Source: Rhynchopus sp. YZ270_cl-10 (taxonomy: Eukaryota). From it: 64,000 nucleotides of DNA. Position 1 is the first letter of the stretch. The number at the start of each line of letters is the position of its first letter. The stretch spans positions 434,001 through 498,000 of the forward strand of contig OZ037838.1 in assembly GCA_964035575.1 (NCBI GenBank), given 5' to 3'. Both the position numbers and the translations under genes were made by a program. This document shows positions 1 through 64,000 of the stretch, one piece after another. The notes under the pieces are model-generated. The model had not been told where the DNA came from. It did no database searches and saw nothing but the letters and a program-made list of their open reading frames with translations.

Positions 1-383
1 TACACTCTGAACTCGAAGACAGTGTCGAAGGTTTCTGTGTCGAAGCCGCCAACGTCCCCACTGTCGTTACTGTGGACGCAGAGCGTTCCACAACGCGACA
101 GCATCAACGTCGTCGCTTGCGGTTCTGCACTGTACTTAGCAGGACACTTGATGTCGGCAAAGGGGCACGCAAGCACAACCTGCACCCCTGCACCAAACGC
201 AGTGTCCTGCAGACGGCACGTCCCCTCCAGCACCTGCGTGCCGATGCGCATCTCGACAGACGCAGGCGAGACAGCAAGCGCCGTGCACGCAACCTCCTTT
301 GCCGCTGCTACCTTCGCCTCGCACGGCACCTCCACTGTCGCAGTCACGCCTGACTCTTCCAGCACAAAGGTCACATCCATCAT
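1..383 (-). CDS. UBL + beta-propeller family member, copy 1 (5' part only; runs off the window edge)
   Basis: ATG of MMDVTFVLEESG at 383; sequence near-identical to the 5' part of the other copies. Confidence 0.8.
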   Translation of the reverse strand, partial: MMDVTFVLEESGVTATVEVPCEAKVAAAKEVACTALAVSPASVEMRIGTQVLEGTCRLQDTAFGAGVQVVLACPFADIKCPAKYSAEPQATTLMLSRCGTLCVHSNDSGDVGGFDTETFDTVFEFRV

Positions 384-1251
384 ATTGTTAAGGGCTCTGT
401 TGTGTTTGATGTGATGGTTGGTGGTGTCACTTCGCAACAACAAATAAGAAGGTTGGTGGGTTAAACACGTGTTTCAACAAACTCTGACAAAGCAAGCAAT
501 TTGAAGATACCCTGCGGCAAACACACAGTCATTGTGGCTTGCCAAAGATCATGGGGTGGAATGATTCTTTCCTGGGGTTGTCGTCAGATTCATTCTTTTT
601 TTTTTTTTGCCACGATTGTGGTTAAAGTATACATGATGATATGATCGTATTGTTGTTTGGCTAAGTGGTGCAGAAGGAACAGGATGAGGATGTCAGGCAG
701 TGCAGCTACCTCAGATGCTGTGCGTTTGGCAAGTTGCAGCGTCTGTGCATAACGTCCAGCTCAGGCGTTTTATTGTTCACTTTGTCAAAATCTCTTTGTT
801 TTTCTCTTTGTCTATTTTTCCTGCATTTTTTATTCTCTTCTTTGTACTTTCTTTTGTTTTGGTTGTTGTTAGATAAGCTCAATCGCCTATCGAGTTCTGT
901 GAATAGCACGGAACTCCTTTTCATGTGTATCCATGGAAATCAGTATCATATGTGATACCGGGGCACAGTCTCTGTTCATGTTGTACATGACTTTGTTCTT
1001 TGTCAGCGTGCACGGCTCGACATAGTTAGAGAAAAAATAGACAGAGAGAAAAATTGGAGGTAAAAATTTTTGAAAAAAGGTGTCGTTTGAGAAAAACAAA
1101 CAAACGGACGCGCTGTGTGAAAAACGAGTGTTTCTCTGCGCGTGATATTTTGTGGGGAAGAATAAAACATTATGAAAAAAGCTCGTTGCGTTCCCACTAT
1201 CGTTTCCGCTGCGCTCTCACTAGCGTTCCCACTCCATTCGGTTTTCTCTTA

Positions 1252-3136
1252 GGGTAGCACAATTAAAAATATTGTTTAGTGTCCTGCGCGCGAACAGATT
1301 TTTGGAAATCCAAAAAAAAAAAATAATTGGGACACAACTACAAAAAAAATAATTTTTATGGTTGGTAGGTTGAAGTCAGGACGGACGAAGTCTCGGAGGG
1401 CACTAAGGGGGAAGGTAGGTAGGGCACTTCTGTCTGGGAAAAAGTGACCAGAAAAAAAAAATGTCGGGGTCCCGTACTCCCAAATGTGCGAAATAAGCAA
1501 GAAATAAGCATTTTTGCGCACACGTGTATAAAAAAAAATCCGCCTCCGGCGGGGTTCGTTTTCGAGGATTTTCAGAGATCTCACGTTATGAAAATTTCCT
1601 TAAGAAACCATTGAATCTCATATTTCAGAATAATAGTACCTTAGTGGGGAGATCCGGGTGCCCGCAACAACAATATTCACAAAAAATCAGAAAAAATCAC
1701 AACAAATCACAACAAATCACACAAAAGAAATACAAAAAATCACAAAAAAAAAATCCTATTCACAACAAATCACAAAAAATCACAAAAAATCACAAGCAAT
1801 CACAAAAAAAAAATCCTATTCACAAACAATCACAAAAAATCACAAACAAAAAATCTTATTCACAAAAAATCACACAAAATCACAAAAAATAAATCCTATT
1901 CACAAAAAATCACAAGTAATCACAAAAAAAAAATCCTATTCACAAAAAATCACAAACAATCACAAAAAAATCACAAAAAATCACAAAAAGTGGATGTGAT
2001 TCTTTTTGATTTTTTGTGAATAGGATTTTTTTTTTGTGATTACTTGTGATTTTTTGTGAATAGGATTTATTTTTTGTGATTTTGTGTGATTTTTTGTGAA
2101 TAGGATTTTTTTTTTGTGATTGCTTGTGATTTTTGTGATTTTTTGTGATCGTTTGTGATTTTTTGCGAATAGGATTTATTTTTTGTGATTACTTGTGATT
2201 TTTTGTGAATAGGATTTATTTTTTGTGATTTTGTGTGATTTTTTGTGAATAAGATTTTTTGTTTGTGATTGTTTGTGATTTTTTGTGAATAGGATTTATT
2301 TTTTGTGATTGCTTGTGAATATTGTTGTTGCGGGCACCCGGATCTCCCCACTTAGAGTGTTTTTGGACACACATGTGACCCCACCGTGGAGAGCAATCGG
2401 CTCGTGCAATCAAAAGAAAGTGGAGAAAAGGTACAAGAATAAAAAAAGTTGGGTACCGTGCGCCTGCGGCGCTGCCTGTTCCCTACCAGTTTCTACAGGC
2501 AAACACTTGCCCCCTTTACCTTACACTGACGGGTTTTGACCAAAACCAAGAACTTGTCCATTTCGGCAAATTGACCCCACCACAGAACGGACGGATTCCG
2601 AAAATGCAAATGCCGGTGTTTTCGCGCATTTTCATGTTTCAAGACGTCAGGATCAGGGAGAGAAAATCTGGTTGTGGGATTTACCTTGGCCCTCTTTACC
2701 CTACATGGATTTTGACCAAAACCAAGAATTTAGCCATTTCGGCAAAGTGACCCCACCACAGTGCGGACGGATTCCGGAAATCCCAATCGCGGTATGTTTT
2801 CGGGCTGAAAACTCACTGTTTTTTCAGGGGAAAAAATTGCTTCCAAATGTCGGAATTTTCCTGAAAATGACCCTTGTTTACAAGTATGGGTTCATATTTT
2901 GCGAAAATTTAAGTCACTAAAATTTTGTCCATTTTCCCGTATTCACCCCACCACAAGCCGGGATTGGCTCAGAAATGCAACAAAACGCCCCAGAGTTAGG
3001 AAATAGCCTGAAAAGAGGGCAAAATAGGTGAGGGAAAAATTATTTTTTTTTGACTAGTTATTTTTTTTTTGCGTGCGTGCGAACAGATTTTTGGGGAGCG
3101 GTGGGACACTAAACAAGGTTTTTAATTGTGCTACCC
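1252..3136. mobile_element. PIF/Harbinger-like non-autonomous transposon (MITE)
   Basis: TIR GGGTAGCACAATTAAAAA..TTGTTTAGTGTCC at both ends; TTA TSD (1249-1251, 3137-3139); empty site at 62661-62677 has a single TTA. Confidence 0.85.
1644..2351. mobile_element. Foldback-type Harbinger-like MITE nested in 1252-3136
   Basis: TIR GTGGGGAGATCCGGGTGCCCGCAACAACAATATTCAC; TTA TSD; the two arms are inverted arrays of A-rich AATCAC repeats. Confidence 0.85.
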
Positions 3137-3416
3137 TTACTTAAAAAAAATAGAAAGTGCAAAAAGAAGTGACTCGAGACACAATGCCTTGCCCTGGCAG
3201 TGTACCTTTTGGTGCGTGACCAGACACAGTGGGTGTACCCGCGGCTGATCCCCCTAGACATAGATGGCGTGCGAAGAGTTTTCTTTGCATTCTTCTTCGC
3301 ATTCGGGGGGAAAGCTAAAAGGGGTTTCTTGGGGGTGTTTTGAGGGTCTTGGGTTGCTTTGCTGGGTCCCTGGGGTATATTCATCACCACCCTCCCTCCC
3401 CTCCCCTGGTCACACA

Positions 3417-4535
3417 TCACTCACTGTTGTGTGGGAACAGATGACGCGTCACAATGACGCCATCTGGTTGCATAACCATAACAACGCGTGAACACGGCGA
3501 TATCGCAAACCATGAACTGTTGCATGGTATCACGTGCACACGGGACATGGTTGCCACATCAAACTGGTGTAGGTGTACATCGCAATCTTCATAATTTTCG
3601 TCATCAGCATCAAATTCCAAAGCACGTATCCCCACCACAAGGTACTTCCCACACGGGGTGAACCGCATGCCCTGGACACTCTCACCCACATCAACACTGC
3701 GAAGAGCCGTACCACTCCAGTCAAAGAGCTGCACGTCGTCTTCCTCCTCCACCACAGCAAAGACAGAGGCAGGCCGCGAAAGCGCGACAACGTGACTTGA
3801 TACAGGCACACATGCCACAGCTTCACCTGTGTTCACATCCCACAGACGTACGTTCTTCTCTTTGTAGGAGGAGGTGATCACCCACCCACCACAGTCCGAC
3901 ACTGCCACGTCCCAGCAGCCTTCGTGCGAGAGAGAGCGGAGCAACGTCAGGTCTTCGTCATACACAGAGACGCCGTCTTTGCCTTGGGAGAAAACAGCAC
4001 CACCACACGCAAACACTGAGTATAAGATGCCGTCGACTTTGCGGAGCACCTCCCCACCCGGAAGCGCAACCTCGAGAAGGCCTGCCTTGCATGACAGGTA
4101 GCAGCGTGTCTTGCACTGCGAGATGGCAGGCGGACCGAACACTTCATTGTCCACTTCAAACGAGAAGACAGTGTCGAAGGTTTCTGTATCGAAACCGTCA
4201 ATATGCCCACTATCCTCCGGACTATAAACGCAGAGCGTTCCACAACGCGACAGCGACAAGTCTCCCGTCTGCGTTGCAGTGTACTCAGCAGGACACTTGA
4301 TGTCGGCAAAGCGAGGGCGGGCAAGCACAACCTGCACCCCTGCATCAAACGCAGTGTCCTGCAGACGGCACGTCCCCTCCAGCACCTGCGTGCCGATGCG
4401 CATCTCGACAGACGCAGGCGAGACAGCAAGCGCCGTGCACGCAACCTCCCTTGCCGCTGCAACGTTCGCCTCGCACGGCACCTCCACTGTCACAGTCACG
4501 CCTGACTCTTCCAGCACAAAGGTCACATCCATCAT
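3417..4535 (-). CDS. UBL + 7-bladed WD40-like beta-propeller protein, copy 2 (372 aa)
   Basis: Open ORF from MMDVTF; N-terminal ~72 aa follow the ubiquitin beta-grasp pattern; seven repeats ending in GFD/LLE/VYD/LWD/LFD/QFD/VTR; ends PHNSE*. Confidence 0.85.
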   Translation of the reverse strand: MMDVTFVLEESGVTVTVEVPCEANVAAAREVACTALAVSPASVEMRIGTQVLEGTCRLQDTAFDAGVQVVLARPRFADIKCPAEYTATQTGDLSLSRCGTLCVYSPEDSGHIDGFDTETFDTVFSFEVDNEVFGPPAISQCKTRCYLSCKAGLLEVALPGGEVLRKVDGILYSVFACGGAVFSQGKDGVSVYDEDLTLLRSLSHEGCWDVAVSDCGGWVITSSYKEKNVRLWDVNTGEAVACVPVSSHVVALSRPASVFAVVEEEDDVQLFDWSGTALRSVDVGESVQGMRFTPCGKYLVVGIRALEFDADDENYEDCDVHLHQFDVATMSRVHVIPCNSSWFAISPCSRVVMVMQPDGVIVTRHLFPHNSE

Positions 4536-5040
4536 ATTGTTAAGGGCTCTGTTGTGTTTGATGTGATGGTTGGTGGTGTCACTTCGCAACGACAAATAAG
4601 AAGGTTGGTGGGTTAAATACGTGTTTCAACAAACTCTGACAAAGCAAGCAAGAAGATACCCTGCGACAAACACACAGTCATTGTGGTTTGCCAAAGATCG
4701 TGGGGTGGAATGATTATTTCCTGGGGTTGTCGTCAGATTGATTTTTTTGCCAGGATTGTGTCCAAAGCAGGGCATTATATAGGTGTCGGGGTTTTCGCTG
4801 AAACTCGGTCAAACTCGGTCGAGCCCGGGCGCGCTTCGCGCGCCCGGGTCCCCACCTTAGCTCAAGTTGGGGGCCTCCGGCGGAATGTGAGAATTCCTCG
4901 GAGTTCGGCACTTCATTTATATTTGTGCCAGGCACACGTGGTACACGAATTATCAGTACATTCACAAAAGAAACGGCGGTCATGATGGCACCCAAGCGAA
5001 GCCACGGTACGCAACATTTCTAAAAAATGTTGACATAAAT

Positions 5041-5935
5041 CATACTTGGACCGCCCGAAATATATTTCGGGCATTTCGGGCGATTTCGGGCGAATTAGGG
5101 GCGGATTTCGGGCGATTTTGTGCGCCCGAAGTCGCCCGAAAACGCCCGAAATCGCCCGAAATGCAGAATTCGGGCGCTTTTTCCGTAGTGAAAACCGACT
5201 AGGTAGGGTTCTACTCATTTTCGCAAAAAACTTTTTATATTTGGAAATATTTGATGCCAAATCTGTCAAAATAAGCAAGAGTCGAAAACTTTTGTACACC
5301 TGAGTGCACTTTGGAGGCCCGTGGGAATCACCACCAAATTACGGGTTTTCTGACTATCATTTGCTTATTCCCACCCAAAACACACTATGAACCGGGTTTT
5401 CACTATTTTTTCGTATTCCAGGGTGAATTTTTGTGAATTTTCGGGTCACAGGGTGGTTCTGACCCATTCTGGGGGTGTTTCGGGCCTGTAGTTGCTCAGG
5501 AGATGCCCAAAAACGTGAAAAATCGCCTTTTTACGTTTTTAGTAGTATTTTAGTGTAAATTGTTAGGGAAATCGGTTTTATACGTGGCTGCTAACAGAGC
5601 TGCACTCGTATAAGTTGGGTTCTACTAGGAATTTTTGCTCAATTTTTTTTTCTTTGAACAAATTTTGTGCCAATCTTTCAAATAAAGCGTTGGATTTTTA
5701 CACTGATAGCATGCTTCCCAGCACACATAAGATACTGGTTGTGCGCCCGAATTCGCCCGAATCTGCCCGAAATCGCCCGAATTCGCCCGAAATGCGCCCG
5801 AATTCGCCCGAATTACGTATAAATTCCCTTTAAAACGCCCGAAATATATTTCGGGCACATTTCGGGCGCTCGGGATCCGCGCCCGAAAAATCCGCCCGAA
5901 TTCGCCCGAAATATATTTCGGGCGGTCCAAGTATG
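5041..5935. mobile_element. CATA-terminated MITE with 6-bp TSD
   Basis: TIR CATACTTGGACCGCCCGAAATATATTTCGGGC; TSD ATAAAT; subterminal CGCCCGAA repeats. Confidence 0.9.
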
Positions 5936-7700
5936 ATAAATGTCACTGTCGTTGGTAATTATCGTCAGTTTCCGTAAATTTTACTTCCATATTTTGCTGA
6001 AACAAAAGTTTCTGGCGAAGCCACGGTACGCAACATTTCAAAAATTGCGTAGAAGGGTGGCTACAAGCTTGCGCCGCAGGCGCACGGTACGCTACTTTTT
6101 TATTTTCGTCGTGCTGCATGCTTCGTTTTCCTTCGGCGTTTGACCAATCGAGTCGCGTTCTGCCTGTGACGGGGTCACTTTGTTCATGAGGCCATTTCTG
6201 GTCACTCTCAGAGGCTCGTGTGAGGTACCAAAGAAACCGATTTTTTCCCCCAAGATCAGGCCTGAACCGTGACGGGCCTATTTTCCGGGGTTTTTTCGGC
6301 TGGGGACCGGTTTTTTTCCCGCCCTTTTCCCGCCCTTTTCGCGTCTTTTTTGTGTGATTTTTGTGCCCTTTTTCGGGGTTTTTTTGCGCTTTGCGCCCGC
6401 CTCCATGACAAATTTGGGAAGCGCTGTGAAAATTTGACCCATTTGAACACAATCTGGGCCATATTTGGGTGATGGGTGGAGGGATTTGTAGACAAAGCTG
6501 ATATGGGCTGGCCCCTTGCTCATACGCAGCGCAAAATCGTCCTCACGGATAGTGTGGAAGAATGGTGGAGGGGGTACTTGTGCGTCGACGAGGGTGATGG
6601 GGGGCTCCAGGTTGGCCAGGGCTGCAGTAATCCTCCGAAAGTGGCGTTTGCCCACCTCACTTTGTGGTCTCTGGGAAAAACTACCACTGTTTTCTGTATG
6701 AGTTTCAGAGATTTCTTTATCGAGGCAGAATTGAAAGAAAATGAACCATTGGTTCGTGCACCGCCTCAGTGAAGTGTGGTCCATGAGATAATTTTCGGCG
6801 CTGCTGACCAGGGAAGACATTGGGAACAGATGGACTGTATTTCTTTTTGCGTAGCAAAAAAAATACAGCCTGTATGTTCCCCCCGATTTTCGTGGTAAAT
6901 GGGGAGGCGCTTCCGTTTAACGGCAACCCACAAGAGTAGAACAACAACCAAACTTTTGAGAAACAGACGCCAATGAGACCTAGAGTCTCTCTTCTTACTT
7001 GTGTGCTACAGACAAACATGACAACGCTAACCACGACTGCCACGGCAGAGCGGGGTCCCAAACGGTTCACTGGGGGGGATCCACATAGATACAGAAAACA
7101 AAAAATACGAAAGCAAGGAAGAAAACCAGCACGGTGCGGTCTGTCGTGCTTGGAGTGTGTAAATAACGGACTTACCCCCTGAGTCCGACAGTCGGACCCC
7201 CTGAGTCCGACAGACGGACTCAGGGGTCCGTCTGTCGGACTCTGGAGTCCGACAGACGGACTCTGGAGTCCGACTGTCGGACTCTGGGGTCCGACAGTCG
7301 GACCCAAAAAAAAAAATTTTTTTTTTTTTGGGCCGAAAAAAAAAATTTTTTTTTTGGCCAAAAAAATTTTTTTGGCCGAAAATCGCCTTGTATAGCCACT
7401 ACAGTACACATGGTTTTACCAAAATAGCCGTATTTTGGCTGAAAATTTGACTTGAAAATTTTTTTCATTGTTTGGTCAATCTGAGGTTTTCTTTGAATTT
7501 TTTGGGCCATTTTATGACCTACTACACCCAATTTTTGGGGGATTTTTTTTTTCTTGGTCAAAAAATAGCGCTTGTTGCCTACTACTGGGTATAGGCTTGT
7601 TCAGAGGTGTGTATTTGGTGTACCCAGACATGGTCAAAACACATGAATTTTGCGTTTTTTTGCATTTTTAGGTTCTCGACCAACCAGGGGGCGACCAATT

Positions 7701-7819
7701 TGGGTACTGGGTACTGGGTACTGGGTACTGGGTACTGGGTACTGGGTACTGGGTACTGGGTACTGGGTACTGGGTACTGGGTACTGGGTACTGGGTACTG
7801 GGTACTGGGTACTGGGTAC
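7701..7819 (+). repeat. (CTGGGTA)n 7-bp tandem array, ~17 units
   Basis: Read directly from the sequence. Confidence 0.97.
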
Positions 7820-8228
7820 CAAGAGAAGGCAGCTTGACAGCAGCGAAGGCGGAGGCTACGGGGAAGACAAGGTATGTAAATGTTTAACTTTCAGTTACTT
7901 GTGTAGATGCAAACAACACACCCAGTGGTTTGCAGCATTTTATTTTCTTGTGTGCTTTCTCTTCTTTGAATCGAAAGTATGTGAACCTTATTACATCATG
8001 ATACAATGCAACGAGGCCGAAACAGCCTCACTAAGGCCTCTGAAAATAAATGTTCAGACTTGGCACTTACTTATGTTTAGGTGCGCCTCAACCACACGCT
8101 TGAATATATTTAATTTGCCACACCTCAGATAGATTTTCCAGATATGCCTATGTTCAGGTGTTCCAGGCCTCGTCACAAATAGACAAAAAAACAAAAGCCA
8201 AAACAACAGAGAGAGAGCCAACAATTTT

Positions 8229-9365
8229 TTATCTCACTTGTGTAATAATGTTTAGCCGCGTTTTCGAAATTCCTTCCTGGAGATTACACAAAATACAGTA
8301 GACATTATCTCCGCACACAAAGAACAAAACAAAACCCATGCCGAGAGTAGGCGCAAAAGCAATGTGGAGGAGATCTGCGCATGCAACCAAAAGGGTTGCA
8401 GTCATAGGACTTCGAGGAACTGTTCACCATACCCAACCTTGACGCCCCGTACTAGGTGGTCATACATCATTTGTCAAATATACTGTAGGAATTTCGAAAA
8501 CGCAGCACAACATTATTGCCCGTGAGATAATAACTATTTATTCGAGTGAAATAAGAACTATTTTATTTCACGCGCCACTAAAAAGGTGCCCGAGTGCGTT
8601 ATTTCCCGAGCGAAGCGAGGGGAATAAGAGTGAGAGTCACGAGGGTGCCTTTTTAGTGGCAAGTGCAAGAAAATGTTCTTATTTCACTCAATATGTAATT
8701 TTATTCCACAAGTGAAAAACGTATTTATAGGTGTAAACAGTGGAACGTTGAGCCCACGCTCCACCCCTCACACCACCACACTTCAAATTACAGATTATTT
8801 ATTGCCTCTTACACACATGCCTAAACCCACGCGCAAGTTTGCGGAGATGGAGGATGCATATGACAACTTGTTCGACGACATGAACAGTGGTGTGCAGTAC
8901 AGGAAAACATGGGACGATTTCCTCCGTTTCAACAGACTTTCAGGAGCGAACGAGCCCAGGGAAGAACACGTCGTGTCCTTCAGATCACTCCGTGATCTTT
9001 TATTTCACTCCCCCACCCAATCCTTCACGATTTGCGTGAAATAAAACGTGAAATAAAACGAATCTTATTTCACTCACTTTTTCACCTGTTTACGTTTTTC
9101 ACGCGTGGTATAAAATTACGTATCGAAAACTAAAGTGAACATTATTTAACTGATGGGTGATTCACAAACTGGAATACGTGATACCCACTCGCTATCGCTC
9201 GTGACATCACTTTTATGATTACACTCACTTCACTCATGAAATCAAAATGCTGAACTCCACTCGCTTCGTGAAGTTGAGCCCCAGTTTGAGTCACCCACCA
9301 CCTCGTGAAATAATGTTCACTTTATTTCATGAGATAATAATTATCTAACTCAGTGAAATAAAACT
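8229..9365 (+). mobile_element. Degenerate Crypton-like (tyrosine recombinase DNA transposon) relic
   Basis: Successive long hairpins (8229-8530; 8535-8700 centred on CGAGCGAAGCGAGG; 9130-9330) around a truncated ORF from ~8817 (MPKPTRKF..QYRKTWDDFLRF..EPREEHVVSF) resembling the N-terminal core-binding region of Crypton YR proteins. Confidence 0.45.
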
Positions 9366-10459
9366 CGTGTAATTTTGCAGATTATATGCCCTTTGTGTCA
9401 CTCAATTGTAACCGAGAATGTAAGGCAGTGAGTATTTGATCTGCCCTTTATGTCGCGAAATACTATGTTTGGTGTTTTGACGTCTTCCAAGCAGATGGAT
9501 ATTCCCTCACTTGCACGCAATCTACCGAGGAACCGACTGCCTTTCTCAAAAGCCAGTACATGTCGGGGTGTCGAGGTCCGTGTCAATACAAAGCGGACCA
9601 AGTCGCTCGAGGTTTGAAAACCGCAAGAACTCGTCCCATTTCTTCTTGTACACCTCCTTGCTTCTCATACCCGCTGAGACTTGGTATCCGTAAGTGTCAT
9701 ACATCCTGTCCTTCTTCGTTTTGGCAGTGTTTGAGGGGAGTGATGAAAAAGTTCTTTTTTTTACTGAGTGATTTTTTTAACCAAAAGAAAACCGACGCAG
9801 GAGCTTTTCTGGAACTGTTTTATTCTCCCCACCCCAACAACATCACATTTCAGAAAAACATTGTTTTTTCGTTTTTGTTCACTTTCTTTTCTTCTCCCTC
9901 ACACCTGTTTGCTGTGAATTAAATTTTTTCGTTTCGGCCTGGTCGCAAACGCGAGTTTTCCTGGAAGCGCAGGAAAAATGACTGGGGAGTGTTGGTGGCT
10001 CCGTGACGCCACAGAGCCGGCACACTCGTTGAGTGCCTCACAAAACCTCAAATTTATTCCGCTTTGATTTCATTTATTGTCTTCACGCTTTATCGTTGTT
10101 GTTGGGTTGGGAAATAATATTTCATTCTCCCATACATTCTCGGTTACAATTGAGTGACAAAGGGCACATTATCACCCACCTTTGTGGGAATTCACAAAAT
10201 TACACGAGTTTTATCCCCTTTTTTTACCACATTAACCTCACCTTTCCCGATAACTGCGTTTCTACACCATACATTTCATTCATTAATCACACTCCACATT
10301 TACACTCATCACAGGATCGTGAAATCTGAACTGCATCTGCGCTTGTGATGAGAAGCCTCGCCGCGTCTCCGACATTCAGCAACTCAAAATCCAAAGAGTA
10401 TCACCCGCATCAATCCATTCTGAGTTTGCGGACTAAGATCTGGGGTGGAAGGGGGATGG

Positions 10460-11697
10460 GTACACTTTGTCAGTCACTGCTATTGCCATTTAACCCAGGG
10501 AGCATAGCTAGTGCAAGAAATTCGACTTTGGAAACCTTCCGGAAAGTCTGTCCTCTGCTTGCGGAGGACGAGGCACAAGAAAATATTGCGTTCCCCCAGA
10601 AAACCAGTGCACATTTCACACTCCTTGTGGGTGGTCTTGTTGCCTTTTTGTCACAGTAATTTTGGCCCAGGCATGCTCTTGAAGCATGACAATTTAGTGT
10701 GTATGGGGCAGGGTGTTGTTTTGTTCTGAATTCTCTTTGTTATAACATCTAAGTCAATCGCGGGTGGTGGTTTGTGTAGCGTGAGGCACTCTTTTTAACA
10801 AACTTCCTGCGGCTGCTAAAGCGTTATTTCTTCGGATTTAACAACGTACAGCGTAACATAGTGGATTCGCCTGGTCGACACAACCTTTGATAGATATGGG
10901 ATAACCAACCCCCTTCGACCCCTCGTGGGTTCACTAAACAAGCCCTCGTGGTAGTTAAACGCGATTGACATTTACATTCCTAGAGATGAAAGAACAAGAC
11001 AACACTTCTGTACCCGCGCATCAAAATTGTGGAAAACTTTGCACCCCAAACACCCTCAACAACGCCCGCCAAAAGGCGCCCCTTGTTGCTGGGAGTTGGT
11101 TCTCATGTTTGATACCTGCACAGCGGGCATTCCTCTGAGTCCAACGCATGTTTGGCCTGTCTGCGGCGTTGTACTTCAGGTGCACGAAGACAGGGTCTGG
11201 TGGTAAATTTTGCGTAGTGTCGCATTCCCTCATGTGTGGGTCACTCACACTTGGCGGTCATGTGCCACTGCGTGGGTCTGGGAATTTGGGTACCTGGGTA
11301 CAGGAAATTTGTTGTGGAAGACATCAACCACCATGCATTGAGGAGGGTAAGACAGTGTTCGCAGTTTCTACCTGATAGCATTACAACATTTAACTTCTCC
11401 ACGGGGGTCTTGGGCCGTTCACTCGGTTCTACCTTGACTACCGGAAGATATTCTTGAGGCCTTTCTGGTCTCTAGAATATCCGGTCTTCCCGAACGGAGG
11501 CACACTTTGTGTGTTACTACGACCTGGCAATTTCCAGCAGTAGGTTAAGTAATCTTTCTTGTAAATTGTTGGATCATTATCTCCTCAGTGCATGAATGCC
11601 CCACGTGACTGGACACTTTTGTGTTTGTCATGTGGAGCTGTGGTTGCTCTTTCACGACTTTTTTCCTGTTCCTGGGTACCTGTTCCTGGACCTGGAC
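10460..11697. repeat. ~1.2-kb dispersed repeat (internal TE cassette)
   Basis: Near-identical direct copy at ~50330-51520; more diverged inverted partial copy at ~22190-22940. Confidence 0.9.
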
Positions 11698-11790
11698 CTG
11701 GGTACCTGGGTACCTGGGTACCTGGGTACCTGGGTACCTGGGTACCTGGGTACCTGGGTACCTGGGTACCTGGGCACCTGGGCACCTGGG
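11698..11790 (+). repeat. (CTGGGTAC)n 8-bp tandem array
   Basis: Read directly from the sequence. Confidence 0.95.
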
Positions 11791-12957
11791 TGTGCCTGTC
11801 GGACCCCAGGGTCCGGCAGTCGGACTCAGGGGTCCGACTGTGAGTCCGACAGTCGGACCCCTGAGTCCGACTGTCGGACTCAGGGGGTCCGACTGTCGGA
11901 CCCCCTCGGACTCCGACAAAAGGGTCCGACATTTCCAGGACAGACTGCACCGTGAGTAAAAAAAAAAAAAAAAAAAAAAAAACACAAAAATGGCGCCGCA
12001 GGCAAAAAAATTTTAGGGCACGGTGTAAAAATCTAGCTTTTTACACCACAGAGTCACTCAACGAACCCTTTTTTGCGAGCAAAAAATGAAAAATGGCGCC
12101 GCAGGCAAAAAAAATTTGAGGTACAGCCTGGATGGTGCGGTCAGCAACCCACTTCCCCAAGGTACTCCCGTTCAACCACAGGGGGACTTGGTGATGGTGG
12201 GGGGCCGTTCTGGATTCGGCACCCCTCCCCCCCTTTTTTTTCCCTCCCCCAAAAACTGGTTATTTTGCATGAGCGGTCTCATCCAGACACGTGGTATTTT
12301 TTCTCGGGCTCCTCTGAGCCCCTGTGAACCCCTAAAACGCAGTAGAGACGGCGGGAAAAAAAGTGCGGGAAAAAAATTTATTTTCCCAAATCTGGGGACG
12401 GGGACCGGATTTAGAAACAGGCCTGCCCAAGATTTATTATTTTTTTTTTTTTTTATTTGGCCTGACCGAGTTTTAGTTAAGGCTTGCTGTAAACTCGGTC
12501 AGGCTGACCGAGTTTTACCCCACTATATAATCCCCTGGTCCAAAGTATACATGATGATATGATCGTATTGTTGTTTGGCTAAGTGGTGCAGAAGGAACAG
12601 GATGAGGATGTCAGGCAGTGCAGCTACCTCAGATGCTGTGCGTTTGGCAAGTTGCAGCGCCTGTGCATAACGTCCAGCTCAGGCGAAAAGAAGAGAAAGT
12701 GCAAAAAGAAGTGACTCGAGACACAATGCCTTGCCCTGGCAGTGTACCTTTTGGTGCGTGACCAGAACACCGTGGGTGGACCCGCGGCTGATCCCCCTAG
12801 ACATAGATGGCGTGAAGAGTTTTCTTTGCATTCTTCTTCGCATTCGGGGGGAAAGCTAAAAGGGGTTTCTTGGGGGTGTTTTGAGGGTCTTGGGTTGTTT
12901 TGCTGGGTCTCTGGGGTATATTCATCACCACCCTCCCTCCCGTCCCCTGGTCACACG

Positions 12958-14086
12958 TCACTCACTGTTGTGTGGGTACAGATGTCTTGTCACAATGACG
13001 CCATCTGGTTGCATAAACACAACAACAAGTGAACACGGCGATATCGCAAATGTCCCATCCATGGCTTTCGGTTGCGGTTGAGGTATCACACGCACACAGG
13101 ACATGGTCGCCACGTCGTACTGGTGCAGGAAAACATCGTAATTATCTTGCCAATCATCATCATCAGATTCCGCTCCAGTGCCCATAACCTTTATCATCAC
13201 CACAAGGTACTTCCCACACGGGGTGAACTGCATGCCCTCGACACACCCACCCACATCAACATTGCGAAAAGCTTCACCACTCCAATCAAAGAGGCGTACA
13301 CTGCTATCGCTCCCCACAGCAAAGACAGAGGCAGACGAAGAAAGCGCCACTGCATAGCACCACGCCTCATGCACACATGCCACACAAACCCCTGTGTTCA
13401 CATCCCACAGACGTATGTTCTTCTCCTCCCAGGAGGAGGTGATCACCCACCCACCACAGTCCGACACAGCCACCTCCCTGCACTCTTCATGCGAGAGAGA
13501 GCGGAGCAACGTCAGGTCTTCGTCATACACAGAGACGCCGTCTTTGCCCTTCGAGACAACAACCCTGCCACACGCGAATACTAAATACGAAGGGCCGTCG
13601 ACTTTGCGGACCACCTCCCCACCCGGAAGCGCAAGCTCGAGAAGATCTTCCACGCATGGCAGGTAGCAGCGTGTCTTGCACTGCGAGATGGCAGGCGCAC
13701 CGTGCACACTATGGGGTATGTTGAACTCAAAGACACAGGCAAAGGTTTCTGTGTCGAAACCGGCAACATTCCCACCACAAACATAGACGCAGAGCGTTCC
13801 ACAACGCGACAGCGAGAACACTACATCCGTCAATATTGTTAATTTCTGCTCAGCAGGACACTTGATGTTGGCAAAGCGGCGGGCAAGCACAACCTGCACC
13901 CCTGCCTCAAACGCAGTGTCCTGCAGACGGCACGTCCCCTCCAGCACCTGCGTGCCGATGCGCATCTCGACAGACGCAGGCGAGACAGCAAGCGCCGTGC
14001 ACGCAACCTCCTTTGCCGCTGCAACGTCCGCCTCGCACGGCACCTCCACTGTCGCAGTCTTCCAGCACAAAGGTCACATCCATCAT
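12958..14086 (-). pseudogene. UBL-propeller copy 3, 11-bp deletion frameshift after codon ~10
   Basis: gtcgcagt|cttccagc versus gtcgcagtcacgcctgactcttccagc in all other full copies; rest of the ORF is open. Confidence 0.8.
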
Positions 14087-14853
14087 ATTGTTAAGGGGTC
14101 TGTTGTGTTTGATGTGATGATTGGTGGTGTCACTTCGCAACAACATAGAGTCGTACGCAGAGAGCTGTTGTCTAGCAAAGAAGATCGCGTCATTAGCGAA
14201 GGAGCGTTCTTGCAAAAGAGGAGAGCGGGGAGGTACAGAGGGGAAACAAAGGTGTGTGGTTTCGTGTTTTGTTGTGATTATTATTAAACGAATGTTTACT
14301 ATTTATTTTGCTTGTCTTTAAATTTGCTTTTTTTATGGAAAGGGGCGAAATGTGTAGGGTGGGACTGGGGAGGGTGTGGTATGGCGGGAAAAAAATGATT
14401 TCCAAATCCCAGAGGTGTGTTGTGTCTCGCCCTGAGATCTTACTACGTTTGAAGAGCTCCTGACTACTTTATTACTTCATTCACCACCTTCTCACACATC
14501 AACACCTGTACTTCGGGACTTTCACACACAAAGAACTTTCAGGGTGCCACACACCACAGATGCGGAAGCAGGCAATAGGTCAACTTTCTCTCCAACTTCT
14601 CGAACCCTCATTCGGCTCAACATCTCCAGTCTGTGTAATGCAACTGGAGTACGAGGTGCGCAATGCTGCGCTGTGTAGGTGTATTTATATATTAGGGGGT
14701 GGGGAGTGCAAGCACAGTAAGGCAACGGGGTGGGGGATGGGGAAAGAAAAGTCGTGTATTAAGTAGGGTACAGGCAAGGGGAGATGCCCTTGCGTCTGAA
14801 CTAGGGGTGGGGGTGGAACAAACAATTACACGACGTTGAAGTAAATTACTTTA

Positions 14854-15266
14854 ACGTTGGACAAGTAATATTGGCGACCAAAAAAGTCGCTAATTGCAAG
14901 AAACCCCCCAAAATCCGCCAATATTTTTTGGTCGCCAAGTTATTTGGTGGGAAAGCGGTTCTTATTGGTACAAAAATCACAAGTACAAAAAAGATGTCCC
15001 TTCAGTGCACCACGTGCAGCGTATCTTCAAGAAAGTCGAACATTAGCTCCTCGCCACGCACTCATGCAGCCACCCAAAAATACACACGGTGAGTAGAAGG
15101 GAGGCACAAAACTTTATCAAAAATTGCGAAAAAAGCTACTTCCCAACCAATGTGACTAAGAACCACTATCCTACCAATTAATATTGTCGACCAAAAAAGT
15201 CGCCAACTGCAAGAAAACCCCCAAATCCGCCAATATTATTTGGTCGCCAAGTTTCTTGTCCAACTG
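14854..15266. mobile_element. Tc1/mariner-like MITE
   Basis: Imperfect TIR (CA)GTTGGACAAG..TTGGCGACCA, TA on both sides, internal direct repeat of the terminal segment. Confidence 0.6.
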
Positions 15267-15477
15267 TACTTGTGGTTTTACATGTCATATTTTTTACTTG
15301 TGTGAAAAAATGGGCGAGTTGTTGGGCGAATTTGGGCGAGTTGCCGAGTGTTTTAACTCGCCCGGCACCTATGCCTAGGGGGTGGGGGAGTACGACAGTA
15401 CGGGGTTTGAAAAAGTTTGTTTCAACATTGTTGTTTTTGTTTTTGTTTTTGCTACTCTGTTTGTTTTGTATTGCATT

Positions 15478-16725
15478 TCATTGTAGACAGTACGGGGTAT
15501 TCTTCATTACAACGATGCTGCTGTGCCGGTAGGGCAGTGCATTATTATATGTGACGCGTGCTTGGCAGCCCCCAAGAAATGATCCAGTAATCTGAGAGAC
15601 ACGTCTCAACGCAGAGAGGTCGAGTCGTGTTAACCCCGTGCAATTGTACAGGAAGTGCGAACCTATGGTTTTGACCTTGGCGAACCCACATAGGTCGAGT
15701 CCGTGCATCGCCGAACAAGAGTGCATGAAGTTGTCACCTATTGAAGTGATATTTGTCAACACAGAGAGGTCAAGTGTGCGTATCGCCACACAATTGTACA
15801 TGAAGTTGTGACCGATGGTGGTGACACTTGTCAACCCAGATAGGTCGAGTGTCGTCAACCCCGTGCAACCACGAAGAAAGCCATCGTGTATTGTGGTGAC
15901 ATTCGTCACCTCAGACAGGTCCATTGCTGTCAACATGTTGCAGTTTACAAAAAACTCTGTCTCCATCACCTGCACAATGCCCAACCTGGAGAAGTGTAGT
16001 GTTTCATTACTGTCGGTGGCGTCCCTGTCACCACTGATAGGGCTGTCCAAGCTGCGACTCACAACAGATACGTTTGTAATACCAAGATGCTTGAACTCCT
16101 CTCCTGACATGAACTTGATCACGCTCGCAACCTCCGCCTGCAGAAGCAAACACGCCACTTGAGGATCCCCCACATTTGCCAGCCTCTCCTCCGTCAGGCC
16201 CTTTTGTGTTGTAGTTTGCGATGCATGCACTTCGGAGAATAAAGAAGATCGCGACAGGACACATGCAAAGTGAGTCTCCAAATGATGACTGAAGAGAGAC
16301 CTGGAGTCTCTCTTGTTGCTTGTGTGCAACAGACGAACGTGACAACACTCGCCACAACTGCAAAGGCAAAATAGGGCCACAAACGTTTCACTGAAGGGAT
16401 CCAGAGTTGCTACATCTCACTGGGGAAGCACTTCCGCGATTACCTTGGGTGCTGCACTACACAAGACTGCAGACCACAGCTATGTGCACATCCTGCACCA
16501 AACCCCACACAGAAGACCCCTCTCCGCATCCTCAAGCAACGGCGGCAAAAGACTCTTCAAGAGCACGAAGCTGGATGCGTTCCATATGAGTCCACGAAGC
16601 ACACACTTGCCGTTCTCTTGCACGCACAGAGGCGTCTGACACTCCCTCAGCAACCCCCTTGCGCACACGCTGTTTCGACCGCCATTTCCGACCTTCGCTT
16701 CACACCGTTGGGCATTCCGTTCCAT
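15478..16725 (-). pseudogene. Leucine-rich repeat protein (BspA/LRR_5-like repeats); probably degenerate at the 5' end
   Basis: About five ~25-aa repeats of type LTxLDLSxLTxVTTIGxNFMxxC in 15478-16380; same-frame upstream extension to 16725 is interrupted by two stops. Confidence 0.65.
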
Positions 16726-16826
16726 TCACTTCACATCCGAATCCCATGCATTTTCTCCTTCTTCTTTGACAGCTGTCATGAGATGAAGCACCATCTTCCA
16801 GATGGTCCTTCATATGCGCATCCTCT

Positions 16827-17492
16827 CTACAGATCGAACCGGTGCACCTGGTCCCCTGCCTTGAAGCATACTGAGGCAAATGAGAACTCTGCGGGCTTAC
16901 TCAGGGGTCTTGGTGTGGTGTGCTTGCAGGTGTTTGGCCGTGTTGCGATGGTGATGTGCGGTGTAGGGTCTTTGAAATACCTTCTGAAGCCGAGGCTGTG
17001 GAGTGCGGTGTCAGCTGCGTCGATGAGGGCAAGGATGTGCTCAGAGCGTGACGTCACCACAGCGAACTCTGTTGTGCCTTCCTCATTCACAAATACGTCG
17101 GCATGCGTGAAGCTTGCATCAAACGGTGGAAACGGTGTGAACCCTGCTCCCAGCGCCTCCGCCACCTGCACGATGTCACCCTTGTTCATGTAGAGCTGGC
17201 GACTCAGCGAGACGTGTGGGTGTGCTATCGGCGTCCAGCCTTCCTCCACCGGGAAGGCGAGCTGCGGCACCTCCAGATACACAATGCCAGACCACATGCC
17301 CACCTGGTGTGCCTGGTGCCGTACGCGTGTCGCAGGTGCAGGTCCTGGTTCCAACGATCCGACAGTGTCCTGCGGTGCGGGCGGCACATCGCGTTTCCTC
17401 TTCCGTCGGCGCCGTTTCGCTAGCACCGTGTCGTCGGGTGGGGTCTCATGACCATCGTCACTGCCCGACCCATAAAGCGCAATGCCGTCCAT
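16827..17492 (-). CDS. USB1: U6 snRNA phosphodiesterase USB1-like 2H phosphoesterase
   Basis: Two HxS/T motifs (PHVSLS, PHITIA); N-terminal LYGSGSDD; RVRHQAHQVGMW resembles the USB1 RxRxFxHxxGxW motif. Confidence 0.75.
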   Translation of the reverse strand: MDGIALYGSGSDDGHETPPDDTVLAKRRRRKRKRDVPPAPQDTVGSLEPGPAPATRVRHQAHQVGMWSGIVYLEVPQLAFPVEEGWTPIAHPHVSLSRQLYMNKGDIVQVAEALGAGFTPFPPFDASFTHADVFVNEEGTTEFAVVTSRSEHILALIDAADTALHSLGFRRYFKDPTPHITIATRPNTCKHTTPRPLSKPAEFSFASVCFKAGDQVHRFDL

Positions 17493-17741
17493 CGAGGGGT
17501 GTGATAAAGTGAACTGTGAAGAAGGTCAAGGTGGAGGGGGGGTGAGCAGAGGATGATGAAGAAGAGTGGTGACGCAGTAGATTACCAGCTTAAAAGGGGG
17601 CTGTGGGAGCTTTTGAGGGCAGGCTGTGCGCTAATTTTCCTATCTCCCGTTTTGTGGATACCGTTACTGGCATTTGTGTTCTTTTGTTGTAACCTTAGGT
17701 CAACTTAATCACCACCCTCCCTCCCTTCCCCTGGTCACACA

Positions 17742-18259
17742 TCACTCACTGTTGTGTGGGTACAGATGTCTCGTCACCAGAATGCCCTCCAATGGAATCG
17801 TCACAACAACGCGTGAACACGGAGATATCACAAATGACTCAACTGAGCTTTGCGGCATCACATGCACACAGGACATGGTCGACACATCATACTGGCGCAG
17901 GTAGGAGTTGAACGCCATATCATCGGTGTCCACACCATTAATGAACTCCGTAATCACTACCCCTGCCACAAGGTACTTCCCACACGGGGTGAACTGTATG
18001 TCCTGGACAACTCCACGCACAGCAACACTGCGAAGAGCCGCACCACTCCAATCATAGAGGTGCACTTTGTTCCACCCCTCCACAGCAAAGACAGAGGCAG
18101 ACCGCGAAAGCAACACTTGTACGCACGACCACTCGTCGGGCTCCACAGGCACACAGGCCACAAAAATACCTATGTTCACATCCCACAGACGTGCGTTGTT
18201 CTCCTTGTTGCAGGAGGTGATCACCCACCCACCACAGTCCGAAAGGTCACATCCATCAT
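17742..18259 (-). pseudogene. UBL-propeller copy 4, large internal deletion
   Basis: MMDVTF is joined out of frame directly to the (S)DCGGWV blade-4 sequence at ~18241; about 600 bp missing. Confidence 0.85.
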
Positions 18260-18691
18260 TGTTTCAAGAGCTGTGTAGGTGTGATGCAATTTAATGTTCT
18301 GTTTGGTGGACAGTTGAAGGAGCGGAGAGGGTGGACACGTGGAAAGAGGGGACGAGGGATGGGGTCGTTGTTTGAATATACTGTTTTGGTTGGGGTGAAA
18401 GTTCTCGGGCACAGGACAAAAATGAACGGCAGTGAGCACATGAATAGGTCTCACCATGGCGCACATCTCTGTGTGGAGGGCGACGAGGGCGGCCTGGCGG
18501 GAGGCGATGTGGTGTTCGGCTGCGACAAGGTGGTCTGCGGTGTCTTGCTCGTGGATGCAGATCTGCCATCACTGGATAGGTGTGTGGTGGCAAGACGCAG
18601 GCTTCTGTTGACGACACCAGTTCTTCCGCCTTCACGGAATACAAGGGGGCAAGTCACCACACCCATTTCACATGGTGCCAAAGCATGAACA

Positions 18692-19833
18692 TCACTCGTT
18701 GTGGGGGTACAGATGTCTTGTCGCAATGGTGGTGCTGTCGGATGATAGAAACATAACCACACGTGAACATGGTGATATTGAAAATGAGTGACCGGTGACA
18801 TCAGGGATCACAAGTACACAGGACATAGTCGCCACATCATACTGGTGCAGCTCTGCGTGTAGTTCTCCATGCAAACTCTCTTGTACATGGAAAACAAGGT
18901 ACTTCCCACACGGAGTGAATTGCACGCCAACGACACAGCCAGAGAGAGTTGCGTTCTGAAGAGCCGCACCACTCCAGTCGTAGAGCTGCACTCTCCGTGC
19001 CTCGTCCCCAGAGCCCCCCACAGCAAAGACAGAGGCAGACCGTGACAGCGCTGCAGCGCTCGTTGACAGAGGGACACATACCACAGCTTCACCTGTGTTC
19101 ACATCCCACAGACGTGCGTTGTTCTCAGTATTGGAGGAGGTGATCACCCAGCCACCACAGTGCGATACTGCCACTCTGCCCCACTGGCCGCTCTTCTGGT
19201 GCAAGAGAGTGCGGAGCAACGTCAGGTCTTCGTCATACACAGAGACGCCGTCTGTGCCCTTCGAGACAACAACACTGCCACACGCGAACACTGACCCGAG
19301 ATGCCATTGACTTTGCGGACCACCTCCCCACCCGGAAGCGCAACCTCGTGCATACCTTCCCTGCACGCCAGGTAGCAGCGTGTCTTGAACTGCGAGATGG
19401 CAGGCGGACCGCACACCTCAATGTCTACTTTGAACTTGAAGGCAGGGCTGAAGGTTTCTGTATCGAGGCCGGTGACATAAGTGACAGAGCCCGCCCTCTG
19501 TGTAAAGAGGCAGAGTGCTCCACAAGGAGACAGCGATAAGTGATGCATATACCTCCGATGTCCACCAGTTGTCACCTCTGCACTGTACTCAGCAGGACAC
19601 TTGATGTCGGCAAAATAGCGGGCAAGCACAACCTGCACCCCTGCATCAAACGCAGTGTCCTGCAGACGGCACGTCCCCTCCAGCACCTGCGTGCCGATGC
19701 GCATCTCGACAGACGCAGGCGAGACAGCAAGCGCCGTGCACGCAACCTCCTTTGCCGCTGCAACGTCCGCCTCGCACGGCACCTCCACTGTCGCAGTCAC
19801 GCCTGACTCTTCCAGCACAAAGGTCACATCCAT
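18692..19833 (-). pseudogene. UBL-propeller copy 5, single frameshift near 19297
   Basis: N-terminal half in ORF 19222-19989, C-terminal half in ORF 18692-19414; one base short at KVNGIS-x-SVFACG. Confidence 0.8.
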
Positions 19834-20175
19834 CCATTGTGTTGCGTTGCTTCGTGAGAAGGTGCAAATCAGCACGTTTGCTCCACCACAAACGGAGGGG
19901 GTGATGAGGTGGGTGGGGGAGAGGTGTTGTTCTGTGGTGCATGTTTGTGGTGGTTCTCGTTGTGAGAGGTGACGAATGGAAAATGACACTCAGCATCGCG
20001 ATCTGTCACCCACACGAGAGCACCGCATGGGCAGCGTGTGAGGAGCGACTTGACAGGCAAACAAGAGAAAATCAGCAACAGGGCTGAAAGGGGAGTTTCT
20101 TGGGGGTGTTTTGAGGGTCTTGGGTTTTTTTTTGTTGGGAACATGGGTTAGATCCATCACTACCCTGGTCATACA

Positions 20176-21249
20176 TCACTCACTGTTGTGCGGGTACAGA
20201 TGCTTTGTCACAATGACGCCATCTGATTGCATAGCCACAACAACACGTGAACACGGTGATATCACCAATGACGAAACATAGCTTTGAGGTATCACATGCA
20301 CACAGGAAATGGTCGACACATCATACTGGTGCAGCATGAGTGATACCTGCACCACAAGGTACTTCCCACACGGGGTGAACTGCACAGCATCGACTTCCCC
20401 ATCCACATCAACACTGCGAAGAGCCGCACCACTCCAATCATAGAGGTGCACAGTGTTTTCCTCCACCACAGCAAAAACAGAGGCAGACCGTGAAAGCGCC
20501 ACCCCATCGCAGTCCTCCAGCGGCACACATGCCACAGCTTCACCTGTGTTCACATCCCACAGACGTGTGTTGTTCTCCGTGTTGGAGGAGGTGATCACCC
20601 ACCCACCACAGTCCGAAACTGCCATGTCCCAGCACCTTTTATGCGAGAGAGTGCGGAGCAACGTCAGGTCTTCGTCATACACAGAGACGCCGTCTGAGCC
20701 CTTCGAGACAACAACACCACCACACGCAAACACTGACTTCGACATGCCGTCGACTTTGCGGACCACCTCCCCACCCGGAAGCGCAACCTCGAGAAGGCCT
20801 TCCACACACGCCAGGTAGCAGCGCGTTTTGCACTGCGAGATGGCAGGCGGAGCGTAGACTATAGTGTCCACTTCAAACGAGAAGACAGTGTCGAAGGTTT
20901 CTGTGTCGAAGCCAACAACATCCCCATTCCCGTTACTGTGGATGCAGAGCGTTCCACAACGCGACAGTCTTATGCTTCCCGCATGCGTTGCAGTATACTC
21001 AGCAGGACACCTGATGTCGGCCAAGCGAGGACAGGCAAGCACAACCTGCATCCCTGCATCAAACGCAGTGTCCTGCAGACGGCACGTCCCCTCCAGCACC
21101 TGCGTGCCGATGCGCATCTCGACAGACGCAGGCGAGACAGCAAGCGCCGTGCACGCAACCTCCTTTGCCGCTGCAACGTCCGCCTCGCACGGCACCTCCA
21201 CTGTCGCAGTCACGCCTGACTCTTCCAGCACAAAGGTCACATCCATCAT
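20176..21249 (-). CDS. UBL-propeller copy 6 (357 aa)
   Basis: Intact ORF, same architecture as copy 2. Confidence 0.85.
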   Translation of the reverse strand: MMDVTFVLEESGVTATVEVPCEADVAAAKEVACTALAVSPASVEMRIGTQVLEGTCRLQDTAFDAGMQVVLACPRLADIRCPAEYTATHAGSIRLSRCGTLCIHSNGNGDVVGFDTETFDTVFSFEVDTIVYAPPAISQCKTRCYLACVEGLLEVALPGGEVVRKVDGMSKSVFACGGVVVSKGSDGVSVYDEDLTLLRTLSHKRCWDMAVSDCGGWVITSSNTENNTRLWDVNTGEAVACVPLEDCDGVALSRSASVFAVVEENTVHLYDWSGAALRSVDVDGEVDAVQFTPCGKYLVVQVSLMLHQYDVSTISCVHVIPQSYVSSLVISPCSRVVVAMQSDGVIVTKHLYPHNSE

Positions 21250-21736
21250 GTTGTTAAGGGGTCTGTTGTGTTTGATGTGATGGTTGGTGGTGTCACTTCG
21301 CAACGACAAATGATGAGAGTGTCCCCCAAAGATGCAAAGCAAAGCTTATGAGAAGACCCTGCTTGGACACCTTGATCACATTCGTCATCGCACATCAGCT
21401 GCGTGGGAGTACGACGATGCGAAACGTTGGACATATTATTCAGATTTCTCGTAACACTGTAAGGGACATCCAATGCCATCGTTTTGGGAGAGCGACGTGC
21501 TTTGTGACATCAGATGACTCCTTACGTAGTGGGGGGATCTACGCGGACAGTAGAGGGGGTGGGGAGAGGGGCAGCATTCTCTACCTGGCTTCTGAAGGGT
21601 GTCGTCCCTTGGGGCTACCGCGAAGTGCAATGCGGACTCGAGAAGTCATTAACAGGCAGCACATCGCACCCCTGGATGTGGCAGCTCTCCTGTGTGCAAT
21701 AAGCTGGACTGCTCGGAATAAAAAGTAGAGATTATA

Positions 21737-23099
21737 CATAGCGCTCTAATTAGAGTATTAGGGTATAATTAGAGTCTGGGATTTTGGGCCAAGTCAGTTA
21801 GAGTCCAGTTAGAGTATAATTAGAGTCGCTTTTCTTCAATTAGACTATAATTAGAGTGCAGTTAGAGCATAAGTAGACTCTAACTACACTCTAATTATAG
21901 TCTAATTAGAGTAAAACAACAGGCTTCTTGTAGGTGCAAACCGTAAGGAACTGGTTCCCCGAAGGTTCCTCTGTAGGACCCAGGTGCCCAGGTACCCACA
22001 TAGCTGAAAATAAGACTCGGGGAACCGAGTTCTCAGCCGGACTGGGGTACAATATGTGAAGGCGCTGTGGGTCCGCCTGAAAGCGGGTCGGGGACCCGGT
22101 CGCGGGATGGTGGGGGCCTAGTCCTGGTCCTAGTCCTACTGTACCTAGTACCCAGTACCGGGACTCGGGACCCGGCTTATTCTCAGCTATGGGTACCCAG
22201 GTACTCAAACCCGCGCAGTGGCACATGCCCTCAAGTGTGAGTGACCCACACATTAGGGAATGCGATGCAAAAACTCTATGTGCACCTTCGGTGCAACGCC
22301 GCAGACAGGCCAAACATGCGTTGGACTCAGAGGAATGCCTGCTGTGCAGGTATCAAACATGAGAACCAACTCCCAACAACAAGAGGCGCCTTTTGGAGGG
22401 CGTTATTGAAGGTGTTTGGGGTGCAAAGTTTTCTACAAGTGTTGATGCGCGGGTACAGAAGTGGTGTCTTGTTCTTTCATCTGTAGGAATGTAAATATCA
22501 ATCGAATTTAACTACCACTAAGGGGTCGAAGGGGTAATCCCAGTATCAAAGGCTGTGTTGACGGGAAATCTATAGCGAGCATACGTTCATTTCATCCGAA
22601 GATATACTACTTATGAACCCAGGAGAGATCCAAGCCTCGCACTGAACAACTACCCGCGATTGACTTAGATCTTATACCACAGAGAATTCATAACAAAACA
22701 ACACCCTGCCCCATACACACTAAATAGCCATGCTTCAAGTGCATGCCCCTGGGCCAAAACTCCTGTGCTAAAAAGGCAACAAGACCATCCACAAGGAGTG
22801 TGAATTGTGCACTGGTTTTCTGGGGGAACAAACATTATTTTCTTGTGTCTGGTTCTCTGCAAGCAGAGGACAGACTTTCTGGATTACAAAGTCGAATTTC
22901 TTGCACTAGCTATGCCCCTGGGTTGATGGCTATAGCATTGGTTGATGTGCCCCTCTTATTGACCCTATTATAAGACTCTAATTATGCTCTAATTAGAGTC
23001 CAGTTAGAGTATTAGAGTTCAGTTAGAGTTTTAAAGACTCTAATTATACTCCAACTGCCGACTCTAATGATCTAATTAGAGTCTACTTAGAGCGCTATG
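21737..23099. mobile_element. CATA-terminated element with CTCTAATTAGAG subterminal repeats
   Basis: TIR CATAGCGCTCTAA(T/G)TAGA; no matching TSD seen; carries an inverted piece of the 1.2-kb cassette. Confidence 0.7.
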
Positions 23100-23572
23100 A
23101 AGAAGAGTTGAAATACAAAGCCCTCTCGTGACAGTGTACCTTGGTACATGACGGGGTGGACACCCATGCAGTCCTACATCCATTTCGTGGTTTACATCTG
23201 ATATGTGCTACTCCCGCTTCCACTCATCAGCCAGAGGAACGGGGATCATTGCAAATACAGGGACATAAATCCTGTGTGATGTAGGGTCCGGTGGGTTAAA
23301 GAAGAGGAGGTATTTCATTGTTGTTTTATGATCTTTGGGGCGAGGTCAAAAAGGATTTGGGGTGTACCCAAGCACACAGGCCACCACCCCGGCATCAGAC
23401 GAGAATAATAGATTGACGGAGAGCGCATGGGCAGCGCGTGAGGTGGGCGACCTGTGGCAGGCAAACAAAAGAAAAGCAGCAACAGGGCTGAAAGGGCAGT
23501 TTCGGGGGGGGTGTTTTGAGCGTCCTGGGTTGTTTTGTTGGTACCCTGGGATATCACTCCCCTGGTTACACA

Positions 23573-24670
23573 TCACTCACTGTTGTGTGGGTACAGATGT
23601 GCTGTTGCAATGACGCCATTTGGTTGCCTAACCATAACAACACGTGAACACGGCGATATCGCAAATGACCCATAAATAATGGGTTGCGGTATCACACGTA
23701 CACAAGACATGGTCGCCACATCGTACTGGTGCAGGTATACATTGTCAGATTCCGTAACCTCTTCCCCCACCACAAGGTACTTCCCACACGGGGTGAACTG
23801 CATGTCCTGGACAAGCCCACCCACATCAACACTGCGAAGAGCCGCACCACTCCAATCATAGAGGTGCACGTTGCCTTCCTCCCCCTCCACAGCAAAGACA
23901 GAAGCAGACCGTGAAAGCGCCACTCTACACCAGAACCCCGCAGGCACACATGCCACAGCTTCACCTGTGTTCACATCCCACAGACGTATGTTGTCCTCCA
24001 TGTTGGATTTAGTGATCACCCACCCACCACAGTCCGACACTGCCATGTCACTGCACTCTTCATGCGAGAGAGAGCGGAGCAACGTCAGGTCTTCGTCATA
24101 CACAGAGACGCCGTCTGAGCCCTTCGAGACAACAACACCACCACAGGAGAACACCGAGTCCGAGAGGCCGTCGACTTTGCGGACCACCTCCCCACCCGGA
24201 AGCGCAACCTCGAGAAGGTAATCCCAACACGCCATGTAGCAGCGTGTCTTGCAGCGCGAGATGGCAGACGGAGGGCGCACTTTAGCGTCCACTTTGAACG
24301 AGAAGACAGTGTCGAAGGTTTCTGTGTCGAAGCCACCAACATGCCCACTCTCGTTACTGTGGATGCAGAGCGTTCCACAACGCGACAGCGACAAGTCTCC
24401 CGTCTGCGTTGCAGTGTACTCAGCAGGACACTTGATGTCAGCCAAGCGAGGACAGGCAAGCACAACCTGCACCCCTGCATCAAACGCAGTGTCCTGCAGA
24501 CGGCACGTCCCCTCCAGCACCTGCGTGCCGATGCGCATCTCGACAGACGCAGGCGAGACAGCAAGCGCCGTGCACGCAACCTCCTTTGCCGCTGCAACGT
24601 CCGCCTCGCACGGCACCTCCACTGTCGCAGTCACGCCTGACTCTTCCAGCACAAAGGTCACATCCATCAT
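23573..24670 (-). CDS. UBL-propeller copy 7 (365 aa)
   Basis: Intact ORF. Confidence 0.85.
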   Translation of the reverse strand: MMDVTFVLEESGVTATVEVPCEADVAAAKEVACTALAVSPASVEMRIGTQVLEGTCRLQDTAFDAGVQVVLACPRLADIKCPAEYTATQTGDLSLSRCGTLCIHSNESGHVGGFDTETFDTVFSFKVDAKVRPPSAISRCKTRCYMACWDYLLEVALPGGEVVRKVDGLSDSVFSCGGVVVSKGSDGVSVYDEDLTLLRSLSHEECSDMAVSDCGGWVITKSNMEDNIRLWDVNTGEAVACVPAGFWCRVALSRSASVFAVEGEEGNVHLYDWSGAALRSVDVGGLVQDMQFTPCGKYLVVGEEVTESDNVYLHQYDVATMSCVRVIPQPIIYGSFAISPCSRVVMVRQPNGVIATAHLYPHNSE

Positions 24671-24969
24671 ATTGTTTTGTCTTCTTCTTGTTCCACCTCT
24701 GTCAGGAGGAGATGAGGTGTGGGTTGTTTTGTTTTGGGAATTTGGACATTTTCGTTGTGTCTGCAGGAGAGGGTTTTAGCAAAGCAAAAGTGAAAACGAA
24801 AGGTAAAGGGTGGTGTGGTCGTTAGCGTGAAAATGTCTCAAAATGAATTTCCTCACAGGTTAGTAGGTCGAGGGTGCAACGCAAATACTGATGCAACGCA
24901 CGATAGCAACACACCGCAGTACTCAGCGACAGCGAGGAGGCACGTCCCACACAGGGCGGACTGCATCAC

Positions 24970-26070
24970 TCAGTAGGGGTACAAATGCCTTGCGACAAGG
25001 ACGTTACTTCCTGCATCACCTCCTGCTGCCTTGAACACAACCACACGTGAGCACGGCGATATTGCAAATACACCTTTGGTGTCCTGTATCACACGCACAC
25101 AGGACATGGTCGCCACATCATACTGGTGCAGAGTGTACTCTTCACAAAATAGTGCACCACTCCCAAACCCAATAACGACGTACTTCCCACACGGAGTGAA
25201 CTGCACGACACCGACGTGACACTGCTCCTTTGCAAAGCTGCCAAGAGTCGCACCACTCCAGTCATAGAGGTGCACTTTGTCATAGAACCCCACAGCAAAG
25301 ACAGAGGCACACCGTGAAAGCGCCACGTGATTCCCATCCGTAGGCACACATGCCACAGCTTCACCTGTGTTCACATCCCACAGACGTATGTTGTCCTCCA
25401 TGTTGGATTTAGTGATCACCCACCCACCACAGTCCGACACTGCCATGTCACTGCACTCTTCATGCGAGAGAGAGCGGAGCAACGTCAGGTCTTCGTCATA
25501 CACAGAGACGCCGTCTGAGCCCTTCGAGACAACAACACCACCACAGGAGAACACCGAGTCCGAGAGGCCGTCGACTTTGCGGACCACCTCCCCACCCGGA
25601 AGCGCAACCTCGAGAAGGTAATCCCAACACGCCATGTAGCAGCGTGTCTTGCAGCGCGAGATGGCAGACGGAGGGCGCACTTTAACGTCCACTTTGAACG
25701 AGAAGACAGTGTCGAAGGTTTCTGTGTCGAAGCCACCAACATGCCCACTCTCGTTACTGTGGATGCAGAGCGTTCCACAACGCGACAGCGACAAGCTGTC
25801 TGCTTTCTGCTGCAGACTGTACTCAGCAGGACACTTGATGTCGGCAAAGCGGCGGGCAAGCACAACCTGCACCCCTGCATCAAACGCAGTGTCCTGCAGA
25901 CGGCACGTCCCCTCCAGCACCTGCGTGCCGATGCGCATCTCGACAGACGCAGGCGAGACAGCAAGCGCCGTGCACGCAACCTCCTTTGCCGCTGCAACGT
26001 CCGCCTCGCACGGCACCTCCACTGTCACAGTCACGCCTGACTCTTCCAGCACAAATGTCACATCCATCAT
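24970..26070 (-). CDS. UBL-propeller copy 8 (366 aa), mosaic
   Basis: Intact ORF; ends HLYPY*. Confidence 0.85.
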   Translation of the reverse strand: MMDVTFVLEESGVTVTVEVPCEADVAAAKEVACTALAVSPASVEMRIGTQVLEGTCRLQDTAFDAGVQVVLARRFADIKCPAEYSLQQKADSLSLSRCGTLCIHSNESGHVGGFDTETFDTVFSFKVDVKVRPPSAISRCKTRCYMACWDYLLEVALPGGEVVRKVDGLSDSVFSCGGVVVSKGSDGVSVYDEDLTLLRSLSHEECSDMAVSDCGGWVITKSNMEDNIRLWDVNTGEAVACVPTDGNHVALSRCASVFAVGFYDKVHLYDWSGATLGSFAKEQCHVGVVQFTPCGKYVVIGFGSGALFCEEYTLHQYDVATMSCVRVIQDTKGVFAISPCSRVVVFKAAGGDAGSNVLVARHLYPY

Positions 26071-26370
26071 TGTTTCAAGAGCTGTTGGTGTGATGCAATT
26101 GAATGTTCTGTTGTGTTTGATGTGATGTATTGTATTGTATGACTTCGCAACTCGAGTGTTCAAGTCAACGACATTCAAAGAATGGGAAGGCAACACTGTG
26201 CTCACATTGATATGGAAGCCTCCGATAGACGCCAACAAAGCAACCCAGACACACCTCTGTGCCCTCACCCTCCCGACCAACAGACCAGGCAAGCACCTTG
26301 CAGGCGTCTCTGACTCGAAGTGGTGTGTGGTTACGGAATGCAGATGAAATACAGTGTTCGAACAAAAGGG

Positions 26371-26566
26371 ATTTTATTGTTGACTTTGTCAAAATCTCTT
26401 TGTTTTTCTCTTTGTCTATTTTTCCTGCATTTTTTATTCTCTTCTTTGTACTTTCTTTTGTTTTGGTTGTTGTTAGATAAGCTCAATCGCCTATCGAGTT
26501 CTGTGAATAGCACGGAACTCCTTTTCATGTGTATCCATGGAAATCAGTATCATATGTGATACCGGG
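26371..26566. repeat. Truncated copy of the TTTTATTG element end
   Basis: Near-identical to 768-962 and ~54250-54439. Confidence 0.85.
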
Positions 26567-26779
26567 GAGAAACAAACAAAATATCCGTTATAATTGCTAT
26601 TTTTCTGGCCACGGCGATCGCGGCAGAAATGTGGTGGAGGTTTGGTGGTGGGGGGTTTGAACCACCACGGGAAGGTATGTGAGAATTCTATGCTAAAATG
26701 GGGACTCTTTTGGGGGGATAGGTTCTTCTGGGGTGGACTGCGAGAAGCTGCACAAACACAACCTCTCGCAAAACATCAC

Positions 26780-27886
26780 TCAGTAGGGGTACAGATGTCT
26801 CGTCTCAATGGTGTCGCATTCCAAATTCGCAAATAGTATCACACGTGAACACGGCGATATCTTTAATGAAAACACAGCGAAGTCTGAAAATTCACGCACA
26901 CAGGACATGGTCGCCACATCATACTGTTGCAGTAAATATTTTTGACCGTACGTCAACTCAAGTAAAAGGTACTTCCCACACAGAGTGAACTGCATGGAAC
27001 AGACAAAGAGATACCCCGGTTTATCAAAGCTGCCAAGAGCCGCACCACTCCAGTCGTAGAGCTGCACTTCGTTAGAGCACACCGCAGCAAAGACAGAGGC
27101 AGACCTTGAAAGCGCCACGTGATTCCCATCAGCAGGCACACATGCCACAGCTTCACCTGTGTTCACATCCCACAGACGTGCGTCCTCACCTCTATTGGAG
27201 GAGGTCATCACCCACCCACCACAGTCCGACACCGCTACGTAATTACACCCTTTGTGTGATAGAGAGCGGAGCAACGTCAGGTCTTCGTCATACACAGAGA
27301 GGCTTCCTTGTTCACCCCAGGAGACAACAACACCACCACGCGCGTACACTGCGTATGAGGTGCCGTCAACTTTGCGGACCACCTTCCCACCCGGAAGCGC
27401 AATCTCGCTTAGGCCTTCCTTGCACACCAGGTAGCAGCGTGTCTTGCACCGTGGGATGGCAGGCACACCGCACACATCAAAGTCTACTTTGAACTTGAAG
27501 GCAGGGCTGAAGGTTTCTGTATCGAGGCCGGTGATATAGCCTTGCTTCTGTGTAACGAGGCAGAGTGCTCCACAAGGAGACAGCGTCAAACGAATCACAT
27601 TATTTAGCTGTCCACCAGGTGGCACCTCTAGACTGTACTCAGCAGGACACTTGATGTCAGCAAAGCGGCGGGCAAGCACAACCTGCACCCCTGCCTCAAA
27701 CGCAGTGTCCTGCAGACGGCACGTCCCCTCCAGCACCTGCGTGCCGATGCGCATCTCGACAGACGCAGGCGAGACAGCAAGCGCCGTGCACGCAACCTCC
27801 TTTGCCGCTGCAACGTCCGCCTCGCACGGCACCTCCACTGTCGCAGTCACGCCTGACTCTTCCAGCACAAAGGTCACATCCATCAT
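26780..27886 (-). CDS. UBL-propeller copy 9 (368 aa)
   Basis: Intact ORF; ends HLYPY*. Confidence 0.85.
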   Translation of the reverse strand: MMDVTFVLEESGVTATVEVPCEADVAAAKEVACTALAVSPASVEMRIGTQVLEGTCRLQDTAFEAGVQVVLARRFADIKCPAEYSLEVPPGGQLNNVIRLTLSPCGALCLVTQKQGYITGLDTETFSPAFKFKVDFDVCGVPAIPRCKTRCYLVCKEGLSEIALPGGKVVRKVDGTSYAVYARGGVVVSWGEQGSLSVYDEDLTLLRSLSHKGCNYVAVSDCGGWVMTSSNRGEDARLWDVNTGEAVACVPADGNHVALSRSASVFAAVCSNEVQLYDWSGAALGSFDKPGYLFVCSMQFTLCGKYLLLELTYGQKYLLQQYDVATMSCVREFSDFAVFSLKISPCSRVILFANLECDTIETRHLYPY

Positions 27887-29100
27887 ATTGTTAAGGGGTC
27901 TGTTGTGTTTGATGTGATAGTTGGTGGTGTCACTTCGCAACGACAAATGATGAGAGTGTCCCCCAAAGATGCAAAGCAAAGCTTATGAGAAGACCCTGCT
28001 TAGACACCTTGATCACATTCGTCATCGCACATCAGCTGCGTGGGATTACACAAAGGCGTTGTCAGGGTTGATGCCATTTCCCCAACAGGAGTTCGTAATG
28101 TTGGCACGTACGATGTAGTGTTCGAGATGTAGGCGGGTACGTAAAAATTGGACGACGTTCGTAGTTTATCAGTACAGGTGCGACAATGGACCGGAGGACC
28201 CGTGAGGAGGAGATGGCAGATGCGGGAAATGGGTTCTGGATCTCAAATAAATAGTGCATCCATAGAAACGTTGGACCGGAAAAAGTCTCGCTTCGGACCA
28301 AGAATCTTCGCATTCCGTTAAACACATTTAACGGAATGCAGGGAGATAGGTGATGTCAGACGATGCGAAACGTTGGACATATTATTCAGATTTCTCATAA
28401 CACTGTGAGTCGGGAAGAAATATACCTTTCGTCCGTAAAGAGTTAGTTTAAAAATGAGGGGAAAGGAGGGGGACACGGAGGAGACACTGAACACGGCACA
28501 ACACAAAATACACACAACTGCAAACCACACTCTCGCATGATGAGCATTTGCGAGAACCTTTTGGCATCGAAACATTACCATATCAACAAGGCAAAGATTC
28601 TGTATGTCACCCAGGAAGAAAGGAATAAAAAGGGGGAAATCGTTGTTGTTTTGTTCCTATCGACAACATAACTCTGTTTGTTACCACCATCATACACTCA
28701 CGATACCTTTTTAATACCAGCCGGGGATCGTGTGAACATATGACAGCGGAGCACACACAACACATAATACGAGACACACAAAGAGGAATTAAAAGATAAT
28801 TTTACAAGACGACCCTAAGCCTCTGCTTAGTAACCTTAAAAAGGGAAGTACAGGTGGAAAGCGTTGTACAACAGTTTGCAAAACACATCACAAAGAGGTT
28901 GGCTTGACACCTCCTCGCGGCACTAATGAAAAATACAACCGACTCAAGAAAGAGTAGTTGAAACATACTAATCTTCTGATGCTCAGTCGAGCACATGCAA
29001 AGGGGTGGGACGGTGTTATTGGGTTAAAGCTTTACCAAAGTTTGGGAGGATTTTTGGCACTTTGCAGCCTTTTGTCCACACACGGCAAGTGCCCACACAC
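27672..29100. repeat. Segmental duplication (~1.4 kb) of ~32110-33528: UBL-coding region plus upstream DNA
   Basis: Near-identical sequence; identical spurious ORFs at 28062/32500 and 28318/32756. Confidence 0.92.
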
Positions 29101-29290
29101 CGCAACTCTCTGCAGGAGTGTGTGTGACGCGTCTCCAGTGGATCCACCTGGGACAACACGTGAACACGGCGATGTCGCAAATGACCCATAAATAATGGGT
29201 TGCGGTATCACACGCACACAGGACGTGGTCGCCACATCGTACTGGTGCAGGTATACATTGTCAGATTCCGTAACCTCTTCCCCCACCACA
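29101..29290 (-). pseudogene. Chimeric fragment: 3' end of the GH-like gene fused to a copy-7-type propeller fragment
   Basis: 29101-29159 matches 33549-33607; 29153-29290 matches ~23637-23774. Confidence 0.88.
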
Positions 29291-31196
29291 ACGTAGAGTT
29301 TGTTTCTTTTTATCAAAACCCCAAAAACTCTGGTTTACACTCTCTGTTGATTCAAAAACGGGGGAGGGTAAAAAAGCGCGAAAGGTAAATTGGGGAAGAG
29401 GTTGAAAAGTTGGAACGCTTCCTCACCCAGATCACACACTCTTCTCGGGGATATGTCACAAGTATCATGTCCAGGGAAATAGCTCCATATACCGAATTAT
29501 GCGACATCGCATAATTCTGGATTTTTTGGGGGGGGAAAAAAAAAAAGAGGGGATTTTTGGGCACTTTTGGGGGCCCCTCGCCCGCGGACCCCCAGATCTC
29601 CCAGATGACTGGAATGATGGAACCTTAAAATTTTCGCTCGCTGCGCTTGCAGATGTGCCGTACCCCTTAATTTTTTGCCTGCGGCGCCATTTTCCTTTTT
29701 TGCTCCGCAAAAAAGGGTTTGTCATGCGGCGCCATTTATTTTTTTTCCATACGGTTAGTGGATGCAAGACCAAGCTCCGTAATAAGGGATTACATTCCAT
29801 TTTTGGTTATCTCGCAAATTGACCTTTCGCCTCTCCACTCAGTGAGGCTTGCGCGAAGCGCAACGACCGCTTTCGACCGGGCGGAAAAAAAATTTAGTTT
29901 TCGCATAATTCCTGATTTTGGAGGAAACCCAAGCTATTTCCCTGATCATGTCCCCGGAAAAAAAAAACAATAAAAATAAAACTCTATTTTAAACGGTGAA
30001 AAAACATAAAGAGGGCCCGTACAGCAAAAAAGTTACGGAAAACCAGTTCGTAACACACTACTGGCAGAGCACTCATCCTACAGGGAGGAAAGAGGGGAAA
30101 AATGATTTGACAACCCACTTGGCAGCAGATTTGATCAAATCAAAAGGGGCAGTGGGGCCCACAATCCGTCGTCTTTTGGGAGGATCCGTAGTACTGGGAA
30201 CAATGTCAGACGAAGACGTGGATGTCGACGTGCTGATAGACACTATTACCGGTCCTAGTAGATCCGTCTCGTCACGTTTACGTTTGGGAGGCGCACGTGC
30301 CAGCGCACGAGGGTATTGAGGGGTGTCCGAACGACGCGCAATAGCGACAGGGGGGCGGGGGTCAGGGGACAACGAGCGAGGGGTATCAGTGGTGTTTTTA
30401 ATTAAAACATCATCATACCAAGTAACCTCATCTCGATGTGTTCTAGTTAGATGTCTAGAGGATGTCGGTGTTGCCGGAGATGTAGGTGACAAAAATGGGG
30501 AAGCGTTTGCGACACCGAGAGTGTAATTTTTCCCCCCGAAAATGCGCCTGTATGAATTTCCGGAGCGATCTGAAAAAATTCCGGGGTCGGACAATTTTTT
30601 TAGCGAAAAATGGATAACCTAAAAACCAGACCAAAATCGGGCTTTTCTATACGGCTGGGCAGATTGTGGATGATATAATACCCTGGTTTTCTTGTTGAGG
30701 AGCATTGTCAGAAAATAAAAGACGCATCAAGTAACTTGTGCGGCGTGAGCCACGTAGTTGTTTGGTTGTGGGGTTGCAAACAGTCCGTAGCGAACTTAGA
30801 ACGTCGGTGTTGGATGTAGTATCGTTCAGTTTTTTGAAAAAAGAAATTGGCACCGAAGAAGTCTTGAAGAAGTGGGTGGGGGTGAGGTGCTGTTCTGTGG
30901 TGCATGTTTATGATGGCTCTCGTTGTGTGACGAATGGAAAAGACAAGTTGAAAACGCCTCACCATTCATCGGCAGACGCACTGAAAACTGATACTCAGCA
31001 TCGCGATCTGTCACCCACACGAAAGCGCCGCATGGGCAGCGTGTGAGGTGGGCGACCTGTGGCAGGCAAACAAGAGAAAAGCAGCAACAGGGCTGAAAGG
31101 GGGGTTTCTTGGGGGTGTTTTGAGGGTCTTGGGTTGTTTTGCTGGTACCCTGGGGTATATTCATCACCACCCTCCCTCCCCTCCCCTGGTCACACA

Positions 31197-32324
31197 TCAC
31201 TCACTGTTGTGTGGGTACAGATGTCTTGTCACAATGACGCCATCTCGTTGCATAACCATAACAACGCGTGAACACGGCGATATCGCAAATGACTTGCTAG
31301 AGAGTTGCGGTATTTCATGCACACAGGACATGGTCGCCACATCGTACTTGCGTAGGTCTATATAACAAGGATCGTCATCCACGTCGCAGTCCTCACCAGG
31401 CTCGTGCTCACCTACCCCCACCACAAGGTACTTCCCACATGGTGTGAACTGCATACCCCAGAGACTCCCATCCACATCAACACTGCGAAGAGCCGCACCA
31501 CTCCAATCAAAGAGGCGTACACTGCTATCGCTCCCCACAGCAAAGACAGAGGCAGACCGTGAAAGCGCCACGTTATAACACCACTCCACAGGCACACATG
31601 CCACAGCTTCACCTGTGTTCACATCCCACAGACGTATGTTCTTCTCCTTCCAGGAGGCACTGAGCACCCACCCACCACAGTCAGACACTGCCACATCCCT
31701 GCACCGTACGCGCGAGAGAGAGCGGAGCAACGTCAGGTCTTCGTCATACACAGAGACGCCGTTGTGGCCCTGCGAGACAACAACCCTGCCACACGCGAAC
31801 ACTGAGTGCGAGGAGCCGTCGACTTTGCGGACCACCTCCCCACCCGGAAGCGCAACCTCGAGAAGATCTTCCACGCATGACAGGTAGCAGCGTGTCTTGC
31901 ACTGCGAGATGGCAGGCGCACCGTACGCACGATGGGGTGTGTTGAACTTAAAGACACGGGCAAAGGTTTCTGTGTCGAAGCCAACAACATTACCATCATA
32001 AACAGAGACGCAGAGCGTTCCACAACGCGACAGTGACATCGCTACGTTCATCGACAACTCCTTCGAATTGTACTCAGCAGGACACTTGATGTCGGCAAAG
32101 CGAGGACAGGCAAGCACAACCTGCACCCCTGCACCAAACGCAGTGTCCTGCAGACGGCACGTCCCCTCCAGCACCTGCGTGCCGATGCGCATCTCGACAG
32201 ACGCAGGCGAGACAGCAAGCGCCGTGCACGCAACCTCCTTTGCCGCTGCAACGTCCGCCTCGCACGGCACCTCCACTGTCGCAGTCACGCCTGACTCTTC
32301 CAGCACAAAGGTCACATCCATCAT
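31197..32324 (-). CDS. UBL-propeller copy 10 (375 aa)
   Basis: Intact ORF. Confidence 0.85.
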   Translation of the reverse strand: MMDVTFVLEESGVTATVEVPCEADVAAAKEVACTALAVSPASVEMRIGTQVLEGTCRLQDTAFGAGVQVVLACPRFADIKCPAEYNSKELSMNVAMSLSRCGTLCVSVYDGNVVGFDTETFARVFKFNTPHRAYGAPAISQCKTRCYLSCVEDLLEVALPGGEVVRKVDGSSHSVFACGRVVVSQGHNGVSVYDEDLTLLRSLSRVRCRDVAVSDCGGWVLSASWKEKNIRLWDVNTGEAVACVPVEWCYNVALSRSASVFAVGSDSSVRLFDWSGAALRSVDVDGSLWGMQFTPCGKYLVVGVGEHEPGEDCDVDDDPCYIDLRKYDVATMSCVHEIPQLSSKSFAISPCSRVVMVMQRDGVIVTRHLYPHNSE

Positions 32325-33530
32325 ATTGTTAAGGGGTCTGTTGTGTTTGATGTGATAGTTGGTGGTGTCACTTCGCAACGACAAATGATGAGAGTGTCCC
32401 CCAAAGATGCAAAGCAAAGCTTATGAGAAGACCCTGCTTAGACACCTTGATCACATTCGTCATCGCACATCAGCTGCGTGGGATTACACAAAGGCGTTGT
32501 CAGGGTTGATGCCATTTCCCCAACAGGAGTTCGTAATGTTGGCACGTACGATGTAGTGTTCGAGATGTAGGCGGGTACGTAAAAATTGGACGACGTTCGT
32601 AGTTTATCAGTACAGGTGCGACAATGGACCGGAGGACCCGTGAGGAGGAGATGGCAGATGCGGGAAATGGGTTCTGGATCTCAAATAAATAGTGCATCCA
32701 TAGAAACGTTGGACCGGAAAAAGTCTCGCTTCGGACCAAGAATCTTCGCATTCCGTTAAACACATTTAACGGAATGCAGGGAGATAGGTGATGTCAGACG
32801 ATGCGAAACGTTGGACATATTATTCAGATTTCTCATAACACTGTGAGTCGGGAAGAAATATACCTTTCGTCCGTAAAGAGTTAGTTTAAAAATGAGGGGA
32901 AAGGAGGGGGACACGGAGGAGACACTGAACACGGCACAACACAAAATACACACAACTGCAAACCACACTCTCGCATGATGAGCATTTGCGAGAACCTTTT
33001 GGCATCGAAACATTACCATATCAACAAGGCAAAGATTCTGTATGTCACCCAGGAAGAAAGGAATAAAAAGGGGGAAATCGTTGTTGTTTTGTTCCTATCG
33101 ACAACATAACTCTGTTTGTTACCACCATCATACACTCACGATACCTTTTTAATACCAGCCGGGGATCGTGTGAACATATGACAGCGGAGCACACACAACA
33201 CATAATACGAGACACACAAAGAGGAATGAAAAGATAATTTTATAAGACGACCCAAAGCCTCTGCTCAGTAACCTTAAAAAGGGAAGTACAGGTGGAAAGC
33301 GTTGTACAACAGTTTGCAAAACACATCACAAAGAGGTTGGCTTGACACCTCCTAGCGGCATTAATGAAGAATACAACCGACTCAAGAAAGAGTAGTTGAA
33401 ACATGCTAATCCGCCAATACTCAGTCGAGCACATGCAAAAGGGTGGGGCGGTGTTATTGGGTTAAAGCTTTACCAAAGCTTGGGGGGATTTTTTTGGTAC
33501 TTTGCAGCCTTTTGTAGCCCACACACTACA

Positions 33531-34979
33531 TCAAACCCCAGCTCGCTGCGCAACTCTCTGCAGGAGTGTGTGTGACGCGTCTCCAGTGGATCCACCTGGG
33601 ACAACACCGTTTGTTAAGGCGAGAGGCGTGCAGCCGTCGTCTGCGAAGACAAGGTGTGGACGCTCCCTTCGTGTGAACGTTGTGCTGGTCCCGTCGGTGT
33701 GGTCAACATGGTTAGTGTATGCCACACCGGAGTAGATCCAATGCACGCCGTCCGCACTGTACGCATGACCACCACACACGGTTTGTGGATCGATACCGTC
33801 TACGTTGGGTGACATGTTGTGAAACAGTGCGTGGTAGTGTCCGTCGCAGTCCACCCACACGAAGGGGTCTTCAGCGCCGGCAGAGATCAACTCTGGGAAC
33901 AGCTGCGAGGCAGACTCCGTCACGTATGCTGTGGTGTTCTTCCAATCGGAAGAACGCACCAAATACAGCTGCGAACGCTCGCCCCCAGTGTACGTCCGGT
34001 TCCACGTCCGCAGCATCCCCACAAACCCACCCGATGCTGTGATCACCCCAGCCAGATTCGAGTCGCAGGACGACACCTCCACGTCGCACTGCAGCGCCGC
34101 CTTGTTGCTGTAAATACATTGACACGAAGAGATCGGGGTAGGGTCTGACCAAGGTGAGGTGCTCGAGATGTTCTCTTTGTACTGCATGTATGTGATGAAC
34201 GACCAGGGCGGCATCTTCTCGCAGGCATGCGGCCCCGTGGATCCAGAGGTACACGAACACAACGGATACTTTGTGCTGTTGAAGGTGTACCCGGTGTAGA
34301 ACATCACTGCCTCCCCGGTAGGTGCCAGCACCATGTCTGGCTCGTGGCCAAACGGTGCGCGGACAGTATCGGAATAAGTGTACGGACCGGAAAAGTGCTC
34401 TGCAGTGGCATGGACGATCTCGGAGTTGAGCTGCCATGTGTTGAGGCCGCAGTGGTTGCGCATGCGTGACGCGATCATGTGGTAAGTGCCTGATGCGCGC
34501 ACCACTGCACCTCCCCAGGTAGAAGTGTTCGCCTCCTGCAGGCCGCCGTCAGAAGGGGCCATCGGAAGCAGGTCTAGTGTGCCACAGCGGAGCCCTGTCC
34601 AGCCTGGTCGGCAGTCGCACTGTGCGGTGCTGTTGCAGATGCCGTTGTAGCTGCAGTCTGCATTACCCCGACACGGTGCGGCCACCTGCCCGCAGAACGC
34701 CCCCACCACCTCGACAGGGGTGAACAGCGGATGACCCAGACGTGCATAGCACTTCCCTGCCAACGACGGCTCTGTGCTTGCATTTGAATAGTAGGTATAC
34801 GACATGCAGTCCTCTGCGGATGTGCACAGTGTGATGCAAGCGTCACGTCCTGCTGCCTCCCCCAAGTACGTCACATACGGTGTTTCTGTGGAACCCACGA
34901 CGTTGGAGCAGTTGGTCAGGTTAGTGATGGTGGTGGTGGTGGTGGTTGACGCACAAAGCATCAACAGAACTGTCCCCAT
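33531..34979 (-). CDS. Secreted protein: PAN/apple-like + EGF-like + glycoside hydrolase-like beta-propeller (GH43-type clan)
   Basis: Hydrophobic N-terminus; EGF motif CSYNGICNSTAQCDCRPGWTGLRC; STWGG, GHEP, AEDPFVW and RRERPHLVF motifs. Confidence 0.75.
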   Translation of the reverse strand: MGTVLLMLCASTTTTTTITNLTNCSNVVGSTETPYVTYLGEAAGRDACITLCTSAEDCMSYTYYSNASTEPSLAGKCYARLGHPLFTPVEVVGAFCGQVAAPCRGNADCSYNGICNSTAQCDCRPGWTGLRCGTLDLLPMAPSDGGLQEANTSTWGGAVVRASGTYHMIASRMRNHCGLNTWQLNSEIVHATAEHFSGPYTYSDTVRAPFGHEPDMVLAPTGEAVMFYTGYTFNSTKYPLCSCTSGSTGPHACEKMPPWSFITYMQYKENISSTSPWSDPTPISSCQCIYSNKAALQCDVEVSSCDSNLAGVITASGGFVGMLRTWNRTYTGGERSQLYLVRSSDWKNTTAYVTESASQLFPELISAGAEDPFVWVDCDGHYHALFHNMSPNVDGIDPQTVCGGHAYSADGVHWIYSGVAYTNHVDHTDGTSTTFTRRERPHLVFADDGCTPLALTNGVVPGGSTGDASHTLLQRVAQRAGV

Positions 34980-35858
34980 TTTGTTGTTTTATTCGGAGTG
35001 AGGTGGGTGAGGAATTCTGAAAGTACAAGGATGTTTTTCAATTGAGTGCGTGAGGGGGGGTTCGAAAAGCAGGCCGGTTCCGTCCTTTTTTTCCTTTTGT
35101 ACGAGTATGCAATGCCATCGCTTTGGGGAAGCGACTGCGTTGTACCATTTACGGGCAGCATCTCTCTCCAATAAGCTGGCCTGACTCCGAATAAAAAAAA
35201 GGAGGGAATTTTCATTTTCTATTAATCTTTTGGTGGGTGTGGGGAGGCCCAGGAGGACTTGGGGTGTGACCAAGCACACAGATCACCACCCCCGGCATCA
35301 GACGAGGAGTAGAAGGATGGAGCAGAGCAGGGTACGCCCGACACCTGAGAATGCGTTGGTGTTGTACAAGTCAGCAATTTTGCTTTTCTGAAAATAAAAA
35401 AGAAGAGCCGCTTAAAAGAATGATCCCAAAGCCTCATGCTTAGTCAGCTTGAACAAAATAAAAGGAAACGAGAAAACGTTGGTCAGATGAGCCGAAAGAC
35501 TCACTTAATTAGCCACCTACCTATTTTTTTCCGCAAGAAAATGATGATTGCAAGCTGGACACTTTTTTCCGAGGTGTTGAGTAGCACAATGACAACACAC
35601 ACCGATTATCCCCCCCCAACAAAAAAATTCACCCAACAAATTTAGGGGGAGGCAAGCGGGGAGAGAGCAGCGACGGAGTCTGGCTGTGGACTGTAGGACT
35701 GCGTCGTGGGGTTAATAGCAATCACACTTAAACACACACACACACACACAGCATCATACATAAAAACCACCTATCCACAAAACACGTGGTTGAAGGGCAC
35801 ATGCGGTATAAGACAACGAGACCCAGAAACAACGTCCTGCAAAGGGGGGTCATAGCCC

Positions 35859-37166
35859 CTACAGAATGGACACCGTCGCACCCACAAACGAACACGCCAA
35901 ATAAGCAGGGTGGCTCACGTTGATGTGCACCACATTGTCGCCGTCTGTGTGTATCAATTGGCTGCCTGCAAGCTCGAGGTCGAATGTGTTGCCCACGAAC
36001 AAGGATGTTGATGATAAAACAAGCCCAACTTGCTCCAGGTCACACCACGTTTCGTGGACCCGCCTGTCCGCCACCCCGATCACGAAACGGTGTCCACTTC
36101 CCTCATGTGGCTCAGCTCGCAGCCTGATGCGGCCCTGCTGGAGGGGTGTGTCTGTTGTGATCGAGAGCGGGCCTTCGACCGGGTGGTATGTTACGTCCTT
36201 GCCTTGGTTTGTGACGTTCACCCAGCCCTCGTTGCCGTTCTGGTCGATGTACGCGCCCTGTGGTACGTACTCATCGAATTCAGGATCATAGTAGCCACCT
36301 TCGTACCAGGTGAGGTTGCATGGAGGCAGTGCGGTGATGTGCATCTTTTGGAAGCAGACGCAGTGTGCAGGCTCGGTGTACACTAGGCTGGGCTCTGCAG
36401 GTGTTGTGGGGGGTTGTGGCAGTGCTGCGATGCGTGTCTGCAGTGCGACGGCGTCGGTGATGATACGCAGCGGTTGGTCATCAGGCAGCCTCTGCAACGC
36501 CTCGTCACAGCACAGCACTGCTGCCGCAGCAGCAACGTACTCCCTCCCCTGCTGCTCCTCTGCACGCAGCTGTCTGCTATGCTGCAGACCAGCTCGCAGT
36601 GCCTCCTCCTCCACGCGCACGGCTGCCCTGCCCGCACACTCCTGCGCCAATAGGCACGCCACAAGCGCACGCTTTACATGCTTCGTTGCAGAGGATGTGA
36701 ACAGCGACTCACGCATCTGCACAAAGCTGCCCGCAATGCCATCACATACGGCCCTCACATCGCCCGCCGCCATGCACGCAGCTGCCCGCTCTGCGTGATA
36801 CGCATCAAGCAGGTCTACACAGCAGTGCCCTCTGTGGACACCATGGCGTTCACAACGCAGACACATCAGCCCACCACAGGAAGGCTCTGTGCACACCAGG
36901 CAGAGGTCCTGCTCTGTGTGTATCTCGCACTTCGCCGCCACCCCATACCCTACCAGACGCGCACGGTGCACACCCTGGTCTCTCGCCCGCGGATGCGTCG
37001 CCACAAAGCACCCTTCCTTATCACACAGGAAGAGGTCCACACAGGCGCCACACGTCAACGTAGCATGTGTCCCACACACTTCACAGGGAGAGAGCGGAGA
37101 GATGGGCGCTGGTGGTGCTGATGGGGTTGGTGCCGGTACCTCTGCGCGCAGCACGCCGTTGGCCAT
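35859..37166 (-). CDS. Double B-box zinc finger, coiled-coil protein (TRIM-like, no RING seen), ~435 aa
   Basis: CEVC..C..C..LC..C...H and CEIH..LVC...C..LMCLRC...H.GH motifs, then a helical region and a beta-rich C-terminal domain; start taken at MANGVL. Confidence 0.75.
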   Translation of the reverse strand: MANGVLRAEVPAPTPSAPPAPISPLSPCEVCGTHATLTCGACVDLFLCDKEGCFVATHPRARDQGVHRARLVGYGVAAKCEIHTEQDLCLVCTEPSCGGLMCLRCERHGVHRGHCCVDLLDAYHAERAAACMAAGDVRAVCDGIAGSFVQMRESLFTSSATKHVKRALVACLLAQECAGRAAVRVEEEALRAGLQHSRQLRAEEQQGREYVAAAAAVLCCDEALQRLPDDQPLRIITDAVALQTRIAALPQPPTTPAEPSLVYTEPAHCVCFQKMHITALPPCNLTWYEGGYYDPEFDEYVPQGAYIDQNGNEGWVNVTNQGKDVTYHPVEGPLSITTDTPLQQGRIRLRAEPHEGSGHRFVIGVADRRVHETWCDLEQVGLVLSSTSLFVGNTFDLELAGSQLIHTDGDNVVHINVSHPAYLACSFVGATVSIL

Positions 37167-37496
37167 TAATAGATACTCCCTACCCTTCAATTGATGTGAT
37201 GCAACTGAAACAAAAGGGTTGTGAGCAGTGTGCAGAGAGAGAGACTGTGGAGCGAAATATACACAAATTTCTGTGGGGGGTAAATTGATGCGAAGAGAAT
37301 GGGACGGAGGTGCCGGGTGGCGGTGATGTCCCCCTAGGTATGGGTAACAGTACATGCCACAACACAGCTGTTGTGCTGACGGTTTTTATAATAAAAACCC
37401 CATATCAGAGTATACAGTGCAGGCAGACGGTTGGGGGGGGGGGTGTGCGGGTGGTTGTGGCATCAAAATTGAGAGGGGGGACGAAGGGATGGGATG

Positions 37497-38114
37497 GGAG
37501 GGGGGGAGGAGAGGGGGGGAGGAGAGGGGGGGAGGAGAGGGGGGGAGGAGAGGGGGGGAGGGGAGGGGGGGAGGAGAGGGGGGGAGGAGAGGGGGGGAGG
37601 AGAGGGGGGGAGGAGAGGGGGGGAGGGGAGGGGGGGAGGAGAGGGGGGGAGGAGAGGGGGGGAGGGGAGGGGGGGAGGAGAGGGGGTGAGGAGAGGGGGG
37701 GAGGAGAGGGGGTGAGGAGAGGGGGGGAGGAGAGGGGGGGAGGAGAGGGGGGGAGGAGAGGGGGGGAGGAGAGGGGGGGAGGAGAGGGGGGGAGGAGAGG
37801 GGGGGAGGGGAGGGGGGGAGGAGAGGGGGGGAGGAGAGGGGGGGAGGAGAGGGGGGGAGGAGAGGGGGGGAGGAGAGGGGGGGAGGGGAGGGGGGGAGGA
37901 GAGGGGGGGAGGAGAGGGGGGGAGGGGAGGGGGGGAGGAGAGGGGGGGAGGAGAGGGGGGGAGGAGAGGGGGGGAGGAGAGGGGGGGAGGAGAGGGGGGG
38001 AGGAGAGGGGGGGAGGAGAGGGGGGGAGGAGAGGGGGGGAGGGGAGGGGGGGAGGAGAGGGGGGGAGGAGAGGGGGGGAGGAGAGGGGGGGAGGAGAGGG
38101 GGGGAGGGGAGGGG
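37497..38114 (+). repeat. Polypurine 13-bp minisatellite (GGAGAGGGGGGGA)n, ~47 units
   Basis: Read directly from the sequence. Confidence 0.95.
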
Positions 38115-38769
38115 CGAACACTGTAAGGCTATCTAAAAAGGTAAAATACCTTGTTTTATTTTAAAATAATTTTTTGCTGTTTTTCTTCGGCAGTTGTAAT
38201 ACCCCGGTTGTGGAGGGGAAATGCCGTTATTTTTTTTTTGAAAAACTTTTTTACCATTCCTTTATAGGGAACGGAGCATGTACGGTCCTAGAGAACTCCA
38301 AGAGAATGGAGTCGGTAGGGCTAAAGAGGAAGTTGCCTTTCCTAAACGTGCACACAACACAACAACTGGCGAGAAGGGGGAGGTGTCGTCACTCACCTTG
38401 TATCATCATTGAAATACCATTGCTTACCAATGGTACACTCTGATACTGTTGCCCCCTTTTTTTATATGTTATGCTTCAGGAGCGTCTTGGCGTACACTCA
38501 CATCAACAGTGTGGGAGCTTTTACAACAACTTCATACCCACTGAACTGAAAAGAACAAAGGGGGAAAAAAAAAATGCCAAAATAAAGGGAAGAGTAGAAA
38601 TTGCAGACCAATGCCCATTCCCCCCTTTTTGGCAAAATTCTTTTTTCCTGGAAAATTTTTGGACAATAAAAAAAATATACACTGGGCACCTTGTTGGCAC
38701 CCATTTCCCCCCTCCCCTACGTTCTACTCCCAATAATACCACACGCCCTGCACACCGCCTCTCTCTACC

Positions 38770-39642
38770 TCAGTAATGTGTGGTTTTTTTTTCGCATCGT
38801 TCCTCGGTGTGGAGCTCGGCACGCACTTGGTTTCCTTCGATGGTGTCGCCAAAGGACTTATCCACAACTGTGGTCTTGATGACGTTTTCTCCACTGGCGT
38901 CAGCCTCTACGGTCTCCACTGTACGGGTGTGCCTCGTCTCGTCCTCCCGTTCGACAGTTGTTTCGGTGATGTGTGTGCCGTGGTCTGTGTCCTTCCCAAC
39001 GACGGTTTTCACTACGGTTGCAGCTCCGTGCTGCACAACCATCTCCTGGACATGTGCGTCCTTTGTGTCCTTGTCGATGATCTCCTCATGAATGTGCCCC
39101 GACTTGCCATCCTTATCAATGATTTCCTTGTGGAAGTGGCCGTGCTTGGTGTCACGGTCGATCACCATTTTTGCGGTGTGGGTGTGCGCGCCGTGGCCGT
39201 CGCCGTCAGAGACTTCGGTGTGGATGTGTCCTCCAGGGATGTCCTTGTCTTTGACGAGGACGCGGGTTTCTTCGTCGCTTTCGCCGCCAATGATGTGGCG
39301 TATCTTTGTGCGCTCCTCGTGAATGCAGACACCGTCGACGACCTCGTTGGTGACAGTCGTATAGGCAATGCCGGAGCCGTCCTTCGAGGGCTTGTGTGTG
39401 GTCTTGATGTCCATGTGGTGGTGGTGGTTGTCGATGTCACGGTCGATCACCACAACACGTTCCCCCACATTCCGCTTCGAGTCAGTACACTCGCGCACCT
39501 CCTCATGCATGTGTGCACCCTTCCCGTCCATGTCCTTCACAACAGTGGTAGAATGCACCGGACCTTCGTCGCTCTCACGTCTGTCCTCATGCGTGTGCAG
39601 CCCGCCGTTGAAATCGTCCGTGACAGTGTGTGTGCTAGGCAT
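38770..39642 (-). CDS. His/Thr/acidic-rich repeat protein of unknown function (290 aa)
   Basis: Long GC-rich ORF from MPSTHTV with recurring GxHxHEExxDKD strands. Confidence 0.7.
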   Translation of the reverse strand: MPSTHTVTDDFNGGLHTHEDRRESDEGPVHSTTVVKDMDGKGAHMHEEVRECTDSKRNVGERVVVIDRDIDNHHHHMDIKTTHKPSKDGSGIAYTTVTNEVVDGVCIHEERTKIRHIIGGESDEETRVLVKDKDIPGGHIHTEVSDGDGHGAHTHTAKMVIDRDTKHGHFHKEIIDKDGKSGHIHEEIIDKDTKDAHVQEMVVQHGAATVVKTVVGKDTDHGTHITETTVEREDETRHTRTVETVEADASGENVIKTTVVDKSFGDTIEGNQVRAELHTEERCEKKTTHY

Positions 39643-40464
39643 AGTGAGTAAGTGTAAAGGGGAGGGGGGTGGGGAGAATAAAGTGTAAAAGGGAAAGGGG
39701 GGTGTGAAACCTGTGGCGTGTTTGAAAAACCAAGTTGTGGTGCGCGGGGAATACGACTCGGTTTGGGCATTGGGTCGCGTCAGAAGGCTCTCATTTTGGG
39801 AAGTTTTGAAAAGTGCCAACACCTTCACTGATACGGGGTACAGTTCAAAATAAGACTGGTTGTGTCCTTCCACCCACACTACCATGGGAAAATAACTCTG
39901 ACTCAAGTCAACCGAAGACGTCCACAACCTTCTCCCCTCAACGTAAGGAACGCAGAAGACAGCTACACGTGCAGAGTGGTGTGTGAGGAGAGAAATGGGG
40001 GAAATCTGTTTCTTTTTTTATCCCAAAGCTCAACCTGGCTTGCTATTCCCCTTTGGCACTCATGACCGAGCTTTCGGTCTCTACCGATTATTCGGCACTG
40101 CCAGCAACACTGTGAACGTATCACAACACAAACAACCTACCATCATTGGTGCACCCGTTGCCTCACATGTGTCAACTCTCACAGACAGACTCCGCAAAGG
40201 GCATCACAGCCCAAGGTAGCGTGGTGGAATGTAAATGCACACACCTCCACCTGTCGGTGAAGTGTGCTGTACCAACCCGCCCCCAAAATAGAATAATTGT
40301 AACCGCGCTCCTACTTTTCCTGTGTATGTTTTCCCCCCGCAACAATAAAAATAAGTTAGACAAAAATTGAGAGGTTGTGGTGAAACGCACCTCGACCTGT
40401 CGGTAAAATGTGGCTCTACTCCAACCCGCCTCAGAATAGAAAATAGAAAAAGGAAGGGAAAACA

Positions 40465-41598
40465 TCACTCAGTGTTGTGTGGGTACAGAGGCTTCGTCAC
40501 AATGGTGTTGCTTGAGGACACAAACACAGCCACACGCGAACACGGTGATACCGCAAATGACAAACACGTGGAGTGAAGGTCAACAATCACGCGCACACGG
40601 GACATCGTCGCCACATCGTACTGGTGCAGTTCTACACTACCTTCATCATCTCGTTCATCGTCATAATATTCCTGCACCTTGACCACAAGGTACTTCCCAC
40701 ACGGAGTGAACTGCATGTGCGTGTCCTCGAGATCCCACCCATCCACATCAATAATGCCAAGCGCCGCACCACTCCAATCAAAGAGGTGCACACCGTCCTT
40801 CTCCCCCACAGCAAAGACAGAGGCAGACCGTGAAAGCGCCACTCCACACAACCCATCCGTCGGCACACATGCCACAGCTTCACCTGTGTTCACATCCCAC
40901 AGACGTCCCTTCCTCCGGGAATGTGCGGAGGCGAGCAGCCACCCACCACAGTGCGACAGAGCCACTTTCTGTGTGCCCCTGCACTCGTGCGATACAGAGC
41001 GGAGCAACGTCAGGTCTTCGTCATACACAGAAACGCCTCCTGTGCCCTGGGAGAGAACAACACCACCACACGCAAACACTGAGTACGAGGGGCCGTCGAC
41101 TTTGCGGACCACCTCCCCACCCGGAAGCGCAACCATGCGTAAGTCTTCCCCATACGCCAGGTAGCAACGTGTCTTGCACTGCGAGATGGCAGGCAGGATT
41201 TGCCAAGTACCGTCCACTTTGAACGAGAAGACAGTGTCGAAGGTTTCTGTGTCGAAGCCGACATACACCTCGTTCTTCTGTACAAAGACGCAGAGCGTTC
41301 CACAACGCGACAGCGACAAGTGCTTCACACTCCGCTGTGCACTGTACTCAGCAGGATACTTGATGTCGGCAAAGCGGGGGCGGGCAAGCACAACCTGCAC
41401 CCCTGCATCAAACGCAGTGTCCTGCAGACGGCACGTCCCCTCCAGCACCTGCGTGCCGATGCGCATCTCGACAGACGCAGGCGAGACAGCAAGCGCCGTG
41501 CACGCAACCTCCTTTGCCGCTGCAACGTCCGCCTCGCACGGCACCTCCACTGTCGCAGTCACGCCTGACTCTTCCAGCACAAAGGTCACATCCGTCAT
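40465..41598 (-). CDS. UBL-propeller copy 11 (377 aa)
   Basis: Intact ORF. Confidence 0.85.
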   Translation of the reverse strand: MTDVTFVLEESGVTATVEVPCEADVAAAKEVACTALAVSPASVEMRIGTQVLEGTCRLQDTAFDAGVQVVLARPRFADIKYPAEYSAQRSVKHLSLSRCGTLCVFVQKNEVYVGFDTETFDTVFSFKVDGTWQILPAISQCKTRCYLAYGEDLRMVALPGGEVVRKVDGPSYSVFACGGVVLSQGTGGVSVYDEDLTLLRSVSHECRGTQKVALSHCGGWLLASAHSRRKGRLWDVNTGEAVACVPTDGLCGVALSRSASVFAVGEKDGVHLFDWSGAALGIIDVDGWDLEDTHMQFTPCGKYLVVKVQEYYDDERDDEGSVELHQYDVATMSRVRVIVDLHSTCLSFAVSPCSRVAVFVSSSNTIVTKPLYPHNTE

Positions 41599-41704
41599 TG
41601 TTTTTGGCTAATTATTGCTCTGGGGCAGTGTTGAGGGTGTGAGGGAGAGGTGTTGTTCTGTCCTGCATGGTTGTGGTGGTTTTCGTTGTGAATCACAAAA
41701 GTAA

Positions 41705-41972
41705 GTGTTGTGAAGACGCCTCAGGAGTACATGCAGCTTGCATCGCAGAAGCAGCACTGAGGACCCAAAGACGTCGCAGGTTACGTACTCAAAGTCTTCG
41801 ATGCTGCTGTCAGAGTCACGGTCTTGCCAGAAGCGTTCTCTGTCACTGCGCTTCAGGGTGCGTATGAGGGTGCGGCTCTCGGTGTCCCAGAGTTCGATTG
41901 CGCCGAAGACGCAGGCGATGCAGCGGTTGCCGGGCAGTGTCTTGACTGAGGTGTAGATCACCTCGGCACCTT
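41705..41972 (-). pseudogene. Fragment of a different WD40-like gene
   Basis: Coding-like GC island reading ..CIACVFGAIELWDTESRTLIRTL..; no ATG start, preceded by a pyrimidine tract and AG. Confidence 0.35.
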
Positions 41973-42502
41973 CAGGGGAGGAGGAAGAGGGCCAGGAAAA
42001 TGAAAAGACCAGTCTTTATTCTCTGCTCAAAGTCAATCAATCAAGTATGCTTTGAAAAGAAAAAGCCCCTCAGCTAACCAAAAACAAACCCGATATGAAG
42101 TAAAACGTACGGGGGAGCAGAAACACACTGACTAGGAATCAAAAATTGAAAATCCTGATGAGGTGTTGTGTATTCCCGGTCCCCTTCCAACCTTACCGTA
42201 AGTAAGTGGTAGAAAATATCAAAAAGTAAGAGGAATTGTCGCTATTATTTGTATGTTATCCGAACCCCCCAATCCGCAGCAAAGCTGCTCAAACAAGTTT
42301 GATTCTGAAGGGGAAGAGGAGGAAGCTGTCGGTAGGACCTCCACACATCCCCTCCCACAGAGTTCACCTTCATAATAGATCTCCATGGCTTGTGCCTGTG
42401 GGGTGTATAGGTAAGGCGTGACGAAATTGAAACCGCACCCTACTTTTCCTTTTTATGTTTTTCCCCCACCCCCGAAAACAATAAAGCAATAAAAACAATA
42501 AA

Positions 42503-44964
42503 GGAGGTACCCTAAATTGGTCAAAAATGGTAAAAATGGTAAAAATGGTAGGAATTTTGGGGGCTTTTTTAGGGGAAAAAAAGGGTGAGGGGAGTTGGGT
42601 CCAGTCATAGGGGGTATAGCATATTTTTTGGAAAATTCTTCAAAAAATCAAGGATTTTTGCTGGGCACAATGAAAATTTTCAGAAAAATCCCAATTTTCG
42701 GCCAAATTTGGAGCAAATTATGGCCCACCCACCCCGATTTTGGGTCAAAAACCGACTTCATTTTTGCACAGGAGTGCCTACGATTTCGTAAACCAGAGGT
42801 CCTCTGGATGCATGCATTGATAAACACAACACTGGAAATTGCAAGGAACGGGTCTGCATGTGCGTGTTCTCTAGCCACCACAGTCACAGGGTATGCACAA
42901 AATGACCGAAGTGCAATGGCGTGAACGAAGTGCAATGGCGATAATGGAAAGATAGATGCCGGCATTGGTGAATTGCTGGAGTTCTGCACAGGAAGCTAGC
43001 ATGACGTAGAATCACTGTGTGAACAAAATGACCGTATTTTGGTTGAAAATTTGACTTGAAAATTTTTTTCATAATTTGCCCAATCGAAGGTTTTCCTTGG
43101 ATTTTTTGGGCCATTTTATGACGTACCACGCCCGATTTTGGGCGAAAAAAAAATTTTTTATTGCCTCCAAATATTGTGCCTCAAGCCAAAATGCTTTAGG
43201 GGGGCAGGAAATAAAGTAGGTTTTTTTCCCTGCATTTTTTAGCCGTAAATGGCTGGGGTGAGGGAAAAAAAGTAAATTTGAGCAGGGAATAAATAGTAAA
43301 TAGCCGGGAACCCCAGCTAAAAAGGGGCAGGGAATAAAAAGTCTATTTTTCCCTGCTGTTTTTTTTGATTTTTTGCCTTCTAAGGTGCGCCTCCGTACTA
43401 ACTAGACTCTCGAAAATTTTTTTTGGTCACACCCCTAAAAGTGCCCAATTTTGCAATTCCAGCAAGAATTGAGCAGTTTTGAGCCTTTCTAGGGGTCTAA
43501 AACGCGTTTTTGAGGTTTTTTTCCACCCAAAAAACTTCCCAGAGGGATTTTAACGTCAAAACCACAAGATCATGCCAAGGACTACCAAGAAGCAGGCCAC
43601 AGATATCTATGAGGATGCTCAGAAGAAGGCGCCCACAAAAGAAACCCATGACATCGCTTTGCAAGGATTTCTGAAATTGTCGAAGATCAAGTCCCGCAAG
43701 CCACGTGAGAAGATTACACCGCTACTTCGATCACTTGCACAAAGAACGGAAATTGAAGTCAACACCATCTGGAGTTACTTCAGCCGTCTCAACAAAAAAC
43801 ACTAACAAAAGTATTCAGACATACAAAAAGACCCTCCTCTCCTAGTTTTCGGCTTCATTTCTTTTTGTACGGCACCCCAAGCACCCACCAACAGATGTGC
43901 ACACGCGGTGGGTCAAAACCCCCTAAAATTTTGGCTTTCGGCACTATTTGGAGGCAATAAAATTACAAACTCCTGGGAGAAATTGAAGATTTTTCCCCTT
44001 GGGGGGTGCCAACTCCCTCGGATTCGTATTTCCCTCGCCTTCGGCTCGGGAAATACACATCCTTGGGAGTTGCACCCCCCTCGGGGAAAAAAAGCTTCAA
44101 TTTCTCCCTGGAGTATATAACTATTTTTTGGTCAAAAATCGCCTTGTATTACCACTGTATTGGTGTAGGCTTGTACACAGAAGTGTGTTTTGTGTAACCA
44201 CAGATGGTCAAAACACCCGATTTTTGCATTTTTTTTGCATTTTTTGGTGCCCAAAGACCCACCTCAGTGGTCGAAATTTTCCCGAAAAAAAAAAATTTTT
44301 TTTTTGAGATTTTTCGATTTTTCGACAAGGCGCTGGCCCATACAAAGTGCACTGGTGGTACAGAAAATGGCTGGGGAATAAACTCTAGATGCTCAAAACA
44401 GCCCAATTCATGCTTTTTTTTGACTTTTTGGTCTCAGAAGGGTGCCTAGGGTGTAGTGAGCAGGCCTCAAAAACACTTGTGAAAAAAAATTTTTGGATTT
44501 TTTTTTTTTTGAGATTTTTCGATTTTTTGACAAGGCGCTGGCCCATACAAAATGCACTGGTGGTACAGAAAATGGCTGGGGAATAAACTCTAGATGCTCA
44601 AAACAGCCCAATTCATGCTTTTTTTGACTTTTTGGTCTCAGAAGGGTACCTAGGGTGTAGTGAGCAGGCCTCAAAAACCCTTGTGAAAAAAAAAAAAAAA
44701 ATTTTTTTTTTTTTGAGATTTTTGAAAAATCGGCCGATTTTGCGACCAAATTTGGCTGGGGAATTTCGGCGACCAAAGGGTCCCCCCTTTGGAAAAAAAA
44801 CGAAATGGACCAAAAAAGGTACCCTAACATTTCGGTTTTTTTCGGTTTTCATTTCGTTTTTTTCGGTTTTTCTGGTACAAGGGGAAATTTCCCTTTGCGA
44901 AAAAAAAAAAAAAACGAAATGGACCGAATTACACCGAATTGGACCGAACAGTTAGGGTACCTCC
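42503..44964. mobile_element. Non-autonomous TIR element with 3-bp TSD (AAA), inserted in the left TSD of the MULE-like element
   Basis: TIR GGAGGTACCCTAA; removing it restores TAAAGACAA; internal ~205-bp tandem duplication at 44306-44714. Confidence 0.75.
43153..44124 (+). mobile_element. Second Crypton-like relic
   Basis: Insertion relative to the homologous sequence at 7500-7640; inverted repeat 43153-43172/43945-43963; ~160-bp hairpin centred on CCCTCGCCTTCGGCTCGGG; truncated ORF 43572-43805 ending NTIWSYFSRLNKKH, like the S/TTLWSxYSML motif of Crypton YRs. Confidence 0.5.
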
Positions 44965-45102
44965 AAAGACAAGGGTTTTTCTCTTTAATACCCATTTTCC
45001 TAGTACCCATTTTCGTTAATACCCATTTTCAAAAGTGGGTACTAACGAAAATAAAAAGTGGGTATTAAAGAAAAGAAAAAAAGGGTATTATCGAAAATAT
45101 TT

Positions 45103-45210
45103 TGGGTACTGGGTACTGGGTACTGGGTACTGGGTACTGGGTACTGGGTACTGGGTACTGGGTACTGGGTACTGGGTACTGGGTACTGGGTACTGGGTAC
45201 TGGGTACTGG
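45103..45210 (+). repeat. (CTGGGTA)n array, ~15 units, abutting the left MULE TIR
   Basis: Read directly from the sequence. Confidence 0.97.
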
Positions 45211-46006
45211 CTGACCCAGGTACCCAGGTACACTAGGTACTGGGCACCCAGAGAAGGCACCTTGACAGCAGCGAAGGCGCAAGACAAGGTATGTAAATAT
45301 GTTTACTGGTGAATATTCAACAACCTAGATACCCACCTTTTTACTCAAATGATTTCAATGTTCACTTTCACTCCACCTCTCCTCTCACTCCCCATCGTCC
45401 CTCCTCGTCATTCTCTCATTTGCAGTTACTATGATGCAGAATATTTTACACCCTCAGGCCAACTTATTTTTTTAAGAAGTCACCTTCCATACATTGAAAT
45501 CCCCGGGAGTCGCGGAGACTCTCCACTGGTGTTTTCGAGAGTTTTAGCGATTAAAAAAAAAGAAAAAAAATTCGCGATTAATCGCGAATTTGTGAAAAAC
45601 TCTCGAAAACTCTCCAATTTAAAAAAAAAACTCTCCAAAACTCTCCAAAACTCTCCAATACTCCCCGATTTAAAAAAAATACTCTCGAAAACTCTCCAAT
45701 TTATAAAATAAAAATTTGCGATTAATCGCGAATTTATGAAAAAATCTCGAAAACTGGGCCATCTATCATACAATGCAACGAGGCCGGGTACGCCTGAAAA
45801 TACTCATGTCTGGAAAATATATCTGAGGCGTGCCTGAGGCGTACTCGGGATTAGTTACGTTTAAGTACGCCTCAGGCACGCCTGAGTATATATCAACGCA
45901 TACTTGCGTTCCAGGCGCCTGGTGTGTATTTTTTCCCCGCAAAAAGGGCCTCTGATGCATTTCCGGAGCGATCTGAAAATATTCCGGGGTCGGACAATTT
46001 TTTTTA

Positions 46007-47490
46007 CGCTCCGTCCCAAATTTTTGTCCACACATACGATAAAGTAATAGTTACTCCACTAAATAAATCGAGCAAAAATATGGTGAACTCAGCGGAGCCC
46101 GGTTTTAAAAGTGCCAAAAACGACCTTTTCGTTTTGACGCATTGTGACTACCTCAAATGCACTTTTCAAGGGTAAAAAATTCGGGTTTTCTAAGCACAGC
46201 CAGTGTTCAGTCAAAAATTTTCGCGAAAAAAAAAATAGATTTTTTTTGACTCTAGATGCCGGAACCCAGAAACGTCCATTCGAGCTATTTTTTTTTGGTT
46301 TTGACACACCCTGTGCCCGCCAGGCATAGTCTGTACAAAGTGATTTTTACCTGGATTTTTGCCTGTATTTTCCTTAAGGAAAATACATAGGGAATTATCT
46401 TACGCTCCGTCCCAAATTTTTGTCCACACATACGATAAAGTAATAGTTACTCCACTAAATAAATCGAGCAAAAATATGGTGAACTCAGCGGAGCCCGGTT
46501 TTAAAACTATACTACTGTGTACTATACTATACTGTGTATACTGTGTATACTGTGTATACTGTGTATACTGTGTATACTGTGTATACTGTGTATACTGTGT
46601 ATACTGTGTATACTGTGTATACTGTGTATACTGTGTATACTGTGTATACTGTGTATACTGTGTATACTGTGTATACTGTGTATACTGTGTATACTGTGTA
46701 TACTGTGTATACTGTGTATACTGTGTATACTGTGTATACTGTGTATACTGTGTATACTGTGTATACTGTGTATACTGTGTATACTGTGTATACTGTGTAT
46801 ACTGTGTATACTGTGTATACTGTGTATACTGTGTATACTGTGTATACTGTGTATACTGTGTATACTGTGTATACTGTGTATACTGTGTATACTGTGTATA
46901 CTGTGTATACTGTGTATACTGTGTATACTGTGTATACTGTGTATACTGTGTATACTGTGTATACTGTGTATACTGTGTATACTGTGTATACTGTGTATAC
47001 TGTGTATACTGTGTATACTGTGTATACTGTGTATACTGTGTATACTGTGTATACTGTGTATACTGTGTATACTGTGTATACTGTGTATACTGTGTATACT
47101 GTGTATACTGTGTATACTACCTGTGTGTGACCATACCCCAGATGGTCTGAAGAGTGATCTGACCATATTCTCCAGGTACAATATATACCCGGAGAATCCA
47201 TTGGAGCAAGAATTTTGCACTTTTGAGGACCACAGATTACATACTGCCATTTTTGCGGCCATAATATTTTTGAAAATGGCAAAGACATTTCCTTAAGGAA
47301 TTACAGGGAACCAGGGTCCCTCTCTCTATGGGTTCTGAGGTTTTAGTCACTCAACGAATCTGCTCGATTTTTTTTGACTGTAGATGGGAGGTACCCCAAA
47401 AAATCAATTAAAGCAAGAATTTTACAGTTTTGAATAGTTGTTCTTTATTTAGAAAAGTACCCAGTTTGGACAAAAATTTGGGATTGAGTG
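46007..47490 (+). mobile_element. TTA-TSD TIR element carrying a 9-bp satellite (short copy)
   Basis: TIR C(G/A)CTC..TCCCAAATTTTTGTCCA; TTA on both sides; inverted long copy at 54624-62572. Confidence 0.8.
46528..47118 (+). repeat. (CTGTGTATA)n 9-bp array, ~65 units
   Basis: Read directly from the sequence. Confidence 0.97.
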
Positions 47491-50400
47491 TTAGAAAAAC
47501 ATGCGTGACTTTAAGTTTGTACCAAAAACCAGGGTGCTGATATAAAATTATTATGCACAGGTCATCACGTTTCTAAGGCATGCCATGTATTTCCTCCGCC
47601 CCCTGAAATGTGCTGAAATCAACTTTCGGTGTCCTGCTGAGAAAATTGCGGGGTCGCAAGATATTTTTAGTGGAAAAATATCATGGTTACTGCTTACAGT
47701 AAACTGCCTCCAAAAAAGAGACTTCGCAGAAGATGAGTCATACCTCGGGTATGTGTAAAAAAGTCCTTTGGTCACCCCATAGTTGTACTAAAAATAGAGC
47801 TGTGGTCTGTGGATCAAGGAGGCCTGTGTAAAATTCTGGGATCTCGATGGGATCTCTCTAGTGTTAGAGGGTCCAGCCTTGTGTGAGCCTCTTCCGTCTT
47901 GCATCAAGTTGGGCCCCGAAGGGGCCCAGTCAAAAAGTACCCCCTAAATTTGTTTCCAATGATTCTTGAATCAATGAAATACCCGAAGGTACCACCAAAA
48001 TATATATCATCAACACCAAAGCTTAGCGAACCCTTTTCATTTTTTCGACTCGCTCGGCCCAGAGGCACATTTTTCATCGTGCGACCCCGCATTTGAAAGA
48101 TTTTGCTACCTCTGAATCGAAAGCCACAAAATTTGGGGGTAAATACTTTTTTGTTCATGACCAAAATGCTGGTAAGAATATAAATATACTCAGGCGTGCC
48201 TGAGGCGTACTTAAACGTAACCAATCCCGAGTACGCCTCAGGCACGCCTGAGTATTTATTTTCAGGCCTTGGCGAGGCCGACTCGGCCTCGTTGCATTGT
48301 ATGATCTATGAACGGGGAGAGATTTTTTCACAAGCTCTCACTACGTTCCGAGGGGGTTTTTGTACTTTAGTGGTGTGGCTGGCAACATGTATTCTGTGGT
48401 GGTCAAAAGTGCAATGTTCCTTCTCCAATGGACTGGGACAATATGGTCAGATCACTCTTCAAACCACCTGGAAAAGTGCACGGCATCTAAAAATTTCCGC
48501 CTGCGGCGGGAAGCCTCGACCCGTTTTCACCCTTTTCTTGTTCCTTATCCCCATATTTAAAATAGCCCTGCTTTCATGTGGTGGTATGCTTCCGTGCTGG
48601 TATGGTGTACCATTTTGCGCCCAGAGTAATTTAAGCGTAATTATATCTTAAACAGGTGTGGATAATTCCTGAGCGCGGAATTAACCCGTCGCATTTGTGA
48701 TCGACCTGTGGGCTCGTTTGCTCATGTCCGCCACCACTGTGCCGCCTAAAGCCGCGAGGCTTATCACCCCTCTGTCGTGGTGGGTGCATTTTGCGAATCA
48801 ATCGGTAGGTGTAATGTGAGTACGTAGACTGAACGTGTGCCCAGGTAGGCACAGGTCAGATGCGGATAGCACCAGGTGTGCACGGTTGTGTTTGGGGTAA
48901 AATGCTACAAAAAATCGCGATTTTACTCCCGGGGATTAATCGCGAATTTTGTCGCGATTAATCGCGAAAACTCTCCGTAAAAAAAAAAAAAAACACTCTC
49001 GAAAACAGGCCTGGGCCTAAAGTGGGTGCCCGGGGCCCGATTTTGATTTTATTTTATTTTTTCTAAGGATTTTACACGGGGGAAAAATTATTTTTTCTAA
49101 GGATTTTATACGGGGAAAATTTATTTTTCTAAGGGTTTTTCTTAGGGGAAAAAGTCTGGGGGGTCGGGCCGGGCCCCGTGTGGCTGAGAATAACTCGCAC
49201 TCTGCCCGGGAGTGCGGTACCAAGCCATAATGAACAAAAAAAGTCTCCACCCCGCTTCCTTCGGTCTCGTCCCTTTCGCCTCCCGCACAACAGAATAAAT
49301 AATAATACAGTATGGTGCGTGTGACTGCAAACGTCGAGGGAACCTTGCTTCTTGCAGTGCTGCAAGTGCTCGCCACCACGGTGGTAGCAAAGTGCATTGC
49401 GTTGGCGCACTTGGGCAGGCCCTGACGGCACTGAGGAACGAAAAAGAAAAATAATTCAGCGCCTCCCAGGTCTGCACCTTTAAAAAAAATTTGCCTGCGG
49501 CGCCATTTTCCCTTTTTTGCTCTGCAAAAAAGGATTCGCTGAGTGGCTTTGTGGTATAAAAGCTGCATTTTTTATACTGTACCCTAATTTTTTTTCGCCT
49601 GCGGCGCCGTTTTATATTCATCCCGAACATTCGGGGTGCACGTAGCGCGTAGCGCGCCCGGGTTTAGGACCCCTTCTTGAATTTCGAGGGGGCGGTTCAC
49701 GTTACAGTGGGTCCAGAATCATAGTTCAATTTAACCCCGCTAAGCAACTCGCTGGTGGTAATGACCAAAACGTGTATCAGCCAAGAACTTGCCCATTTTT
49801 TTCAAAATGAACCCGTGACAGTGAGGGTAAAAGCTCGGAAAACCCGAAAAAGGCCAAAAAAAAACCCCCGAAAAGGGAAAACCGAGAACATATTTCGGCA
49901 GGGGGCAGCGTGTTCTCAGAAAAATCCAAAAATTGCCTGTAAAAATCCTTAGAAAAAACCTGGGTGCCCGATCCAAAAAAATGGAAAAAACCCCAGGGTG
50001 CCCGCCCACCCCTGCTCGAAAACTCTCGAAACCAATAAAACACTCACGGGGAGTTCGTTTTTTTTGATTTTTTGCCAAACTCCCCGTGACTCCCCGGGAT
50101 TTCAATGTATGACCTTCTTTAATTTCCCCACCACTCACAACTTCACTTTTAAACAGGTATCGCGAGTGCAACATCGAGAACCAACTGCGCAGAACGAGCG
50201 AACATATTGGACATTTATATTGCGAACACATTGAACCTTCGCCGCTCTCCGACATTCGGGAACTCAAAATTCAAAGGGCGTTCACCGGCATCAATCTGTC
50301 GGGAGAATATCTACGGTGAAAAGGGGGTGGGAACACTTTGTTAGTCACTGCTATAGCCATTAACCCAGGGAGCATAGCTAGTGCAAGAAATTCGACTTTG

Positions 50401-51524
50401 GCAACCTTCCGGAAAGTCTGTCCTCTGCTCGCGGAGGACTAGACACAAGAAAATATTGCGTTCCCCCAGAAAACCAGTGCACAATTCACACTCCTTGTGG
50501 GTGGTCTTGTTGCCTTTTCGTCATAGTAATTTTGGCCCAGGCATGCTCTTGAAGCATGACAATTTAGTGTGTATGGGGCAGGGTGTTGTTTTGTTCTGAA
50601 TTCTCTTTGTTATAACATCTAAGTCAATCGCGGGTGGTGGTTTGTGTAGCGTGAGGCACTCTTTTTAGCAAACTTCCTGCGGCTGCTAAAGTGTTATTTC
50701 TTCGGATTTAACAACGTACAGCGTAACATAGTGGTTTCGCCTGGTCGACACAACCTTTGATAGATATGGGATAACCAACCCCCTTCGACCCCTCGTGGGT
50801 TCACTGAACAAGCCCTAGTGGTAGTTAAACGCGATTGACATTTACATTCCTAGAGATGAAAGAACAAGACAACACTTCTGTACCCGCGCATCAAAATTGT
50901 GGAAAACTTTGCACCCCAAACACCCTCAACAACGCCCGCCAAAAGGCGCCCCTTGTTGCTGGGAGTTGATTCTCATGATACCTGCACAGCGGGCATTCCT
51001 CTGAGTCCAACGCATGTTTGGCCTGTCTGCGGCGTTGTACTTCAGGTGCACGAAGACAGGGTCTGGTGGTAAATTTTGCGTAGTACTGCGACGTGGTACT
51101 GCGCGGGTCTGGGAACCTGGGTACCTGGGTACAGGATATTTGTTGTGAAAGACATCTTCCACCATGCATTGAGGAGGGTAAGACAGTGGTCGCAGTTTCT
51201 ACTTGATAGCATTACAACATTTAACTTCTCCACGGGGGTCTTGGGCCGTTCACTCGGTTCTACCTTGACTACCGGAAGATATTCTTGAGGCCTTTTTGGT
51301 CTCTAGAATATCCGGTCTTCCCGAACGGAGGCACACTTTGTGTGTTACTACGACCTGGCAATTTCCAGCAGTAGGTTAAGTAATCTTTCTTGTAAATTGT
51401 TGGATCATTATCTCCTCAGTGCATGAATGCCCCACGTGACTGGACACTTTTGTGTTTGTCATGTGGAGCTGTGGTTGCTCTTTCACGACTTTTTTCCTGT
51501 TCCTGGGTACCTGGACCTGGACCT

Positions 51525-52002
51525 CTGGTATCTGGGTATCTGGGTATCTGGGTATCTGGGTATCTGGGTATCTGGGTATCTGGGTATCTGGGTATCTGGG
51601 TATCTGGGTATCTGGGTATCTGGGTATCTGGGTATCTGGGTATCTGGGTATCTGGGTATCTGGGTATCTGGGTATCTGGGTATCTGGGTATCTGGGTATC
51701 TGGGTATCTGGGTATCTGGGTATCTGGGTATCTGGGTATCTGGGTATCTGGGTATCTGGGTATCTGGGTATCTGGGTATCTGGGTATCTGGGTATCTGGG
51801 TATCTGGGTATCTGGGTATCTGGGTATCTGGGTATCTGGGTATCTGGGTATCTGGGTATCTGGGTATCTGGGTATCTGGGTATCTGGGTATCTGGGTATC
51901 TGGGTATCTGGGTATCTGGGTATCTGGGTATCTGGGTATCTGGGTATCTGGGTATCTGGGTATCTGGGTATCTGGGTATCTGGGTATCTGGGTATCTGGG
52001 TA
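51525..52002 (+). repeat. (CTGGGTAT)n 8-bp array, ~59 units, abutting the right MULE TIR
   Basis: Read directly from the sequence. Confidence 0.97.
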
Positions 52003-52062
52003 CCCAGTACCCAGGTACCCAAAATATTTTCGATGATACCCATTTTTTCTTTTCTTTAATAC

Positions 52063-52535
52063 CATAGATGGTAGTCGGCCCGAGTCGGGCCGAGTTTTTG
52101 GAAAATCTGGGAGTCGGGCCGACTCGGGCCGACTTTTTTTTTTTTTATTTTTTTTTTCAAAAGTCGGGCCGACTCGGGCCGAGTCGAAAAAAAAAATTTT
52201 TTTTTAAAAAAAGTCGGCCCGAGTCGAAAAAAAAACTCGGCCCGAGTCGGCCCGAGTCAGCCCGAGTCGGGCCGAGTCGGCCCGACTCGGGTCCCTTCGG
52301 CCCCCCCACAGTAAAATCTTTTCCAAAAAAATAAAAACCAAAAAAAAAACCCAAAAAAAAAAAAACCAAAAAAAATTCGACTCGGCCCGACTCGGGCCGA
52401 CTTTTTTTTGAGTCGGGCCGAGTTTTTTCGACTCGGCCCGACTCGGGCCGACCCTGAAAAAAAATTTTTTGAAAAAAAAAATAACGAAAAGTGGTCGGCC
52501 CGAGTCGGCCCGACTCGGCCCGACTACCATCTATG
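52063..52535. mobile_element. CATA-terminated MITE inserted in the right MULE TIR
   Basis: TIR CATAGATGGTAGTCGG; TSD TAATAC (52057-52062, 52536-52541); the left MULE TIR shows the empty site. Confidence 0.92.
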
Positions 52536-52874
52536 TAATACCCACTTTTTATTTTCGTTAGTACCCACTTTTGAAAAATGGGTATTAACGAAAATGGGTA
52601 CTAGGAAAATGGGTACCACCGGATTTAACCCTAAAGACAAAAGGGAGAGGTTGTGGTGAAACGCACACACCTCGACCTGTCGGTGAAATGTGGCTCTACT
52701 CCAACCCGCCCCGGATTAGAAAAATGGAAAAAAGGATGGGAGTAGGGAGCGGTGTTCAATTTCCTTTTAGCATTGCATGTAATCATACAAAAAAAAGGGG
52801 GAAAGGGGGCGCAATGTCTTTTGAGTTAGTGGTAGTCGTTATGGTGTCACCACCCTCCCACCCCTGGCGAAACA

Positions 52875-54011
52875 TCACTCACTGTTGTGTGGATACAGAT
52901 GTCTGGTGAAAATGGAGGAGCCGTCGCCAAACACAACCACACATGAACATGGGGATATCGCAAACGATGAACTGCTTGCATTCTTAATCACACGCACACA
53001 GGACATGTTTGCCACATCATACTGGTGAAGGTCGAAGTCCCAACAAAAATCAGACATCATGTTCGAGATATTGACCACAAGGTACTTCCCACACGGGGTG
53101 AACTGCATGCTCTCAATATCCCCACCTACATCAACGCTGCGAAGAGCCACACCACTCCAATCATAGAGGTGCACGGTGTTTTCCTCCCCCTCCACAGCAA
53201 AGACAGAGGCAGAACGTGAAAGCGCCACTTGGCATTGCCCCTCTGCAGGCACACATGCCACAGCTTCACCTGTGTTCACATCCCACAGACGAGCGTTGCC
53301 ATCGTTGTCGGACTCGGAATCGGAGGAGGTGATCACCCACCCACCACAGTCCGACACGGCCGCTCCCTCACAGCCTTTGTGCGAGAGAGAGCGAAGCAAC
53401 GTCAGGTCTTCGTCATACACAGAGACGCCAATGTCGCCTTCAAACGAGAAAACAACACCGCCACACGCAAACACTGCGGAGGAGGGTCCGTCGACTTTGC
53501 GGAGCACCTCCCCACCCGGAAGCGCAACCTCGTGCATGCCTTCCCTGCACGCCAGGTAGCAGCGTGTCTTGCACCGTGAGATGGCAGGTAGACTGTACAC
53601 CCCATTGTCTACTTTGAACTTGAAGGCAGGGCTGAAGGTTTCTGTATCGAGGCCGGTGACATAGCCTGCCCTCTGTGTAAAGAGACAGAGTGCTCCACAA
53701 GGAGACAGCAATACGTGAACTATATTCGCTTGATACTTTAACTCTGGCATCTCTAGACTGTACTCAGCAGGACACTTGATGTCAGCAAAGCGGCGGGCAA
53801 GCACAACCTGCACCCCTGCATCAAACGCAGTGTCCTGCAGACGGCACGTCCCCTCCAGCACCTGCGTGCCGATGCGCATCTCGACAGACGCAGGCGAGAC
53901 AGCAAGCGCCGTGCACGCAACCTCCTTTGCCGCTGCAACGTCCGCCTCGCACGGCACCTCCACTGTCGCAGTCACGCCTGACTCTTCCAGCACAAAGGTC
54001 ACATCCATCAT
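52875..54011 (-). CDS. UBL-propeller copy 12 (378 aa)
   Basis: Intact ORF. Confidence 0.85.
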   Translation of the reverse strand: MMDVTFVLEESGVTATVEVPCEADVAAAKEVACTALAVSPASVEMRIGTQVLEGTCRLQDTAFDAGVQVVLARRFADIKCPAEYSLEMPELKYQANIVHVLLSPCGALCLFTQRAGYVTGLDTETFSPAFKFKVDNGVYSLPAISRCKTRCYLACREGMHEVALPGGEVLRKVDGPSSAVFACGGVVFSFEGDIGVSVYDEDLTLLRSLSHKGCEGAAVSDCGGWVITSSDSESDNDGNARLWDVNTGEAVACVPAEGQCQVALSRSASVFAVEGEENTVHLYDWSGVALRSVDVGGDIESMQFTPCGKYLVVNISNMMSDFCWDFDLHQYDVANMSCVRVIKNASSSSFAISPCSCVVVFGDGSSIFTRHLYPHNSE

Positions 54012-54995
54012 ATTGTTCAGGGCTCTGTTGTGTTTGATGTGATGGTTGGTGGTGTCACTTCGCAACGACAAATAAGAAGGTTGGTGGGTTAAATACGTGT
54101 TTCAACAAACTCTGATAAAGCAAGCAATTTGAAGATACCCTGCGGCAAACACACAGGAGTGAGGTGTGTGAGGTGGGCGACCTGTGGCAGGTAAACAAGA
54201 GAAAAGCAGCAACAGGGCCGAAAGGGGGGTTTCTTGGGGGTGTTTTTTTTTATTGTCCTTTTGTCAAAATCTCTTGTTTTTCTCTTTGTCTATTTTTCCT
54301 GCATTTTTTATTCTCTTCTTTGTACTTTCTTTTGTTTTGGTTGTTGTTAGATAAGCTCAATCGCCTATCGAGTTCTGTGAATAGCACGGAACTCCTTTCC
54401 AGGTGTATCCATGGAAAGACAGTATCATATGTGATACCGTCGCCGGAGGCCACGAGAAGGAGCTTTGCAGGGGCTTTCGCGCGGGGGGGCGGGCGGGCGG
54501 TCAAAAGTGCAGACGGTTTTCACAAAGGGTATTTCAATACCACCAAAAGTGCTGTGTGCTTTTCCTGAAGTACGGACGAGGATGGATGCGATCAATAAAC
54601 AACATCCAACAAACAACGAATAACACTCAATCCCAAATTTTTGTCCATACTGGGTACTTTTCTAAATAAAGAACAACTATTCAAAACTGTAAAATTCTTG
54701 CTTTAATTGATTTTTTGGGGTACCTCCCATCTACAGTCAAAAAAAATCGAGCAGATTCGTTGAGTGACTAAAACCTCAGAACCCATAGAGAGAGGGACCC
54801 TGGTTCCCTGTAATTCCTTAAGGAAATGTCTTTGCCATTTTCAAAAATATTATGGCCGCAAAAATGGCAGTATGTAATCTGTGGTCCTCAAAAGTGCAAA
54901 ATTCTTGCTCCAATGGATTCTCCGGGTATATATTGTACCTGGAGAATATGGTCAGATCACTCTTCAGACCATCTGGGGTATGGTCACACACAGGT

Positions 54996-55393
54996 AGTAT
55001 ACACAGTATACACAGTATACACAGTATACACAGTATACACAGTATACACAGTATACACAGTATACACAGTATACACAGTATACACAGTATACACAGTATA
55101 CACAGTATACACAGTATACACAGTATACACAGTATACACAGTATACACAGTATACACAGTATACACAGTATACACAGTATACACAGTATACACAGTATAC
55201 ACAGTATACACAGTATACACAGTATACACAGTATACACAGTATACACAGTATACACAGTATACACAGTATACACAGTATACACAGTATACACAGTATACA
55301 CAGTATACACAGTATACACAGTATACACAGTATACACAGTATACACAGTATACACAGTATACACAGTATACACAGTATACACAGTATACACAG
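54996..55393 (+). repeat. (TATACACAG)n 9-bp array, ~44 units
   Basis: Read directly from the sequence. Confidence 0.97.
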
Positions 55394-55402
55394 GGGATTG
55401 GG

Positions 55403-55828
55403 ACACAGTACACAGTACACAGTACACAGTACACAGTACACAGTACACAGTACACAGTACACAGTACACAGTACACAGTACACAGTACACAGTACACAGT
55501 ACACAGTACACAGTACACAGTACACAGTACACAGTACACAGTACACAGTACACAGTACACAGTACACAGTACACAGTACACAGTACACAGTACACAGTAC
55601 ACAGTACACAGTACACAGTACACAGTACACAGTACACAGTACACAGTACACAGTACACAGTACACAGTACACAGTACACAGTACACAGTACACAGTACAC
55701 AGTACACAGTACACAGTACACAGTACACAGTACACAGTACACAGTACACAGTACACAGTACACAGTACACAGTACACAGTACACAGTACACAGTACACAG
55801 TACACAGTACACAGTACACAGTACACAG
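55403..55828 (+). repeat. (TACACAG)n 7-bp array, ~61 units, left flank of the retrotransposon
   Basis: Read directly from the sequence. Confidence 0.97.
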
Positions 55829-55910
55829 GAATAGCTTTAGCCTACTCAAAAATGTTCCTTTATTTTTTCTTTTAATCATATACTTGCAAAAAGACGTTGG
55901 GGTAAATCGG

Positions 55911-57573
55911 CTAGGCCGAGCTAGTCGAATCCGCCCCGACGCCAGTAAAGAACAACCGCACCGCACGTTGGACCTCAAACATGAGGTTGGGAGAGGAGAG
56001 GGAGGAAGGGGGAACACGAGAGGGTTTGTCAGCAGGGTTGAGCTTGGTACTGATCCACTGTAATGAAATTGTACACCACAAGTGCTCCAAACGCGCAAGA
56101 GCTTGCACCACCGCGTCATTCAGAATCTTGGATGCCGTACAAATTTTCTTCCGGGCCACACCCACCACAGAAGTGTTGTCAACCCAGATATCCACCTTAC
56201 CACCGGCCGCGGAGTCGGGAAGGGCGGCTATAGTGTTACGCAACGCAAGAGCTTCCAGCACATTAATGTGTAGCTCAGACTCCTGGGAGTCCCAACTAGC
56301 ACCTACAATAGTCATTTCGTTGCTACGGCGGTCCACAATGACACCGCCCCAACCCTTCAGAGAAGCATCAATAAAAACAGCAAGGGAAGAATGGGGGGAG
56401 GGGGGCTTAAAAACACGCGGCATACACACAGCGGAGCGCCAACTGGCTAACTCCTTACGCACCGAAGCAGGGATAACAATAGAGTCGCTGGGCAGACGTC
56501 TGCCCGCATTGAGAGCGTTCGAAATACGCCTCAAAAACTTCACCGTAAACCAAAACTTTCCCGGAAAGACCCCCGCAATGGCGGTGGCGTGCAGCAGTCT
56601 GCCCGCCAGGGACTCCAAAGAACTCGCAGATGCAACACTTAACTCAAGGGAAAAAATTTTGTCCAACAGTTTGGGAGAGGGGGTCACTGAACTGGACGTA
56701 TGCTTAAAATCAACACCAATAAACACATATGACTCACTAGCCGTGACAGAGTCCTCCGGCTTCCACGTAATCCCACAGCTGCTGGCGCGAGAGTCCATCC
56801 GCTTCGTTGCAGCAACTACGTCGTCACGCGACCCACACAAGCGCACTCCATCGATCCACGTATGCACGGTCACTCCCTGCGCGACGTGCTTCTCTTGGAC
56901 ATATGCGGGGTCGCCTCCGATCACTGCTGTGATGGTGTGCATGAGCTCTGGGGCGCAGGAGTGACCCATCGGTAGTCTCGTCAGCTCCCACCAAACACCA
57001 TTGTCGTCCGTGTAGCGGAAGTAGCGGCGAGACTCAGTTGGGATTTCGACCTGGAAAAACCCGCATCGCAGGTCGCGAACACTACCACACTCCTTCTCAA
57101 CCGCAGACAAGTACCTCGACACATGACCCAGAGGCACCTGAGCTTCATAGCCGGCAGCATCCAAGACGTCATTGGCCTCACGAGTCCAGAGGATGAATCG
57201 TTGGCGGAGACCTGTGGGCTTCTCTTCCACAACAGTGAAGGGGATGTTGCAGCATACTCCGGGTCCGTCTGCACGCACAGCTATGCCTGTATCCTGGAGT
57301 ACAGCGGCGTGTTCTGCACTCAGACGAGAAGGATGTGCAGAAGCCTCTCCTGACAGCTCCGTGGGGTAGAAAGCTGCCTGCCAAACCTCGTTGAACCTGT
57401 CCAGGATGGCAGGACGCATCATGCCTTTGACTCTGCTCAATACCAAGGGGGACACGTTCACAGCATGCAGGGGGGAGGCCCGTTCTTCGTCCGTGCAGGG
57501 GAGGCGGGTGTGTTGGGACCGCTTGGTGATGCGGTGTTGCTTGCGGGCGAACTTGTCCACCATCACAGCCATT
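55911..57573 (-). CDS. Reverse transcriptase + RNase H (C-terminal part of the 918-aa open frame 55911-58667)
   Basis: RT motifs RQRFILW, DLRCGFFQV, RLPMGH, WIDG, FIGVDF; DIRS-type RNase H motifs FIDASLKGWG, HINVLE, VDNTS, NPADKPSR. Confidence 0.9.
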
Positions 57574-58390
57574 TCGTCACGTCCTGCGTGCCGATTGCTT
57601 TCGCCAGAGCGACTGGGTCCCCTGCGTACCTGATGGTGGTGGGCGACAGCGCAACCTCCACCTTGTGCTTCGCCAGCACGGAAATGAGGGAGGGGTTCAC
57701 GGGCTTTTTCTCCGCCAGCAACGACAGGAGATGGGTCACTGCCCCTCTCTTGATGCTGTGCCCCGAGAATGAGGTCATCCCTGGCGTGTGGTGCCACTTC
57801 TCCGTCAGCGCCTCGGTGGTGGTCTCCGTGAGGTAGCGGAAGGGCTTCAGCCGTCCGTAGAGGGACGCAATTTTCTCCGTGAGCGCGCCTGTCACCACTA
57901 CCAACTTCGACGGCGTGAAGGGGTCCCCCCGGCGCCCCTTCGGTAGGGTGTGCCAATCCACTATCACCTCTGTGGGCGTCACCTTCACAAACTGCTCTGA
58001 TCCCAACTTCTGCACTTCGTCCCAACGGCTGGCCGTTTTCCAAGCTAGCATTGCGCAGAGGCACAGGTCGTTCTGCTGGTGCTCTGCCCACTGGAGGAGG
58101 GTTCTGCGAGGAATCGGGGTGGCTTGGCTTGTGGGAATTGCCGCCCCTGCGGCCCGCAGCGCTGCTGCAAAGCTGAGCAGCGGTTGGTTGCCCAGGCCGA
58201 TGTGGGTGAAGGTGCCTGATAGGGCCTTGGCGTAGGTGAGCTGCCCTTGCTTTGACACTTGAGTGGCAAGGACGAACAACACCGCTGTGTCGGCTGTCAT
58301 CGGCAGCTGGTGCAGGCCCGTCTGCGAACCTGGACCACAGGTATTTGCGTTGTTGCGACGTGCGCTTGGCCCACATGTCCTCCACCACGC
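57563..58390 (-). CDS. Tyrosine recombinase catalytic domain (N-terminus probably supplied from another frame)
   Basis: Catalytic R (TASRWDE), K (LPKG), HSIKR, LAKH and TTIRY all present. Confidence 0.88.
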   Translation of the reverse strand, partial: AWWRTCGPSARRNNANTCGPGSQTGLHQLPMTADTAVLFVLATQVSKQGQLTYAKALSGTFTHIGLGNQPLLSFAAALRAAGAAIPTSQATPIPRRTLLQWAEHQQNDLCLCAMLAWKTASRWDEVQKLGSEQFVKVTPTEVIVDWHTLPKGRRGDPFTPSKLVVVTGALTEKIASLYGRLKPFRYLTETTTEALTEKWHHTPGMTSFSGHSIKRGAVTHLLSLLAEKKPVNPSLISVLAKHKVEVALSPTTIRYAGDPVALAKAIGTQDVTKWL

Positions 58391-58748
58391 CTAGCAGCCA
58401 CTCGGTCGCTTGCTTCGGGTTGACCTCTGTCTCCTTCACTCGAGATATGGGACGCACCCGCCCGGAGGTGGCTACATGCGTCAGTACGGCCTCTCCAAAA
58501 AGAGATGGGGGGGTAATACCGGGATGGGGGTATCTGTGTGGTGTGGTATGTGTGTTGGGGGGGGGGCTGCGCGGCGGCATTGCTGCTGGGGGCTGCAGTG
58601 ACCCTTGACTTGGCGGGGAGGCGGGCGGGCACAGCTGCATCGGAGGTGGACACCTTCGTTTGTACACGCGCGTTGGTGGGGCGGTTGGGACAATGGGAAT
58701 AACTTGCTGGGGATGTACAGGGGGGGCGGGCCGAGAAGAGGGGGGGAG

Positions 58749-60329
58749 TCACTGTTTCCCCTTCCCGGCCTTCCCGTTTCCCGGTGGGCCGGTCTTCTGT
58801 CCATGCGCTGCCGCACCGCCTTTGCCTCCCTTGTGTGATTTTGGAGGAGGGCGCGTCTGCACATACCGAGCCACTTCATGTCCCGGAGTCGACTGTGCGG
58901 TGGCACGGGTGATGTCCTTGCGAGGGACACGCTCTGACGCGAAAGCGTATTGTATGTGTAACTCCCGAAGAAGCATGTTGCCGAGGACGCGGTGGGGGGT
59001 GCCCTTCCACGACGGCGTCCACTCCGCAGCCAGTATCCACATACGCATCCACTGAAACGTCAACTGCAGGGCCGCCCCCCCCGGTCCATGCTTCAATCCA
59101 GACACAAAGTACTGGTTGAGCTCCAAGATGAGGCCCGCCGAGTCGTTGCGGATACGGTCCGCCCACTCCTCGACCGTCTCCGCCACCACTGGGTCTTTGA
59201 CCCACATGTCGAGCTCGTCTGTAGGTTGTGGGTTGGTGCGTGGTGGTAGCGGTCCGTTCTCAGCCACAGCATCGTGCCAGAGCCCGTCGTCCGCCACGTC
59301 CGTCTTTACCCGTGTGTAGGTGGGGGCCGTGTGTGTGTGTGTGTGTGATGAGGACTGCGACACCTTCAGTCGGTCCACCTCGGCTTGCAGCTCCCTCATC
59401 TGCACCTCCATCGAACTGTTGATGCCGCTCTGCAGGCGGGCATCTTCCTCCTGCTGCCGGTTCGCCTGGCGGAGGCGGGCAATCTCCGCGTCGCGCTGCG
59501 CAAGTGCGGCTTCTGCGGAACTCCGGATCGAGCTCGCCTCCTTCTCCGCCGCTTCTGCCTGGTGCCCCATCTTCTGGCGGGCCTGCTCTGTCTGATGCAG
59601 AGACAGCGCCACAATGCGCGTGTAGCGCCATCCGGCCACAGGCAACGCCACCAACTCATCACCTCCCTCATGGGGCACACAGCCCTCTGCGACGTTGTTG
59701 TAGCAACTGCTGCGCACAAGACCAAACACCTTATTCCCCAGGCCAACCAGCTTGCCTGCGTGGTGGAGGGTCTCCTTCCCTCCAGGGGGGTACCCGGAGA
59801 TCACCACCTCCTGCCCAAGGAGCACCTGCGCCTGCTCACCCAGCATCCATTCTTTCATCTGCTGGGGTGCGGGCACGTCGCCTTGACCGGCGGAGGCATG
59901 GGGTGTGCCCTTCCGCGCCTCCGCAAAAGCAAACTGACTCTTGGACCTGCAAACGGGCACAGGTTCCTCATCCGCCTCGTCAGAAGAAGAGCGAACCCTC
60001 AGGGCGTGGATGGCTCCCACCATCTTCATCAGATTCCAGTCCGGTCGCACATCGGCTTCGCAGAACTCACGCAGGTACACCGTCAACACATTCTCCGCGA
60101 CAGTGTCCCCCGTCCACGCTGCCACCACCGCCTCAAAGGTGCCACTGAGCACGCGGTACGGGTACGAAAACCGTTCCTTGAGGATGGCGGCGTGTTTCGG
60201 CGGGAAGCCAAGAGCGTCGGCGGACCCCTCGCCAGTTTGGGGGTTCCAGAAGAACCGCGCTCCTTCCTCTTCGGACTCAAACCGAGTACGCAGCTTCGCC
60301 AGTTCTTCGGGTAGCTCGCGGAGTGCCAT
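58749..60329 (-). CDS. gag-like ORF1 of the YR retrotransposon (526 aa)
   Basis: First ORF of the element, ATG in AAAAATG context, central coiled coil, basic Gly/Lys-rich C-terminus; assigned by position. Confidence 0.75.
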   Translation of the reverse strand: MALRELPEELAKLRTRFESEEEGARFFWNPQTGEGSADALGFPPKHAAILKERFSYPYRVLSGTFEAVVAAWTGDTVAENVLTVYLREFCEADVRPDWNLMKMVGAIHALRVRSSSDEADEEPVPVCRSKSQFAFAEARKGTPHASAGQGDVPAPQQMKEWMLGEQAQVLLGQEVVISGYPPGGKETLHHAGKLVGLGNKVFGLVRSSCYNNVAEGCVPHEGGDELVALPVAGWRYTRIVALSLHQTEQARQKMGHQAEAAEKEASSIRSSAEAALAQRDAEIARLRQANRQQEEDARLQSGINSSMEVQMRELQAEVDRLKVSQSSSHTHTHTAPTYTRVKTDVADDGLWHDAVAENGPLPPRTNPQPTDELDMWVKDPVVAETVEEWADRIRNDSAGLILELNQYFVSGLKHGPGGAALQLTFQWMRMWILAAEWTPSWKGTPHRVLGNMLLRELHIQYAFASERVPRKDITRATAQSTPGHEVARYVQTRPPPKSHKGGKGGAAAHGQKTGPPGNGKAGKGKQ

Positions 60330-60520
60330 TTTTAAATAAAAAATACAAAAGCTTTTACGACACAAAAAGCTGAAAGGGAAAACCACCCGAACCTAATTCA
60401 GTGATGGTACGTGGTTGGCGAGGAGGTTTCCCGTTGAACAACAACCCCAAAAAGCAAGGGGGGTTTTTGGGGGGTTACACGTTTTAGTTTCGGCTTTGCT
60501 ATTCCCTCGGTAAACCCCAA

Positions 60521-60744
60521 TACACAGTACACAGTACACAGTACACAGTACACAGTACACAGTACACAGTACACAGTACACAGTACACAGTACACAGTAC
60601 ACAGTACACAGTACACAGTACACAGTACACAGTACACAGTACACAGTACACAGTACACAGTACACAGTACACAGTACACAGTACACAGTACACAGTACAC
60701 AGTACACAGTACACAGTACACAGTACACAGTACACAGTACACAG
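60521..60744 (+). repeat. (TACACAG)32 array, right flank of the retrotransposon
   Basis: Read directly from the sequence. Confidence 0.97.
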
Positions 60745-61104
60745 CACTGTACAAGGCAAATGACCAAAATAGCTGATGTTTTGGCCGAATGCCACCCTAT
60801 CAGGAATATTTTCATGTATTCACACAATTTTTTTCTGGCCTCAATACCCCCAAACTACACGATTTTCGGTTCCGGCAAATTTTTGGAGTACCAACTATCG
60901 CGAAAAATGTCGATTTCTTGGGTGTCGTCCGCACATCTCTTTAGTAAAGACCAAGGCGTTGTAATTCATGTGTAATGGGGTGAAATGGGATGAAAGTGTG
61001 TGTAGGTGGGTGTTAGTGTGGTACCGCCGGGACACCCCATAAGGGGGGGTCATTTTTTAACGGCCCTAAGCGGTTTTTTGGTGGGCCACACAGAGACACA
61101 CGGT

Positions 61105-61800
61105 GGCCCATACGGACCTTCAGGGTACACGACGACTAAAGTAACGGGTGTTATGTGGTAATATAACATGTACTACATGTAAGTTACATGTGGTACAGGT
61201 GGCGAAATCAGGTGGTGGTACAATGGTTTTGGGGGTGGTTCTAGGCAGCGTTCGGCGGTGATTTCTGGTAAGACATAAAAAATCCTCAAAAATCGTCGTG
61301 AAATTTATGGGAGTTCTCGTGGGTTATTTACACATCGACCCACATGGAACATGATCACATGTAAGTTACATGTAATTTACGTGTAACGGTTTTTCACATG
61401 TAACATTACATGTGAAAAACACATGTAACTTACTTCACCGCCGTGTGCTCCCCAAACCCGGAGTACACCGCGCGGACCCTCACCTGTGACACATGTCACT
61501 TTACGTGTAAAATGACATGCCGTTTACATGTAAAAAAAGTCACATGTAAATCACAATGTCATGACGTTTACTTCACCGTCGTGTATTCGGGGTGCCCCCC
61601 AGAGGGTCCGTTGCACCACAACCGACTATGAGCAATGACAAGGGGGTATGACTAGTACACATGACAAGACTAAATAATGACAAGACCGTCACATGACAAG
61701 GCCTAACGCCACTCATTTCATACAGGGGTCTTGTCGTGAGTTAGTCTTGTCATGTAACTGCTCATGCACCTTGTCATATGACTAGTCACAGGTGGTAACT
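61105..61800. repeat. Region of short palindromes and hairpins (ACATGTAA, ATGACAAG/CTTGTCAT); probable degenerate MITEs
   Basis: Multiple ACATGT palindromes; imperfect inverted repeats 61110-61146/61566-61612 and 61660-61690/61727-61755; no TSD resolved. Confidence 0.5.
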
Positions 61801-62785
61801 AGTACGTTGTAGTCCATGGGCCATCATTCACACTCACGGTTTTCGGCAATAAAAGGGCCACCCCATTTGTACCTTGAGCTTGTTCTCGATCACAATAAAT
61901 CTATCTGTATAGCCAGAACAAGACCCCCCAGGCGGGGTCTGGGGGGCGGAGCCCCCCAGCGAAAATTTTTGACTTAACACTGGCTGTGCTTAGAAAACCC
62001 GAATTTTTTACCCTTGAAAAGTGCATTTGAGGAAGTCACAATGCGTCAAAACGAAAAGGTCGTTTTTGGCACTTTTAAAACCGGGCTCCGCTGAGTTCAC
62101 CATATTTTTGCTCGATTTATTTAGTGGAGTAACTATTACTTTATCGTATGTGTGGACAAAAATTTGGGACGGAGCGTAAGATAATTCCCTATGTATTTTC
62201 CTTAAGGAAAATACAGGCAAAAATCCAGGTAAAAATCACTTTGTACAGACTATGCCTGGCGGGCACAGGGTGTGTCAAAACCAAAAAAAAATTGCTCGAA
62301 TGGACGTTTCTGGGTTCCGGCATCTAGAGTCAAAAAAAATCTATTTTTTTTTTCGCGAAAATTTTTGACTTAACACTGGCTGTGCTTAGAAAACCCGAAT
62401 TTTTTACCCTTGAAAAGTGCATTTGAGGAAGTCACAATGCGTCAAAACGAAAAGGTCGTTTTTGGCACTTTTAAAACCGGGCTCCGCTGAGTTCACCATA
62501 TTTTTGCTCGATTTATTTAGTGGAGTAACTATTACTTTATCGTATGTGTGGACAAAAATTTGGGACGGAGCGTAAATAAAGAAGGGGGGGTATATCATTT
62601 TCAAAAAAGCGCGTTGCGTTCCCACTATCGTTTCCGCTGCGCTAGCGTTCCCACTCCATTCGGTTTCCTCTTACTTAGAGGGTCTTGGGTTTTTTTGCTG
62701 GTACCATGGGTTACATTCATCACCACTCCCCTTCCCCTCCACTGACACATCACTCAACAGAGGACGGGCCTCCCCTGGTCACACA

Positions 62786-63967
62786 TCACTCACTGTTGTG
62801 TGGGTGCAGATGCTGTGTCACAATGACGCCGTCTGATTGCGTAACCACAACAACACGTGAACACGGCGATATCGTAAATGCCCCCCCATTCTCGGTTTGC
62901 GACAGAACACGCACACAGGACATGGTCGCCACATCATACTGGTGCACGTATGACTTGTAATACTCGTAATCGGGGTAAATGCTGCTGCAATCGGTGTCCT
63001 CATCATCCGTATACCATATAAATTCCCCAACCTCTACCCCCACCACAAGGTACTTCCCACACGGGGTGAACTGCATGCCCCAGACCCCACCCACATCAAC
63101 ACCGCGAAGAGCCGCACCACTCCAATCATAGAGGTGCACGGTGCTATAGTCCACCACAGCAAAGACAGAGGCAGACCGTGAAAGCGCCACTTCACACGAC
63201 CTACCCGCAGGCACACATGCCACAGCTTCACCTGTGTTCACATCCCACAGACGTGCGCTGTCCTCACTGGAGGTGGTCACCCACCCACCACAGTCCGACA
63301 GTGCCAGGTCCTTGCACTCTTCATGCGAGAGAGAGCGGAGCAACGTCAGGTCTTCGTCATACACAGAGACGCCGTCTTTGCCCTTCGAGACAACAACACA
63401 GCCACACGCAAACACTGAGTGCAAGTCAACAACACCGCCACGTCCGTATGAAACCGAGGGGCCGTCGACTTTGCGGACCACCTCCCCACCCGGAAGCGCA
63501 ACCTCGAGAAGGCAATCCTTGCATGCCAGGTAGCAGCGTGTCTTGCACTGCGAGATGGCAGGTGGACCGAACACTTCATTGTCCACTTTGAACGAGAAGA
63601 CAGTTTCAAAGGTTTCTGTGTCGAAACCGCCAACGTGCCCACTCTTGTTACTGTGGATGCAGAGCGTTCCACAACGTGACAGCGTCAACGACATCGCTTG
63701 CGGCTCTGTAGTGTACTCAGTAGGACACTTGATGTCGGCCAAGCGAGGACAGGCAAGCACAACCTGCACCCCTGCATCAAACGCAGTGTCCTGCAGACGG
63801 CACGTCCCCTCCAGCACCTGCGTGCCGATGCGCATCTCGACAGACGCAGGCGAGACAGCAAGCGCCCTGCACGCAACCTCCTTTGCCGCTGCAACGTCCC
63901 CCTCGCACGGCACCTCCACTGTCGCAGTCATGCCTGACTCTTCCAGCACAAAGGTCACGTCCATCAT
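62786..63967 (-). CDS. UBL-propeller copy 13 (393 aa)
   Basis: Intact ORF, with a 10-aa internal duplication-like insertion (YGRGGVVDLH). Confidence 0.85.
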   Translation of the reverse strand: MMDVTFVLEESGMTATVEVPCEGDVAAAKEVACRALAVSPASVEMRIGTQVLEGTCRLQDTAFDAGVQVVLACPRLADIKCPTEYTTEPQAMSLTLSRCGTLCIHSNKSGHVGGFDTETFETVFSFKVDNEVFGPPAISQCKTRCYLACKDCLLEVALPGGEVVRKVDGPSVSYGRGGVVDLHSVFACGCVVVSKGKDGVSVYDEDLTLLRSLSHEECKDLALSDCGGWVTTSSEDSARLWDVNTGEAVACVPAGRSCEVALSRSASVFAVVDYSTVHLYDWSGAALRGVDVGGVWGMQFTPCGKYLVVGVEVGEFIWYTDDEDTDCSSIYPDYEYYKSYVHQYDVATMSCVRVLSQTENGGAFTISPCSRVVVVTQSDGVIVTQHLHPHNSE

Positions 63968-64000
63968 ATTGTTAAGGGGTCTGTTGTGTTTGATGTGATG

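What the first reader, a model, noticed from the sequence alone, without database searches (positions are those of the whole stretch)
1..63967. Array of invariant-UBL + hypervariable 7-blade propeller genes: candidate variable-receptor system
Seen: 13 paralogs in 64 kb share an almost invariant ~72-aa ubiquitin-like domain (no di-Gly) and an invariant propeller scaffold (SRCG, DTETF, AISQCKTRCY, EVALPGGEVVRKVDG, SVYDEDLTLLR, SDCGGW, RLWDVNTGEAVACVP, ALSRSASVFAV, QFTPCGKYLVV, HQYDVATMS, AISPCSRVV). Two short windows per blade differ in nearly every copy, in sequence and often in length. These are the loop entering strand a (e.g. KVDG-ILYS/PSYL/MSKS/LSDS/TSYA/SSHS/PSSA-V) and the b-c loop. Established: in WD40 propellers the d-a and b-c loops form the top ligand-binding face; diversification there is the signature of fungal HNWD nonself-recognition proteins; integral UBL domains (Rad23/Dsk2 type) often dock on the proteasome. 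Inference: a diversified repertoire of intracellular binders coupled to one constant effector handle, possibly a protist innate-immune or targeted-degradation system. I do not recognise this as a described family.
Basis: partly seen in the sequence, partly recalled or inferred. Interest (0 to 1): 0.88.

Follow-up and report, generated by a model that had tools for sequence, protein, structure and literature searches.

The report
Hypervariable ubiquitin-propeller binder gene array
This window holds 13 copies of a family of over a hundred genes, likely from a single-celled flagellate, each predicted to join a ubiquitin-like domain to a seven-bladed propeller that varies almost only on its predicted binding face, which likely makes it a repertoire of binding proteins tracking fast-changing, still unknown targets.

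Summary
Confirmed and larger than reported. The window holds 13 copies (9 intact, 1 cut by the edge, 3 broken) plus a fragment; at least 120 distinct relatives exist. Models show a ubiquitin fold (Z 12.4, 1.5 Å) and a seven-bladed WD40-like propeller. Of 81 sites above 2 bits, 70 lie in top-face loops and 11 beside them; none lie on the bottom face or in the UBL.

Selection: bottom face purifying (omega 0.32); top face above neutral in most tests (omega 1.4 overall, about 2 in site models), but not significant on the 35 codons away from indels. Synonymous divergence peaks beside variable sites, and neighbouring copies are mosaics, pointing to gene conversion opposed by diversifying selection.

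Two corrections. The UBL is invariant even at silent sites (dS 0.008), so its invariance does not show protein constraint. It lacks the Ile44 patch (Glu/Arg/Ala instead), so Rad23-type proteasome docking is unlikely.

It works like HNWD sensors but is no NLR. Targets, partner and expression are unshown; five literature searches found no description. The scan had not noted this family, but noted a similar design (BTB-Kelch arrays) on other DNA.

The parts
1..383 (-). Family copy, 5' part (cut by window edge)
3417..4535 (-). Intact UBL-propeller gene, 372 aa
12958..14084 (-). Broken copy: 11-nt deletion near the start; a 335-aa frame lacking most of the UBL remains (12958-13965)
17742..18259 (-). 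Broken copy: large internal deletion from codon 6 into blade 4, out of frame
18690..19833 (-). Broken copy: 1-nt deletion in the loop entering blade 3 (near 19295); could be an assembly error
20176..21249 (-). Intact gene, 357 aa (shortest blade-6 loop)
23573..24670 (-). Intact gene, 365 aa
23948..24391 (-). Approximate tract (reference codons 97-244) 99.8% identical to the neighbouring gene 24970-26070 (about 25348-25791), variable loops included; recent conversion or unequal crossover
   Evidence: coordinates converted by hand from codon numbers
24970..26070 (-). Intact gene, 366 aa; mosaic
26780..27886 (-). Intact gene, 368 aa
29152..29283 (-). Fragment (blades 6-7) closely matching the 23573 copy
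31197..32324 (-). Intact gene, 375 aa; reference for residue numbering
32109..32324 (-). Ubiquitin-like beta-grasp domain (residues 1-72) of the reference; acidic, no Ile44 patch, 98.7% identical in DNA across copies
31221..32075 (-). Seven-bladed WD40-like propeller (residues 84-368) with 14 variable top-face loops
31356..31412 (-). Blade-6 b-c loop: most length-variable (window 302-323 spans 5-32 aa in 96 proteins), 35% Asp+Glu
40465..41598 (-). Intact gene, 377 aa
52875..54011 (-). Intact gene, 378 aa
62786..63967 (-). Intact gene, 393 aa

Best explanation
These genes likely encode a repertoire of cytoplasmic binding proteins in which each copy presents a different predicted top face on a shared propeller, likely to catch fast-changing foreign proteins such as those of viruses or intracellular bacteria, and the acidic ubiquitin-like domain would hand the catch to one shared, still unknown partner rather than dock directly on the proteasome. 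Shown: architecture (as models), one-face variation, in-frame loop indels, mosaic copies, silent divergence peaking at variable sites. Inferred with good support (about 0.7): short-tract gene conversion homogenises the UBL and scaffold and reshuffles loops, while selection keeps the loops different. Inferred with less support: that the targets are foreign (about 0.5) and that the outcome is ubiquitin-system-linked disposal (about 0.25).
For: One-face variation: 70 of 81 sites above 2 bits are in top loops, 0 of 110 bottom positions. All 7 positions I assigned by eye to the WD40 hotspot R1 have 2.8-3.7 bits, and 6 of 7 R1-2 positions 2.6-3.7 bits (motif from PMC3419727 abstract). The variable-conserved-variable triplets (171/172/173, 207/208/209, 226/227/228) match the pattern reported for HNWD repeats (PMC1805685, sections 9-10). 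Coding constraint: bottom-face omega 0.32, p 3e-8 against 1; 35 of 35 gap runs among the 9 intact copies are multiples of 3 (partly by choice of intact copies, but 9 of 12 whole copies are intact). Top face: one-ratio omega 1.44 with multi-hit changes allowed, p 0.023 against 1, reached by 1 of 424 neutral simulations with silent-rate variation; site model with silent-rate variation 2dL 19.3, omega 2.2, reached by 0 of 7 null runs, maximum 2.9; 33 of 38 sites with posterior above 0.95 are top-face. Conversion: 23573 and 24970 are 99.8% identical over codons 97-244 but 70% after and 53% before; segment trees disagree; loop-to-loop distance correlation falls from 0.12 for neighbours to 0.00-0.08 further away, permutation p 0.034; silent differences at conserved residues fall from 0.33 one codon from a variable site to 0.006 at 16 or more codons, the peak-of-divergence signature described in PMC3924837 (passages). 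Cytoplasmic: no hydrophobic N-terminus, and 2 of 96 proteins have any 19-residue window above 1.8.
Against: The selection tests rest on 10 sequences and my own codon-model code. On the 35 top-face codons away from indels the signal is not significant (omega 1.06, p 0.81; site models p about 0.06), so misalignment may contribute. Simple counting gives top omega 1.11 (0.91-1.37). The site test without silent-rate variation is inflated: neutral simulations often gave omega 2-3 and 1 of 37 reached the observed 28.1. Elevated silent divergence and large multi-nucleotide rates in the loops also fit local hypermutation. WD40 bottom loops are structurally constrained in general, so their conservation needs no partner (recalled). 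The UBL shows no sign of protein-level constraint among close copies (omega 2.0, interval 0.5-32). No target or partner was identified, and nothing ties the family to infection.
Confidence: 0.5

Rival explanations
1. The array grew by unequal crossing-over and conversion; the top loops are merely free of constraint and locally mutable, and their diversity has no selected role.
For: Silent divergence is also high in the loops (dS 0.56 against 0.17 and 0.008); counting omega is near 1; indel-free codons are not significant; 3 of 12 whole copies are broken; the region is rich in satellites, segmental duplications and a retroelement.
Against: Variation alternates residue by residue with conserved positions and peaks at the known binding hotspots; models with silent-rate variation still prefer omega above 1; no base-specific mutation bias as in diversity-generating retroelements or RIP; under free conversion neutral loops should homogenise like the scaffold.
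Confidence: 0.2
2. The repertoire recognises variable self or conspecific proteins (allorecognition, incompatibility or intragenomic conflict), as fungal het-d and het-e do, not foreign invaders.
For: The closest evolutionary parallel, HNWD, was defined by allorecognition (PMC1805685 abstract). The sequence signature cannot tell self from foreign targets.
Against: Over 100 paralogues in one or two arrays exceeds the ten-member family in that paper; no NOD or death domain is present.
Confidence: 0.12
3. One reading: Rad23/Dsk2-type shuttles whose UBL docks directly on proteasome receptors and delivers bound targets for degradation.
For: The fold matches Dsk2, Ddi2, Rad23 and parkin UBLs among many tied hits (Z 10.7-12.3); the domain is integral and lacks di-Gly.
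Against: Ungapped register to ubiquitin puts Glu, Arg and Ala at L8, I44 and V70 and Glu at R42; none of the 19 aligned sequences has Ile at 44; net charge -5 to -9. That proteasome receptors read this patch is recalled knowledge.
Confidence: 0.1
4. The proteins are effectors delivered into a host or prey cell, diversified to hit many host proteins.
For: Large diversifying families with a constant N-terminus are typical of parasite effectors (recalled); the lifestyle of the organism is unknown.
Against: No signal peptide or membrane segment; the constant N-terminus folds as a globular UBL.
Confidence: 0.08

Closest known systems
Fungal HNWD/NWD nonself receptors (het-d, het-e of Podospora anserina)
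   Same: WD40 propeller diversified in d-a and b-c loops, variable pairs flanking a conserved residue, sequence exchange among family members (PMC1805685 abstract and sections 9-10).
   Different: No NACHT/NB-ARC and no HET effector domain; one propeller whose blades are not alike, so exchange is between the same blade of different genes, not between repeats; all 14 loops vary, with frequent length change; more than 100 genes instead of 10.
UBL-domain shuttle and adaptor proteins (Rad23, Dsk2, Ddi1/2, parkin UBL)
   Same: Integral N-terminal ubiquitin fold without di-Gly.
   Different: No L8/I44/V70 patch, strongly acidic, no UBA, RING or protease domain; highly multicopy and diversified.
Expanded ligase substrate receptors (F-box-WD40/Kelch, BTB-Kelch; recalled, and the scan's unreviewed notes e1-7803044, e1-9943630)
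   Same: Small constant N-terminal module plus propeller with a fast-evolving binding face, in tandem arrays.
   Different: The N-terminal module is a beta-grasp, with no F-box or BTB match in Pfam; no cullin link shown.
Gene families under conversion plus diversifying selection (MHC, plant R-gene clusters, opsins; PMC3924837 passages)
   Same: Homogenised constant parts, peaks of divergence at selected sites, pseudogenes within the cluster.
   Different: Evolutionary mode only; no structural relationship.

Membership tests
WD40-like seven-bladed propeller | Seven four-stranded blades matching WD40 structures | tested here: met
   Model; Foldseek E 1e-16 to G-beta, rmsd about 3 Å over 305 columns
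WD40-like seven-bladed propeller | Pfam WD40 repeat above curated cut-off | tested here: inconclusive
   1 of 10 window proteins passes PF00400 (32.9 against 27); 6 others hit below cut-off, 3 not listed: divergent repeats
Ubiquitin-like (beta-grasp) domain | Ubiquitin fold and detectable homology | tested here: met
   pLDDT 85; Foldseek E 4e-5, rmsd 1.5 Å; Z 12.4 over 72 residues; 4 of 8 distant paralogues scanned hit PF00240 at E 7e-5 to 0.04, below cut-off
Conjugatable ubiquitin-like modifier | C-terminal di-Gly after the last strand | tested here: not met
   Alignment of window copies and 96-protein column table show no Gly-Gly at residues 70-83
Rad23/Dsk2-type proteasome shuttle | L8/I44/V70-equivalent hydrophobic patch on the UBL (feature recalled) | tested here: not met
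   E10/R46/A72 by ungapped profile register
Rad23/Dsk2-type proteasome shuttle | Binding to Rpn1/Rpn10/Rpn13 | not testable with these tools
   No eukaryotic receptor sequence was available for a complex job
HNWD/NLR (STAND) receptors | Central NACHT or NB-ARC domain, tripartite layout (PMC4986451 passages) | tested here: not met
   The 357-393 aa proteins are fully accounted for by UBL, linker and propeller; no such Pfam hit
HNWD/NLR (STAND) receptors | High internal identity among WD repeats of one gene | tested here: not met
   Best match between the two halves 8 of 28 residues; only three chance-level 15-18 nt repeats
HNWD/NLR (STAND) receptors | Diversifying selection at top-face d-a and b-c positions | tested here: met
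   moderate strength, not significant on indel-free codons alone
HNWD/NLR (STAND) receptors | Triggers cell death on nonself recognition | not testable with these tools
   Needs experiment
F-box or BTB substrate receptors | F-box or BTB domain | tested here: not met
   N-terminus folds as ubiquitin; no such Pfam hit
Diversity-generating retroelement target | Adenine-specific variation against a template repeat | tested here: not met
   Top-face diversity at majority A 0.49 against 0.38-0.40 for C, G, T; all change types present

The most novel reading that the evidence does not exclude
A protist, probably euglenozoan, innate-immune repertoire: hundreds of single-propeller receptors whose 14 binding loops are reshuffled between genes by short-tract conversion like germline antibody cassettes, all coupled through a non-canonical acidic UBL to one disposal machine, with no NOD switch. 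It would be a new receptor architecture and a rare candidate for diversified intracellular immunity in this branch of eukaryotes.
Probability: 0.3. Interest if true: 0.9.

Novelty: new variant of a known kind. Interest (0 to 1): 0.72.

Why it matters
How single-celled eukaryotes outside fungi and algae recognise viruses and intracellular bacteria is largely open. This family gives a concrete, testable candidate: one scaffold, more than a hundred natural binding faces, and one shared module whose partner can be fished out. It shows that top-face diversification of a propeller arose apart from the NLR layout. It is also a natural library of propeller binders, with 14 variable loops on a stable frame.

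Tried and rejected
No genome is held for the window, so no genome-wide count and no DNA beyond the window; scans of JGI metagenome and viral contigs found no relative (123 and 51 pattern matches, none confirmed). Expression: no RNA holder listed; runs X12 and X13 are only guessed to be RNA, hold family pieces (22 and 1 contigs) and do not show transcription. A complex job of UBL against propeller gave no verdict (score 0.02, alignments not used); it is no evidence either way. The first full-length model left the UBL unresolved because the alignment had no diversity there; a single-sequence search of the UBL against PDB sequences found nothing; both were solved with distant paralogues. An RNA structure as the cause of the UBL's silent-site invariance was rejected (z -0.75). 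No Rfam match; no spliced-leader gene start in the window (5 two-mismatch hits, 2.6 expected). Summed contig depths were not used as copy number. The 419 hits were not taken as family size, since only 120 were seen and generic WD40 proteins can pass. The site-model test without silent-rate variation was set aside as inflated. A search with distant paralogues returned 22 hits, of which 2 were query rows and 1 a further family-like protein; the rest were generic WD40 proteins (word-index limited). Cluster look-ups returned no names, so the lineage is inferred. Literature searches listed no paper on this family (listings only); the library lacks most subscription papers, and the supplements of the Diplonema genome paper were not read.
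Full report
Observation. tblastn with the 375-aa protein at 31197-32324 finds 13 copies and one fragment, all on the minus strand and without introns. Nine are intact, one is cut by the window edge, and three are broken by an 11-nt, a 1-nt and a roughly 200-codon deletion. No whole genome is held.

Family size. The protein search returned 419 hits at E 0.001 or better among 6559 candidates and listed 120. Of these, 119 cover at least 96% of the query at 66-100% identity; 118 are single-member clusters at 90%; all come from ENA or the window and carry no name. Median pairwise identity among 96 of them is 74%. A profile search found older paralogues with the same two-domain layout, 22-26% identical to P0163 in their alignment, also unnamed. 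So the layout is old and one subfamily has expanded recently. Four of six longer hits carry the same C-terminal extension or, in one case, an upstream B-box region.

Structure. AlphaFold2 gives seven four-stranded blades over residues 84-368, closed by an N-terminal strand; the best solved matches are G-beta and other WD40 proteins. The blades are not alike within a gene. The N-terminal domain, folded alone with 19 sequences, reaches pLDDT 85 and matches ubiquitin and many UBL domains at Z 12.4, 1.5 Å over 72 residues, with many tied rows. A profile of nine N-terminal domains aligns to ubiquitin without gaps. In that register L8, R42, I44, H68 and V70 are E10, E44, R46, V70 and A72. None of 19 aligned sequences has Ile at position 44, and the domain carries -5 to -9 charges. 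That this patch is what proteasome receptors read is recalled, not from a call. There is no signal peptide or membrane segment.

Where it varies. I classed positions by the model's strand limits (after having seen the entropy table). Among 96 proteins, 70 of 109 top-face positions exceed 2 bits, against 11 of 66 in strand cores (all next to top loops), 0 of 110 on the bottom face and 0 of 72 in the UBL. Each of 14 loop windows has 64-94 different sequences among 96 proteins. The seven positions I assigned to the WD40 hotspot R1 have 2.8-3.7 bits, and six of seven R1-2 positions 2.6-3.7 (motif from the abstract of PMC3419727). Variable pairs flank conserved residues, as reported for HNWD repeats in the same two loops (PMC1805685, sections 9 and 10). 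Variable sites are rich in Asp, Asn, Tyr, His and Glu and poor in Leu, Ile and Pro.

Selection. Only 10 coding sequences were available (9 intact and the in-frame part of 12958). dN/dS by counting: UBL 0.015/0.008, bottom 0.06/0.17, core 0.25/0.28, top 0.63/0.56. With my own codon models, three segment trees and multi-nucleotide changes allowed, bottom omega is 0.32 (p 3e-8) and top omega 1.44 (p 0.023), the latter reached by 1 of 424 neutral simulations. A site model with silent-rate variation prefers omega 2.2 on the top face (2dL 19.3), reached by 0 of 7 null runs. Against this, the same test without silent-rate variation is inflated, and the 35 top codons away from indels give omega 1.06 and site-model p about 0.06. 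All 35 gap runs among intact copies keep the frame. Verdict: the genes are under coding constraint; positive selection on the top face is likely but not proven.

How diversity is kept. Silent divergence is itself graded. At conserved residues, same-residue pairs differ in codon 33% of the time one codon from a variable site, 24% at two, 12-14% at three to six, and 0.6% at 16 or more. Neighbours 23573 and 24970 share a 148-codon tract at 99.8% but are 53-70% alike on either side; segment trees disagree; loops are nearly unlinked. This fits frequent short-tract conversion opposed by selection at the loops, the peak-of-divergence pattern (PMC3924837, passages). Local hypermutation or misalignment near indels could add to it. 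There is no adenine-specific or C-to-T bias.

Organism. Not named by any search. All family copies and the other genes with Pfam matches lie on one strand without introns, as in co-transcribed euglenozoan clusters (PMC10161547 abstract). A three-ORF retroelement at 55911-60329 has weak RT and RNase H hits, one to the hepadnaviral model; VIPER/TATE elements of kinetoplastids have such RNase H affinity (PMC6681497 abstract), and TATE-like ORFs are reported in Diplonema. One contig of run X12 leaves the genomic 5' UTR type exactly at an AG after a pyrimidine tract and reads ATTG there, the end of euglenozoan spliced leaders (PMC3795323 passage); four letters from a run only guessed to be RNA are a weak hint. 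A euglenozoan is likely (about 0.75), not shown.

Mechanism. Most likely each protein binds a different target through its top face and passes it, through the acidic UBL, to one shared partner; the targets are most likely foreign and fast-changing. Direct Rad23-type proteasome docking is unlikely. Rivals are unconstrained, mutable loops (0.2), allorecognition or internal conflict (0.12), proteasome shuttle (0.1) and exported effectors (0.08).

Comparison and novelty. It works like HNWD sensors in where and how it varies, but fails membership: no NOD domain (PMC4986451 passages) and no internal repeat identity. It resembles expanded F-box or BTB propeller adaptors in design but has neither domain. 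Searches listed no description; the Diplonema genome paper's main text has no occurrence of WD40 or ubiquitin (supplements unread). The scan had no note on this sequence or genome but two unreviewed notes on BTB-Kelch arrays of similar design. Verdict: real, a new variant of a known kind, interest 0.72.

Noticed in passing
window 55911-60329 (-): Apparently intact tyrosine-recombinase retroelement of VIPER/TATE type: gag-like 58749-60329, RT/RNase H 55911-58640, overlapping recombinase-like frame 57563-58300; near-identical gag copies on several other contigs; flanked by 7- and 9-bp satellites (54996-55828, 60521-60744).
   Followed up: partly
window 35859-37355 (-): B-box-like zinc finger, predicted coiled region and beta-rich C-terminus, TRIM-like in layout by eye; 42% identical over 132 aa to the N-terminus of P0126, where a B-box region and a second UBL-like segment precede a family member in one frame.
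   Followed up: partly
window 15478-16110 (-): BspA-type leucine-rich-repeat gene inside the array (PF13306, E 3e-13); contig depths suggest it is also multicopy (not a copy number).
   Followed up: no
window 16827-17492 (-): USB1-like 2H phosphodiesterase; the identical protein is also on the 2.7-Mb contig and a second variant on the window's contig. If the two contigs are haplotypes of one locus, their propeller repertoires share almost no gene at 90% identity.
   Followed up: partly
P0122-P0125: Family members that read on into a shared helical C-terminal extension of 250-370 aa with no Pfam match; possible effector fusions.
   Followed up: partly
run X12 contig on window 32137-32321; window 24671-24715: Possible trans-splice junction: the contig departs from the genomic 5' UTR type at an AG and shows four letters equal to the spliced-leader end; X13 shows no such pattern. 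Weak hint only.
   Followed up: partly
window 27023-29159 and 31476-33607; 10352-11791 and 50233-51625: Segmental duplications; the first includes part of a family gene and truncates a copy of the PAN/EGF hydrolase-like gene 33531-34979.
   Followed up: no
window 38770-39885 (-): His/Asp/Thr-rich 371-aa frame with no Pfam match.
   Followed up: no
UBL residues 24, 64, 65 (32253-32255, 32130-32135): The only commonly variable UBL positions (D/K/N; D/G/C/E/A; A/S) among 96 proteins; unexplained.
   Followed up: no

Follow-up and report, generated by a model that had tools for sequence, protein, structure and literature searches.

Evidence for segmental exchange among paralogs of a tandem UBL-WD40 gene family in Rhynchopus sp. 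YZ270_cl-10, with likely selection on one face of the propeller

A 64-kb stretch of Rhynchopus sp. YZ270_cl-10 DNA (contig OZ037838.1, positions 434,001 to 498,000; hereafter the window) carries 13 copies of a gene predicted to encode a ubiquitin-like domain (UBL) and a WD40 propeller, and raises the question of how variable loops come to be shared in patches between these paralogs. The initial annotation read the patches as cassettes shuffled blade by blade, with conserved scaffold blocks acting as recombination anchors, in analogy to mosaic VSG formation. Nine of the 13 copies have an open full-length frame, three are broken and one is cut by the window edge (Table 1); the proteins comprise 357-393 aa, and their whole length is accounted for by the UBL and the propeller. 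At least 120 close relatives of the window genes are spread over several long contigs. The array genes are intron-free and lie on the same strand, which suggests a euglenozoan-like protist (compare PMC10161547). A neighbouring protein has best matches of 41-44% to EukProt entries and of 36% to Diplonema papillatum. Rfam searches returned 0 matches, and of 290 pattern matches in a metagenome scan 0 were confirmed.

Table 1. Features of the array, in window coordinates; for the 75-nt patch, the coordinates in copy 7 come from a manual count over alignment columns 241-345.
Feature	Position	Strand	Remarks
Copy 1	1..383	-	Cut by window edge
Copy 2	3417..4535	-	Intact; ORF
Copy 3	12958..14086	-	Frameshift: 11-nt deletion early in UBL
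Copy 4	17742..18263	-	Large internal deletion; start codons fused out of frame to blade 4
Copy 5	18692..19833	-	Frameshift in loop d2-a3
Copy 6	20176..21249	-	Intact; ORF
Copy 7	23573..24670	-	Intact, 365 aa; ORF and structure models
Copy 7 UBL	about 24455-24670	-	Structure models
Copy 7 propeller, blades 1-7	24394-23576	-	Blade coordinates from model
Copy 7 side of 7/8 tract	23942..24395	-	Blades 1-4, seven top-face loops; likely donor
75-nt exact match, copy 7/copy 2	24365..24439 (copy 2: 4230-4304)	-	Covers loop 1
Copy 8	24970..26070	-	Intact, 366 aa; apparent mosaic, copy-7-type middle with divergent flanks
Copy 8 side of 7/8 tract	25342..25795	-	Likely recipient; exact pieces present in public contigs
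Copy 9	26780..27886	-	Intact, 368 aa; ORF
Patch common to copies 5, 9 and 12	27483..27534 (copy 5: 19422-19490)	-	Run test, triplets, motifs
Copy 9 upstream flank	27887..29159		97.2% over 1283 bp to copy 10 flank 32325-33607
Copy 10	31197..32324	-	Intact; ORF
Copy 11	40465..41598	-	Intact; P0129 is 93% counterpart, on 2.7-Mb contig
Copy 12	52875..54011	-	Intact; P0131 is 94% counterpart
Copy 13	62786..63967	-	Intact; ORF

The AF2 model of the propeller has a pLDDT of about 90, and its Foldseek matches include G-beta and WDR5 (E about 1e-16), consistent with a predicted WD40 propeller of seven four-stranded blades. Hypervariability is found in the 14 top-face loops (d-a and b-c), and the a-b and c-d turns are conserved. 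The N-terminal domain, modelled from 9 sequences with a pLDDT of 83, superimposes on ubiquitin with a TM-score of 0.83-0.86, a Z-score of 12.8 and an rmsd of 1.8 over 76 residues; it is thus predicted to be an integral ubiquitin-like domain with a beta-grasp fold of about 75 aa. At the sequence level this assignment has weak backing, with Rad60-SLD matched in P0154 alone (E = 0.019), and 23 of the 25 matches to a UBL query against 1.84 billion representatives were family-type proteins. At four-fold sites the UBL shows 0 of 1281 pairwise differences; neither this nearly invariant domain nor the likely positive selection described below figures in the initial annotation. A cleavable ubiquitin-type modifier carries a di-glycine at the domain end; in the translations the UBL continues into the linker without a terminal Gly-Gly, and such a role was rejected. 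An F-box/BTB-type cullin adaptor was likewise rejected, as the modelled N-terminal domain folds as ubiquitin, and the NLE domain, which in the Ytm1/Rsa4 family bears a MIDAS-binding glutamate, had no match listed in Pfam scans nor any among the 50 fold matches listed. The residue equivalent to Ile44 of ubiquitin is presumably Arg46 (ubiquitin numbering), rendering classic proteasome-receptor binding by the UBL doubtful.

The clearest case of sharing involves copies 7 and 8, where the reported near-identity of about 454 bp between differing flanks was borne out. The tract contains 1 mismatch in 454 bp (24285 G in copy 7, 25685 A in copy 8; Ala/Val), and mismatches turn dense immediately beyond both ends, so that an identity of 99.8% is framed by 67.9% in the 5' flank (83 alignment columns) and 69.5% in the 3' flank. 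In the alignment both ends lie within conserved scaffold stretches of about 30 and 45 bp. We regard it as fairly likely that a copy-7-type gene was the donor and copy 8 the recipient; public contigs from 2 studies carry the copy-8 base at the mismatch position, an observation that fits either direction. Downstream of the tract the proposed resemblance of copy 8 to copy 9 is limited to about 150 bp and the final codons, and fails over the 3' part as a whole, where copy 8 matches copy 13 (72.9%) as closely as copy 9 (72.8%). This low similarity to copy 9, a first loop that differs from that of copy 7 and the lack of a match between the two intergenic spacers led us to reject a simple unequal crossover of copies 9 and 7 as the origin of copy 8.

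Exchange is also indicated elsewhere in the array. All 10 motifs described as shared were recovered in the stated copies and in no others, differing by 0-1 nt. The sharing between copies 3 and 10 appears to reflect mostly common descent, because the two are neighbours in 5 of the 6 trees built per segment and, with 100% support, in the whole-propeller tree; in the run test the pairs 2/13 and 3/10 fell outside the best 16 of 55 pairs. A PHI-type test gave p = 0.002, the lowest value that 500 permutations allow, for the full set of 11 copies and again after removal of copy 8 or of both 7 and 8; leaving out copies 8, 5, 9 and 12 gave p = 0.004. Similarly, the near/far incompatibility ratio was 0.83 (0.86 without copy 8) as compared to 1.00 ± 0.02 in 60 no-recombination simulations with fitted site rates. 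Triplets above the simulated maximum numbered 52 of 495, or 28 of 360 without copy 8; all 28 of the latter include copy 5, 9 or 12, and the number of independent events in the window is therefore small. Phylogenies per segment were incongruent, with copy 8 grouping with copy 7 in segments 2-4 (support 97-100) and moving to copies 5/9 in segment 5 (support 79). AU tests rejected most cross-segment trees, and were given less weight than the simulations because short segments yield noisy trees. The propellers of copies 9 and 10 are only 71.7% identical despite the 97.2% identity of their upstream flanks, and copy 12 differs from its counterpart P0131 by a block of three loops, which is copy-5-type in copy 12 and copy-9-type in P0131. 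In combination, the tract, the run test, the trees, the simulations and the counterparts uphold the proposal of segmental exchange among paralogs, and a near-identical internal tract with divergent flanks and segment-dependent trees, judged from the sequences, point to ordinary ectopic gene conversion as the likely process.

Tests across the whole family were restricted to proteins, DNA-level tests being confined to the window copies. The protein set comprised 104 sequences, namely 5 window copies and 99 of the 120 relatives listed, after removal of 21 long entries, mostly with N-terminal extensions; the relatives are clustered at 90% identity and biased to relatives of copy 7. Tracts scoring >8 were shared by 36 of 5356 protein pairs, the maximum in 3 shuffles being 6.2. 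Tracts vary in extent, the shortest taking in only part of a loop and the longest four blades. Loop similarity was correlated at 0.11 between neighbouring loops and at about 0.02 at separations of 3-9 (Mantel p = 0.025), although a star-like expansion would by itself leave distant loops almost uncorrelated. Exact sharing of single loops by otherwise divergent paralogs is seen, for example, in P0004/P0058 and P0078/P0089. Each loop has 53-102 distinct alleles among the 104 proteins, which suggests that most loop diversity arises by new substitution and indel and is reshuffled afterwards.

The distribution of these changes bears on the strongest alternative, that the family is relaxed and churning neutrally, or is a passenger of repeat-driven duplication, with conversion as a by-product and the loops unconstrained. 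Three broken copies in the window, a loop dN/dS by counting of 1.18 (0.95-1.40), i.e. close to 1, and a UBL pN of 0.015 that is not below pS (0.008, with a wide interval) are in line with this view. The dS of the loops is itself elevated, perhaps through misaligned positions, alleles of greater age or hypermutation confined to them. Conversely, scaffold omega is 0.40, and variation is limited to the two types of top-face loop. A site model (in-house implementation, 9 genes, segment trees, indel loops removed) revealed a significant class that takes in 10% of 183 codons at an omega of about 6 (2dL = 69.9), a signal that recombination inside segments can inflate; 5 of 6 selected sites fall among the 16 top-loop codons tested. 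Furthermore, top loops hold 17 of 24, 13 of 20 and 9 of 17 differences between close counterparts while making up about 32% of the protein. Positive selection thus likely diversifies one propeller face, and neutral churning appears unlikely.

Less probable still is the model of the initial annotation, in which a dedicated VSG-like system shuffles loop cassettes between scaffold anchors and so diversifies clones. The position of both 7/8 tract ends inside scaffold, the exact sharing of single loops and the near absence of linkage between distant loops would fit such a system. However, across all tracts 26 of 55 ends fall in scaffold as compared to 54% under a uniform null (p = 0.34), giving no enrichment at the supposed anchors; later mutation biases this test towards loops, and a modest preference for scaffold may exist. 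Nor do the mostly unique alleles constitute a small set of cassettes, or the variable extent of the tracts a blade-by-blade exchange. The analogy to VSGs fares no better: a hydropathy scan, as distinct from a trained predictor, detected neither a signal peptide nor a membrane segment in any of the 9 intact copies (maximum over 19 residues 1.47; first 30 residues ≤0.96), most copies have open frames, neither an expression site nor a silent archive was seen within the window, and exchange runs between similar-looking array members.

A chimera of assembly or polishing as the source of the 7/8 identity, with common descent behind the remainder, is very unlikely: copies 7 and 8 adjoin and no read or contig bridges either tract end (the public contigs are short and fragmented, do not reach across the 30-45-bp scaffold stretches, and have a depth not usable as copy number), but the tract contains a substitution, copy-8 flank pieces and tract loops match exactly in independent public contigs from 2 studies, the 457-kb contig far exceeds the tract, and recombination signal persists without copies 7 and 8 as well as in other proteins. 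Equally remote is diversification of the loops by targeted mutagenesis (DGR-like or localised hypermutation) followed by spread through conversion, for which the gradient in silent divergence speaks (27% in loops, 17-18% beside loops, 9% in deep scaffold; four-fold differences 142/521 in loops and 378/2604 in scaffold), yet selected loops that resist homogenisation would give the same gradient, minority-base fractions (A 0.34, C 0.28, G 0.29, T 0.25) lack a strong adenine bias, and the reverse transcriptase in the window resembles that of a retrotransposon. A diversity-generating retroelement target, expected to vary specifically at adenines against a template repeat, was rejected, as the four bases vary at similar rates and the loops carry indels.

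By analogy, the family would work like the zebrafish NLR-B30.2, nematode F-box and fungal HNWD repertoires, through ordinary ectopic conversion plus selection, rather than by VSG switching. In zebrafish NLR-B30.2, hundreds of clustered paralogs have one domain homogenised by conversion, while in the recognition domain the hypervariable patches, which are under positive selection, are recombined in short tracts (PMC4852459). Clustering, homogenisation and recombined, probably selected patches recur here, whereas the fish proteins are NACHT-LRR-B30.2 and ours are two-domain UBL-WD40 proteins without an ATPase domain. Podospora HNWD/NWD genes likewise have a WD40 binding face under diversifying selection, with exchange between family members (PMC1805685, PMC13449251), but the repeats within one of those genes are 80-100% identical and are shuffled whole, whereas blades within one gene here are on average 20% identical (maximum 28%) without a DNA self-match, different genes trade stretches at matching positions, and NACHT and HET domains are lacking. 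The F-box and MATH-BTB adaptors of nematodes, subject to birth-death evolution and proposed to detect foreign proteins, also combine a constant docking domain with a positively selected substrate-binding domain (as summarised in PMC4334554); our constant domain is a predicted ubiquitin fold instead of an F-box or BTB. The architecture of an N-terminal UBL and a seven-bladed WD40 propeller is that of Ytm1 and Rsa4/NLE1, conserved factors of ribosome assembly that use their UBL to bind the MIDAS domain of Rea1 (PMC4737154), in contrast to which the present family is expanded and hypervariable, with no Pfam NLE match listed. Mosaic VSGs of Trypanosoma brucei share homology-driven segmental conversion within a family, but form a surface coat, one VSG at a time being expressed from a telomeric site and a silent, mostly pseudogenic archive supplying it (PMC13233330), for none of which a counterpart was seen for the UBL-WD40 genes in the window.

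The account that we consider probable is thus a tandem UBL-WD40 family shaped by ectopic gene conversion and by selection on one propeller face for target binding. Wherever there is enough homology, break repair would take over tens to hundreds of bases from a paralog. This would hold the UBL and a large part of the scaffold uniform and occasionally place a single loop, or several, in a different frame, as from a copy-7-type gene to copy 8. Conversion combined with diversifying selection on a recognition face is a well-known mechanism; the protein that carries it seems not to be, and a literature search found no publication on an expanded, hypervariable UBL-WD40 family. The odds are about even that the product is a cytosolic adaptor or receptor, with a variable top face for binding a range of proteins, probably foreign ones, and a constant UBL for docking to a single host partner, which would most likely belong to the ubiquitin, proteasome or AAA-ATPase machinery. 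A more speculative reading, to which we give a minor chance, is that hundreds of self-contained degraders form an intracellular immune repertoire of a single-celled eukaryote, in which the WD40 face would catch foreign proteins, the UBL would pass these on, with no E3 ligase, to an AAA ATPase or the proteasome, and conversion would recombine loops between copies and strains. If the family is a true recognition repertoire, it would offer an entry point to the way in which microbial eukaryotes sense invaders inside the cell, built on one invariant domain whose partner could be found by a single pull-down.

Nine of the 13 copies of the UBL-WD40 gene (UBL, the N-terminal ubiquitin-like domain) are intact, encoding 357–393 aa; the window edge truncates copy 1, and three others (3, 4 and 5) are broken. 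Copy 3 carries an 11-nt deletion between 2-bp direct repeats (near 14050) and copy 4 a deletion of about 600 bp (near 18245), both of which may be end-joining scars. A protein search gave 418 matches at E ≤ 0.001; family membership was read from the best 120 of these, which have 70–100% identity and lie on contigs of nine sizes, possibly from more than one assembly, including the window's 456,684-bp contig and one of 2.7 Mb. With the UBL alone, 25 matches were obtained among 1.84 billion representatives. Twenty-one are family members or fragments beginning in the UBL (43–100% identity), and the remainder comprise one 60-aa fragment and three repetitive proteins that were apparently hit by chance; the family would account for 21–22 of the 25. 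Divergent relatives (P0145–P0148, P0151, P0152 and P0154; UBL 43–89% identical) on other long contigs are apparently outside the homogenised pool and useful as outgroups. No paper on such a family was found in the literature searched, which omits most subscription journals, and the family seems undescribed. Its architecture is that of Ytm1/Rsa4, a likeness in plan and not an assignment to that family.

The initial annotation proposed patchwork exchange between paralogs, and this is borne out. Copies 7 (23942–24395) and 8 (25342–25795) share 454 bp with a single mismatch, as opposed to 68–70% identity outside this tract, and all ten motifs named as shared are present in the copies concerned with 0–1 nucleotide differences. 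A PHI-type test was significant for the 11 near-full copies, and also without copy 8, without 7 and 8, and without 8, 5, 9 and 12. The near/far incompatibility ratio was 0.83 (0.86 without copy 8) compared with 1.00 ± 0.02 in sixty simulations on one tree with fitted site rates. The simulated maximum was exceeded by 52 of 495 triplets, and by 28 without copy 8, every one of which includes copy 5, 9 or 12. A GENECONV-like run test, uncorrected for clustered low-variation sites, reached the permutation floor in 8 of 55 pairs. In separate trees for six propeller segments, copy 8 groups with copy 7 in segments 2–4 and with copies 5 and 9 in segment 5. Among 104 family proteins, tracts well above the shuffle maximum were found in 36 of 5356 pairs, the 7/8 pair being the strongest. 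Copy 12 differs from its 94% counterpart P0131 at three adjacent loops as a block, of copy-5 type in copy 12 and copy-9 type in P0131. The flanks are mosaic as well: copies 9 and 10 are 97.2% identical over 1283 bp upstream and 71.7% in their propellers, and copies 2 and 3 are alike at 96% over 273 bp downstream.

Within the 7/8 tract copy 7 is nearest copies 6 and 13 (0.89), and beyond it the similarity is still 0.82–0.85. Since copy 7 is near copies 6 and 13 throughout, and the 3' part of copy 8 reaches at most 0.73 to any copy, copy 8 probably received the tract. Public sequencing runs contain 0.45–0.57 of the window's words and probably represent other isolates. Exact pieces of the copy 8 flanks and exact tract loops occur in public contigs from two studies, and the SNP is spanned by contigs of 86 and 92 nt, both with the copy-8 base. 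None of these contigs bridges either tract end, so that they give tract and flanks as separate, unlinked pieces.

The finer claims were not supported. Switches had been placed in the scaffold, the conserved propeller sequence; 26 of 55 tract ends fall there, and breakpoints placed uniformly would do so in 54% of cases (p = 0.34). The count covers the 29 tracts left of 33 after de-duplication, with the 7/8 tract split at its own SNP, and later mutation shifts ends toward loops. Instead of shared cassettes, each loop has 53–102 distinct alleles among the 104 proteins, and instead of single blades, the 7/8 tract covers blades 1–4 and other tracts part of one loop. According to the segment trees, copies 3 and 10 owe most of what they share to common descent. 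As for the proposed mosaic VSG analogy, none of the defining features of mosaic VSG (PMC13233330) was observed here.

An AF2 model from 104 family sequences gave a confident propeller matching G-beta and WDR5, with seven blades as read from the modelled strand order. The 14 d-a and b-c loops are predicted to make up its top face, in WD40 proteins the usual ligand surface. Residues 1–78, modelled with divergent members, adopt a ubiquitin fold (pLDDT 83; TM 0.83–0.86; Z 12.8, rmsd 1.8 over 76 residues). At the position of Ile44 in ubiquitin numbering the family has Arg, so the UBL partner may be something other than a proteasome receptor. The proteins of the nine intact copies show no apparent signal peptide or membrane segment.

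Column entropy averages 0.10 across the UBL, as against 0.43 for the scaffold and 2.26 for the 14 loops. Among eight copies (copy 8 left out), differences at four-fold sites number 0 in 1281 comparisons for the UBL, 378 in 2604 for the scaffold and 142 in 521 for the loops. Because a UBL without silent differences adjoins a domain with 15–27%, frequent homogenising conversion of the UBL is the simplest explanation. By counting, dN/dS is 0.40 for the scaffold and 1.18 (0.95–1.40) for the loops. A site model (own implementation, nine genes, six segment trees, 12 indel-bearing loops taken out) fits better with a class whose omega is about 6 (2dL = 69.9), and five of six selected sites lie in the two loops kept.

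The array is accompanied by other genes and repeats (see table). The 196-bp element is probably a small mobile element; one public contig joins 26367 to 26565, an empty or paralogous site, and no clear target-site duplication was seen at the window copies. The ORF with reverse transcriptase matches is accompanied by two minus-strand ORFs, one ending with motifs like those of tyrosine recombinases, and is flanked by microsatellites; the locus is probably a DIRS/TATE-type retrotransposon. The USB1-like protein recurs unchanged on the 2.7-Mb contig, and a copy differing at 2 residues is found at another place on the window's contig, so the region is either duplicated or represented by a second haplotype. 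The PAN/EGF protein has relatives in diverse eukaryotes and a weak GH43 link, and the Cys/His-rich ORF has a B-box-like pattern.

Features of the window
Feature	Position	Remarks
UBL-WD40 gene, 13 copies		all minus strand
Dispersed 196-bp element	768-963, 26372-26567, 54248-54439	95-99% identical
BspA-type leucine-rich-repeat ORF	15478-16416	between family copies
USB1-like phosphodiesterase	16827-17492	within array; Pfam HVSL
PAN/EGF protein	33531-34979	probable signal peptide
Cys/His-rich ORF	35859-37355	
His/Asp/Thr-rich ORF	38770-39885	
ORF with weak matches to reverse transcriptase and RNase H	55911-60329	plus strand
7-13-bp satellites	46528-47118, 51527-52002, 54996-55828, 60521-60744, 37471-38114	long, mostly perfect
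Inverted pair	46513-47493 / 54621-55564	94.6%
508-bp inverted pair	45999-46506 / 62073-62580	99.2%
Dispersed repeats	10352-11791, 50233-51625, 22192-22940	80-92%

The mosaic array is thus real, and the product of a known process. Shared tracts, a homogenised UBL, a variable top face and a statistical signal of selection are all observed; homologous repair between paralogs would both homogenise and reshuffle the copies, and selection would hold the loops different. The array works like zebrafish NLR-B30.2, HNWD and nematode F-box adaptors, a likeness that is not taken to mean membership in any of them. The chances are about even that the family protein is a cytosolic recognition adaptor, its UBL docking one constant partner.

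What the first reader, a model, noticed from the sequence alone, without database searches (positions are those of the whole stretch)
55403..60744. TATE-like YR retrotransposon inserted in phase into a non-telomeric (TACACAG)n satellite
Seen: the element sits between ..TACACAG| and |TACACAG.., with ~61 and 32 units on either side and repeat phase preserved. The satellite itself lies inside a DNA transposon. Established: TATE elements of Leishmania insert site-specifically in TTAGGG telomeric repeats. Inference: a relative retargeted to a 7-bp satellite carried by another mobile element, i.e. a sequence-specific integrase using a self-spreading landing pad.
Basis: partly seen in the sequence, partly recalled or inferred. 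Interest (0 to 1): 0.75.

Follow-up and report, generated by a model that had tools for sequence, protein, structure and literature searches.

The report
Satellite-targeting VIPER-like recombinase retrotransposon
A mobile element of a likely diplonemid protist sits at one exact G^TA position inside short internal DNA repeats, and it likely inserts there with its own tyrosine recombinase, without target duplication, as its relative TATE does in telomere repeats.

Summary
Observation confirmed. A 4,692-bp element (55829-60520, minus strand; gag-like, tyrosine recombinase, RT/RNase H) interrupts a perfect (TACACAG)n array at CAG^TAC, with no duplication or loss. Contigs of public runs refine the story. 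The family's two ends also join directly (3 of 4 runs), and a 26-nt spacer links them the other way round. This fits the split direct repeats A1-ORFs-B1-A2-x-B2 of VIPER/TATE. The window copy is a shortened A-ORFs-B form with a frameshifted recombinase. The main outer flank in the runs is not the 7-mer but the related 9-mer (TATACACAG)n, in either orientation, again at G^TA (3 of 4 runs). These flanks plus the end-to-end junction account for about 83-105% of end depth, which leaves little room for random flanks. The arrays lie in a non-coding TIR element with TAA on both sides, present twice in the window. The RT groups with Diplonema elements; TATE versus VIPER is unresolved, and the layout is closer to VIPER. 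Verdict: a new target variant of VIPER-like YR retrotransposons. Recombinase specificity and the 'self-spreading landing pad' remain inferred; no genome was available to list copies or telomeres.

The parts
55829..60520 (-). VIPER-like YR retrotransposon, shortened A-ORFs-B copy (4,692 bp, 59% GC)
   Evidence: Junctions; ends confirmed by the contig joint 60520->55829; GC
60340..60520 (-). Split repeat A (181 bp), 5' end of the element
   Evidence: Contigs branch at 60340 (gag or 26-nt spacer) and at 60520 (B or satellite); depth about twice the body
55829..55934 (-). Split repeat B (106 bp), 3' end; overlaps the last codons of RT/RH
   Evidence: Joint 55934->60340 with 26 letters between; X4 record 9 is A and B joined in one 287-bp contig
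58749..60329 (-). ORF1, gag-like by position (526 aa, no CCHC box); its TGA is followed in frame by a Pro-rich linker
   Evidence: Pfam gives only a weak coiled-coil hit, E 0.064
57563..58487 (-). Tyrosine recombinase with R-K-HxxR-H-Y; frameshifted near 58321-58323 in this copy
   Evidence: Alignment A2; model pLDDT 95 matches Cre, Xer and Tn1549 Int; sister protein P0129 maps in two frames; run contigs carry 5 more bases there
55911..57572 (-). RT/RNase H core (553 aa); its frame overlaps the YR gene (822 aa in other copies)
   Evidence: Weak Pfam RT_RNaseH and RVT_1 hits below cut-off; about 50% identical to Diplonema papillatum element proteins; cluster members
55403..55828 (+). Left target array (TACACAG)60, ending at CAG^
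60521..60744 (+). Right target array (TACACAG)32, starting at ^TAC
54998..55393 (+). (TATACACAG)44, the 9-mer satellite that is the main flank of other copies; unoccupied here
   Evidence: flanks
54624..62572 (.). Non-coding TIR element that holds both arrays (27-bp imperfect TIRs, TAA at 54621-54623 and 62573-62575)
46007..47490 (-). Second, shorter copy of the TIR element with (TATACACAG)65; no 7-mer array and no retrotransposon
   Evidence: 99% identical over 374 and 500 bp; TTA on both sides

Best explanation
This is a shortened, recombinase-frameshifted copy of a VIPER-like tyrosine-recombinase retrotransposon whose family sits at G^TA inside the related satellites (TATACACAG)n and (TACACAG)n, likely because its recombinase inserts a predicted circular DNA copy at that site. 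Shown: the genes; the ends A and B; a direct B|A junction and an A-x-B link in run contigs; satellite flanks at G^TA in the palindromic cores GTATAC and GTAC; no duplication and no shared bases. Inferred from the contig graph and from VIPER/TATE/Ngaro: full copies read A1-ORFs-B1-A2-x-B2; reverse transcription makes a circle whose new B|A junction is the donor site; the recombinase binds the imperfect inverted repeat around that junction and exchanges strands with the target; insertion at B|A junctions already in the genome would give tandem clusters. This copy likely lost A2-x-B2 (313 bp) by B1/B2 recombination and was mutated after insertion. The arrays are likely multiplied inside non-coding TIR elements, which would supply harmless landing sites.
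For: Window junctions. Joint 60520->55829 in 3 of 4 runs (depth X1 1431, X5 1228, X4 4.4) and joint 55934->60340 with 26 nt in 2 of 4, with the same spacer as a loose end in X5. A = 181 bp and spacer = 26 bp, against 173-185 and about 30 bp in T. cruzi VIPER/SIRE (PMC6681497). At the A end the branches were B junction / 9-mer: X1 1431/334 (reverse orientation), X2 803/912, X5 1228/1059, against trunk depths 1592, 1906 and 2415. The near 1:1 split in X2 and X5 is what single split-repeat copies predict. The B end is also preceded by the 9-mer in X5. YR catalytic residues and fold. Six near-identical RT proteins on up to 9 contigs, 0-7 differences from P0001 over the aligned part: a young family.
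Against: The window's own 7-mer junction was in 0 of 4 runs; its private indels were also absent from run contigs, so contigs drop this copy's variants and the blank is ambiguous. Contigs drop rare variants, so single-copy random flanks would be hidden; only depth accounting (about 83-105%) limits them. Short pieces of depth 92-316 in 3 of 4 runs had flanks that could not be read. A sister family sharing the last 34 bp is followed by a non-satellite, TGG-rich sequence in X3 (target or its own B end: unknown). Short contigs cannot order A, B and the spacer, nor tell circles from tandem copies. X1-X3 are one study, and one run may be the window's source. No recombination assay exists.
Confidence: 0.72

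Rival explanations
1. The recombinase has only a loose G^TA or palindrome preference; copies pile up in these satellites because the arrays are abundant and insertions elsewhere are purged.
For: Flanks share little: TATAC or TAC on one side, G on the other; both orientations and two unit lengths are used. The CACAG arrays hold 408 of 1,926 GTA/TAC sites of the window.
Against: The other 1,518 of 1,926 sites lie elsewhere, partly in equally harmless arrays such as (TACCCAG)n, and none of those appeared as a readable flank among the 19 pieces laid in 4 runs.
Confidence: 0.12
2. The 9-mer or 7-mer is this organism's telomeric repeat or derives from it, so the element is an ordinary telomere-targeting TATE that also enters interstitial tracts.
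For: TATE inserts at a fixed position in telomere hexamers and forms tandem clusters (PMC6681497, PMC2696322). The repeats are very abundant in the runs (summed depth at the array bins far above the body). Contig ends could not be examined.
Against: All four arrays in the window are internal and lie inside a TIR element; both orientations are used; the window holds several other perfect 7-9-mers of similar make-up; no TTAGGG or TTTAGGG array is in the window.
Confidence: 0.08
3. The family targets the 9-mer only, and the window's arrangement (7-mer flanks, missing A2-x-B2, three indels) is an assembly error.
For: 7-mer junction in 0 of 4 runs; three indels not shared with the majority contigs; perfect arrays are hard to assemble.
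Against: Both junctions fall at the G^TA position seen in the 9-mer; loss of one repeat pair by recombination has a parallel in Ngaro solo AB repeats (PMC8547959); the locus lies on a 457-kb contig.
Confidence: 0.06
4. The arrays belong to the element's own ends or are written by its RT.
For: Arrays touch both ends.
Against: The B|A junction has no repeat; flanks differ among copies in unit and orientation; 9-mer arrays occur without the element (46532-47116, 54998-55393).
Confidence: 0.02

Closest known systems
VIPER and SIRE of Trypanosoma cruzi (VIPER-like group, order DIRS)
   Same: gag-like, YR, overlapping RT/RH; split repeats A1...B1-A2-B2 with a short spacer; A 173-185 bp, spacer about 30 bp, YR about 338 aa (PMC6681497). 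RT 32-35% identical to T. cruzi, T. theileri and L. pyrrhocoris proteins.
   Different: The RT falls in a separate clade with Diplonema elements (SH-aLRT 98, quick tree). No fixed satellite target is given for VIPER in the passages I read.
TATE of Leishmania braziliensis
   Same: Same gene set and split repeats; fixed position inside a short tandem repeat; tandem clusters (PMC6681497, PMC2696322). The cut is written GGG^TTA there and falls at G^TA here (relative orientation unknown).
   Different: Target is an internal 9-mer/7-mer, used in both orientations; no TT duplication; repeats (181/106 against 381/294 bp) and YR frame (about 310 against 982 aligned aa) are much shorter.
Diplonema papillatum TATE-annotated elements
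   Same: Closest named proteins, about 50-58% identity; one orthogroup annotated 'TATE DNA transposon' has 281 members (PMC10161547 supplement file 5).
   Different: Ends and targets are not described in the passages seen; the paper defers rigorous element annotation.
Ngaro of Cafeteria burkhardae
   Same: YR retrotransposon with A1-ORFs-B1A2B2, solo AB repeats, and a preference for another mobile element (EMALE virophages) (PMC8547959).
   Different: Different gene order (YR last); regional preference linked to ORF1, not a fixed nucleotide.
CryptonV and telomere-inserting nimavirus YRs
   Same: YR-driven insertion into microsatellites or telomere motifs (PMC8869645, PMC10871703).
   Different: DNA elements without RT; the nimavirus YRs are reported as not closely related to DIRS YRs.

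Membership tests
YR retrotransposons (order DIRS) | RT/RH plus tyrosine recombinase in place of a DDE integrase | tested here: met
YR retrotransposons (order DIRS) | No target-site duplication | tested here: met
YR retrotransposons (order DIRS) | Circular intermediate | tested here: inconclusive
   B|A junction is abundant but is also expected inside split-repeat copies and tandem arrays
VIPER-like group (VIPER + TATE) | Order gag-like, YR, RT/RH with YR overlapping RT/RH | tested here: met
VIPER-like group (VIPER + TATE) | Split direct repeats A1...B1-A2-B2 | tested here: met
   Met for the family by both joints (order inferred, not phased); the window copy itself has one A and one B only
VIPER-like group (VIPER + TATE) | RT/RH related to trypanosomatid VIPER/TATE | tested here: met
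   E 1e-52 to 1e-68 against T. cruzi, T. theileri and L. pyrrhocoris proteins, against 1e-7 to 1e-15 for three distant RTs
TATE (strict) | RT/RH in the TATE clade | tested here: inconclusive
   No protein named TATE among the hits; 20 of 150 representatives looked up, 1 named
TATE (strict) | Insertion in telomeric GGG^TTA with TT duplication | tested here: not met
   Flanks are 7-mer and 9-mer satellites, no duplication
VIPER (strict) | RT/RH in the VIPER clade | tested here: inconclusive
   Sits outside the clade of the T. cruzi protein (VIPER by exclusion, as T. cruzi lacks TATE in PMC6681497); deeper forks are open
DIRS-like (ITR + internal complementary region) | Long inverted terminal repeats | tested here: not met
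   Only a 7-bp arm (11 bp with extension), offset by 16 nt at one end
Non-autonomous TIR DNA transposon (host of the arrays) | TIRs, constant-length target duplication, dispersed copies | tested here: met
   2 of 2 copies in the window have TIRs and a TAA/TTA pair with different outer flanks; superfamily not assigned, no empty site found
Telomeric repeat | Present at chromosome ends | not testable with these tools
   No genome held

The most novel reading that the evidence does not exclude
VIPER-like recombinases are homology-free, sequence-specific integrases: the B|A junction folds into a hairpin with the break at the edge of a 7-bp arm, like an integron cassette site, and is joined to the palindromic core G^TA(TA)C of a satellite that a TIR element spreads through the genome. 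Sister families would each own a different repeat, TATE's telomere targeting being one case of a general rule.
Probability: 0.18. Interest if true: 0.8.

Novelty: new variant of a known kind. Interest (0 to 1): 0.52.

Why it matters
How YR retrotransposons choose and join their targets has mostly been inferred from sequence (recalled, not from a call). This family is young and homogeneous, and it gives an exact donor junction, an exact target and two orientations with no shared bases, so the integration step can be tested directly with short substrates. It extends fixed-position targeting in the VIPER-like group from Leishmania telomeres to internal satellites of a free-living lineage. A small eukaryotic recombinase that places about 5 kb at a defined short repeat would also interest genome engineers.

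Tried and rejected
No whole genome was held, so copies and contig ends could not be listed. Related loci: none in metagenome contigs or viral contigs, so conservation of the junction hairpin and the targets of relatives were not tested. No RNA holder listed. The protein atlas held neither query. A PDB sequence search with the YR profile gave nothing under E 0.1. The search for longer RT relatives gave two Diplonema proteins and four weak hits, no named TATE. The careful ML tree did not finish; the quick tree has 12 of 36 inner branches open and long-branch warnings; 11 of 202 proteins were dropped as too short before the first tree, and 39 of the remaining 191 were picked by hand for the second. 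Internal repeats in the window copy: nothing above chance level, so the split repeats were found only through run contigs. Junction fold: z -2.7 (DNA) and -4.0 (RNA) for a 43-nt stretch chosen after seeing the repeat, fading to -0.9 and -1.5 at 120 nt; a lead only. No empty site of the TIR element in paralogous intergenic DNA. Earlier findings of this scan: none. PMC13598402 had no passage on telomeres; PMC15765 is not held. Rejected: arrays as element termini; the 945-aa frame as a real protein (it arises from this copy's frameshift).
Full report
Observation. The window has 60 perfect TACACAG units at 55409-55828 and 32 at 60521-60744. Between them lies 4,692 bp whose removal restores an unbroken array at CAG^TAC. 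The element's first and last bases match neither side of the target, so there is no duplication and no microhomology. A related 9-mer array, (TATACACAG)44, lies at 54998-55393, 9 bp from the start of the 7-mer array.

Coding content. On the minus strand: a 526-aa gag-like ORF (60329-58749), a tyrosine recombinase frame ending at 57563, and an overlapping RT/RNase H frame ending at 55911. Pfam hits are weak and below cut-off. The recombinase keeps R92, K121, H181-x-x-R185 region, H212 and Y225 at 90-100% across 28 aligned relatives. Its model (pLDDT 95) matches Cre, Xer and Tn1549 integrase (best E 1.4e-4). The closest named RT and YR proteins are from Diplonema papillatum at about 50-58% identity, so the host is likely a diplonemid. 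Six RT proteins of the same 90% cluster lie on up to 9 contigs and differ from P0001 at 0-7 residues over the aligned part: a young, multi-copy family.

This copy is damaged. Three cluster members begin in a frame that the window breaks after 17 residues, and a 75%-identical sister recombinase maps to two frames that meet at 58321-58323. Run contigs carry 5 more bases there at full depth in 3 of 4 runs; two more indels lie at 58531 and 58557.

Ends. No long repeat exists inside the window copy. Contigs of four runs laid on it show a direct joint from 60520 back to 55829 in 3 of 4 runs (depth 1431, 1228 and 4.4, against body depths of about 650-770, 550-1500 and 2-3). They also show a joint from 55934 to 60340 through 26 other bases in 2 of 4. 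This defines A = 60340-60520 and B = 55829-55934 and fits A1-ORFs-B1-A2-x-B2, the split repeats of VIPER and TATE; T. cruzi has A of 173-185 bp and a spacer of about 30 bp (PMC6681497). The order is inferred, as short contigs cannot phase it. The window copy has A and B once each. Tables were cut (31 loose ends and 1,820 pieces not shown).

Targets. laid four runs on the A end; all 19 pieces were listed. Branches were the B junction in 4 of 4 runs and the 9-mer in 3 of 4: TATACACAG in X2 and X5, the reverse TATACTGTG in X1. Depths (B / satellite / trunk) were 1431/334/1592, 803/912/1906 and 1228/1059/2415. Counting a sister family and unread short pieces, branches make up about 83-105% of the trunk, so random flanks are at most a minority. 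X5 also shows the 9-mer before the B end. Every readable satellite junction falls after the G of the palindrome GTATAC or GTAC. The excess of B junctions in X1 (81%) suggests tandem clusters or circles. X1-X3 belong to one study, and any run may be the window's source.

Host of the arrays. Both arrays lie in 54624-62572, bounded by 27-bp imperfect TIRs and TAA on each side. A second copy at 46007-47490 is 99% identical at both ends, has TTA on each side and different outer flanks, and holds (TATACACAG)65 but no 7-mer array. A non-autonomous TIR element that carries the 9-mer is thus supported by 2 copies; its role as the main spreader is untested.

Phylogeny. In a quick ML tree of 39 hand-picked RT/RH domains the window protein falls in a clade with D. 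papillatum and Rhynchopus-cluster proteins (SH-aLRT 98), apart from the T. cruzi, T. theileri and L. pyrrhocoris clade (FastTree on 191 of 202 proteins agrees). No authenticated TATE was recovered. The element is VIPER-like; by sizes it is nearer VIPER, by behaviour nearer TATE.

Mechanism. Most likely the RT makes a circle from the split repeats, and the recombinase exchanges the new B|A junction with G^TA in the satellite (inferred from the DIRS model, recalled in part). The junction is an imperfect inverted repeat with 7-bp arms, a 16-nt spacer and the break at one arm's edge; it folds better than shuffles only in short, post hoc windows. With no shared bases, a Cre-like matched spacer is excluded for these junctions; a Tn1549-like or integron-like tolerance of mismatch is the open question (comparison recalled).

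Literature seen. PMC6681497: parts 1-3 of 9, passages, and a term search of 12 of 13 supplements. PMC8547959: passages and section 11. PMC10161547: passages and a supplement term search (7 files held as text). PMC12278014: passages and a blank supplement search. PMC2696322, PMC4338418, PMC6390901, PMC10871703, PMC8869645, PMC12440569, PMC12618653: passages. PMC13598402: a blank term search. Ten searches listed no paper on satellite targeting by a VIPER-like element or on diplonemid element ends; Repbase and subscription papers were not searchable. Repeat targeting by YRs is known from TATE, CryptonV and nimaviruses, and nesting in another mobile element from Cafeteria Ngaro. TATE-related repeats at internal positions are reported in L. 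panamensis and L. braziliensis (PMC4338418).

Verdict. Real, and a new target variant of a known kind; interest 0.52.

Noticed in passing
window 3420-63967: Tandem family of genes with a ubiquitin-like-looking N-terminus (label recalled) and a WD40-like propeller, ten or more paralogs on the minus strand, e.g. 52878-54011 and 62789-63967.
   Followed up: partly
window 7707-7818, 11697-11768, 45109-45206, 51531-52002: Perfect arrays of related units (TACCCAG, TACCCAGG, TACCCAGA) sit at swap points between repeat families: the left side of the 51531 array matches 10352-11791, its right side matches 45061-45123 in reverse. The arrays may act as recombination hubs.
   Followed up: partly
window 37471-38114: (GAGAGGGGGGGAG)50 array with TA-CAGTG shortly before it and CACTG-TA shortly after it, like the ends of a Tc1/mariner-type miniature element (resemblance recalled).
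   Followed up: no
window 58740-58757: The gag-like stop (CAG TGA CTC) is followed in frame by a Pro-rich linker that runs towards the recombinase, and two small indels of this copy lie in that linker; readthrough or an internal start is possible.
   Followed up: partly
window RT frame, about 56850-56870: The YxDD motif reads WIDG here and in P0002, and WIDN or similar in most relatives; PMC12440569 notes changed RT residues in TATE and VIPER.
   Followed up: no
run contigs at window 60487-60521: A sister family shares the last 34 bp of A (2 mismatches) in 4 of 4 runs and is followed by a TGG-rich stretch in X3; it may have another target.
   Followed up: no
window 46508-46531: The second TIR copy joins its 9-mer array to the right part through scrambled units that include one 7-mer, and lacks 55394-62072 of the first copy.
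   Followed up: partly
window 61357-61433, 61635-61777: Long imperfect palindromes in the middle of the TIR element, not found elsewhere in the window.
   Followed up: no
protein library: The RT profile finds 1,290 clusters at E 1e-30 or better; of 20 looked up, 19 were unnamed environmental sequences, so VIPER-like elements are far more diverse than described. Some named members are annotated as 'TOR kinase 1'.
   Followed up: partly
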